Assembly (NCBI RefSeq): GCF_964355755.1
Contig: NC_092672.1
Span: 6,882,001-6,946,000 of the forward strand
Direction: 5' to 3'
Origin: Antedon mediterranea
Lineage: Eukaryota; Animalia; Echinodermata
DNA length: 64,000 nt
The notes under the pieces are model-generated. The model ran no database searches. It was not told the origin of the DNA and was given only the letters and a program-made list of their open reading frames with translations. The stretch's first letter is position 1. Each line of letters starts with the position of its first letter. Below are positions 1 through 64,000 of the stretch, in pieces. Both the position numbers and the translations under genes were made by a program.

Positions 1-1319
1 CTAGACTACTGTTGCCATCACGAACCACAACTGAAAAATATACTTTTTCCACCAGACCTAAAGTAATCCTTGGTCCGCCAAACTTGGCAGAATTCTCGAA
101 TTTTAATTTAAAAAAATTTGGCCATCATCTGGACACGATTTGGGTATTACAGTTTTGTTACTTATGACATTACGCCTTAGTATCATCTTTTTCATTATTG
201 CCTTTTTACTTGATTTTTGGTTGATTAGTAAATGTTAAATTGTTGTTATATTGGAATTGGTAACAACTCTTGGCTTGTGTAACATAATGTATTGATGAGC
301 TGTTTTAACCTCATGAACAGATTTACTTTTATTACTTTCATTTCTTTTATGTACATTTTCAAAGTATTGAATGATATGTCCTTTCTCATATCGAGTATTT
401 GGAAAATAATGGCTTATTCAAACTTCTTTAGCAATCCTTGAACAGTCTGGTTGGTTCAGTCACCATAAGCACATGTATGGTAATTGTAATATTTTCATTG
501 TTCTCGTAAAGACGAAATTCCCCATCATGTTCTGAGCTTGAGTATGATATTGTTTCTTAGAAATGAGGCTAAACCTTTTTGTTGATTTTTGCACAACATT
601 TCCATTCATAAAATTTGCATTGTTCACATAGTTCATTTTAAGTTTGAAAAAAGGGCAATATATGAAAAAGAGGATACTAGAGCGTAACATGTCATTAGTA
701 ACAAAACTGTTCCTATTCATCCAATCTCTTCTAGATGATTACTGTATATGGTCGATTTCTTTTTTTTTTTTAATTTGAAAATCTTTGAGAACCACAAAGC
801 TGGACGGTCCTTGGATGACTTAGGTCTGGAGGACAGAAATCTTCGGTGTCTTTTCCCCATTCAGTGGTTGTTCGTGTTATGGCAACAAAGAGAAATGTAG
901 CAACATGAAATTGTTATGCAACAGCAAACACAAGTGACGGAAACACTAACTTTCCAAAACAAAACTTTTACTGGATTTCATCAGTAGGCCTACACATTAT
1001 TGCTAAATATGTGGAAGACTTCATTTAAGTACTCGATTAGATGAGATTGGGTATTTTTTGTATATACAATTTTCTCATTTCTCATTTACATTACTCTAGA
1101 CTCACTACAAATAGGACAATCTATTCAACTTTGTTCAGTATACTTTGTTCAATTGCACATGCAAGCAGCCATCTTCGACAAGTGCTCAAAAGTGGGTTGC
1201 AAAATAATATCATAAATATACAATTAACTATACAATTAACTGAACAAATTTATAAATTTTATGTATTTAACAAGTCAATAACTATACTTCCTGACATTTT
1301 TTTGAAAAGTCTTCTATTA

Positions 1320-1870
1320 AGCAGAATAGAAACATATATATTCTGAACAATCTGACACCAAAATGAACTTTCCACTCCAACCCAATAATGAGATATGGCA
1401 ATTTGCCTGAAAAAACAGGTCAAAGGTCAAATATGGTATTTCTGGTCATTATTTGAGAAAAAACTTTATTATAGTAAATAGAAATGTTTATGTTCTGAAC
1501 ATTTTGACACCAACATTAACTCTCTATGACAAGTAGTTTTATGGATATCAAAATATATTAACCGTAACAAGGCTGGTAATTACATCGTAACGGTCAAAGG
1601 CAAAACTGAGTACTTCCGGTCATTTTTGGATAAAATGTTTCATTAAATTAAATAGTAACATATATATTCTGAACAATTTGACACTTAAATAAACTGTCTG
1701 TGACAACTATTTACTGAGATATGGCAATGCCTTAAAATATGGGTCAAAGGTTAAAACTGGTACTTCCGGTCATTCTTTTAAAAAAAACTTCATTAGAGTA
1801 AATAGGAATGTTTATGTTCTGAACATATTGGGCTAAAAATTAACTCTCTATGACCAGTATTTTTAGAGAT
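1320..1870. repeat. Diverged tandem ~150-175 bp repeats within an interspersed element
   Basis: ttctgaaca recurs at about 1341, 1493, 1667 and 1817, with ggtcaaagg motifs. Confidence 0.7.
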
Positions 1871-2076
1871 ATAGACTGTTTAAGCGAAAATGTCCGCCAT
1901 TTTAAATTATGCAAATTAGGTGACCCAAGGGGTCATTTTGCCTGGCGCCCATCAAAAATTGAATTTGTATAGGGTGGGCAACCTGTATACCAAATTTGGT
2001 GCTTTTGGAAGAAACTGAACCAAACACCCTTATTTCAGCCCTAACAGACTCCACTGTAAAGAATGTCATTTCATAC

Positions 2077-5000
2077 TTATTATACAGCGTTACATCCGGG
2101 ATCCATAAGGCTGACTGTTGAATAAACACTGCTGTTATATTGTTATAATCTTCAGGGTTCCATAACATAAATTCGTCTTTCCATGTCTGATATAGAAAAA
2201 TGAATGAATTTAAGCACTAAGTACGTATATAATTTTCTATATATCTATTGGCCTAAACGGGAAGGGTTACCCTCTTTAAGATAGTTGAAATACAATAGAC
2301 AAACATTACAACCAAAACGATGATTTCTAGACTTTTCTAGTAATAACCATAATCATGATAATCATAATCAAGTATAACTACCGGTGTATACTTAGAGCTT
2401 GGAGTTTGCGAATTTGTCTTTTTTGTTTGTATACGTTTGTTGATATGGATGAATATTCCGAAATAAAAGAAATTGAAAATAGTTGCGCATGCTCAGAAAC
2501 AAAAGAGTCAAAATTATTCACACTTTCCTCGAATGCAACACGCATTTATTAGTGCATGTGACCAGCTAATATAAAACGTTTATATTATTTAAAACAGTTA
2601 TTTTTATTTATCTTTAAATAAGTTAAAGATGTATTGTCCCTTGAAACACAAAAAAATGAAGGTCAAAATATTCTAAATTTAAAGTGGCCATATCAAAGTA
2701 AAATTAAAGTTTTTCACTTTAAGTCGAAAATTCGAGCCAAAAACAACAAGTTTACGTAATTAACAGGTAAATTAGTTTGATTACATTTCATCTGGAAAAT
2801 CGTCACGAGCGAAAGTAAACAAAGATTTCAAACCATGAGTACGCATTATGCATATGCTAAATTAGGATTGTTTACAACTCGTCACGGTTAAAATGGACCT
2901 GAAATGGATTTTCGATTTTTTTCATTTTAGAATGATGTTTTGGGGGCTATTAGGTGTTGCTAGAATGTATATTGTTACAAAATATAAATTGGCCCTTTTG
3001 GGGAAAGCCCCATTTGAAAATCAAAAAAATTCGCGGGTGACGTCACTTTGCGAATATATTCCTATCCCTCCAATGAACAATTTGCAGTTTTTTGGCTATA
3101 ACTCTTGAAATCTATGGAGTATTTTCTAAAAAATGCCTGTGCATTTGCAGAAACGTATTTAGAATTTTTTTAGATAAAATTATTACCGTATAAACGGTTA
3201 TTCATCGAGTAAATGACGATTTAAAATCTTAAAATCAACGGTTTTTTTTCTGGCAATACCGAAGTTGGCCTGGCAACGTTGTCCGGGATACAGCTCCGTG
3301 CGCAATGATGCGTATCCATATTTTCCGTTGTGTATTTTGTATCGTTCGTAATTTATACTGCTAAAATGTGTTACTTTCTTTAGTTTTTAGTTTAGCAGAA
3401 TTAAATTAGTAATATGAGATGATAATTTATTTGTCACGAATCAGGCAGTTCGAAAACGAATTTTATTCATATTTTACTTTGTCTTGACAATGAGCGCAAC
3501 AAGTTGTTGATATCGCTTTGGTCCTTGGATGCACATGAAACGGAGCCTCGCCGCATGATGTGGGTGGTGGATCGACTCCGCGCACTGGATTGGGGGCCTA
3601 GGCCTAGTAAAGGTTTGGGAGGTAGGCCTTCTAAATTCGGGTTTTAGAACAAACGAAGTACATTTTAGGGACCTATATTTCAACAACATTAGATATTGAA
3701 TAAATTAGTATTAGTGTCAACGCTTCGCGTATCTTTCCAGGCCGTCGATCATTCACTGACTATCGGGCGGCATACACGCTCTCGATATCATCGTGTGTAT
3801 ATGTGACGTCGTGAATATAGAGGCTTCCGACGGCCGTTGAAATAGAATATTGCAATGGCGTGAGTAATTTTCGCTAATTTACCATGGTATCTTAAAATTT
3901 CGTTTTTACTCAAAATACTATACATTTTGTTTTTATTTGTATGAATTTGTGTTAATTTGATACATTTAAATAACATGTGTGAATTTCTTGAAAATCGAAA
4001 TTCCATTTCAGGTCCATTTTAAGAAGGTATTTTCACACAGATCATGAGGAAGTTTTATGATTATGCATACAGAGTAGCCAAACAAGCGCGTTTCATTATG
4101 GGATATGTTTTGATTGAAAACTTTGACTGGAAGTCAAAGTTATTTTTGTAACAAAAAAACGTATGTATTTCAGTTAACATTTTTTTTTTCGAAACATTTT
4201 TGGTGATAGTTAATAACTATTATGATACTTCAAAATGACCCACCTTTTTTCGAAATCTTTTATTTTTTATTTTTTTGGAATTAGTCAAAGGGACAATACA
4301 TCTTTAAGTTTTTAAATAAATAAATAGGCCCAAATAAGTTTTTAATAAGATTAAGTCGAATCACTTACCATCTTATACCAACCGCTTATTGTCATTTCTT
4401 GTCTGTTTTCACTCTGAATACAAATAATAAATGATTAGATGACCTTATTCGAAGGTTTGAGTGCGACTGTTTTCAACATCGCCGCCATTTCATCTCTCTG
4501 AATGATTCATTTTTTGTAATACTTATATAAGGCGGAAAATTGCAATTATATGCAGTGAGGATTTATGTAAGAATAGTATCATTAAAATCTATTGAAATGT
4601 AGGCCTATCATAATTCAATACGTAATTTTTATAATCTCACTTTTACATTTCCAATACATTATTAATATAATTACAAATCAGTTTGTTTTGCCGCCATTTT
4701 TGCCGCCATTTTCGCCGCCATTTTTGCCGCCATTTTTGCCGCCATTTTTGCCGCTGCTTATTTCTGTTTATAATCTTTTCGGAATTAATATAGGCCAATC
4801 AATAAAAAGTAATTTGTGAATCAAATTGAATATACAGGTAAAGGCCATATGGATTATAGAATTATAGAGTTATTATTATTAAAACCAATAATAACCATAG
4901 ACTACTAATGATACTGTGACATTTAATGTTTTGCATCAACCTGTCAATAGAATGACATCATTTAACGAATTGAAAGTTTGACACACGAGCAATCTAAATA

Positions 5001-6604
5001 ACAGATTCGATTAAAGTTCCATTATTAATTATTAATTATTCATACTAACAGCTTGTGTAAACATTAATGCTAATAGTGCACGAATTAATGTATTGTTAAT
5101 TATTTAAATAATATCATTATTATATGTGTCGGCTTGTGTCAATATTATTTTCACTCTGGCGTATTTATCTCATATGTATGTACACACAATTAATCTCGTA
5201 ATACAGGTTGTAGAAAATACAAGCATAATGATTTGGTATTTATTTTCAATTCACTTTATACGAGTTACGCTAATACAGTGTATGCAGTGTAAGACTGAAA
5301 TATGAATATTATTAATACAGAAATCGAACTGCATACGTAGTCTTGATTTTCTAAAGTTAAAACAACTCAACAGTAACGATATAAAGATTACTTTACTCGA
5401 TCATGTAAAAAAAAATCGATATGTGTTTTGTAATAAAGTGCAGATTACAAGAAATACTGGTACAGTTTAATAGAAAATCTACGAACATATTACATTTTAG
5501 TTACTTTGCGAAGTTTTAATCCTAAAATGTTGATTATTACATTTGTGTTGGCTTCTTTTTGTTTTAATTCTTTAGTTTTTATTTTACTTTATTAATTCTT
5601 ATGACGGATGGACAGTGTATCGTGGTATAACTCAACGCAAGGATTTACTCACAACCATAATTAATTGGACCAATCACAAGCGAGAGATGATTTGAGCTGT
5701 CCCATGTGATTGGTCAAATTAATTGTTCATCATGTAAATTTTTGTATCGCGTGAAGAGAACCAATCTATAGAATGATTAAAATTAAACGTCTTACCACTT
5801 CAATTACTTGCGTAATAAGTAGTCGCAAAACGACTGTAACGTTTGTTGATGGATCTCGTACTGGCCTTGCTGTTGGGTGAATATAGTTTTCGAGTAATTC
5901 ACGTATTAGATCTGATTCTGAGTTCTGAGCCAGTAAATGGACAGCTAAAATGTATATAAAAATAACATATTATTCCAAGTGAATTATTAATAATCGATAA
6001 TGCCAATTGCAGGATGGAGAAACTACTGCGTTTTCTTTTCAGAACTAATATACGTGGTGTACCGCAAACTTTATATCAACGATAATGGATAGTTTTTTAA
6101 TGGCTTGATGCCTTTCTTTTCTTTATAAGAATATTTCTTATACTCTATCACTTGACATGAAACGAATCGTCAGAAAATCACCGGACATCTGATAAACATC
6201 TAATTTATTAATTAAATTTTTTTTTTACTCAATCCAACAGAAAATATGACTCGCCAATTGCAGGATGGAGAAACTATTGCGTTTCTAGAAAAAAGTTACA
6301 GGCGTATAAACAAAATGGCGCTCTATTGAACGTCAGAAAAATCATGAAACTTCAAAGAGATTTGAACAAAGGACCCTCCGATTGTCATGCCTGTATGTTA
6401 ACCACCAAGACATAGCACCACATATCGAATATTACCAAAAGTGTACGCCCAATCTAAAGATAAGTGATCACATTAGCATTATAAAACACTTTGCTTATAT
6501 GCTGTTACTTATCCTAAACCGCTCATTAACATCAAATACAATTATCACAACGTACCTGAATGAAGCGAAAATATTATCAACGTAAGTATCTTGCAAAAAT
6601 TCAT
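2077..6604 (-). CDS. Gene A: nicotinic acetylcholine receptor-like subunit, N-terminal part (exons 1-4; remainder lies beyond the left edge)
   Basis: GT-AG exons in matching phases: 6556-6604 (MNFCKILTLIIFSLHS, signal peptide), 5796-5944 (ESDLIRELLENY..ARPVRDPSTNVTVVLRLLITQVIEV), 4369-4413 (SENRQEMTISGWYKM) and 2077-2186 (TWKDEFMLWNPEDY..WIPDVTLYN). The 45- and 110-nt exons are typical of nAChR genes. Loop D Trp and loop A Tyr are retained. Confidence 0.9.
2627..4303. mobile_element. TTAA-flanked non-autonomous DNA transposon (Kolobok-like)
   Basis: TIR agatgtattgtccc / gggacaatacatct with TTAA on both sides. A similar terminus occurs near 61667. Confidence 0.75.
2892..4018. mobile_element. 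Second TTAA-flanked element nested in the first
   Basis: TIR aatggacctgaaatgga(t/a)tttcgatttt, with TTAA at 2888-2891 and 4019-4022. Confidence 0.8.
4685..4755. repeat. 12-bp minisatellite (ttttgccgccat) x about 6
   Basis: Read directly from the sequence. Confidence 0.9.
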
Positions 6605-6822
6605 CTTTTAATCTAAAAAAAAACATAATGTGACAAAAGTGTGTCGATATCAAAATAAATTAATGCGTACCGCGTTGCCGATAGCAGAATAATTCAGACT
6701 TGTTTAATCATCACAGTATTCTAATCAGGCGTATTGCGTTTTTTTTTGCGTCAAAAGCGTTTGATTACCGGTACTGCCCGCGGGGTTGCCACTTGAGACG
6801 CAACGCAATGACGTGGATGTAA

Positions 6823-7001
6823 AGCGTGGTTCCCACTAGCGACGCAACACAGAGACGTAACGCAACGCAAGTGAATTGACCAATCACAAGCGATGGCTTA
6901 TTCGCTTGTGATTGCTAACTGTCTATAACTTCGCTTGTCATTGGTTAAAACGCTTGCATTGCGTTTACGTCCTTGCGTTACGTTATAGTGGGAACCAAGC
7001 T
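6823..7001. mobile_element. Short palindromic MITE (ggttcccacta family), nested in an older copy of itself
   Basis: TIR agc(g/t)tggttcccacta with TAA flanks. Related sequence spans 6785-7200. Confidence 0.8.
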
Positions 7002-7679
7002 TAACGTAAGCGAGTTGACCAACGACAAGCTCGAAAAATCCATCACTTGTAATCGGTCAAAACACCGTACGGTATGCTTAGTTCCATGCCACTACGGAAC
7101 GCAAGCACGTAGACGCAACGCCAGCGAGTTTTTCGAATAATCGCTTGTAATTCGTCAAATAATTTACGTTGCGCTTACATGCGTCCCAGTGGGAAGTAAG
7201 ATTTTAGCTTAATTTTCACAATTTCTTTACATATGGATTTGCAATAACGTTGTACTTACGTCCTTTCGTTGTGTCCTAATATGAACTTATAAGCGAAATG
7301 AACTGAAAATGTATCACTGTACTCAATTCAGATACTTTTAGTCGACCTTACACTGATTAGAGGTTAAAGCTTACCAGTTTAACTATGAATTTAAAAACAA
7401 CTGAACAATAACACCAGATTAATTGTGTAATTTTATTGTAAGCGGTGATGTGGTACTTATACCCGCAACTTACGTTAGGTAGTCGCTGATCGCCTATGAC
7501 TAAAGCAATTTATTGTGAAGCATTGTTTTCATTATGAATAATATAAATTTTGATTTCTGTACTTAATAATGGAATGAATTTTTCACTGATATATTTAATG
7601 TTTATAGTAAAATTGATAAATCGTTGTTATTACCGTTAAATGTTTATAATTATGTATTTATCGTGTCAAGTGACCCGCG

Positions 7680-8048
7680 GTTAACGATCACGATAGACAA
7701 ATATGCATTTTTCATACATAAAACAAAAGAAATATAAAAACTGTTCATTCTAGAACTATTAATAACCATCTATGCTTCCTTTGATGAAAATGATATTTTC
7801 ACACGTCCAATCAAATGACGTCATGATTAGTAAGAGCAAAAATATCGTGACAATACAACGATTTTATTGTTTTTATTTATCATGACGTCATTTGATTGGA
7901 ATTTAAAAAATGTAATCAAAGACAATATAAATGATTATCCTATAGTTTTAGAACTAAAACCTTTCTAATTTCTTTTGTTTTATATAAAAAAAAATGCTTG
8001 CTTATATATTTATCGTCGATCGTTATCGTTCTATTGTATGGGCCTTAA
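7680..8048. mobile_element. Imperfectly palindromic MITE-like repeat; a related copy lies at about 32940-33370
   Basis: Inverted symmetry (tccaatcaaatgacgtcatgat / atcatgacgtcatttgattgga). Shares atcgtgacaatacaacgattttattg with about 33200. Confidence 0.65.
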
Positions 8049-9847
8049 CAACCATAATTATTAAAATCTATCCCGACTTGCTTTGAGATTTTACAACGCT
8101 TTAACACTTTCGTACTAATTGAATAATGTGTTTACATTTTTATATGATTTGTGTGTGTGTGTGAACCAGGCATTAGTCAATTTATAAGTAGGCCTATGTA
8201 AGATAACAACATTTGAAAATGTTATATCAACAAAAAATGTAATTTCTCAGAGTTTGAAATAGCAGCGCATCAGCTAATTGCATTCACGCATTCTCAAAGC
8301 AAATTGTTTTGTATCAAGGACTCCGGCAGGATAACTAGTATATTATTAAAAGTAGGGCAGGCTATTGAAATAACACGCCCACATTTATCCAAACTAATTT
8401 TCGAAATCATAATAGAAAGAAAATTAAAAGAACACTTTTTGATGAAATGGTAATAAATAACCATATTAAAAAATATTAATAATAACCTTGAGAATCTTAT
8501 TATATTTTGTTTGTACATGTTGCGTAATTAGCATTTTTGCCAATCATTTCCGTGAATCGATCGTGGTTTGTAAACTCAAACCATTTAAATAATAATATTA
8601 TCTCAACATATTCAAATTTATAAAAAAAAAATTAGATTAATAAAACCATTGAGAAATAAGTTAAATTTCTCCATGATATAGTAAATACTTTATTCACTTA
8701 GCCAATTACAGGATGGGTAGTTCTAAAACGTAATTAAAAGGATTTGGACATAGAACTTCGGGGTTCAAATGACAAGCAACAAGCTACAGTGTCATTCTAC
8801 TAAGGTTTATATTATGTTGCTATTTTACCATTGTTTTGGACAAGTTAAGGTATTCGTACTTTTTGTAAATTGTCCTATTTTGAGGTCAAGTACGGTATAT
8901 AATATTATTCTTCAATTTTAGTAAATTCATTTTGATAAATGGCTTATTTAATGGTATCGCACGCCAAGTGGGTCAAATTACATTTAAAAAAGATTTCTAT
9001 TCAATATCTGAATTGATCTAGCGTGACATTTAACACAGAAGTATAATTATATTATATCAAAAAGTCGTAATTTTGATATTATAGAAAAACATACTGTATT
9101 CCTTTGTCGTTTTAAACAATTAATAATATTAAGTTGAGTTTATGTTTTTCAAAATATAGCAGGCAACCAATTTATCATTGATGCCAACGAATGCAAACAC
9201 TATAGTTACAAGAAATATACTGTACAATCGGGTATTTAACAAACAGAATATTAAAGATAGATTTTGAAATTTTGGCCTAAAATTGAATCACAACACTGTT
9301 TATACTTACTTAACGAAACTCGAGATAACCACACACTTCTTCTTTATAACGATATAGAAACTTAGATTTCCAAATCTGTCTAAAGTTAGCCTAACATCCC
9401 GAGCTGTATTTTTTTTGGATTGATTGAAGAACGTTAGAAACTGCATTTCTACCGACGATGATAGAGGGGGTAATCTACGTTGCTCATACGGAGCCATTCA
9501 GATATGGCTCTCTGCATGCTCTATACTGATGGTTTATGCATGGAGGTATTTAACCGCGTCTAGTATCCACAATCACGTGTTAAACTCGCAGGATACGCCA
9601 ATGACCTTCCGAGAAAAAAATCGCGGGTTTGTTGAGTATGATCAGACAAATGACTCCATGATATGATGTTGGTATATAACGTTTAAATGCACCTAATTTT
9701 ACACATCATTTATGTCAAAATGGAAAATATGTGATAAAAAAAATTCGTCATTATTATACTTGAAAATAAGCTAAACAAAACAAACAGAGTAAAGTGGCGA
9801 ACTTTGTATTTAATTTGACAACAAATTGAAATAATATCAAGATACCT

Positions 9848-10950
9848 ATCATATCATATCATATCATTTATTTCGCCAATATACAGAACAGTACAAAAAA
9901 AACAATACAAAAGTAAGTCAATGAGGCCGGATAACCTAAAAGTTACAAATAAAAATAACCGTCGAGAGGCTCTCCACATCGAAATACTTACATAAAATGA
10001 ATAATACATGGATTCTATTAAAATTTAGATAAAACTATAAAATTCAGCAATGTGTTTTTATAAAAAATTGTAAATTTAAAAAGATAGAATTAAGAAAATA
10101 TCTTTAAAATATACATATGTTCAGATTAAAACAGATTGTTAAAATATTTCTTAAGGCTATGCTTAAAACAGTTTATATTAATTAAAAGTTGGTCGCAGAG
10201 ATCCGCAGGCAGATCTCTAAAATGTCTAACAAAAAAATTAAAGACAGAGTTATGAAATAAATCAGTCCGGGCTATAAAATTATTGCGTAACTTAAGGTTA
10301 TTAACATGTCTGCCTAACTAAAACCTTCCTAAAGCTTGGTTCCCACTAGCGACGAAACGTAACGCAATCTACGCAACGTAAGAAAATGCACTTCTAATAA
10401 TTGTGTTTGCCCCCGTCAAATCAAATCAAACCTGCGAGGTTTGCAGCACTGTTGCGTCGTCGGTTCCCACTTTTGATTACGCATTATAGCACTTTGCGTC
10501 AATACGTCGCTGCGTCGCATTCTAGTGGGAACCACGCTTTAAGGAACACAGGATTGTTATGATTTTAAGCAATTTTACAATTGGTACTACTAAAGCTATT
10601 ACTATGAAGTGAGAATAACTATAGTACATTTCCAAAACGTATGCATAAGACGTTGGTTTTGACATTTGCAGCATGTATCTTATTGTCATTTAAATTTAGC
10701 GCTCGCTCGCACACCGTATCGTACACTCCGGCATACTCTTTCTATTGTTGCATACTGTTCATGGAAGAAAGCACCACAGACTCGAAAGTTACAGCTCCTC
10801 TGAATATATGTACGTCTCTTCGGCTTATAAATTATGCTTGGATATACCGGTACTGAATACAAATATAGCGTCCTACCAGGGAAGAGTGAAATTAATTTAT
10901 CTCTTCCCTGGTTATACCTTGGAGGATGTATTATTACCGCGGATTGAACA
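9848..10950 (-). mobile_element. Heavily decayed CR1/L2-like LINE 3' remnant, interrupted by a MITE
   Basis: Minus strand has aataaa followed by a (tgata)n tail, and ARTDLFHNSVF..RDLP resembling CR1/L2 ORF2 C-termini. The 5' boundary is uncertain. Confidence 0.45.
10333..10538. mobile_element. MITE, ggttcccacta family
   Basis: agcttggttcccactag ... ctagtgggaaccacgct. Confidence 0.8.
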
Positions 10951-12057
10951 TCTTAAGCTCTCCGTGCCAATTAGAATTATACACGATTATGATTTGACAA
11001 GCTTTGGATTAACAAATGGGAATCATTCGGACATTGTGTGCTTAAACAGTGTAAGTACTGATTTTATTATTAATTAAATTTAATGAATATTATTTACATA
11101 ACAATTAGTTACTTTAATTCTACTGTAACTTTTTATTATTATTGTTAGTATTACTACAGAATATACCCGGGCGTAGATTAGCGTCCACCCCGGCCCTTGT
11201 TGAGGTTATTAGGAATAAATTAAGACAATACAAAAGTCCTGTACTGATGATTTAAATAATTTTACGTTGTCCGTCGGTCTATGTACAGTATTTAAAATGT
11301 TCGTTACTTGTGATTCAGTTGTCTGCTTCGATTTGTTTACGCGACACACAGTTCTTGGTAACATGCGCATGCACACGAATTACTTACTATTAGGTTCCTT
11401 AAATCAGGGAGGAATTATTTCTAAATAATGCCTCCATGCTTTATTTGTTGTTTTATTATTTGAAGTTTCATGGTGTATTAACTGAAATAAAACTGATTTA
11501 ATTAGATTTTATTTTAATACGAAGCGCGTCCAGATCAGATTGCAATAATATTATTGCAACACAATCTGGAAACATGTATACATTTAATACATTTATAAGA
11601 ATAATTACCCTTGGTGATATATACAATATTATTGTATATATAACTTTATGGGTAAAATATTCAGGTGGTAGTTGTTTATGATTTATTTTATTGTAGAGAT
11701 ATAAATTAACCGAACGTAAACTAACTAAATGACCTTTCTCCCATCATTAAAAGCAGTACACATTCAACTTATACATTTTACAGTATACAAGCTCAAATAG
11801 GGATAGAAATAACATACTTAAATTCAACAAAATAGGGATAGAAGGAACACGAAATTAAATATGTTTAAAATAATACATTTTTTTATATATTATTTTTGCT
11901 CTTAAATTAAAATCAGAAAAAGAATAGTTAAAATTGATATCCAGCAGTAAATAGGCAGAAACAAAAGAAATGATATTAACAATGCAAATGGTTAAATTTT
12001 ATTTTAGGAAATGTAACATTTGAAATCGTAATTATTTAATAACTGTACAACCTGTTA

Positions 12058-12201
12058 AGCTCTGTCTACAGTATCAAACTTTGTGTGACAAACATACAGA
12101 ATGTGCCCATATATAGACATGATGATGTCATATCACTACCATATTTGTATACGTACATCACACTTTTTTTTCTAAACTAGTTTGATAGTGTAGACTGAGC
12201 T
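12058..12201. mobile_element. ~140-bp MITE (gctctgtctaca family)
   Basis: TIR agctctgtctaca..atcaaact. Other copies at about 13995-14112 and 21959-22092. Confidence 0.8.
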
Positions 12202-13994
12202 AACTATAAGTATGTTTTTTTTAATAAATTGCCTACAATAAACATTGATTAAAACAAAAATTTATGAGCATTAAGTAACAGTTACTACCATTTAAAAAAC
12301 AAACATGTAACAAACACTGTCTCCATGGTAACAGTATCTCATCTATTAATTTAAAATAGAAAATTGGAAGATTAATTTTAAATATGATTTTTTAATGCAT
12401 TTTTATTTTACCTTTGATTTTATTTATTTACCCCATGTAAATTATATCTCAAACGATAATAATAAAATCTGCGATAAAGATGTAAAATATGAGTAGATTT
12501 ATTTGGTATTAGAGATTTAATTAATAAAGGCAGCCATCTTGTTCTGGTAATGTTGATCAAAATAGTTGGACTAATGTATTGAAGAATGGTTTCAACAACT
12601 AATCGCCAAAGCGCCACCATTTTTCCAGTAACAGACATCGGAGAGTAATAGATAATATTGAACAAAAGTTGTTTATAAGTTGTTTGTTAGATCAAGGAAC
12701 AATATTTTTTAGTATTTGAATTTAATGCATATTGGTCGCTGAAAATATTAAAAACTATATGAAATGTAATTGTACATGTACAGTAACACATTTATATTAA
12801 CAGAATAACCAGATAACATTTGAAAATAATAAAAACACCCCACAACTACAGTGCTTGCTTTTTATAATATACATAGTGACTCTTAACTACGGGTGTCATT
12901 TCCATCGAAATTCGTCGGTAAGTTGGCTCTACCCTCTTTTAAGGATGGACTATATATATTTATTGATGTACATATTATATTGCTTGAGTGTTTGCATGTC
13001 GAAATCAAATGTTGATATATAAAGTTGCGGTACACCAGTACGTATATTAGTTCTGAACAGAAGTGTTGAGTTTCTCGACGTTTCTATCAGTATGCTTAGA
13101 TCGTCCTCAGTAGAAGATGAGTTTTTTCTCACTGATGAGGACGATCAAAGCATATTGATCAAAACGCCAAGTAACTCAACAGATCTACATATGATTTCAA
13201 TTTGTATGTAATGTAAATGTATGAATACAGTTTATTTGTCAAACTATTTATGTAACAATAATTTTTTTAAATATGCAAATAAAGGTGAGTGAACCTCACA
13301 AAAAGCTAGGTTTTGTACAATGAGTTTCGGTCACCTAGTATTAATAATTTTAATAATAATATCAGTTCAAAAATGGTAACAATCTGTCATCTGTACAGAC
13401 GTTCTACTTAATATGACGCCCTCATTAGGATGTCTTATTACTATATGCTCGATTTTGATTGGACAATACAGTATAATATAGCAACTGTTTAACTTTCACC
13501 TTGTTGCAGTGATTACTCATGATACATTTCGCAATATTCTTTTTGTTGGCTGTTACTGATTGCAATTATCATGATTTAATATTTGTTATTTAATAACTAG
13601 GAATGGTGTTATCATTATCAATTTAACATTCACCAGTTGTTAATGGTACCGGTACAAAACTGAACAATGGTAACATTATAATTGACCCACATGACATCTT
13701 TAGAACAATTTCTACAAAATCAACACTTGATTAAATTATTGATTGATTAAATATTGCTTGCCTCATTTAACATTGATACTAGAGGGTACTTGACTCAACA
13801 TTTGATGTAAGCATACACATATTTTAGTTCTTTTTTTATTTGTTGTTTAAGTTCACTCGGCTAATTCTTTTTTAGCCCCAGTAAGATAGATTAAATATTT
13901 ACTATCATTAAAAAAGCACAACTCAGACATAATGCTTATCATACTCATGTGATCACATTTCTGTGAAGATATTACCTGAACTAAATCTCTATCT

Positions 13995-14112
13995 TGCACT
14001 ATCAAACTAGTTTGACCAAAAAAGTGTGAAGTGCACAAAGATGGCAGTGATATGAAATCATCAAGTCCATATATGGACACATCACATAAAGTTTGATAGT
14101 GTAGACAGAACT
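13995..14112. mobile_element. MITE, gctctgtctaca family (truncated)
   Basis: cactatcaaactagtttgac ... aagtttgatagtgtagacagaact. Confidence 0.72.
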
Positions 14113-14689
14113 ATGTATGTACAAAGGTATTACTATAGTATTTGGAAAATATTTTAAGTTATGATATTGTGTAATATTTTTTTCTTTATATATACAGTAG
14201 GCTATATTACTGAATTGTAATATACACCGCACCGCAAACACAGTAATTTGACCACCAATAACGACGCGACGGATTATCCGAACTGTCGCTTGTGATTGGT
14301 CAACTCATGTGTTCACAGTTGCGCTTACGTTCTTGCGTTGCCTAAAAGTAAGAACCAACGACGTCAATCGTGACGTCTTTATAAATAATAATTATATAAA
14401 TAGTTTGGAACATTTGCTGAAACATCCATGAGGGATCACCCGTTTCTGTACTGTATCTAGATTTCCCCAGTATCATAGGAATATTTGGTAATACAACCCT
14501 TAACCTATCTTACTGTACATGGTACAGGCACCACATGTGATGCAAATGAGATGCTGCTAAGATACGGGACAATATTGTAGTATATTGTATGTATACAGCA
14601 CTGAGAAGAATTGAGTAGTGGGGTTCGAACCGGCGATCTGTCGTTTGCCAGGTCGAATACCATTATTATATAAACCGCATAGGCAATTA

Positions 14690-17600
14690 TTATATGTGTT
14701 CATGTGTCGTGATTAAGACTATCACTGTAATAGACGCTGTCAGTGCAATGAGCAATGTCAAAAATAAAAGCAATCTGTCTATTAACACCGCAACCTCTCG
14801 CCATTCGTTTACTATTTTCTCCTTAACCTTTCCCGTTTCCCTTTCTTTATTCATTGATCGTAGTTCTTCATATATCTTTGATAATTCTTTGGCGCCATTT
14901 TGTTTTGCTTTTGTAAAACGAATGTTATCACTCTCGCTGCTGTGAATTTCTTTTTCGGTCAATTCGTGCTCATGCGGTGATTGGTTCATGACGTAGAATC
15001 CACCTTCTCCGTGCCTAGTTCTCGATTGGTGGGTGAGAACACCCTTGAAATAACTAGTTTTTTGGTGGTTCCGTCCAATAGTTCTGCCTATTCGTCCGAG
15101 TAGTAACGTACGTAGCCATAATGGTACCCGGTGTGTCTGCCCTCTATTGTAGATGTTCATCACGAAGGCTGTTGCTACTACACTAAAACAGCTCATACAC
15201 ATAAGAGTTGTAAAATAAGACTCTAAAACACAAAAGAAGAGAAATGAATTATGAAATGATAATTAAATATATTATGTATATACTTTGGCACGACGGGACT
15301 AATGAAGGACAGTATATGATCACAATCGGTAATAAAATTCGGTTTACGTCATAAATTGTTCATTTCATTTCATTTCTTTATTCTTTCTTAATCCACATAT
15401 AGTTGATAACTCAATAAAGCTACCATAACTATTTTGGCGGCGATGGCGCCCCATGGATAAAATACATGATACGGGAATTTGGAAAGCATACGATATACGA
15501 GAACTAGAAACTAATAGTATATGTAATCCCAATCCATAGAACTGACTAAAAGCCTTTTGGGCACATGTCTGTTTATAATCGAACAGTGCATTATAGTGTG
15601 GTAGTATTGAATGTCAATTTAGCCATCAATGTAACTGTAGTAGTTTATACAAATACTATACAGGGAGTATACGTTTAAATACAATACTGTACAATTTCAA
15701 TATTAAAATTAGTGAATATCATTTGAGAGATATGTAACTGTAATTATAGATCGACCTTTAGAGTCGGTGATCAGTAAATCAAATTTTTTTCAGATTTGTA
15801 GAGACATCTATAATATAAAACAAAATCGATTTTTTTTGTAAACTATCAAATTACAGTAGAAGATGAGTTTTTAGTGAAATGAATACATTAACTTGTAATT
15901 ATTCCAATATTAAACTTACGTATTATTGGTGTACTATCGGCTGATGGGGGCAATGTTTGAGCAATTAATTGTTGAAAAAGTAAGATTGCAAGCAGGGTGG
16001 TAACACCAAATGAGGTTTTCTCTCCACTTTCAGGGGGAAGAAGAAACACAAACATAGTTAGGAAAGACAGCAGACAACACGGGAGTAGAATGATCTCAAC
16101 AAAGAATCGTTCCCGGCGTCTTAGCACGATGTCGTATTTCACAATGGCGTATGTTTCAGGACAGCAGTTATATTTACGTTCTTCCCTCTCACTTTTGACA
16201 CCAACCAGGTTCCATACTCCATTCTCGTGATACTCAGTTTGAATAGCTCCAGGTGATGTGTCCGGGTGAATATCCTCCTGTCCCATATGGTACACCCACG
16301 TTCCGAACTGTAATTTACAGTGCTGCACATCAAGCGGGAAAAAGCGTACGTTGATCTTGCAAAACGTGTGGAATATTGTCGGAGATGAGTAGTAGACGGT
16401 GCCATCATAGGATACAACAAGGTCCAGTAAATATCTGATACGTTGGAATTCTTCATCAATGCTGAAAATATATAATTTAAAAAAAATAAGAATCAGATCT
16501 CTTTATTTGGCCCGTCAGCACCACATCTACCCAACAAGGTTATAGATCAAGTTCACATAATTCTTTTAGACATAATGATGATTACTCGTTTTTCTTTGAA
16601 TTTGCATCTTAAATCCATTGTAAGCTCAATTGAAATATTTACCATTTATTATAATATGTTTATTATATCTACCGTCTACTTAAGTGAGACTTAAGCATCG
16701 CTTATGCTATTATATACCGTACTGATTCCAATATTTCTATTCAAGACACACTACATATTTTCGTTTTCTCAAGCATATTAAAATAGTAAAACTGGCCAAA
16801 TTAATTATAGAGACACACCCATTGCATTTACGATAGGTAAAGCAACCGTGTTTCTTACTTGTTGTAAAGTGTGACGTCAGGATGCCATACGTCATCAACT
16901 CCAATGACAATACTCGTTAGGTTTTTAAATTCCTCTGGCTTCCAAGTAAGGTGTTCATCCGTCCATGTCTAAAATTCATAATTATATGTATACTATATAT
17001 TGCAAAATTTCTCTAATTTCACTTCACTGATTACAATATTCCATTTAAGCAAACAAAACGATAATCCCATAATGGGTCACCAGGGCATATCTGTATACTC
17101 TAAGCATGTTTAAAATATTACAGTACTTCGATGGCTTCATAGTGTATCATAGTCTAATTATAATGTCTTCTTTCTTAATGAATTATTTGTTTGTTTGTAA
17201 AGAGTACCGTTTATTCTGCATATAAATGAGCTCCCATGCAGAGAGTTACCAGTTCTTTTCCACCTTTATTTCCCTGTGTTTAGACGCGACTCCCTAGCTC
17301 ACTATGTCGGTCGGTTGGTCGGTCGGTAAACACTAACTTAAATTTGCAATTTTTGGTGCACGCGACTGGACCAGTCATGTATATGGCCTTGTTTTTCATT
17401 GTTAAAAAATTGGTGCCTGTGTGGTGCAACGTTTATACCTCCGTGGACAAAATATGAACGCCGTCTTTTTTAATGGTCTACATTGATTAATTTAAGTTTA
17501 CAGGGGTGTGTTATAAGCCATGAATGCAAAACAAAAAACATTCGTTCAATTAAATATTACACACATATTGCCTGCTATACAATTTCACAATAATAGCTGG

Positions 17601-20600
17601 CTACATTGAATTCTTAACATTCTGTATTCATAATCCACCAATACATCAAATTTACTGGAAAGCATTAGACGAATTAGGAAAATGCGTAGGCCTAGGATTT
17701 TAACATATTTAAAAATTGAAATCAGTTTTCAGTTATCTTTATATTTTATTGTAACAAAAAGGTTGAAAGCGGTATGGGTCTTGTGGCTTTTAGACTTTAC
17801 AGTACCTCAAAATGATCTTATATAATTCCTTATTTTAACGATACAATTTCTTCCAATTTATTTTTTAACAAAACAAAACGGCGTTTAGAAAATTGAACAC
17901 ATTTAATCGATTTTTTCACTTTCAAGAAATTGTTCCTTTCTACTTTCTACACTAATAGCACAGGCGCAAGCCACTCGATTTTCGGTGATGTATCCCCACA
18001 TGCGTCGTATGTGAAGCATTTCAAGGCAGTATCAAATAATTCGTTTAGGAACCACCGACCTACATATTTGAATGCATTCCTGCCGACAATGACTTTATTT
18101 ATTCGCAAGTATTTAAAATTTAGTTATTTTAAAAAACACTGGAAGTATTACAAATTATGATAATCATTTTGTCCCATTTTAAGTTAATGGTTAGCTTACA
18201 TGTACAATGTAAGTCTAAGCATCGACCTACATGCGACTGTATTCCTGTTGCCAAAACATCCAATTTACTATTTATTCGCAACTTACTCTTATACATGTTA
18301 ATTGTATAAAAGTATTATGAAATTCCATGTGTTTAATGAAATAATATTAAAAATCATGGTTATCATTTTGTCTCATTTTGGTTAGCGTAGCCTACTTTAG
18401 AATAGGAAAAAGGCAATGACTCATGCAGTATTAAAAATGTTTATTAGTAGGCTATAGAATGAAATAATGTCGTATCGGGAAAATGCCATCGTAAAACGTT
18501 ATGCTGAACTATACATAAACGGCACGTTGTATTGGAATAATAAATATGATTAAGATATTGAAATATCAGAGACCGATTCATGGGCTATGAAGTAGTACGG
18601 AGTAAAACTCGGACACCGATTCGGAGCTCAAAACAAGGCCATACACACGGCTGCAGTCGTGTGCACACATTTGAGTTATTGTTTACCGACCTACCGGCCG
18701 ACCAACTGACCAACCGACCACCATAGTGAGCCGTAGAGTCGCGTTTTGCACGCGACTAAAAACCTTATAGTAAGGGTGTCCTCTAAATAGGAATAAGATG
18801 TTAGCATAAAGGGGAAGGGTTCGCATAATATTCCTCATTTTAAATTTTAATCATAAGCGTTGACAGACTTTTCAGATCATTAGTTGGCTAGTGTTAAATC
18901 ATCATTCGATTAACTGAATAGGGATATTCCATAGATGATTGCTGTTATAATAATAATATTTATCATTTTTCATGTACCATTCTTAATCTTAGTGGTAGTA
19001 TTGGAGTTTCGGTTCATCCGTGTGACATACATGCCTATTATGTTTATATAATTATGCTTTTTAACCTATAGGTTGTAGGACAGTCGTCAATAACGTTAAC
19101 GCCTGTGGATATAGGAACGTCATACCGAATCACAGAATGGATAAATCAGCGTTATTATATGAAATTAATTTCAAAATAATCCTGAAATTCCCCAAGGGAA
19201 CTTTAACTAGATCACGTCGCTATTATTCAGGGTTGACTTCTAGGGTAAGTCAATAATAATAACACACAAGTGTGGAAGCTAAGGTCGATAATCATTTACA
19301 ATCACCATCTATGTACATTTCTTAATTACTTGCTGTAAATTAGTGACGCTCTAACCGTTAGATGATTAGTATGAATTTTCAATATTAATCGAATCACATG
19401 TATATCTATTTCAAATTTAACACATTCCCTTTTTTATGTTTTCTAATTCAAGCTTGGGTTCAACCAAGGCAGTTGTTAGATTGCCTTGGTTTAAAATACT
19501 AAAACGTCATTCTTGCGTCAGAAAAACAATCTTACTTGTTTTTGTTTTTATTTTGATTTATATTATTCAAGCAAAATAAAATATGATAAGAACATACACC
19601 TGAACCAATACTTCAAAAAAGATAGCATTAACTTATTATAATTATTTTAACAATAATAATGCTTCTTTTATTCAAAAATTATTTTAAAATTCAGTAAGGA
19701 TACAATACCATTAATCTCAATTACTTTTATTGGATTAAATGATGATTAGCCAACACCATGAACTGACTAAAAAAAAAAATTAAAATTACTTTTTAACGAA
19801 GCCATAACAGTGTTATTGGTTTGGTTTGTATTGCTTACTTCATATTGTTGGTCCTTTGAGAATCAATGCGGACCTTAATTTACAGATTATGCATAAGTTA
19901 TGTGAATCAGAAAAGAAGAGCACCTTTCATTCCCCGTACAAGTCTTTCAACGGGCGGGCATATCAGAGTTCTTTTGTATTTATAAGAGGAAAATTGACTC
20001 TAAAAAATTGCTATATGATAACTGCCCCCATGAGCGACCAAAATGCTGATGCATTAAAACACATGTGTGTGATTTAGAATTTGACCGTTATTACATTAAG
20101 TGTTATGCATTTAAACATAAGAAATAGAGAAATCCTAAACCGACCAGCAATATACTATTTACGCATGCATCGTATCGAATACATGTAAAGTTCACAATCA
20201 GGGCCGTAGCATGAGGCAGACGACGCACTTGCTTCGTCTGAAATTTTCAATTTTCACCACCCACCCCAATTTCCCAGCACAGATCGTCATATTATATATT
20301 GATAATATTTAAAGCATCTTTGCCTCGTCTGATTTTACCCTCTCGCGTACGGTCTTGCCACAATTGTATATTCATGTGGATGCATATTAACTTCTGCATG
20401 GTAAAAGTGAAGATTACAACATTATAATTCATGATATGTCATCACAACCCTAACCATTTATTGTGTGCCATCACGTAACTACAGTACCTACTTGATAGGC
20501 TGGCATAGTAATATTTAACTGGATTGGATTTCATTTTAATTTTCAATATTTCTTCCAATAATAGTTAAAACAACAATACAGTCAATATTTTTATAATATA

Positions 20601-23600
20601 CTATATTAGGCCTATATTAGTTTAATTACTTAATTGTTGTTGTTTGTATTACATTACTACAGTACACGGCTGCGGTGAGTCATTTTTAATTGGTATACTA
20701 CCTTTAAAAGTACACGTGTACATGCACATTAGCCGGTTATAGATGACTGCATTTTAGTGAGTTACTATAATTTGAAAAAGGTATATATAGATTTCAGCAA
20801 AAAACTTTGCTTACGGTAAATACCCAAGAGACGTGAAGAGACTGAAATTGATATTACATTAGGCCATCAACCAAGATAATATGAATATACGGTAACAGTG
20901 TGTTTTCTTTAAATTAAACAAACTCATTTATAATTACATTACTAATGAAGAAGTACTCGTATAAACGTGATTAATACACTACTACACAGAATAATACAAA
21001 AGAAATCGCTACAACATGATCTAATTAAATGGGTTGGTTTGTGTTGAGTGACATAGTATAAATCAAACACAACGTCTTGGCGGTTTTAAGTGCACCGTGT
21101 GAACAGAGGATGTAATATTATTATTATTATAATGATGTGATTTTGTATCATGTACGACTAAGGAATAGCCTATTAGTACATGATTGTAAATAGACAGGTC
21201 TGTCAATCACGTACTGTGTGGACAGATATTAAGTAATAATGTGAATATTGGATATAGACAGGTTTGTCAATCGCGTACTGTGTGGACAGATATTAAGTAA
21301 TAACGTAAATATTGGATATAGACAGGTCTGTCAATCGCGTACTGTGTGGACAGATATTAAGTAATAACGTAAATATTGGATATAGACAGGTTTGTCAATC
21401 GCGTACTGTGTGGACAGATATTAAGTAATAACGTAAATATTGGATTTAGAAAGGTCTGTCAATCGCGTTTACTGTATGAACAGAAATTTGATATTAATAT
21501 GATAATGATGTGCATAATGTCAGTCGCGTTAGTACTGTAAAGTTCAGTTTAAACCAGAGCAAACTATACACTTTGTCCTGCTTTATGTAGACCTATGAAA
21601 CAATGTTTCACTTGATGTCAATACATCACTCTTATTTTGGAACTATGCTGTAATTTCGTGCAGCACTCGAGGCAAACGACATGCAGTTTATTATAATAAT
21701 TGTAGCTAGATTTAGATGAAATCAATCAGAGGAAAATGTCTTACCAATCTGAACCATGAGTTTATTACAAGTTTCTGAATCCGTTCATTCTGTAAAAGAC
21801 AAATGGTATTAAAAGTTAAACTGTTACTAGCCTTTTTTTCTATTATAAATTATAATTTTCATTGTGCGATTACGTTTAATACATTTGTTAATCATTTTGA
21901 TTATGCAGACAATTATGAAGATAAAGATGCAGATGAAGTTGTAGGCTGCATAAGTCTTGCTCTGTCTACACTATAAAACTAGTTTGACAAAAAAAATGTA
22001 ATGTGTCTATGGTAGTGATATGACACAATCATTTCCATATATGGGCACATAATATTTTTTGTCACATAAAGTTTGATAGTGTAGACAGAGCTTTATATGA
22101 AAATAAATATCACAATGTATATACTGTGATGAAGACCTCTTATTTTAAAAACTATTCTGGACAATAGGCCTACTCACAACATTAAGATACATTCATATTA
22201 TTCTATTTTAATTCTATGTCTGGGCAAAAACAAAATCTTTACAAGAAACAATGGTTATAAATCAAGGTTGTACATTACAGTATGAATATATAAAAAATGT
22301 AATTTATATTTTACACGAGGCAGTTTAAGTCGACTATGCAATATTTTAATCTGTTTAAAACCATTACGCTTACATTAATGATACAGACAATACATTGTGT
22401 AATAATAACATTAATGTTATGTATTGAATAACATTAATTACAGTTGATACATTATATTGATAACATTATGGGTAGGCTTAGTGCTCAGATTTATTTCTAG
22501 TTTAAATCATTACCGATACCTCATGGTGTAAAACAGAAGCCATGTGCAAACATGTTAGTCATTTAAAGTAACTGATTAAATTAAAACAATAACCGACAAT
22601 TATATGTATATAGTGATGAAGACATTGATGATAATCTATAATAATGTGGAAAGATGATATGATGGTAATGGATGTAATAAAAATCGTATTGAGAATGCTG
22701 AATGAGAATAAATATCGTAATGATATAAGTTAAATAAAAAAGAGGATAAATTGATGAAAATTATGATAATTAAATGATGGGAATGAGGATGTAACAAAAG
22801 TATTTTTAAGAATGATGAATGAGAATAAATATCGTAATGATATAAGTTTAATAAAAAATAAGATTATACTGATGAAAATGAAGATAATAAGATGATGGCA
22901 ATGAGGATGTATTTGCGGTGAAGTTTATTGGATGGTTATTGCAATGATGATGATGATGCTGATGACAGTAATTGTGATAATGATGAATATGACGTTGTTC
23001 ATTGCAATGATGAAAGAGATGAATAAATATCGTAATGATATAAGTTAAATAAAAAAGAAGATAAATTGAATTTGATGATAATGATAATAAAATGACGGGA
23101 ATGGGGATGTATTTGCGGAACATCAACTTGATGAATGGTGAAGTTTATTAGATGGTTATTGCAATGATGATGGTGATGATGATGACAGTAATTGTGATAA
23201 TGATGAAGATGCCGTTGTTCACTACAATAATGAAAGAGATAAATTAATTATGATGTAGCACCAATTTTTGGCATTTTTTTTAGTCCACCAGTCGGCGTTT
23301 CAATTTTTGTCCGTTATACGGAGTTTATGAGATCAAGATTATACGTATGAAACGCCACATGTGCCATTTATTTTTTTACCAATATTAATTCGAAACAACT
23401 CAGTGTGGAACATAAACTAATTACGATGCTGATAATGATGTTACGTACGAGTTCAATTACTTGCGATAGTATCAATCTCAACGTTACGTTGACAGAATGC
23501 TGATGATTGAGCACTGGTCGTACTGTTGTCCTAGGGTAGTTTGACAGCAGTTTGTCAACCAGTGACGATTCAATATGTTCATCATGGTTTGCTAAAACTG

Positions 23601-25961
23601 CACAAAACACACATGTTAGTGCTAAACAAAAAAAAAAGAAAAAGAAAGACAATTTTATAATCTGAATTATTTTTTTTTATATAATATTTGTGAGTGGTTG
23701 TTGAATTGTTAGGCAAGTCTTTCAATATCTGGCTAAAAAAGTTAAAGAGATTTCTAGAATAAAACAAACCCTTAGTAGTATTTTTATATAAAATAATTGG
23801 TCGTATATAGTGTTTCGCCTACAATCGTTGACAAAGATTCTTGGTTATATTTTGAACTAAATTGATGTATTAAAGTGTCTTGTTATAAATTGATAGGCAG
23901 TAAGCCTAAAACATACAATAGAACTGCAAGTAAACAACATTACAAATGAATTATTACAAATGAATTAGTACAAGTGGATTATTTACTGATACTGAATACT
24001 GAATACTGAAATGCTTTATTTGTCCATCATCATCATAAAATAACAACAGAAATTCTTCTTGAAGATTGACAATTATTAGTACAATAATAAATAGATATAC
24101 AATATAATATATTATGTACACACACATAATTGCACAAAAAAAAAAATATTGTAGAGGTCCCCATTTCAACTGTCCTATCACAGGTAGGTCTAGCCACTAC
24201 CCTGGGAAGATTTCAACATTAAAAATAGATAATAAGAGGTGAAGTATAGTCCAGGTAAGATAATAATAAACTTAAATATTTATTTCCTTCAAGATTAAAC
24301 CTTACAACAAACAATATCTGAAAAAGAAAATACTTGAAACAGTCACTTAAATGACTAATTACATAGCAAGCCTTTCAACACACAACTTTATGGAAATAAA
24401 ACAAAATTGTTAAAGTTTAACAAGCCAAATGACAAGATAATCAGAACATTTTATAGTTGTAAAGTGTTACACGAGCCTATATACTTGTCATTAAATAAAT
24501 ATTATATTATGATATACAGTAAGTGTATTTGTTTTCTCACAATATATTCATTTTCGGAGTACGTGGTATATTTCAAAATTTAAAACTTGCAAAAGAAAAG
24601 ATTATCAGAAAATTCTACATTCTATAGTTGTCAGGTGTTATAAATAGCCTACTTGTCATTAAATAAATATTATATTGTGATATGAGTGCATTTGTTTTCT
24701 CACAATATATTCATTTTTGGAGTACGGGGTATTTTTCAAAATTTTAAACTGGCGATTGGTCTCATCATTTAACAATATATGTAGACATTACAGGAAAAAA
24801 GAACACACGGCAAAGGAAGTAACAACATTTTGCATTAACTTAATTTAATAATTTATTTTCTATAATTAGATAAATTTCAAAGTTATAAATTACACAGCTG
24901 AGCAATAAAATATACCGTAAAGTGTCGTTTACAAACAAATTTTCTGTTATATAGAATATGGCAGTGATTATAGTATGTGAAGGAGTGGTAATAAAATAGG
25001 CCTAATATTAGTGCTTGTAGTGGTAGCCTACGCATGTTACTGAAATATATGATCGTGTTTTTATGCTCATTATGAATTCGAGTGTCAAATAACTTAAGAA
25101 CAATAAAATTGTATCAATACCGTAAACGTAAACCAACATTGTAATTTTTGTTTTTAATAGACAGTAAATTAAGCGACTGATGAGGTATTAAGAGGAACTG
25201 TATTATATTTATATAATGTAATTTTAATGAACTGCAATGCAACATGATCTAGCAGATAATACAATACACAAATGTTTTAGCATTAGAGATGAGTAGAAGA
25301 TAAACAGTCAATCGAAAGATAAGATCATTCTACTGTTGTCAAGTGTTACTGTACAAATAGCATACATGTAATTTGACGTTACTAAATAAACATTGATATG
25401 CCACTTGTTCCTTTGCAGAATATCCAATCGAATTGGACCATCATATTAATGGCATGGCTGCACAGTTTATATTTACCAAAAAAGATATAAATAATTAGTG
25501 ACGATACAAATTTTGTCTTGTTTATACGGACGGAATCTTGTTATAATCACAGATGTTAATGACTGAAATTTGAAATTTCACACTGTATCACGGATATTGA
25601 GAATAATAATTATTGGAATATAGGCCTACCATCAATTTAGAATTTACTTAAGACTTAATTACAGTACAATGTTATTAATCATATACACATGAAATTATTG
25701 ACAGTTCGAGACTTTTAAATTTGGTTGACGTTTACCTCTTTAAATATCATTGTAGAGATGAGAAACAACTCAGGTAAAAATGCCATTCATTGGTTTGTAC
25801 ACTATTATTTATTCACCTATAATACCAATTGTATTTAAGGAAGTATGGCTCATTGTACGGTATACAAACAGTTATATTTTATGAAGCAATTATAAAAAAT
25901 ATAACTTACCTGAGTTAAATAAAACGAATATGATTACAACGACAGTAATCCATCTATGCAT
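14690..25961 (-). CDS. Gene B: complete nicotinic acetylcholine receptor alpha-type subunit (alpha9/10-like by motif), about 476 aa, 6 exons
   Basis: Exons 25910-25961, 23449-23597, 21745-21789, 16859-16968, 15920-16461 and 14690-15222 splice in frame. Motifs: Cys loop CKINVRFFPLDVQHC, loop B FGTWVY, loop C YNCCPETY, M1 ILLPCCLLSFL, cation filter PPESGEKTSFGVTTLL, M4 EWREVAVLIDRLL. Confidence 0.95.
17281..17395. repeat. Short interspersed repeat with a (ggtc)n core; inverted relative at 18633-18762 (Helentron/HINE-like)
   Basis: acgcgactc..ctcactatgtcggtcggttggtcggtcggtaaa..atggccttgtt versus the reverse complement at 18633-18762. Confidence 0.6.
21190..21485. repeat. 64-bp minisatellite, about 4.6 copies
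   Basis: taga(c/a)agg recurs at 21191, 21255, 21319, 21383 and 21447. Confidence 0.92.
21959..22092. mobile_element. MITE, gctctgtctaca family
   Basis: gctctgtctacactata ... gatagtgtagacagagc. Confidence 0.8.
22620..23250. repeat. GAT/AAT-rich low-complexity duplicated tract
   Basis: ataaatatcgtaatgatataagtt occurs three times, with (gat)n runs. Confidence 0.75.
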
Positions 25962-26152
25962 ACTTATTCCAGTTATACTAGTTTGCTGTAGCTTGAACAA
26001 CGAGACAATTAGAGTTAGATGTAAAGCTATATTCACACTTGTGCTGTATCACCGAACGGAAGAAGGCGCCGTTCAATTCTATTATGCGTTTTCATTATTT
26101 AACAACATAAGCATCACCAAGTGTGAATGTAGCTTAAGAGGTATCAGCTCTA

Positions 26153-26310
26153 AATCTTGGTTCCCACTAGCGACGCAACGCAATGACGTAACGCAACGTA
26201 AGTGATTTGACTAATCACAAGCGATGGATTATTTCGAAAATTGCTTGTTATTAGTCAGCCTGCGTTGCGCGTACGTCCTTTCGTTGCGTCCTAGTGGAAA
26301 CCACGCTTGA
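26153..26310. mobile_element. MITE, ggttcccacta family, about 200 bp upstream of the gene B ATG
   Basis: cttggttcccactagcgacgcaacg ... cgttgcgtcctagtggaaaccacgctt. Confidence 0.78.
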
Positions 26311-28258
26311 GCATGCTATACCGTCGCTGTTCTTTCAAAACCTCACAAACCATAATGTTACAGGAAGAAAAATCATTAATTTTCTTACATGAATTTATAT
26401 TTCGAGTTTGTAAATGTATAATGAGTAAAAAAAAAAGATACAATAAGTCAATTTAAGTGAAAAATGAGGATACGAGGTTTTGACAATATAAAGAGGCCTT
26501 TTTATTTAAACTTCTGCATACTCTATATATTATTTAAATTAATATTCTCATTTGGGCCTATGCCTAAATTTTTATTCTGTAGACTCATACAAATAATTGG
26601 CAGTTTCCATACATTTAATTTTAATATTTACAGTGAAGAGGTCTTCATTTCTGCTTTACTTTCATACAATATTCATGCAATGGGTATGTAATTTAATCGG
26701 ATTAATAATTACCGGCATTTATGGAATGGTGATATGTCTCTTGTATGATGTTTATTTTGTCAACTATAATGTTTACCACATCCAAACATTAATATTTGAT
26801 TAGCAGTAATCTATTCAGATTGTTAGGGTATATTAACTGTAATGACACCTAGGATTACAATACAGCATGAGAGTCGATTTAGTATGCTTTAAATTGTGTT
26901 AACCAGTCCTATAATGCATTTACGTAAAAAAAGTCCCGTGTCAACCTTGCAGTAAAATTTTGTTAAAAGTTGACCCATCGAACATGTAAGCTGTCCGTTT
27001 AGGATTGATGAAATATTTCCTACTTGATTTTTGATCAATGATTATACTTCTATTGTAAAAAGCCAGAAATGTGTTAAAATAGATCAAATATTTACCGTAA
27101 CTGCATCGAGTATTATTTTCTGTTTTTAGTCACCAAGTTCCATTATTGCCGTCGATTTCTTTACACGGTTAGCGTTCAGACGACTGCATTGCTCCTACTA
27201 ATAAGATACCCCAAGCTCGCAGCAAAATTTACTACTTTTGTGAGATTCTTCGAATTGCCATGGCAACGGAAATCGCCGTCATGGTGGGTTATAAATGCTA
27301 ATGACTTATGAAAACCAATAATAATATGAATGTTCGTTGAGAAAATTAAAACAAAATAATAGATAACAGAATATTAAATCCGAAACATAAATTCTTATAA
27401 TAATATAATATATATAAAATAATTATAAATTCAACTCACGGGAGGTGCTGCACTTACGGGAGGTGGCAGCTCTCGGAGCTTATACATATACTGGATACAA
27501 AAAAAGCGTTTAACCACTAAAAGAGATCTAATTAAGAAAATTATAAATAGTGGTCAGTCAACCAGTTTGGATAAGCTTACAGAATGTATTTAGAGGGTGA
27601 TTTGGATCCTGACGAAGGCTAATGCCGATGATTTGACTGGCCCACGTTACAATTTTAGCTAGTTTGTTTTTTCCCTTTGAGATAGATTCGAGAACCAGAC
27701 AATTGAGTCGATCAACAGAACGCTAACGCTATAAAAAAAAGGGTTAAAACATTTACATCAGTGATATTTAAGGTTTAAGGTTTAAGATATGTAAGGTTAA
27801 ACTTAAAAGTTTTCGGAGGGAAAACATTCTATGACTTGCTCTTTTGGTTAAAGATAAAGTGTTGGCTTCCCAGTTTAGGTTTTTAACAAGCACAACACTA
27901 AGATACTTAAATTCCTCGACCATTTCATGTTGATAGTTATGGTAATTAAAAGTGTTCTTTTAGAGCGTCGAAAGCAAAAAATGATCTCATCGTTTTATCT
28001 GTATTTATGGGTCAGGAATGTTTATGTATTTAAAAAAATGGAGTTTCTACTATATTTTTGAATAATTGATATTCAATGACTAGGCCTACTGTTAAAAAAA
28101 CTAATATTTTTTTATTCTGTCGTTATAAACATATTTAATTGAGCATTAATAGGGCCTACTAAACTATTTCCAAACATTTTTTTTTATCTATGTAAGAACA
28201 CAAATGTTTCTGTAAGATAAGACAAAAAGAAAAACATAAAAAGTTGGTATGTACTTAA

Positions 28259-28410
28259 CAGTTGAATAACTTGAGTTAATACAAACGTAGACTCAATCAT
28301 GGTGGTAGTATTCGTGTTATTACTGAGCAGGTTGTTCAAGGGTACGAGTCAGCAAGCTCTTCCAACAGTATTGCCTTTATAATCGGATTCACGTCCATAT
28401 ACGTAGTCTC
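28259..28410 (-). pseudogene. Orphan, decayed exon 2 of a C/D-type nAChR-like paralog
   Basis: Translates as ETTYMDVNPIIKAILLEELADSYP* and, after a frameshift, NTTTMIESTFVLTQVIQL. It aligns to gene D exon 2 (VNPSIKAYLVQAISDSY..NTTTNITSSFVLTQVIKL). The donor site is mutated to TTAAGT. Confidence 0.8.
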
Positions 28411-28820
28411 CATTTATAAGAAACATTCCATTCACATTTTTTTAAAGAACAAAAAAGTGAAAAATCACACGTTTTTTCGCATGCTTTATTTTCCTTATTT
28501 TCATATCCTTCTGGTAGGCTACATTGTGAATAACAATGTTATTTCACCTGCCTGGACATGTTCTCCAAATCTTCTACTTTGTTTTTCAAATATTGAAAGT
28601 TACCTGTCATTTTACTAGTCGACGAACATTTTGTTATGTTTATGTTTTATCCTTAATTATACATTTTGATAATATTGGAATCGATAACAATAAAAAAAAG
28701 CATATTATACGATATTATATGTGTATACATTTCAGCTATAAATGGAAAGTAAATGTCGGTTTTGTTGAATCTGTACTGACGTATAAATTGTTGTACTGAA
28801 AATAAAACGTGTTCATAGCC

Positions 28821-29880
28821 GGGTGTCACAAAACCTAAGACCACGAAAGCTAAGACCCCCTAAGAACTAAGATCACGAAAGCTAAGACCCAAGACCTAAG
28901 ATTACAAATATTTATCTTTCGCACCTGCCTTGTATTTTAACTCCCAACATTTATTCTGAATACCACACCTTAGAATTGGCACTTTTATGAAAAAGAATCA
29001 CATAAAAAGTAACACATTTTAAATTGATGATTTTACAGACGTTTTTCTCGCACACAAACTGTTTGCGAATTTCGCATGACTAGCCTACAGTACAGTAGGC
29101 CTACACCCCTGTTCAATGTTTTTGTTTCTATGGAACGTCAAAAGAGCAAAAATTATATAGAGGGCTGAACACTCTGTGGAGTCCATCTACAGTGTGGATG
29201 GAACAATGTAAAATTAAAATTGTAATGATAATAGTATAATCATGCAAGTACGAAGAAATAAATACTGGCAAATAAATTTTAATTGAAAAATCATGATAAT
29301 AAGTTTTTTTGTTTCGTTTTCTTTCTGTTTTTATACAGAGCATGAGGGGAGCTTTAGGAGTTACAGGTAGGTATAATATCTCTATGAGTATACAAAGAAA
29401 CATGTCTGTAAAATCATCAATTTAAAGGATTTATTTATTTGTTTTTATGTGTTTCTCCTTCTGAAAGTACTTATAAATCCTAATTTTAAAGTGTGGTATT
29501 CAGGATAAAGTTAATCAACACATTTGGAGTCAAAATACAAGAAAGGCAGGTGCGTAAGAAAAACATCCTCTGAACCAACACAATGGAGTAAATATATACT
29601 AACAAACAACCCGTCAAGTTTGTTTGTTGTAAAGAAAAAAATATACATTTACTCAACGAGCGAAAATAATGTGAGTTTATCTATGTTTTGCGGTAGTATT
29701 TAATTATATTTATGGTAATAAATTAAACCTACTGTGTTTAAAATTATGTATGGATAAACAAGTATTGTTTTTAAGTGTAGTATATCTTAGAATTTGTAAT
29801 CTTAGGTCTTGGGTCTTAACTTTCGTGATCTTAGGTCTTAGGGGGTCTTAGCTTTCGTGGTCTTAGGTTTCGTGACACCC
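28821..29880. mobile_element. Non-autonomous Mutator-like DNA transposon, copy 1
   Basis: ~90-bp TIRs starting gggtgtcac, with internal ctaagac repeats. 10-bp TSD gttcatagcc/gtttatagcc. Confidence 0.88.
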
Positions 29881-30204
29881 GTTTATAGCCTATCGTTTAT
29901 ACATAAAATCAAAAACATGCCAGACACAACAGATGCCACGAACATTGCAATTACTCTCAGAGGTGTTAGTAATCAGTACACCAATTCCAATTCACAGAAT
30001 CGTAAACCATAGCTACCTATTACCACCAATGTATTACAGCAGTTACTAGCGCAGCTCACTACAAGAAATAAGTACGACATGCTCATGGACAAGGCACTGT
30101 TTCTCATTAGCAAGCGAGGTCGTATTATCCACAAACCCACAACATGTCCTATTAGACAAGGATGTAGAAATCAATAAAACATGCATTACTATATGCTTCG
30201 ATCG

Positions 30205-31250
30205 ATCGAGAATCGATGACAAACAACACAATACCTTTCCTGGACATGCTCATCACACTCAATGACAATGGAACAGTTACCACCTCAGTCTATCGGAAGC
30301 CCACTCACACAGACCAATATTTACATTTCAACTCACATCATCCACTCGAACACAAACTGGGGCTTATAAACACACTTGTGGACAGAGCTGAGAAGGTAGT
30401 GGGAGATATGGATTTGAGGAAAGTTGAGATGGATAACATCAAGAAAGCGTTACACAACTGCCAGTATCCAGAGTGGTCCTTCCAGAGAGTTATGGAAAAC
30501 CGAAAAAGAAAAAAGAACAAAGGACACGAACCACAGAAAGAAAAGATCAAGATGCGAGGTAGCATAGGAATCCCCTATGTAAAAGGAATGGCAGAAAGAA
30601 TACGACGCACTCTCTCCTATCACAATGTCGGAACCTATTTCCTACCCCAAAATAAAATCAAGAATAGCCTCGTCCATCCAAAAGATAAAATCGAGAAGAT
30701 GGATACATGTGGAGTAATCTACGAAGTCACCTGCCGCAACTGTCCACAAGTTTACATTGGGGAAACAGGGAGGGCATTACAAACACGAATTAATGATCAC
30801 AAAAAAGATGTTACAACAAACACGGGGGGAGTAATGACTAGGGCCTCCAGAACATCCACATCTTCGATCATACACAAATCTGCCATTACAGAACATGTCA
30901 TAAAACACAATCATGTACCGAACTGGGAGGCTACCATCTTAACCAAAGAGCCTAAACGCAAAGACAGACAGATTAGAGAATCATTACATATAAGGAGAAA
31001 TAAAGAGAAGACCATGAACCGGGACACTGGAGCCCACGAACTCTCGCATTTGTACAATGATTTGATAGACACATCACCTGGCCGAGCCCCGCACAACCTC
31101 CAACATACAACCGGAGGCGTACGACGTCATCAACAGATGACGTCAAGAATGACCAAGCTGCATTAACACTCCGCAGTCAGTTGAGAAGGATCTCTGATAG
31201 AGATCGAAACGTTCGAGTAAGTACTCCGTTAACTTGTGCTTTTACAAAAA
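30205..31250 (+). mobile_element. 5'-truncated Penelope-like element (RT thumb + GIY-YIG; Penelope/Poseidon type)
   Basis: ORF 30216-31166 contains IPFLD, VYRKPTHTDQYLHFNSHHP, GVIYEVTCRNC..YIGETGR and RESLHI. A hammerhead-like motif follows the stop (31181-31215). Confidence 0.92.
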
Positions 31251-31669
31251 CGAAATTTGTCATCTATATGCTTCCGTTCCTATAAGCACCACATGGCACA
31301 CCAAACAAAATTTAACATCCGAAAAAGTGCTGAAACGTTACAGGTATATTAGACGAGCAGCTATTGTACAGTTTGTTTGTGCTCCAAACAGGTTTGCCAT
31401 TACACCGGAAACACCTGAGCTGCATACTAAAAAACTGCTTTGCACACCACTTTAGATCACACACGTTTCAATACGCACTCATTTAGAATTGGTAGAGGGC
31501 TACACAATTCCATAACATGGGAGCAAATGAGAAGGAGATCGTGACCAATGGTAGATGGAAAAGTGATGCGTACAAACAATACCTTTGTATAACTTTAAGT
31601 AACAAGTAACATTACAAATTGCCAATGGTCACATAGGCATGTATTCAACGATATAATTTTCGTCACCTC

Positions 31670-31925
31670 GACATCTGCACAGGCAGTGCCTTCTGTCTTT
31701 CAGTCTTATTTAAGGTCCCATCCAACCGTTCGGATAGTGTCTTCTGCTTAGTATACAAGTTTCCAGGCATCTGCACAGACAGTGCCTTCTGCTTTAGTAT
31801 TAAGGTTCCAGACATCTGCTCAGGCAGTGCCTTCTGTTTAATAGTAAGGTTCCAGACATCTGCTCAGGAAGTGCCTTTCTGTTTAGTATTAAGGTTCCAG
31901 GCATCCCTGCCCAGGCAGTGTATTC
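31670..31925. repeat. ~40-bp tandem repeat (ttccaggcatctgc.caggcagtgccttctg.ttagta)
   Basis: 5-6 diverged copies read directly. Confidence 0.8.
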
Positions 31926-32009
31926 TATTCTGTATCATACCAGTTCATCAGGCAAGACCTACTGTTTTGGTTCAAATACGAAGAGAGTGAAATGGAAGAG
32001 TGAACATTC

Positions 32010-32578
32010 TTTTTTTTTTTTTTTTTTTTTATTTCATTTCATCACATACATAATACAAAATTAATATATAAAGGCAACGTAACTATTAAAACGATATAAT
32101 ACTCTCTCAAAAATAAGAGAGTAATGAAATTAAAGAAAAAAAAATAATGTATCGCAAAAATACACTTAATAATAATCATTTTGCTAATAATATGGTTGCC
32201 TTGTATTTTTGGTAAATGTGAAATAAATGATTATAATTAAGTAATTGTTTTTTGATTTTGCAACTAAATATGTACCACTTTGTAATTAAAATTAAAATGT
32301 TTGCATCACTGTGTGTTTTTCCAAAACCAAAACATGTACTTTCTTTGGTGATAATTAAGTTATTGTTGATATTTCGATACATATATTGTTTTACATTTTC
32401 CCAAATTTTCTTTACCAGATCACATTCAAAGAACATATGTAGCAGTGTTTCCTGCTTTTCCTTGCAAAAACTACACATTGGTGAATCGACCTTTGACATC
32501 TTAAAGAGCATTGTATTTGTATAAATTATACGATGAATAAATTTAAATTGAACATTTTTTAGCTTAGTGTCATTTGTA
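32010..32578 (-). mobile_element. 5'-truncated L1/Tx1-type LINE 3' end with poly(A) tail
   Basis: ORF has QFKFIHRIIYTN and CSFC..ETLLHMFFEC (zf-RVT-like). A T run at about 32010-32030 is poly(A) on the minus strand. Flanked by a 133-bp direct repeat. Confidence 0.88.
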
Positions 32579-33648
32579 CTGTTTAGTATTAAGGTTCCAG
32601 GCATCCCTGCCCAGGCAGTGTATTCTATTCTGTATCATACCAGTTCATCAGGCAAGACCTACTGTTTTGGTTCAAATACGAAGAGAGTGAAATGGAAGAG
32701 TGAACATTCTTGGGTCCACCCTGCATTTATAATTATGTACTGATCTTGACGTTGTTTTACACCTTACATGCGCTTTTTCCTCAGCATCCATGTGATGTTA
32801 GGAAAATAAAATCTGCGTCTAACTTGAATTATACGTATCTACAATCACATGCAGGTTACACATTTAGAATGTTCATTTTTCCAATAACAATTTTATATGC
32901 CAGAAAATGATGTTTTATGCTTATTCTTACGTCTCTGTGTATCAAAAAAGTTTTCAACTTAGAACTGTAGGATAACCATTTATGCTGTCTTTGATGGAAA
33001 TAATATTTTCACAATGAATCAGATGACGTCAGTTTTAGTAAGCGTGTTACAACCGCTAATGTAGAAAACGTCAGCTGATGTAAATGTAGAACAATCCATC
33101 GCTCCAGCTAATGTAGAAACACCAATAGCTTAGGCCCCTATGTAGTAAAATTGTTTGGATTGTTCTGCATTAACGGTTGTTTCGACATTAGCTGGCAATA
33201 ATCGTGACAATACAACGATTTTATTGGAAAAACTAGTATTTTCATCAAAGACATGATAATGGCATGGTTATCCAATAGATCTATGTCGAAAACCTTTTCG
33301 ATTTCTTTTGTTACAATAACATTTATCTACCTATCGTCGATAGTTAATCGTCCGTAGTAATGGTCTTTACTGACGGGTATGACTGAATTAAAACAAAAAT
33401 TGTTCTTTAATATTTAATGTATTGTATAGAATATAGTAAAGGTATAATGTAAAATGTAGACCTATAGTAATCTTTAAACCAAGTATACTTGCAAAAGATA
33501 GGAAGGTAGTTAAATTATCAAAAGTGAAGAAAAGGAGTTATGTGTTTGCCTTTACATAATGCTCATGCAAGCAACTGCTGTGCTGGCTGATGGTCCTGTT
33601 TTTTTTGTTTTAATTAGGCCTAATGGGTGTGTGTGTGTATGTAGCCTC

Positions 33649-36600
33649 TTAAGAATGGTATATTTTTTTAAAGAAACTAATGTATGTAATAAGTATACTC
33701 ACACAGGATAGGGAGGTAGCAAAATTATCACAAGTGAAAAAAGGATATATTTTGCTTTTGCACTTGCCTTTGTTTTTGCCCTTGTCCTTGCCCTTGCCTT
33801 TGTTTTTGCCCTTGTCTTTGCCTTTGTCCTTGTCTTTGTTCTTGCCTTTGCCTTTGTCATTATTTAAAGATGCCAATAAATATGTATTTTCGTTGCTGCC
33901 TACATATTGGATGTCTACATCTTCGCTGCATACATCTTCGCTGCCTACATCTTCGCTGCCTACACTTTCGCTGCATACATCTTCGCTGCATACATCTTCG
34001 CTGTCTTCATCTTGGCTGCCTACATCTTCGTTGCCTACACCTTCGCTGCATACATCTTCGCTGCATACATCTTCGCTGCCTACATCTTCGCTGCCTACAT
34101 CTTCGATGCCTACACTTTCGCTGCATACATCTTCGCTGCATACATCTTCGCTGTCTTCATCTTGGCTGCCTACATCTTTGCTGTCTACATCTTCGCTGTC
34201 TTCATCGCCCTCTTTATCGCCCTCTTTGTCGTTCCAATGGTGTATACAATCTAAGCATGCCTCAGAAATAAGACATAGCACCATAATAACATTGACGCTT
34301 ATAACTATACCTCCTATTAGAAAGAAAAAAATTGATCATCTAAACTAATTTTTGCTTTATCGTTTGGTAACTTTCTCTCGTTGTAAAATTGTAAAAAAAA
34401 AAAAAATAACTTTAATCAATTGGAAAAATAAAAATTACCTATTAGAGGAATGTGATTTCCCGATGCAGGAACATTCAAGGATTGTAAAATCACGAATAAA
34501 TTCTCTCCTACAAAAACAGATATCCCATATTTCAGTCTTCTTTTCGGTTTTACATGTGACATCTTGAACATAAAACACATTGAAAACGCACCAAAAAAGT
34601 ATGCATTTGCTAAAAACATATACCAAAAATTGTTCCGCCGTTGTAAATTGACCAACAGTTGTAACGTTGCATATGGAGACGTATTGCTTAATTTTGCTTG
34701 TATATCATGTATTGCCCAAATTTGATTGTTGTCATCACTGCTTATCTCTTGATCAAAATCATCATTAAAGTCAAGTTTGTTTCTAGGCTGTGTCAACGAA
34801 AAATCTAATTTACATTTTTGTTTGTCATCGGGATAGTACTTGAAGTTCAAAGGGCAATTCGTTTCAAATATACTTTTAGATGTAAGCTTCACACTGCCAT
34901 TGTAGCACACTTCAGCCGGATCAATCGACAGGAAAGATTTTTGATTCTGCCTATTTTAAAAATAAATATTGATACATTTATTACAAAATCGGAAAAAATA
35001 CTATAATATTTCAAAACTTGAATAAATGTAGGCATCGATTTTGTTTCGAATTCACTAGGCCTATATGTCAAGAAAAACCTGCGAGTTATCAATATAGAAA
35101 TAATACAAATTTAACATACGCTTGATGAAGTTTGGCATCTGGCGTCCAGATTGTCTCCTGTGATATTTGTAGACATTCAATTTTGGTCTTTTCATGGTCC
35201 CATGAAATAAATTCGTCCTTCCAATTCTGTAAAAATTAACAATAAAAGTGTAAGTTTATTAATATGTTCAATTCTATCATGCATCATACTATTTTAAAGG
35301 TTGTATATTCGTCTGCTACCAATAGAGGTAGACATTTCATGATGAAACACGTATAGAAATCGATTTGCATACCGCACACATCCGATAGGAATGATGATAC
35401 CGTATTTGGATAAAGTTAAAAGCCTACCACAGGGGCATGTGGCTCAAATATTTGGTGTCGAAGCCCCATCTACTATTTTAAAATCAAGGATACTGTAATA
35501 TAATGTTGGTTTGTTGAGGTACTAATGAAGACTCTGACTCGCTTGACTGAAAAAAATGGTATAAAATAATTTTTTTTTTTTATAATTTTTTTAAGAATAG
35601 ATAAGGAACGGAGGGTGTCACGAAACCTCAGACCACGAAAGCTCAGACCCCCTAAGACCTAAGATCACGAAAGCTAAGACCCAACACCTAAGATTACAAA
35701 TACTAAGATATACTACAGCTTAAAAACATTACTTGTTTATCCATACATAATTTTAAACACAGTAGGTTTCATTTATTACCATAAATATAATTTAATACTA
35801 CCGCAAAACATAGATAAACTCACATTATTTTCGCCCGTTGAGTAAATGTATATTTTTTCTTTACAACAAACAAATTTGACGGGTTGTTTGTTGGTATATA
35901 TTTACTCCATTGTGTTGGTTCAGAGGATGTTTTTCTTACGCACCTGCCTTTCTTGTATTTTGACTCCAAATTTGTTGAGTAACTTTATCCTGAACACCAC
36001 ACTTTAAAATTAGGACTTATAAGTACTTTCAGAAGGAGAAACACATAATAACAAATAAATAAATCCTTTAAATTGATGATTTTACAGATGTGTTTCTTGT
36101 ATACTGTAATGTAACTCCTCGAGCTCCCATGCTCAATGTTTTTGTTTCTATGGAGCGCCAAAAGAGCAACAATAATAGTACAAGTATAAAAACAGAAAGA
36201 AAACGAAACAAAAAAACTTATCATGATTTTTTAATTAAAATTTATTTGCCAGTATTTATTTCTTCGTACTTGCATGATTATACTATTATCATTACAATTT
36301 TAATTTTACATTGTTCCATCCACACTGTAGATGGACTCCACAGAGATTTTTGCTCTTTTGACGTTCCATAGAAACAAAAACATTGAACATGGCCCATGGG
36401 GTGGGTAGGCCTACTGTACTGTAGGCTAGTCATTTTTTGTGCGAGAAAAACGTCTGTAAAATCATCAATTTAAAAATGTATTTGTTACTTTTTATGTGAT
36501 TCTTTTTCATGAAAGTGCCAATTCTAAGGTGTGGTATTCAGAATAAATGTTAGGAGTTAAAATACAAGGCAGGTGCGAAAGATAAATATTTGTAATCTTA

Positions 36601-39600
36601 GGTGTTGGGTCTTAGCTTTCGTGATCTTAGGTCTTAGGGGGTCTGAGCTTTCGTGGTCTGAGGTTTCGTAACACCCAAGGAACGGACGATCAATGATGCT
36701 GTCAGTGAGGTGTGAAGTGTGTAGGTCTGCTTCTGAAGAAGTGGCTGTGAGATGTGTCTGGGCCCTTCTGAAACTTGGGAGTATATTGGCTCAGTTCATT
36801 TGCATAATGTCACTACGTAATCTGTGAGGGTAACGATTGGTCCTAAGTTGGTCCAGGGGTGTTTAAGTGGGAATGATTGATCTTATCTGGGGAGGTTACA
36901 ATGATGAATTGGACCTGTCGAATCTCTGCTTAAAACTGTCAGTATCTAATTGTTTTACGATGGGAACGGTCGCAAAGTTAAGCTAAGTGTTTTCTTTAGG
37001 GACTCTATTATAAACTAAGTGGTCATTAAAACATCTGGACAAACTCTCCTCTGGACTTTCTGGGTCAAGTTTGTGAACCTATTTGAATTCCGATACAAAG
37101 GTCAATTTCTTAATTATAAAAGTATATCATTATATTACAATACACTCCTGACCCCCACTTCAACATCGTGATGACCTGCCAAAATAAACACCAATATATA
37201 TATAATGTTAAATACAAAAACAGCACAACGCTTAGCCAGTACATCTGGAAGCTAAACGATGATAACATAAAGTATAACATTAAATGGCGAATAATAAAGA
37301 AGTGTAAACCATATTCCAATGTTAACAAACGGTGTAATCTATGCTTACAAGAGAAGTATTATATTATATGCAAGCCTGAAACCAGCTCACTTAACCATAG
37401 GAACGAATTAGTCAGTGCATGTAGACATAGGAGAAAGTTTCTACTAAAGCATCAGTAATTTAGATAATAAGAATTTGGTTAACAATAGACTGTCCAGGAA
37501 ATAGAGATGTGTTGTACTTGCTAATTAGCATACTATTGTTCACATAAACAGTTTGCCTTAAGACTTCATTATAGCTTTTTGTATTCACTTGTGACTATCA
37601 TTCAGAGCCAAGCACCTGAAGATTGAGTTCATACTCATGAAACAGCCTGTAGTGCAATAAAATGTTCAGTTGGTAATTTACTAGCGTCTTTCATTTATTT
37701 ATATTTGGCTCTACATTTTGTATCGAGCACTTTCGCTTTCATGGTCTGCGTTAAATTCACCACGATTTATATATATAAATCGTGGTGAATTTAACGCAGA
37801 CCATGAAAGCAAAAGTGCTCGATACAAAATGTAGAGCCAAATATAAATAAATGAAAGACGCTAGTAAATTACCAACTGAACATTTTATTGCACTACAGGC
37901 TGTTTCATGAGTATGAACTCAATCTTCAGGTGCTTGGCTCTGAATGATAGTCACAAGTGAATACAAAAAGCTATAATGAAGTCTTAAGGCAAACTGTTTA
38001 TGTGAACAATAGTATGCTAATTAGCAAGTACAACACATCTCTATTTCCTGGACAGTCTATTGTTAACCAAATTCTTATTATCTAAATTACTGATGCTTTA
38101 GTAGAAACTTTCTCCTATGTCTACATGCACTGACTAATTCGTTCCTATGGTTAAGTGAGCTGGTTTCAGGCTTGCATATAATATAATACTTCTCTTGTAA
38201 GCATAGATTACACCGTTTGTTAACATTTGAATATGGTTTACACTTCTTTATTATTCGCCATTTAATGTTATACTTTATGTTATCATCTTTTAGCTTCCAG
38301 ATGTACTGGCTAAGCGTTGTGCTGTTTTTGTATTTAACATTACGGAATGAACTATTGTGTGCGTTATATCTGCATTTAAATGTGTTTTCGGTTAGTCCGA
38401 CATATGTTTCAACTTTATCATCATCATTTGTTGTTACTGTAGCCTGATAAACAACACCACTGGTTAGGCATTTCCCATCTAATGGGCATTCATTTCGACA
38501 GTTGCATTGCTTGATGTTATCACAGGGCATATCATTACGTAATACATTTTTGTTGTGGGCCGATATTACAGACCCTATATTAGGCATACAACTATAGCTG
38601 ATTTTAATGGTGTTTCTATTAAATATTTTTCTTAGCTCATGGTTATGTGGAAAACATTCATCTACAGTCTTTAAGAACTCGTGCCCTATTTTGGTTTTCA
38701 CGTTGGCACTGTAAGGCGGGTTGAACCAGATGATATTTCTTTTCCTTGTCTTCTTCACGTTATTTTGTGCGCTGGTATTGGTCGGGTTGTACTTAAGATT
38801 GTGGTTGTATCCACTTTCATACAAGGCTTCTTGGTACGGTTTCTTTGATTCATTGAAAACAGCTTCATTCGAAGAAATGTTTGATAATCTTTTGTTTATG
38901 CCTTCAGGGATGTTCATAATTATTGATGCTGGATGATTACTTTTGCAATGAACATAGCGTGGTTTGTTGTTTTCCTTTAAATAAGGCTTATAGCTTCCAT
39001 CGTTGAGATTAAGCGTTACATCTAGGTAGTTTATAATTTTCTTATTCACTTCGATCGTTATCTTTAGATTATGTTCTTTGAATGTGCTGCAGAGATCTTT
39101 TTTTATTTTTTCAATAACATGAGGAGTTTCATTAAATGCCGCAAGTCCGTCATCCCTGTACAATCCTATGTTATTACCGTACTTGGGTTCCAGTTTGGCT
39201 AGCAGAAACAGACCTATTAACTCGCATGTTTCAGCACCGTCGTAGCTACCCATAGTAACATCGAATGTGGTGTTCCTTTTGCACCAAGCTGTCTCGTCGT
39301 TGAATAGTAGTGTATTCTTGGCTTTGATTACTATTTCCCTTTCTTCCTCTGTAATATCGGTGAATTTTTTAGCAAAGTTGAGGGCTTCATTGAGAAGGTC
39401 CAAAGTTATCGAAGGATAAAATTCTGTTACATCAAAGCATATGAACAGATGATTTTCCTTATCCCGGATGCCTTTAAACCATTCTATCATGTCGTTAGTA
39501 TTCCTCCACTGGTTAAGCTTGGTCTTACGTGCGATATGTTTGTTAACTCTTTCTAGGATGTGTTTACTTATCTTTCCTATCTCTGATTTTGAGGGGTTAA

Positions 39601-42600
39601 TTAGTCTGCAAGTCGGCTTGTTTACAAAATTTTCCTTATGGTCTTTCAGGGTTATAAAGGCATTACGTCTTCCAGTTGTTTCTATCCTGTCATCTAGCTG
39701 TATTTCTTAATCTCGTCTTTGGTTATACTATTTACAGAATCCGCCGGTGCTTTTTTGTATGTTTTCGTTATATTCTTTTGCAATAAGTCGTTATAATCAT
39801 TCGCGTCCATGCGGTAGAAGTTGTTTGATTTGTCTGCAGGTATAATTAGTTTGCTGTCCTGCTTTATCTTTCTCGCGTCTCTCTCTAGGTTTTTCTGAAA
39901 CGGGCATTTATTATCTTCAAACTTGATATTCTGTACTAAATTAAGCATTTTATCTTCAAATTCTCTAAGTTCTTGTACTGGAGGCGGGTTTCTTGAGGTC
40001 TTGAATTTAAACGTTTCTTTGGCGGATGTCGATACTGCTGGATTTAGGTAATGGAAGGCCTTCCATCGCATACGATTTAAAAACAGTTCTACCTTCTCGA
40101 TCATAAACTTCATGTATTCATTTGGTTGAGCCGTCGGTATGTTCTTAGTGGAATAACCAAGGTCGATACGTTCCATGTTGATCTGAACAGTGCTCAACAA
40201 AAGTAGGAGCAAAATATAAATCGTGGTGAATTTAACGCAGACCATGAAAGCGAAAGTGCTCGATACAAAATGTAGAGCCAAATATAAATAAATGAAAGAC
40301 GCTAGTAAATTACCAACTGAACATTTTATTGCACTACAGGCTGTTTCATGAGTATGAACTCAATCTTCAGGTGCTTGGCTCTGAATGATAGTCACAAGTG
40401 AATACAAAAAGCTATAATGAAGTCTTAAGGCAAACTGTTTATGTGAACAATAGTATGCTAATTAGCAAGTACAACACATCTCTATTTCCTGGACAGTCTA
40501 TTGTTAACCAAATTCTTATTATCTAAATTACTGATACTTTAGTAGAAACTTTCTCCTATGTCTACATGCACTGACTAATTCGTTCCTATGGTTAAGTGAG
40601 CTGGTTTCAGGCTTGCATATAATATAATACTTCTCTTGTAAGCATAGATTACACCGTTTGTTAACATTTGAATATGGTTTACACTTCTTTATTATTCGCC
40701 ATTTAATGTTATACTTTATGTTATCATCTTTTAGCTTCCAGAATATATATAAACACAAGAGGCAAAGAACATTAATTCTAAACCGCCCGGTGATATACTG
40801 AAATTTAATTAATTAATTTGAAACGATAAAGATGAGGAAATCTGTGAGAATGAGAAAAAGTCGCCCCAACCGAGACTCGAACTCGGACCGCCTGCTTGAT
40901 ATGCAGATGTCCTAACCATTAGACCACTGGGGCTTTCATGGTATTGTTCGAACTCGATTGGATAACGACTCTTTAACATTCTCGGCGTGGTACGGCGGAA
41001 CAGCACTAGTCCTCAGTTGTACGCACGCGCAACAGAGATCATATTGATACGCCCTCATCTTTCAGTATTTTTATTCACAAGGCGGGATCTCCGAAGAGAT
41101 ACTTTTATATATATAAACACAAGAGGCAAAGAACATTAATTCTAAACCGCCCGGTGATATACTGAAATTTAATTAATTAATTTGAAACGATAAAGATGAG
41201 GAAATCTGTGAGAATGAGAAAAAGTCGCCCCAACCGAGACTCGAACTCGGACCGCCTGCTTGATATGCAGATGTCCTAACCATTAGACCACTGGGGCTTT
41301 CATGGTATTGTTCGAACTCGATTGGATAACGACTCTTTAACATTCTCGGCGTGGTACGGCGGAACAGCACTAGTCCTCAGTTGTACGCACGCGCAACAGA
41401 GATCATATTGATACGCCCTCATCTTTCAGTATTTTTATTCACGAGGCGGGATCTCCGAAGAGATACTTTTATATATATAAACACAAGAGGCAAAGAACAT
41501 TAATTCTAAACCGCCCGGTGATATACTGAAATTTAATTAATTAATTTGAAACGATAAAGATGAGGAAATCTGTGAGAATGAGAAAAAGTCGCCCCAACCG
41601 AGACTCGAACTCGGACCGCCTGCTTGATATGCAGATGTCCTAACCATTAGACCACTGGGGCTTTCATGGTATTGTTCGAACTCGATTGGATAACGACTCT
41701 TTAACATTCTCGGCGTGGTACGGCGGAACAGCACTAGTCCTCAGTTGTACGCACGCGCAACAGAGATCATATTGATACGCCTTCATCTTTATATATATAT
41801 ACCACCGGCACACTACCACACAGGGCAGGGTCTGGGTGGGTGGGAAATAATATACAAATTGAATTGCGTCGTCTTCCATTTCAGGTGTGAATGTATAGAA
41901 ATCTAGCGTGCCACCGTAATTATTTTCCCTTAAAGACAGACATTAGGAATATGCATGTACATAACTGTGATGATTAATCATCTGAATGCGTTTCCATAAG
42001 AAAAAACAAAACAATACAAAAATAACTTACCATATTATACTTTCCCGATAATTTAAGGGTGTGTGTGAAGTCATTCTATAAGAAATTAACTAAATATAAT
42101 AATATAGTTTATAAAGGATATGTAACTCTTTTAAGGTCAAATTTATCTATTTACAATGGTCCTAAAAAGATATATAATATTTCGGTAATTTAATAATTTG
42201 ATGAGTAATTTAAAAGAAAAGCATATTTTTAAATTACATAATTATTAATTTGCTAACTGAATATAAAGAAATAGTAAGGTGCATGAAGTTTTGGAGTACT
42301 TTAAGATTTGTTTGTGTTTTGTTTTTACATAAAAGTAGGAGTAGGAGTAAATACTTTATTTACATCTTTATTGCACAATATTTTCGTGTTTATTTAATAT
42401 AACTAGGCCGTCAATGCATTAGATACATGTTTTTATATTTTAGGAAAAAAACAATTACTTTTGTAAAAGCATACCAGTTCTACAACTTCAAACGTTCCAA
42501 AGGTAACCAAAATCATAAGTGTTGTATTCGGATTAAGTACTGGCCGTGTAACAGGAGGTTGAGGGTAAGTTTCAGAAATATTTTTCATAAGCAGGGCCTC

Positions 42601-42887
42601 CATATTTGGATTCACTATCGGCTTAGCATCAGAGCTTACTAAAGATAGAAAGGCATTGCACATTGTTAGAAAACTACGCAAAATTCTACGACGGTAGTAC
42701 ACCATAAATAATATATTTTGCACAATCCATGTTTTATAATATAAGCACAAAATAGAACATTTTTCATTTCTGAGTACTGCCATGTACGTTATGATGCAGT
42801 AGATGTAAAGAGATGTTTAACAAATGTGGGGAAAAGAAGGTACTTACCAGTAGATAATGCTAGAATCAGTATTAATAGCAAAGACAT
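33649..42887 (-). CDS. Gene C: highly divergent nAChR-like (non-alpha) Cys-loop receptor subunit, about 510 aa, 6 exons
   Basis: Exons 42848-42887 ([13 protein letters not shown]), 42475-42638 (..VTRPVLNPN..), 42031-42075, 35120-35226 ([14 protein letters not shown]), 34439-34950 (Cys loop [16 protein letters not shown]1-M2) and 33649-34313 (M3, repeat-rich loop, M4). All are GT-AG and in frame, with no internal stop. Confidence 0.85.
35613..36676. mobile_element. Non-autonomous Mutator-like DNA transposon, copy 2 (opposite orientation), in gene C intron 3
   Basis: Same TIRs and body as 28821-29880. Perfect 10-bp TSD aaggaacgga. Confidence 0.9.
37612..37655 (+). ncRNA. Minimal type I hammerhead ribozyme in Penelope pLTR
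   Basis: gcac-CTGAAGA-t-tgagt(tcat)actca-t-GAAA-cagcct-GTA-gtgc: core boxes, stem I gcac/gtgc, stem II hairpin, short stem III, GUA cleavage triplet. Confidence 0.85.
37890..37933 (-). ncRNA. Minimal type I hammerhead ribozyme (pLTR copy 2)
   Basis: Exact reverse complement of 37612-37655. Confidence 0.85.
38087..40281 (-). CDS. Penelope-like RT/GIY-YIG polyprotein (single frameshift near 39700)
   Basis: ORFs 39694-40281 and 38087-39490 are joined by a shifted frame reading [44 protein letters not shown]. Confidence 0.88.
40331..40374 (-). ncRNA. Minimal type I hammerhead ribozyme (pLTR copy 3)
   Basis: Exact reverse complement of 37612-37655. Confidence 0.85.
40862..40933 (-). tRNA. tRNA-like gene, anticodon ATC (Asp-type); possibly repeat-derived
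   Basis: 72-nt cloverleaf: acceptor gccccag/ttggggc, D arm gtct..ggac, anticodon stem tctgc/gcagg with loop atATCaa, T arm ccgag-ttcgagt-ctcgg. Followed by TTTTT. Confidence 0.55.
41226..41297 (-). tRNA. tRNA-like gene copy 2 (ATC)
   Basis: Identical to 40862-40933. Confidence 0.55.
41590..41661 (-). tRNA. tRNA-like gene copy 3 (ATC)
   Basis: Identical to 40862-40933. Confidence 0.55.
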
Positions 42888-43829
42888 TGTTCACTGAAAA
42901 AAGAACAACGTTCGACAATGAAATTTAAATTGTGATTTAAGTTATTGAAACACTAGGTTTGAATAATTATCAAGACCATCTGATATACAAAAAGGTGATT
43001 TAATTTGTTAGGCAATACATTACTGTATGTACTACCGGTACCTAATGACGAGTGGTTTAATTACTATTGCATCGGATAAGTGAAAAATGTGACGCTAATT
43101 CTGCTATCCGATTCTTAGTGCTGTATCTCCACATACTGTACGACAATATTTGCCCAGTATAATTTCGTAATACAGCTGTGCATAACAATCATGTTGTGCC
43201 TGTATCATGTAAGAGGTTAGGTTAAGGGTTTAGGCCTAAAGTCTATGATACTAGAATATATAGATGAATGAAATTCGAAATAAAACCAGGTGAGGAATTA
43301 TGAAGGGATTTTAGGATAAAAATCGATTATGTGTAATAAAAAGCCAGTGAAGGTTTCTAATCACGGATGTGATATGTTCCTTAACCGGGCAGAGATTGAT
43401 TAAACGGGCAGAAGCATTTTGGAACACCCTGCAGTTTGTAAAATCCTTAACAGGCCAACCATAAAGCAATGAGAGTTACAACAATCTAGCCGAGATGAAA
43501 GCTTAAAGAAGCACAGTTGATAAAGGCACTAGGCCTGCGGGTAGCATTATTTTTTCCCCATTAGGTTAAGGCAGAAACTATAGAGGGCATACATATATAT
43601 CATGAATATTCATGATGCATGCCTGAGCTCATGACGTCATACTTGCAAAACCCACGTAACGTGCATAATCGGACTGGAGTTACTGTACTATTTTTCTCTC
43701 CATGTTGTTGTTAAAACAAAAGACCTGCAATTGTTGACGTTTTGTAAAAATAATTCATATAACTTTAAAAACATTAAACCAGGCCATTTCTTGTCTTATA
43801 TATCAAAAAGTGCTTTTACAATGCCTATT

Positions 43830-45190
43830 TTTTTATGTACTGGATGGTGAGACTCAAAGTTAAGGTATTGGTCCATATGAGTGGGTTTTCTATATACGAC
43901 TCACGAGTAGTTTTAGTTGCCCGACAATAAGAGAATCAAGGAACGGTATTTGGTTTTCATAGGTGAACTTGATAGTAGAAGATTCACTATCTCTCATAGC
44001 ATCTAGACTAAAAGAAGATAGTGATTTGAAAAATAGAACTCTATTGAACATCGATGACATTATACAGTTATTAAAGTTCATTTTAACTACCACTTATTTC
44101 ACATTCAGAGGTATTATCTACAAACACAAATTCGGAGCAGCCATGGATGGGAAACCAATTAGTCTCCCCTATATTTAGAGTTCCTAGAACAAAAAGCTAT
44201 TGCCACTACACCAATTGAATGTAAAGCTCGTCTCTGGAAACGATATGTAGATGACATCCTAACTAAACATCTAAATTCATCTGAACCAGCTGGTACTATC
44301 AAGTTCACTTATGAAAAAGAAAAAGACAACCAAATACCGTTCCTTGACTCTTATTGTCCGGCAATCTGATAAATCTGTAAAACTACTCGTATATAGAAAA
44401 CCCACTCATACGGCCCAATATCTTTATTTTCAGTCTCATGCATTGTAATAACACTTTTTGACCGTATGAACTCCATCAGACGAAGATAAACAGAAGAGGG
44501 TAACATTAAATCAGCACAGATGCGGATATCTTAGTTGGTCGTTCAAACAAGCAAAACAACAAATAGAAGTAAAACAAAAAGAAACATTCAAGAAGAAACT
44601 TAACATCACAGATAACAAAAATTGTGTTGTCATAGGCCTACCTTATGTTGCAGGTCTATCTGACCGAGTTAGTAAAGTGTTTAAAGAGTGTGGCATTAAC
44701 ACCGCCACGAAACCTCATTATTCACTTCGACAAATACTTGTCCACCTCAAAAATCGGATTGATAAGACTAAAGTAGGTAACTGCATATATAAAATTTCTT
44801 GCACAAATTGCGAACACACTTACATAGGTCAGTCGATGCGTTGGTATAAGATTAAAAGAACACAAAAAAGAAACGGAAAAGGTAACACAACAGATACAGA
44901 ATTGCACTCGTCAAAACCGCAGAGAATCGGAGTATATCAGCCTTAGCAGATCATGCAGTCCACTCCAATAATGTAATAAACTGGACTTCACATAAAATTA
45001 TTGACAGAGAATCGGACACCTATAGCAGACGCATAAAAGAGGAAATTTGGACAAAACACCATCAATCGAGACGAAGGCGCACACCAACTGAGAGTCACAT
45101 TATAATATGACCCTAATAAGACAGACCTGGCCCTCTAGAGTTCAGTCCGTCTAATTACAGGTACAGTAGTCATTCTCCTGAAGAACAACT
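43830..45190 (+). mobile_element. Decayed Penelope-like element with an inverted 5' fragment (43830-43985, minus strand)
   Basis: Frameshifted remnants TTYFTFRG..FGAAM, WKRYVDD, IPFLD, YRKPTH, CIYKISCTNCEHTYIGQ. The IKFTYE/IPFLD/YRKPTH segment also occurs in reverse orientation at the left end. Confidence 0.85.
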
Positions 45191-45741
45191 TATCTAATCT
45201 CTCGTTATGTATATAAGCATATTATGTGTTTACCTCACCCTCCCTTTATTAGAAACAGACGTAAACACGTGCTTCCATTGTCATACATGTGAGTATAATG
45301 ATACAAGGCAACTAAATACGTATAATCATCATAATAAAGGTATTTTATTCAGTTCACTTCACATTTGATCATATAAAATAATGTTTACTTTTTAAAAATC
45401 AGCCGCGGTATGATCAATCCAACTTTACTTTTGCTAACTAAAATGTATGGATACTTAATTGAAAGGTTTTATTAGTAAGAACAGCCACAATATAAGAAAT
45501 CTCTGGTCCATAGAAAGTAAATTTACGTATAAATTAACAAAAATAAATTGTACTGAAAGTATTTTTTTTTTCGATTTTGGAGATCTTTTTTTTATTACTG
45601 TTTATTGGTTTCTTGTCATTTTTATACAATATGGCAAAATAAATTAAATTAAACAAAAGAGATCAGCTATGAATAGCCATTTTATAAAAAAACATGTTAA
45701 GAAATCTAATACATATAAAACAGAACAGGAAAGGAAAATTT

Positions 45742-46060
45742 ATTCTAAACCGCCTCGTGATATACTGAAGTTTAATTAATTTGAAACGATAAGATGAGGA
45801 AATCTCCAATCGAGTTTGAAAGATACCATGAAAGCCCCAGTGGTTTAATTGTTAGGGCATCGGAAGGTTCCGGGTTCGAATCTCGGTTGAGGCGACTTTT
45901 TCTCATTCTCACAGATTTCCTAATCTTTTCATCGTTTCAAATTAATTAATTAAATTTCAGTATATCACCGGGCGGTTTGGAATGTATTCGGTGCCTGTGA
46001 TGTTTATAACTATATATAAATAACTATTCGGCTATCCCGCTTCGTAAATAAAATACTGAA
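45742..46060 (+). repeat. Diverged dispersed copy of the tRNA-containing 364-bp family, with an inverted duplication of its end
   Basis: ccatgaaagccccagtgg..ggttcgaatctcggttgaggcgacttttt, with the anticodon arm deleted. Flanked by inverted aaaccgcc..gtgatatactgaa arms. Confidence 0.8.
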
Positions 46061-47234
46061 TATAGCCCAACCTCTCTTCGAAATCGGATCGGACTCTCAG
46101 AGAATGAAGTCATTCACCGAAAACGGATTCCGGAGGAGTAGACTCATGAGCATTGCAGTTGACCTTTGACATTGCCATAATAAATGAACTCTTTAATTAC
46201 TCTCTTTGCAGAAGTGGTTGAAAGGTAGTAGTTTATTTTATTTGAAATGAGGTAACAAGTATACCTCTTACTGCCATCTTGTTGACATAGGCTATATATA
46301 AAATGGTCGCCGCTCAATAAAATCTTATCGTCAAGCGGAATGATTGGAAAAGACATAATACGCAAAGATTTTATTAGACTCAAGCACACATCATAAAGCA
46401 TGACTTGTGTGCGACTCGGTTAATACGGTACATACATACTGCCGTCTCGTTGACATGACATGGAAAAGACAATACCCAAAGATTTTTCAAAAGCGCTCAT
46501 AAATATATTTATTAATTGTACAAGTTTAAATATTTGATCTCTGGCTGCCATAAAAAGCATGACTTGTGTCAACCTCCTTCCCCCACCTCAGTTAAACCAA
46601 TACACTTCTTGTTGCCGTATTTTGACATATTATACTGCATTTAAAAGGGTTGCCGCTTAATAAAATCGATAATCTCATCTTATCTTCAAGTGGAATACAT
46701 GGAAAGGTCACAGTACATAAGTATTGTTATAGTCTCAAGAGCGCTCATATACTACACAGCCATTGTACTAGTGTAAAGATAATAAAATTTAAGGGTTCGA
46801 AACGGAAACGTTTTAGAAGTCACCGAACCCACAAAAAAAAAAAAAAATTAAAAAGTAAATATAGAAATAAGAATGGCAACCACACCTTATATTCATTTAA
46901 AATAAAAATGTTCCTGCCTACGCATTTTGTTTTTTTTTATATTATTAGGTCAGTTTGTGATGGTTGTGAGCATCTTATTGATCCACAGCCTTAAAACTCA
47001 TTTTATTGGGAATTACACATACAAATAAAGTATCTATTTAAACATATCTCCTTTTCTAAATATACGTTTTTTTAAATTTCCCATTTCAATGCGGTTTTTA
47101 AAATAACATCTTTTATGATTTAGAATTTTTTTTTCTAGGTCTTCGATAGATCGTCTCAGTTTTACCCTCATTTTGGCAGACAGTCGTTCAACTGCGAATA
47201 AATAGTCACTAAGCTTTAGAAAAGGAATAGAAAT

Positions 47235-47406
47235 ACTGATAGATGAGGGCGTATCAATTTGATCTCTGGTGCGCGAGCGTTCAATTAAGTGACTAATGCT
47301 ATTCTGCTGTATACCACGCCGAGAATGTTAAAGAGTCGCTCGAGTTTGAACTATACAATGAAAGCCCCACGGTTGTCTAATGGTTAGGACATCTTCATAT
47401 CAAGCA
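47235..47406 (+). repeat. Truncated copy of the tRNA-containing repeat family
   Basis: gatgagggcgtatcaat..ccacgccgagaatgttaaagagtcg..ctaatggttaggacatcttcatatcaagca matches the 364-bp unit. Confidence 0.8.
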
Positions 47407-47656
47407 TATCAAGAAATATTTTTTAAAACAGATAGGTACAGGCCTAATAACTGTCTAATTGAGTTGTTATAGCATCAACATGTTAGCCTTGACATCCTCT
47501 ACTTCTTCCAGTCAAAGTTCAATAATAATTATGCATTTACGCCCTCTACGGCAAATGGAACTAAGTCCATCACATCGAATAATGGTACAAACTTAGCAGG
47601 TTCGAAAAAAAAAAAGGAATGCACCAGCAACGCGTGCGGAGTTTAATCATCAAAAG

Positions 47657-50600
47657 GCCCACCACAATAAAGACGACCGGACACGTAGGACTCAAGTAGA
47701 ATAAGATCTTTATTCGTTAAAACCAAATATCATAATAACATAACAACCAGCGGCCATAGAGCAGAGGGTCAACGCAGCTAGGGGCGCTAGACTGGCGTAA
47801 TCATTTTTTTCTCTTTTCAAAAACACAAAAGTTAACAAAAGAAAAGAAAGCAAAGCAAAATCACTCAAAATTCCGAGGGCAAGCATGGGAAACCTAAAAT
47901 ATATAATATGTATAATACGTTATAAATCAAGAACATAGTCATACTAGGAAGTCTGGGTGAACGTGTGGATGTGCGATGAGACGACTGTGCTGGAACTTCC
48001 ATTGGTGATTCTGCCGAGTTCTGTATGAAAGGTGGCTTGTCGTTCACCTCATTAGGAGAGGCTGAAAGTGTTGACGGTACATCGGGTGAAGGAAATGGAG
48101 ACGGATCAATTGTGAAATCAGGCTCCTCATCAGAGGTGTCGCAGTGGCGTTGTGAGGCTGGTGTGGGAGGATGGTGAACGTCAGTCGGTAAAGTAAAACA
48201 CTCTGATTTCTTTACACGATAAGTAGCGCTTCTCAATTGTGAGTGCGTAAACCTTCGGGCGTTGCACCACTTTCCATCTACAGAAACAACGAGATAGCGA
48301 TCTCGTGCACAGGTCTTGCGACGATCTGTCCACAGGTAGACTAAATCACCAACCGTAATAGAAACGTCAGGTGCTGCACACGCGACGGGTGCCTTAGAAT
48401 TTTTACTGTGGGCGTGATTAGAGGCTCTGGGGTGCTGTTGGCTGATAATCAACTTGCGGTCAGAAATAGGGATTTGGTCATGAGTGAACTGATCCCGCTG
48501 TGTCCACATTTCTCGAGACGACAATCCTTGAGTTCGGATACGGGAGTTAAGACGTGATGTGGCAACAGCAAGCACTGTTGGTTAGATGGGACCGCCACCA
48601 GGCTCTTGCCGAGTAATTCTGCTAATTCATTCATTCATTCATGCTTATCGCCTGACTTTATTTACTTTAGGCCTCTGGCCCCTAGTAATTAACAAAATAA
48701 TAATTACATTGAAAATTAAAGCAATTTATGGTCACAAGATAAATGAATTAATTAATTTCGTTCTCTAAGCAAAACATATATCTTAACTTATAAGCATGAT
48801 AAATATATTTAGATAGATTATCAATAATTATTGGATCCTGTGATGACATTAAACGGCAGAATTTAAAAGTATTTGAATTCGCGTACAGCTTTCTCTCCAA
48901 CCGGGTTTTTTGTTGGTCTGGACACTCGGAGTGGATGGCTAGCCAAGCTGGCCGACTGGTAAACGGGAGTTTGGGGTCTCCAGTAATGAAATCACATATC
49001 GATGAACGTAGTACCGTTGACTCTATCGCGCCGTTGACGAATTAGCAAACTTGACAGTTGTCAACTGAGCAGGGTGGAGCGTTACGACTAGCAAAGTTGG
49101 ATGGAACGTTGGCTGAGCCTGCCAAGTGCTGAATACCTGCTAGCAGTGGACAGGAAGGTGGACACACGGGGACTGACTGAGAATTCTCCCTGCATAGCTT
49201 TTCGAGCGCTTGAACGCATGGCTTACTGTTAGTTAGGACACGTGTGTTATGTCGAGACTGAATAATAAAAGGGCTAAAATGTTTAACAGCTGCCGCGATA
49301 GCCAAAGCTTCGATCTCGCAGGGTAGCCATGCTACCTGACGTGCACGGAGTTTGACACTAAAAAAACCGGCTAACTGTAGTTCATTCACGAGTAACGTAT
49401 AAGATTGCGCCTAGACCATGACTTTTAACAGCACCATCCGTAATGATCCACAGTTGGTCATCGGGATGAGGTAAAACTATGACTTTGTGTGAGTCAAGTG
49501 CGTTCTGTGCTATTGCAAATGCTTCGTGTAAGGCATCGTACCAATGTATTGTATCTTTGGACTGTAAGCCAGCTATGGCTTCTTTCAGTGGAGCGATGAA
49601 AGATGGGCTATGAGGCAAAACGCGTGCTAACACCCTGATAAAGGAGCGTAAACCTCTTACCGTCGGTGGTGGAGTGCATGCCTTTAACGTTGAAATACGA
49701 TGAGTATTTGCGCGAATAGACCTTAGGGACCAGGTCCACCCACCCAAGAATGGTTGTGGTTCGTGGACAAATCACCGTTTTGCTAGCAGACAATCGCAGA
49801 CCACACTTGTAAATGCATTGGAGTAGACGCCGCCAATTGTAAATTAACTCCTCAAAACTGTCCCCTCCACAATAAAGGTCACCCGCAAGCTTTGCTACTA
49901 CTCCCTCCTTAATCAAATCCCCCAGTACCCGACAAGTCAGCTTTTCGAGGGCGGTCTCTGAACCAGGCATACCCATGGCACACCGGACATAAATTCTGAC
50001 ACCTCGAAATGGTGTGGCAACGCCGCAGTACTTCATAGAACCGCGAGACAAAGGAATCTGGTAAAAGGCCTTTGTGAGGTCAGTAGTAATTAAGTGCTTC
50101 CATTTTGCGATATTACGTAGAACGGAGTTGACATCCGGCATAAGGGAGGGTTGGGGTCTCGCATATTGTCCGACCTCGGCGAATGCTGTAACCAGACGGT
50201 AGCCACCACTCTCTTTTTGACAAGGAAAGATGGGTTAAAATATTCGACTTGGACACCGACGTCCTCGGGGCGAACAAATACTTCGTCAAGCTCATCAAAT
50301 TTGTCCTGTAGCTCAACTAGTTTATCTCTGGAGTATATACTGAGGAATTCGACCCTTCCTCTGAAAAGGCTGTACAGGTCCCATGTTAACAACAGCCTGG
50401 AATGGGCCAACATAGCCGTAATCATAGGATCGAAAAAAACATCGTATTCAGTAAGAATGGATTGGAATTGGGATTTAACATTGTGGGAGGATATGGCCTA
50501 GATCTAGCTTGATATAATCTGAAAACGCGACAGAGGAAGAAGGCTTACAGGGCTTAGGTGGTGACTTTTGGGGAATAGCGTTTTTGTCCGATAATGGCAC

Positions 50601-53045
50601 AAAGGTGGGTTTGGACCTGGCAAAAATGTTCATGTCATTTGATAACCTGAGGTGTGTCAGTAGAGTTTGGAATACGTATCCTTCCCGCAACACTAGAGAC
50701 CAAGTCAAACTTTGGCCAGGTTCGAGGAAACGTACCCTTACTATGTGGTTCGAGAGCAAACACGTCATCTTGTTGGATAAAGTCAGACGGAATGGTTACC
50801 TCGATAAATTCTCCCGGCCATACAGTGGTCTCCCCTTCAGGAGCACGAAGCACACAAGCACGGCGAACCATGTTATGGTGAAAGTCCTCTACCTTGGAAC
50901 CATAGATGTACGTGGTACCGTCACCCAATTTAACTTCCCGCTTCGCGGGTCGGAGGGCGATGTAATTTAGCTCCATAAAAGGAGTTCCGGCAAGAATGTC
51001 GACGTCAAGTTTCTCGACAACGAGACCCTCAAATTTGAATTCCCTGTCGTCCCTTGTGAGAATAATTGTTGTTTCGCCTACGACCGAAAGTGGAGAAGAT
51101 CCGTCAGCCTGATGGGCAGACTGAGAGCTACTTTTAATGGTAGCGCCAAGGGCAGTGGCAGCAGTAAAGGCAATCATGTTTCCTGTAGCCCCACTGTCGA
51201 GTGTGATTCTGGCTGTGTGGTGTTGGTGAAATGTGTCAAGGTATGGGGACTGGCGAACTTGGACTCGTAAACCTGTCGAGGGTGCACTATTATAACCAGG
51301 CTCATCCGAGGTGTTATCATTGATGATCCCAACGATTTGTCGGGCCTTAGCCATGTATTTCCGGTCTGACTCGGACAAAAGAGGACATTGAGGACTTGTG
51401 TTGAAAAAACTGTGATCGGAAAAATACCTTTACTTAACTAACATAGGAAAGCCTTTGTGGATGAGGGAGAGCCAGGTAAGAACCATCAAATTTTCCAACG
51501 AGGGTGAAAGTTCTTCATCCTATTGTATTTGGGCATCATGGTGGGAAATACCTTGACGTAGTAAATTATCATGGACGAAAGCAACTAAACGCTGATAGAG
51601 ATCTTCCGGCCGTTCGATATCTTGTAAATGTATATCAGCAAAATCAATAAAATGGGTGCCGGTTGACTGGAATCCATAATGCAGTCGGATAGTTTTCCAA
51701 ATTTGAGAAAGTGAAGAGGAGCTTTTAACAATGGTATTCTGGGAAATTATAGGGCAACAATTAGCGATCTGACCGAGCATGAGTTCTAGGATAGTTAGTT
51801 TTTGTTGGGCGGTATGACGACGTGCAACAGGTACATCCTCATTGTCGTCAGTTAAGCCGCGAAGGGGAGATGCCTTGGTTTTGGAACGCCAAACAGAACC
51901 ATCTAGGAGAAATGGGGAAAAATTAGCGTCCAACGAGAGGGTGTAGATAAGGTTTTGTTTCCAGTTTTCAAAGGTATTTATAGTTTCATTCTTGGTTAAG
52001 CACCATTGCTTGGGTGCTCTAGTACCGGCCATGGTATGAAATGTAAACAGATGTCTAGGTGTTTTCAGTTGCACGTGTAAAGCAACAGCCGATCGGCACA
52101 TGTGAAAGCGTAGAGTATGTGATGATCTGCTAGCTCGATTTGTTCGGCTAGGCCTACTGTACAGTGCCCACCACAATAAAGACACCGGACACGTAGGACT
52201 CAAGTAGAATAAGATCTTTATTCGTTAAAACCAAATATCATAATAACATAACAACCAGCGGCCATATATAGGACAGTGCATTTCGGCCGCCACTCATTTC
52301 GGCCGCCGGTTATGGAACGCCCAAATTCATGAAACTCCAAAAAGGACAAAATATGGCATGACCATTTCCGCCGCCAGGTATGGCGCGCCAAATTGAAATA
52401 GTCAGAAATAACTCATTAACTGTACAGTATTACAGTTTAAAAAAATAACTTTATCAAATCTATGGAACGCCACAGAGAACTATGGTCATTTAAACTAGAG
52501 ATCAGTTGTGCAATGGGCTAAATACATTTTGTTTTTGCCGTAAGCATAGATTTAGTTTAGTTAAGTTATATTAGTTACGGTATTTTACCGTTTGAATATT
52601 TTGGTCAAAATGAATATTGATTTAATGTTTATTTTTTTATTTATTTTACAAGTCCCGAAGATGCGTGTGCTTTGTAAAAATGTGTTTCTTTTAATATGAA
52701 TCAAGTCAAGTGTTTTTGACTGGCACATAAAAAAACCTTCAGCATCACCTCCTTCTTATTAAAAAAATATCATTAATATTCACTGTTTCTGGAATTGAAG
52801 ACCGCCGATTCGGCTTAATAATACAGTATTTAGGCCTAGTAAAATATTAACATTTTAACACACATGGCGTGTCATACATATTTAAGAATAATTACAATTC
52901 TGGCGGCCGAAATTAACAATACATATTTAGTCCTTTTTGGCGTTTCATGAATTCCATAACCGGCGGCCGAAATGACTGGCGGCCGAAATGATCAGACACC
53001 ATAGAGCAGAGGGTCAACCCAGCTAGGGGGCGCTAGACTGGCGCA
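47657..53045 (-). mobile_element. Decayed Ty3/Gypsy LTR retrotransposon
   Basis: Order gag (52032-51520), protease (LDSGA, 51378-50635), RT ([14 protein letters not shown]; YxDD decayed to AGD), RNase H (ITDGA, EIEALAI), integrase C-terminal remnant (48630-47865). LTR sequence is shared by 47657-47799 and 52166-52265 plus 53000-53045. A polypurine tract lies at about 47803-47818. Many frameshifts. Confidence 0.92.
52271..53000. mobile_element. MITE inserted in the right-hand (5') LTR of the Gypsy element
   Basis: Long inverted termini with repeated catttcggccgcc / ggcggccgaaatg. It splits the LTR sequence gcc|atagagcagagggtc, which is contiguous in the left LTR. Confidence 0.85.
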
Positions 53046-54002
53046 TAGTAAAGTTAATGTTCGTGAACAATATAGATTAGTATAGAGATTTAACCCACTG
53101 ACAGTTACACATTTTATAGTATTTAGGAACAGTGTAATTCGATCTTCATATAAGATCTTGTATGGTGCAGACTACCTGGTTTTAAAATAGTTATTTTAAA
53201 TGGTCGTCTGTGAATGATGGGCGGCCTACATAATAAATAGTATTTTTTTATTATTATTTACAATCGACAAGGAGGATATACCTGTAACTATACTACGATA
53301 CGAACTACAGGTACAACTGTATAACCATTTTATATATACTACTGTATAATGTAAAGATAGTATATGTCAATATTTGAAAATTAGGACCATAAATAAAGCT
53401 ATTATATGCATTGCATATTTACTTTTTATTTATTATTATTATGAGAAATTTAAAGAAAATAATGAAAAATGAGAATAATATGGGAACAAATATAATATTA
53501 ATGTATAATGTGATGATGAATAAATAAAGTGGCAGTTTGCACTACAAAGGAGACACAGAGAGAGAGAGAGAGAGCAACTAGTAATATACAATAATAATAT
53601 CTAGAATACACATTAAAAAGAATTTATATTATATTAACTTACTTAATTACAATTGTTTTTCTTAAAAACGGAATTATTTAATATAACTAATAACTTTCTA
53701 TATGTATTAGAATTTGCATTTAGGAGAAAATATGTTCTGCGTAATCGAATCAATACATTATATTGGAAATTTAAAAATGCCTCTGTTTTATAAATTGGCC
53801 CTCTCCATAAATCTAAATCAAACTTGTTGTCAATTATTATTAAACATCTGAATTAAACATCTAAATGAAATTCGAAAACTATAGTAATATATTATCTACA
53901 TGGAATTTTCTAGATTAAAGGCATTACATTTTATGATCAATTGTGTAACAAATATCATTCATTATTTCGGCTATCACTAAAAAGGAATATGATTGTCTAG
54001 GC

Positions 54003-57000
54003 CTATACATAAAATGACATTAGTGTTATAAAAATAGTGACCGCAGACAATATGAACATTACAAAGTCCGACACTTCAATTATTTTTTCTATTTTTTTGT
54101 TTTCTGTGTCTTCCAAATATTCGCATAGACGCTCAACCTTGTCTGAACAGGTGCCTGAACAGCACTTCGTCGCTTCTTCTTCTGACTCGTTTTCTTTGCC
54201 TTGTTTTTTACATTTGATACATGGTACCCAGACGAGAACTAATTGTATAACACGATATTTACTTAATTCATATATGAGACAGATAGTGCTGATCAGAATA
54301 ACTGCCAAAAAGAATCTTCCTGTTGGTAGAAAAAGATATGAAATATTTAGCATAATTTAAAAGGCAACATTTTTTTTGTAATTAGTTTATTTTTCTTTAA
54401 TTAACCGGGTAATTGCATATTAATTAAGAATATATAAATGATTAAGCTTTTGTGCATTCGATATTACAGATTACGGATTCTTCTAATAATATGTTTTCCA
54501 CTCATGTGAAACGCAATAATTGTATTTAAATTGCTTTGTCATTTGTCTTGTCAAACATATAATACCTTTACCAACCACATTTGTTTGTCGGTTCATAATA
54601 ATGATGATAGTGATGGCGATGGCGATGGTGATGATGATAGTGATGGCGATGGCGATGGCGATGGTGATGGTGATGGTGATGGCGATGGCGATGACGACCA
54701 ACCACATTTTTTTGTCGGTTCATGATGATGATGGTGCTGATGGTGATACTGATGGCGATGACGACCAACCACATTTTTTTGTCGGTTCATGGTGATGATG
54801 GTGATACTGATGGCGATGACGACCAACCACATTTTTTTGTCGGTTCATGATGATGATGGTGATGATGGTGATAGTGATGGCGATGACGACCAACCACATT
54901 TGTTTGTCGGTTCATGATGATGATGGTGATGATTATGGTGATGGTGATGGCGATGGCGATGGCGATGACGACCAACCACATTTCTTTGTCGATTCATGAT
55001 GATGATGGTGATGATTATGGTGATGGTGATGGTGATGGCGATGGCGATGACGACCAACCACATTTCTTTGTCGATTCATGATGATGATGGTGATGATTAT
55101 GGTGATGGTGATGGCGATGGCGATGACGACCAACCACATTTGTTTGTCGGTTCATGATGATGATGGTGATGATTATGGTGATGGTGATGGCGATGGCGAT
55201 GGCGATGGCGATGACGACCAACCACATTTCTTTGTCGATTCATGATGATGATGGTGATGATTATGGTGATGGTGATGGCGATGGCGATGACGACCAACCA
55301 CATTTGTTTGTCGGTTCATGATGATGATGGTGATGATTATGGTGATGGTGATGGCGATGACGATGGCGATGACGACCAACCACATTTGTTTTGTCGGTTC
55401 ATGATGGTGATGGTGATGATTGTGCTGATGGTGATGGCGATGCCGATGGCGATGACGACCAACCACATTTGTTTGTCGGTTCATGATGATGATGGTGATG
55501 ATTGTGGTGATGGCGATGGCGATGACGACCAACCACATTTGTTTGTCGGTTCATGATGATGATGGTGATGATTATGGTGATGGTGATGGCGATGACAATG
55601 GCGATGATGACCAACCACATTTGTTTGTCGGTTTGTGATGATGATGGCAATGACGATGGCGATGACGATGACGATGATAAAATACTGTACTTAGTGTAAT
55701 TTGACTTGAGCCTCATCTTATACACCTTAGCATTTAGGTATGGAATACAGTATAATTACCAATTTGTGGAATTTGATCGCCGACGGGTGGTAATGACAGG
55801 AAGATTAACTGGTTAAAAACAATCACCGCAAGCACCACAGTTATCCCATACGATATTCTTTCTCCAGGCTCAGGTACAAGGAACATAAGACAGATGAGAA
55901 AAGAACACATATAGTAAGGAATCAAATAGAATGTCTTTTGAAATTCATGTCGTCGTTGCAAATGTATCCAAAACTGCAAAGATGAATAAGAACTGAACGA
56001 ATAATTGTTAACTGTTCGTGCTTCCTTAACGCCCATAAGTTTCCAAATTCCATTCTCAACAAATTGCTGGTTTTGATCAAAACTATTTGCAATTGGATAA
56101 AAGTCAAGTTTGTTTATATCATGTGTCCAAGAGATAAATTCTAATACGCATGTTTGTTCGTCTTTCGGATAGTATTTGATGTTTATATGACAAAATGTTT
56201 TAAATAGGGATATGCTGTAAAGCCTCACGCTGCCGTTGTAACATACAGAAACAGGAACGTCTGACATGAAATATTTGTGATCTCTGTCTGTGCTGAAAAA
56301 AGAAACAGATTAACATGAATGTATTGATACTACCGATAATGTCAAATAAAAATGCAATCAATGAGGTTTATTGGATCACCTTTATTTGAATGCCGAAATA
56401 ACACATGCAGTGTATTATATATCAAATGTAGTATATTGCCTGAAAATGTGCTATTACAACCACTAAATGTACTAGTATTTTTATCAATTATTCTATTTAA
56501 TGAATTTTCATTCATTATTTTCTCGTGTCACTACAGTATATTCAAACGTTAACCAAATGAAAATAGCAAACAATTATTATGGATTTCAGGTAACTTGTTA
56601 TAAATGTGCTACTATATGTATTGTTTATTGTAGAAATAAAATCAAATCAAAACAGAGATTATGGATGCATATCAACACTAAAACTTAAATCATGGACCTA
56701 TAAAGTTATTATAATATTCTTCTTTATTGTATCAAACAAAACAATTTCAATACAAAAGGTCAAGGTATAGCCGAAGCTAATCAAGCTTGGTACCTTTTAT
56801 CTTAACTAACTTAAGCTACGAAATTAACAAATAAATAACAGAACTTAAAAGAAAATGAAAATTTGATAACGTCAAAAACAAAACAAAAAATTTTGAATAA
56901 TAAATAAATAACATAACATAAAGTGCTGTATGTACTGTATTGTAATAAACAAAACGATATCAGTTCAATAGATAATATTTGATGAATGAATGAATTATAA

Positions 57001-58041
57001 GTCCATGCTTAAATTAACTATTTTAATGACCTGGAAATAAACTGTATTTCATTTCTTATTTAATGTCGTTTTATTTTTATTTTTCACACTTATTTCTTCC
57101 CGCCAAAAAAATCCTTATTTTTTTGTTTTTAAATTAAAAATGTATTATTACTGTTGTTATTGTTGTTGCTACATTTATTATGTTAATGTTAACAACCTTT
57201 ACTTACTTCTGTAAAAGGACAATATCAGGTATCCATATTTTGTCCTGCTTCATTTGTATGCATTCAATGCCAGTATCTGTGATGTTCCAAGAGATAAATT
57301 CGTCTTGCCATTCCTGTGTTGGAACAATATGATTGTATACAATTTTGATTTATAACAATAGTTTTTACCGTAAGGCTGTAAATGTGGGGGAATAACCTGT
57401 GTCTTACAGTCTAACTGAGCTGAATTGCACACAGGTGAGGACGACAGACACTAAATTTCTTCTTGCCTAAGGGTCCCTTTGTGTAGAGTGCTGCCACCAA
57501 ACGGCGCTCATTTGTCGGTCCACAATAATATATTATCATTTCTATCTTCTCCGTTATCTACCAAAGACATGTTAATGATTAAAATAAAAGCTTACCAAAG
57601 TAATCCAGCCCGATATGTCAAGTATTTGCAAGGCGTCGTCCTATAAAAAACAAACAGTAGCTTAAATTAGATATTAACATTTATGCTGATAGTATGACAT
57701 ACATCTAGAATTATATAAACATATTTGCAGACTTTTCATGGTTTGTACAATAAACATGTTTTACTTGAAATAAAATAATAGTTTTAATATTATAAGCACA
57801 TTCTGTTGAAAATCTGTTGCATATATTTGTTGTGTCAAACTTTATTTTATCTTTTTAGAAATAAATAGTGTACTTACTAGTTTAATAACTTGAGTTAATA
57901 CAAAGCTAGATGTAATATTTGTAGTTGTGTTCGTATCTAATACTGGACGAGTTGTAGGTGGGCTAAGATACGAATCTGATATAGCTTGCACAAGATAAGC
58001 CTTTATACTTGGATTCACATATTCTACTGTCTCGGCACTTA
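54003..58041 (-). CDS. Gene D: divergent nAChR-like (non-alpha) Cys-loop receptor subunit, exons 2-6 (signal-peptide exon not located)
   Basis: Exons 57878-58041, 57596-57640 (DDALQILDISGWITL), 57207-57313 (EWQDEFISW..IWIPDIVLLQ), 55760-56292 (Cys loop CHINIKYYPKDEQTC, GERISYGITVVL) and 54003-54319 (M3-M4) splice in frame. Confidence 0.9.
54570..55680. repeat. Compound minisatellite in gene D intron 5: about 14 copies of a ~27-bp core separated by variable (GAT/GGC/GGT)n
   Basis: gaccaaccacatt(tg)tttgtcggttcat recurs at about 60-130 bp spacing. Confidence 0.92.
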
Positions 58042-58649
58042 CTGAAAGTCAGATATTATCCGAAAAAATATTACTTTTTAACATTATTATCTAATTGTAA
58101 TTCCATCATCTTTGTGAAAGATACGAATAAAGCATTCACACTTACAATTGGCTAAACGCATCAAACTATTTTATGTTAATTGTAAATGATTAGTGATACT
58201 ATAGAAAAGTAACGTGTTTGGTATTTCCTAGCCTTTGTGGATAAAATCCATATCGATATGAATTATTATAACTCACCAACACTTGTTATAACAGTTATAA
58301 GAAGAATTGGTAGAATGTGCATAGAATCCATAATCAATCGTTGCATACCGTTGCTGACTTCAAACAAGCATATACCCTTAACATAACAATGATATTTCAA
58401 AATTAATTTTATTTAATGAAAATTGTATATAGTAGTAGAGATCAACTTCAACATGGGACGACTAACTCTCCAACAACCTAGCAACCAGTAGGCCTACTAG
58501 TCTTTATTGATCATAAGATTACAACACAATGGTTTTTGACAATATTTTGTATTGAATCATGGATTATTCATTTCATCACTTCTTAAAATGCACTACAACA
58601 ATTATGTTCACTTGAAGTAGTCTTTAAAACAGTGTAGTAATAATGCTCC

Positions 58650-60100
58650 TGGTACCTACTATACAACCGATTAAGTAGAAAGTACAGCTTCTGTTGTATC
58701 TAAGATATTTGAAACATTGTTAATCAATTATTTTGGAGATACCCTTAAGTCAGGGGATCACCAGTTTGCTTTTAAAAGTCAACACTCAACGGATACTTGT
58801 ATCTTTGTTTTTAAGCAGATAGTGGATTACTATAATAGGAATGGGAGCCCCGTATTTACTTGTTTTCTCGACGCGAGTAAAGCGTTCGACCGAGTCAATC
58901 ACTGGTCACTGTACAGGCAATTAATTATGAGAGAAACAAACATTATTGCTATTAGACTTCTAAAATCTTGGTATGAGAATCAACGATTTTTTGTTAGATG
59001 GGGTAACTCTATGTCTTCAGGTTAATTTAAAGTTACCAATGGCGTTAGACAGGGTGGTGTTATGTCTCCTCTGCTATATAGTGTTTACATTGACAATTTA
59101 AACAGTATGCTTAGTGATTGTAATTTTGGCTGTGAGCTCAATAATACAAAGTTCAACAACTTAAGTTATGCAGATGACATGGTGTTACTTGCGCCCTCTT
59201 TAGATGCCCTCCAAAAGATGGTTAACATATGTGAGGATTTTGCTAATAACTTTGATGTATTATATAATTCAAAAAAAATCAATTTGCATGTGTTTTTGCC
59301 CTAGAAAAAGAAAACTGAATTGTAATTATTTTACTGTTCTATGTGGTAAAGAACTAAATTACGTTCAATCCACTACCTACCTTGGTTGTGTTATCAGCAA
59401 TGATACTATAGGGACGAACTGGATATTAAAAGGCAATATCGATCATTATGTATTAGAGGTAACTCTCTTTGTAGAAAATTTAGTAAATGCTCAACAGATG
59501 TTAAGATTACTTTGTTTAAATCATACTGTATTAGTATGTATTGTGCGGCCTTATGGTGCGATTTTAATGTAAAAACTATATGAAGTCATTACAGGTCTGT
59601 TATAATAACGCACTTAGAAAGATTTTAAGACGCTCAAGGAGCTGTAGTGCTAGTGCTATGTTTGTTGATAACCATGTTCCCTCCTTCTATGAGTACATTC
59701 GGAAATCAATTTTTTGTTTCAAAACAAAAATTGAAAAAGCTGTAATACTTTAATTACATGTGTTTTTTCTCGTATTCCTAAAGATTCAAAGTTGCATAGA
59801 AAATGGATAGAACTTTTGTATATATTATAATCTCATGTATACTTTTACGTGTGTTAACTAGTATGGCCATAATAATGTGTTGTTTTGTAAACTATAGTAA
59901 TCAATAATATAATAATGTCTACAGTCTACATCCAATAAATCCCAAAACATAATCCACATGTATTTTAAGAGGCACTATATGCCAACAAATAATTATTAGT
60001 CCTCTCTCCATGACGGTTGTCACATAATGCTTTGTATTATTTTTTATTGTATTTATATGTTTCATATGGACAGTTTGTCTGAAATAAAGTTGAATTGAAA
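58650..60100 (+). mobile_element. 5'-truncated, decayed non-LTR retrotransposon (RTE-X-like RT)
   Basis: QFAFK, CFLDASKAFDRVNH, GVRQGGVMSPLLYSVYID and YADDMVLL across broken frames. Ends in aataaa plus a ttgaa repeat tail. Confidence 0.88.
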
Positions 60101-63100
60101 ATAGTAGAGTAAAGTTTATCTATTTTATTTAACAAGATAAATATATATAAATAAATAAATGTTATCTTCATAATGAACAAATCTAGATAATTTAGACATA
60201 ATAATATAATATAATACTAATCAGACATGTTTTCTAATAATATACTATCAGGCTCATTAACTCATTATTTTATCTATTTCAACAAGGTTTCATCTTTGAC
60301 CTAACGCCTGTTTGTTCTAGAAATGCTTTCGTAAGTATGTGTATAGTCAATAAACAACTACAGTATTCATTAATTACATCTATAATATATCTCTTTAATA
60401 TCTTTCAACTTCAACCTCCATGGGATAACTTACAGTTAATATTGAAAATTAAAGCCGTTTAATTACTGTAAACAATCCTACGGACTAAAATAATAATTTA
60501 ACATCATTTACTAATTAATCTAGAGATTTTTTTTTGTTTTGCCAATCTTTAAATGCACAGGTGTGATGGACAACTAGTGAATATACCAAAACAAAATGCT
60601 AATCTATATCAAGTTTGGATCTCACTTGGACGCCACGCGACGTTGCTGGACTAGAACAATTCTGGGAATAACACTTAGGCCCTAAATAAGTTTCTGTCAT
60701 TTGATTTGACGATTGTGGGTCACATTTTGTTTAAGACCATTACTTTAGAAAAAAATTTGAAAAAAAACCCCATTTAAACTAGCTTTAGGTCGTTTGTATG
60801 ATTTTGGGAACTCTCAAGACATGTAATGGAATTTGATCAGTTTCAATATTGCCTGTCGAAGTTTCAAATGGTATCGCTGCATATTCATATTATTCGCTTT
60901 AGCCTAGCTTGGCCTAGGTGTGTTTATAAAATCCAAATAATTATAATGTTTAATATATTATAAAAAAAACCTATATATTTACAAATAAAAATAAACTGTT
61001 TTCATAATGAATCAAATGTAGGCCTAGGCATACTTTTATTCAGTCTAATTAAAATGACAGGAATCTATTGATATGTTATATAAAACAAAAAATTAATGTT
61101 TAAAAAAACGAAAATAGAATTTAATTTTTAGCAACTAGTGGCAACTACAAAATAAACAAATTACCTTTCAAAAAACAAATCGATTTGTGACTCCTCTTCT
61201 ATAACTACTGTACGTTTTTTTTAAAGCTCCAGGAAGTGTGTATCATGAACCAGGAGGAGAGTAAGAATACATTTTGTAGCTACTGTACCTCTTTCATGTA
61301 ATACAGATTATCTTATCTTTGAAGTCAACAAATCTAGATAATTGCTAACTTGTATTTGCTAATGCCACTTAATCTTTAAACAACAGACAAGTGTATATCT
61401 CGTAACCACAGTAACCCCAAGTCTTTGATGAAAACAAGATACTAATCATTATCAACGTTCAAATTGTTATCACGTCCTGTTAAAAATTATACTATACGAC
61501 GTTCCGAAATAATTTGCCTACAGATGACAGATTTTTTATATTTTAGTCAGTATTTGGATTTAAACAATTTAATAGCGGTTTGTAGTGGAAATTAGTGAAG
61601 GTGTTAATATAAATAAAGGCACCTAAATTAGTGATTTAAAAAAATTAAAACTGTAATCTACATAAAGATGTATTGTCCACCAAAAAAAAAAAAAAAGATT
61701 AATAAAAAAAAAGACCTTGATTAGGCCATTTCGCAGTTTAATCACTTCTGTAGAAACAATGTTTTCACTTATAAAATACAAATTAGACGGTTAAATGCAA
61801 CCAAAATTACCGCTTTTTTCAAGAAAAATATTTTAAGTGAATAACTATTATGTGAAATTAAAATGGCATAATCAACAAAAATATACAACATTTATATCTA
61901 ATCATCGATTTTCAGATTGAAACAAATTGAACAAATTGGAACATCAGCGTATTAATAAATATTTATTGAAAAAAAAACTTTCTAACTGAAAAATCCACTG
62001 TTTAAAAGTATAAAATATACACCTTCTTCATTGCTTTTACTTTTTTTTTGCTTGTTTTGCTTCCACTGAAATTGCTTTCCCGCGATTTTCCACTTTTATT
62101 GAACCCCTCCCAACAAACGTGCTCATCAAGAGAAGCATTATTTCGCAATCTGCATTACAACACCGTTGAGACGCGCCCCTCTGGGCCGTTCAATCAATAA
62201 TTCAAGGTCCATCATTGGTATGACATATTTTGATTGTGAACCAATATGGATTGTATTGATAATTTTCAATTCCAACGTATTATGGTGCCCAACTGCGGCA
62301 TGATTGTGTTACTATATAACTGTATTTATGATTGACAATTCTAGGCAAATATATTCAAAAAGTTTGCTTTAAGGTGTCTACGTAATCTCTAGTTCAGTTA
62401 CTTAGAAAACCAAACAGTGCAATCAGTTTCCTTATACTAGATAGAATTGAAACTCAATCGGATTTGAACAACATAAAAAATCACTTGCTTATATAGGTCA
62501 TCTACATAAGTAAAATATCAGAATGCTAAGGCTGTCATACATTTTTTCGTTTACACATGACTTTATAGACTTGATAAGTGATAATTATTATTAGGCATAT
62601 TATCAGTTTAATAAATACCAGTGTTTAAATGTTTCTGCACCAGAAAATAATGTATGCGTCTCTCAAATACCCGTTCAATTTGTCTTTCTTGTCGTCTTTA
62701 AGTAAAAACCAATCTCCTCTTGGCAATATGGGGTACTTTAGTTTGTAAGTATAAATTCTTTTTTTTAAACTGACACCATTTAATATTAATTATGATTGGT
62801 CAATTATAGTTAATCAATGAATTAAATAATTACGATTGAATTTTAAAATTGGTTATATAGGCCTATAATGGAAATCATGCAATTGCTTGTTTATACAGTT
62901 GAGCCTATTAGCATTCCTCGTGGGTATTTACCTGGATTTAAAACACATAATTTTATTTAAATAAATATAAATACAATACAATTTAGCTACGGAGTTTGAT
63001 TTACATATTTATCATAGAAAATAAAATACAACAATTTTAATTATACAGTACAAAAATGTAGCTGTTGTTTTGACTAAGTAAATAACTGAAGAAAATAGAA

Positions 63101-63125
63101 ATACAAAATAATAAACATCTTAAGC

Positions 63126-63974
63126 TTATATAAATATTCCATTAAATACACCAACAGTAACAATTGACACGCAACACATGACTCCGTCAAGAAAACCATT
63201 CAATCCACGACCTTCCCACTCTTTTCTTTCGTTTGTGAAATTATGCTCCGCAAAAACACGTGTTTTTATTCCATCTAAGATGAGACACACCGTGCTTAAC
63301 CCGATGACTGCTAAAAAATACTTTCCTGTATAACAAGAAAAATACATTATTAGAAATGATGATTACAATTAAGGTGGTCATTTATTTATAATCTATAAAT
63401 TTGAGTACATAAATAAAATAATAATAAACTACCTATTTCAGGAATGTTGTCTCCAACTGGAGGTAGAGACAAGACGATTAACTGACTGAAGACAATCTGC
63501 GCAAGTAACACGGTTATTCCATAAGACACTCTTTCTCCAGATTCGTACGGTATGAGAAACATTACACTCATGAGAAATGAGCAAAAATAATATGGAATAA
63601 GATAAAAATGTTTTTGAAATTCGTTCCTTCGTTGTAAAGTGATCGAATATTGTAATGATGCATATGTACTAGACGAATAACGATGCACAGTTCCATTTCC
63701 TTGAACACCGTTTTCAGGCAACTTCCAAATTTCATTCTCAACAAATTCATTCTTTTGATCAACATCAGTTGGAATCGGAATAAAGACAAGTTTGCTGACA
63801 TCATAAGTCCAAGAGATAAATTCCAATACACACGTTTGACGGTCATTAGGATAATTCGTGATATCAATATGACAAAATGTTTGAAGTATAGCTACACTGG
63901 AAAGCCTCGCGCTGCCGTTGTAACATACTTTTACAGGAACACTTTGCATAAAATACGTGTGATCTTTATCTATA
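63126..63974 (-). CDS. Gene E: divergent nAChR-like (non-alpha) subunit, last two exons (5' part lies beyond the right edge)
   Basis: Exon 63433-63974 (Cys loop CHIDITNYPNDRQTC, FISWTY, SGERVSYGITVLL) and exon 63126-63325 (M3, very short loop, M4, stop). Close paralog of gene D. Confidence 0.9.
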
Positions 63975-64000
63975 CTGATTTATTAAAAAAAAAAATATTA

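Follow-up and report, generated by a model that had tools for sequence, protein, structure and literature searches.

Three of the five Cys-loop receptor subunit genes in the analysed window (64,000 nucleotides of Antedon mediterranea DNA) belong to a crinoid clade in birth-and-death turnover. These genes, designated C, D and E, lack the vicinal Cys-Cys and adjoin the alpha-type genes B and A. Tandem expansions of Cys-Cys-less nAChR genes are already known from bivalves, annelids, cephalopods and non-crinoid echinoderms, and the pattern itself is unsurprising. The new element is a clearly marked crinoid clade in which the ligand pocket is lost by degrees, from five aromatic residues in the Anneissia japonica protein P0161 through four in D and E to one in C. 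Gene structure, residues, selection and tree were observed, and assembly, ion selectivity and ligand class are inferred; our tentative reading, held at somewhat below even confidence, is that these genes encode crinoid subunits of orphan cation channels whose amine pocket has been retuned.

Locus organization and gene models

The window is AT-rich and carries the five genes co-oriented on the minus strand in the order E, D, C, B, A, with C, D and E upstream of the alpha-type B and A. Exons were placed by translations and splice signals and then joined by coordinates; in the spliced models, every junction is AG/GT, the phases agree, and there are zero internal stops. This splicing bears out the preliminary description of three co-oriented open-frame paralogs beside a canonical alpha gene (B), together with the exon-size signature of 164/45/107 in C and D versus 149/45/110 in A and B.

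Gene D (406 aa) has six exons on the minus strand at 58331-58277, 58041-57878 (164), 57640-57596 (45), 57313-57207 (107), 56292-55760 and 54319-54003, and its product comprises a signal peptide, an LBD without Cys-Cys and four hydrophobic helices. The large exon is 100% identical to the A. mediterranea RefSeq protein P0001. Exons 1-5 match P0001, a public model which runs into intron 4 and is without M3-M4; exon 6 is predicted here, in phase, and resembles the start of the last exon of E (56-58% over 24-25 aa). Gene C (510 aa), also with six minus-strand exons, occupies 42887-42848, 42638-42475 (164), 42075-42031 (45), 35226-35120 (107), 34950-34439 and 34313-33649. An array of 20.8 copies of a 15-bp unit lies within it at 33895-34206, and its M3-M4 loop is repeat-inflated. 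Both C and D thus have five introns. Only the 3' half of gene E falls inside the window (63974-63433 and 63325-63126, minus strand), the 5' exons lying past the window end. E corresponds to the A. mediterranea RefSeq protein P0002 (379 aa), with 100% identity over all 246 aa within the window, and the last splice junction predicted for E is also present in P0002.

Gene B is complete on the minus strand, with a signal exon at 25961-25910 followed by 23597-23449, 21789-21745, 16968-16859, 16461-15920 and 15222-14690. It is a canonical alpha-type gene with Cys-Cys and the full aromatic box, falls outside the C/D/E clade, and is closest to the unnamed protein P0032 (70%). Gene A (2077..5944, minus strand) is represented by three N-terminal exons (149/45/110), its remainder lying before the window start; it is classed as alpha-type by its closest relative, the unnamed P0016 (67%), in which Cys-Cys is present. 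In B, C, D and E, the last exon spans M3 to the stop codon.

Among the four large exons tested, Pfam recognized the LBD in all (E-values 1.9e-24 to 6.5e-10) and the TM family in three, C being the exception. D and E alone were returned from Antedon by the protein searches, which is weak evidence of absence for further paralogs, and the same searches gave no record matching C (best match 40%). The public D model without M3-M4 and the missing C record both count against the channel reading.

Anneissia relatives and phylogeny

A profile search of 1.84 billion representatives together with a named search yielded 13 matches, 12 of them Anneissia japonica proteins. These paralogs are at most 79% identical to each other, and 11 of the 12 share the longest contig (2,279,018 bp), presumably one scaffold. 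All 12 are without Cys-Cys, but their loop C is of full length and retains its two aromatics.

A FastTree phylogeny was built from 191 units representing 161 of 162 proteins, gene A being too short. The careful tree of 54 rows consisted of the 34-row FastTree clade, six further Anneissia units and 14 hand-picked outgroup units; P0166, P0167, P0001, gene A and the remaining units were excluded, and no named beta subunit was included. C, D and E formed one clade (100/97), 11 Anneissia rows formed another (99/94), and the two were joined in a long-stemmed clade (100/100), in which gene C, the most divergent of C/D/E, had an end branch of 2.17. This tree and the 12 Anneissia paralogs uphold the proposed radiation, in tandem and within a restricted lineage, of Cys-Cys-less subunits derived from nAChRs. 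Its lineage specificity stands in the sense of a restricted clade, but one common to at least two crinoid species rather than to Antedon alone.

The joint clade is nested in a 40-row group (100/99) with B, P0032, P0016 and unnamed proteins. Cys-Cys is present in 17 of these rows (16 by pattern and one by table) and absent from the 14 crinoid-clade rows and from nine others, which makes its loss common and repeated. The crinoid clade is further marked by a private cysteine pair, a one-codon deletion and a short intracellular loop. The extra pair was found in 10 of 199 units, all within the clade, while three N-truncated members have the second cysteine alone and one outside unit has a single one; the pair presumably forms a disulfide.

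AU tests were run on a 24-row subset with quick trees. A clade uniting C/D/E with B was rejected (p=1e-5); the suggestion of an adjacent progenitor thus fails for B, a cousin and not a parent. An A/B type as sister of the whole clade was not rejected (p=0.13), and neither was nesting of C/D/E with three Anneissia genes (p=0.068), so a separate expansion in each species is not firm. Placement of C outside D/E plus Anneissia was marginally rejected (p=0.045), C being a long branch.

Neuronal and muscle alpha and beta genes are reported to share an intron before TM4 (PMC6354393). This intron is missing from C/D/E, and the clade groups with the Cys-Cys-bearing A/B types, away from the named fish alpha4b row. 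The preliminary description had listed one-to-one orthology of C/D/E to beta subunits as a refutation; the intron evidence, together with a tree in which no named beta subunit takes part, speaks against such orthology.

Fold and pore

The AlphaFold model of P0002 (92-row alignment) reached a mean pLDDT of 89.5 and a pTM of 0.80. Its top structural matches were alpha7, muscle nAChR and 5-HT3A (Foldseek E-value 1.8e-33), and superposition on the best structures (nAChR, 5-HT3) gave Z 29.9 and rmsd 2.4 over 336 aligned residues. The features of an nAChR-like Cys-loop channel are present, namely a Cys-x13-Cys loop, a beta-sandwich ectodomain and four TM helices, with weak helix scores for C. Family and fold, as given by Pfam, the AlphaFold scores and the nAChR and 5-HT3 matches, support the channel reading. 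In the model, helices 312-344 and 349-378 are joined by an M3-M4 link of about four residues; the M3-M4 intracellular loop is very short in both E and the Anneissia protein P0165. Neither the 60 sequence rows nor the fold rows displayed contained a chemotactile receptor chain, which is no evidence against kinship. For P0002 and P0042, ESM Atlas returned nothing beyond generic family rows, those for P0042 being generic Mollusca/Chordata clusters.

An acidic ring and a Leu at 9' are typical of cation channels. D and E retain in M2 the G-E-R/K ring and the 9' Leu and are of the cation type, compatible with the canonical pore of B. In C the pore ring is basic, formed by a stretch of basic residues where M2 ends on the inner side, and 9' is Val; the M1, M2 and M4 of C are weakly hydrophobic.

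Ligand site and possible accessory role

Site positions were mapped via an alpha7 alignment and multiple alignments. The aromatic box consists of W55, Y93, W149, Y188 and Y195 in alpha7 numbering. Neither the vicinal Cys-Cys nor a complete aromatic box, the marks of an alpha subunit, occurs in C, D or E. The Cys-Cys is likewise missing from all 12 Anneissia relatives and is present in B. In D and E, four of the five box residues are retained (W55, W149, Y188, Y195) and Y93 is replaced by Leu; from loop C, the Cys-Cys and two further residues are gone, and position 117 of loop E is Arg. In C, Y195 alone is left of the box; the Trp residues of loops B and D have disappeared, as have the Tyr of loop A and the first Tyr of loop C. 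The motif readings of the preliminary description hold: loop C YNCCPETY becomes YSFSSY in D, YSSSTY in E and a truncated NTSPY in C, loop A LYNN becomes LLQN in D and LHQA in C, and C has lost the loop B and loop D Trp. The acetylcholine site it called eroded is indeed heavily so in C, but the term is overstated for D and E, with four of five aromatics and a cation-type pore retained.

Across the clade, D, E and each of the 11 Anneissia proteins covering the site have the loop B Trp, and the second loop C aromatic occurs in 15 of 15 members. The loop A Tyr of the 12 Anneissia proteins is retained in three, replaced by Asp or Glu in five, and unreliable or missing in four partial models. P0161, which retains all five box aromatics, could well bind acetylcholine; this protein and the acetylcholine-responsive sea-cucumber receptor Hl-07243 (PMC10120082) count against the channel reading. 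True beta subunits, represented by human beta4 in our alignment, likewise have the Trp of loop B and the final Tyr of loop C, and the loop C of D/E is short, equal to or below that of beta4 in length; these points count against it as well.

The first loop C Tyr, absent from human beta4, is present in D, E and all 12 Anneissia proteins (14 of 15 clade members), and this conservation suggests a working principal face. It also weighs against a possible, though rather unlikely, alternative, in which C, D and E would be convergent beta-like accessory subunits that join A/B, provide the complementary face and tune acetylcholine-gated channels. Such a role would suit D and E, which keep the loop D Trp while the Cys-Cys and the loop A Tyr are gone, have a loop C as short as that of beta4 and a cation pore compatible with B, and stand in immediate same-strand linkage to A and B. 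Besides the conserved Tyr, the Arg117 of D/E argues against it: in mammalian alpha10, Arg at this position is proposed to impair acetylcholine binding, and in rat alpha10 the change is linked to a defective complementary face (PMC8634148). Moreover, twelve Anneissia paralogs would be many for structural partners, and orthology to the neuronal/muscle beta genes is contradicted by the missing intron before TM4.

Pocket variability and the sensory question

Across the Anneissia array, variability at 14 non-aromatic columns of the pocket exceeded that of the remaining ectodomain, with a ratio of 0.74 (16 of 500 random sets as low), which fell to 0.67 in the six full-length proteins (4 of 500 random column sets as low). 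The ratio for D versus E was 0.93, and that of 11 control clades ranged from 0.65 to 1.20, with Cys-Cys-bearing ones reaching 0.65-0.80. Pocket hypervariability was therefore not counted as a positive test: taken alone it stood out (24 of 2000 random sets), but it lies within the range of the 11 control clades. The chemosensory part of the preliminary description gained no support from the analyses made here.

These data bear on the unlikely reading that the genes encode peripheral receptors for external molecules, borne on the tube feet, pinnules or cirri of crinoids and convergent on the cephalopod chemotactile receptors. Consistent with it are the tandem, species-sorted expansion with a pseudogene relic, the Cys-Cys loss, the very short intracellular loops of E and P0165, and the variable Anneissia pocket columns (0.74; 0.67 in the full-length six). 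However, the control clades reach similar values (0.65-0.80), D versus E stands at 0.93, and the ectodomain of these two is under purifying selection. The chemotactile receptor genes have no introns and their pocket is hydrophobic, whereas five introns and pocket substitutions of a polar or charged kind mark the crinoid genes, and the best-studied echinoderm tandem LGICs are described as specific to an internal organ (PMC10120082). A fuller version has a slightly smaller chance still: a crinoid ionotropic chemoreceptor family descended from a nicotinic alpha ancestor, with a private disulfide and per-species expansion, in which C would be an inhibitory or anion-leaning partner subunit and which would have converged on the octopus chemotactile receptors. 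If sensory expression proved true, it would be a major finding, a deuterostome conversion of a neurotransmitter receptor to a chemoreceptor.

Selection, turnover and possible decay

Over 185 shared codons, dN/dS was 0.17 for D-E, 0.35 for D-C and 0.62 for E-C, with pN/pS bootstrap ranges of 0.24-0.42, 0.47-0.72 and 0.59-0.96, respectively; pairwise dS among the three genes was 0.9-1.5, near saturation. The D-E ectodomain is under purifying selection (0.25/0.86), and C is under much looser selection than D/E. In simulations of neutral drift, frames stayed open in 2 of 2000 runs at 0.2 substitutions per site and in 0 of 2000 at 0.3. Since neutral drift would close such frames, C, D and E must have been selected for most of their history.

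Between C and B lies a dead E-like second exon (approximately 28410-28255, minus strand) with an in-frame stop, a frameshift and a lost donor, which was missed in the first reading of the sequence. It matches P0002 with 79% and 70% amino acid identity in two frames (E-value 3e-9), and tblastn found no matching downstream exons in the 64-kb window. The relic points to the past loss of a further copy and hence to birth-and-death turnover, which is also supported by the 12 Anneissia paralogs of at most 79% identity and by the species-sorted clades.

It is improbable that the three genes are merely redundant duplicates drifting toward loss, C furthest, with no distinct function: the nearby dead exon, the lack of a C protein record among the protein-search returns, and the E-C dN/dS of 0.62, weakly hydrophobic M1/M2/M4 and repeat expansions of C would fit, but the D-E dN/dS is 0.17, the clade is retained in two species, and the frame of C with all five intron boundaries is intact after a dS of about 1. 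A recent loss of function confined to gene C is possible, if rather doubtful.

Proposed function and evolution

The preferred reading of C, D and E, orphan cation channels carrying a retuned amine pocket, further draws on the cation pore ring, the retained aromatic pocket and the D-E dN/dS of 0.17, and on the replacement of the loop A Tyr (Leu in D/E, Asp/Glu in five Anneissia proteins) together with Arg117 in D/E. Two precedents agree with it, Alpo4 (PMC10338036) and the two unresponsive sea-cucumber LGICs (PMC10120082). The likely ancestor of the clade was an alpha-type relative of A and B. The clade probably lost the disulfide of loop C and gained its private cysteine pair, which is predicted to link two adjacent strands close to loop E. 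Later turnover by tandem duplication and loss was probably separate in Antedon and Anneissia. D and E, as intact subunits under purifying selection, would form pentameric cation channels whose likely ligand is a small polar amine or zwitterion; acetylcholine would not open them, or would do so much more weakly. C, a fast-evolving sibling, likely binds no ligand of this kind and would be a modifier or in decay.

With intact alpha relatives adjoining C/D/E, the locus offers a compact natural series for how a neurotransmitter site gets retuned, in a feather star that is being established as a laboratory model (PMC11336682).

Comparison with known systems

No paper on crinoid nAChR-like genes was found in the literature searched, whose coverage left out most subscription journals. 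An Ambulacraria-specific group of LGICs, highly expanded and with members from Holothuria, urchins, starfish and hemichordates, has been described (PMC10120082); we noticed no crinoid label in the tree of that paper, and the name Anneissia occurs zero times in its four supplementary files, one of them incomplete. The 40-row group with the A-E types is likely the counterpart of that published group, and the crinoid clade probably lies within this echinoderm/hemichordate expansion, the Holothuria sequences standing outside our tree. The tandem Holothuria leucospilota genes Hl-07241/2/3 are reported as specific to the Cuvierian organ; two of the three are silent at 1 mM acetylcholine, and Hl-07243 responds at 10 uM (PMC10120082). 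C/D/E resemble them in being echinoderm, nAChR-like and tandem, some of the Holothuria genes being unresponsive to acetylcholine (PMC10120082).

In bivalves and annelids, nAChRs form tandem lineage-specific arrays, with 33 of 132 oyster genes of the alpha type, and the expanded protostome genes are mostly intron-poor retrocopies (PMC6896357). The crinoid genes, in contrast to these mostly intron-poor protostome arrays, contain many introns and possess a cysteine pair of their own. The Alvinella subunit Alpo4 lacks Cys-Cys, keeps the aromatics and gives no acetylcholine response, and is regarded as an orphan (PMC10338036).

In comparison with vertebrate beta2/beta4, D/E share the lack of Cys-Cys, the short loop C, and the retained loop B/D Trp and last loop C Tyr, but differ in their ancestry with the alpha-type A/B, the absence of an intron before TM4 and the conserved first loop C Tyr.

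Cephalopod chemotactile receptors are described as intronless (PMC13174522), with a hydrophobic pocket, positive selection and sensory expression (PMC13174522, PMC11526382, bioRxiv 10.1101/2025.03.03.641191). Like CRT1/CRB1, as far as these accounts describe them, the crinoid genes are nAChR-derived and expanded, and the canonical acetylcholine-site motifs are missing. Unlike the intronless CRT1/CRB1, C and D have five introns each, and instead of a hydrophobic pocket, D/E keep an aromatic amine cage with polar or charged pocket changes, under purifying selection.

Mobile elements and repeats around the receptor genes

Intron 3 of C, one of the minus-strand subunit genes lacking the Cys-Cys pair, holds a retroelement-like region (37203-40742) with two long minus-strand ORFs (40359-39697 and 39706-38090), which, judged by eye from the sequence, look like a Penelope-type retroelement; a Pfam search with the 539-aa ORF returned no match. 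The region includes a near-perfect palindrome (1140 bp, 99.5%, 37203-38342) and a 529-bp copy with >99% identity (40214-40742), and these identities indicate a very young insertion. Directly adjacent lies a tandem repeat (40743-41790; 364-bp unit, 2.9 copies, 99% identical), each copy of which contains a tRNA-Asp(ATC)-like sequence, and diverged copies also occur at 45805-46060 and 47225-47406. The repeat is probably a tRNA-derived SINE.

Between C and D, a second Cys-Cys-less gene, a frameshifted LTR-retrotransposon-like element (47870-52220) contains protease-like and reverse-transcriptase pieces. Other fragments of retroelements match RVT_1 (58675-59750), GIY-YIG (30168-31163) and zf-RVT (32179-32634); the RVT_1 piece lies upstream of D, in the region of intron 1. 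Intron 4 of D carries a tandem array of 82 bp x 10.3 together with related 58- and 125-bp arrays (54600-55680), which may be the reason why the public D model, P0001, ends before the last exon.

Acetylcholine site and intracellular loop

In P0016, a Cys-Cys-bearing relative of the alpha-type gene A with a partly duplicated protein model, the loop A Tyr is replaced by His, and gene A itself retains the Tyr. Judging from this substitution, the acetylcholine site may be drifting even in the Cys-Cys-bearing A type.

Gene C is flanked on either side of its 3' half by a 1.1-kb inverted repeat pair (35613-36676 and 28821-29880, 88%). Its M4-coding end is duplicated just 3' of the stop (33481-33556; 79% over 76 bases). 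The M3-M4 loop of C (33751-34231) is built from in-frame repeats, acidic (15 bp x 20.8) and basic (6, 18 and 30 bp); the charged loop of the Anneissia japonica protein P0029 is likewise duplicated.
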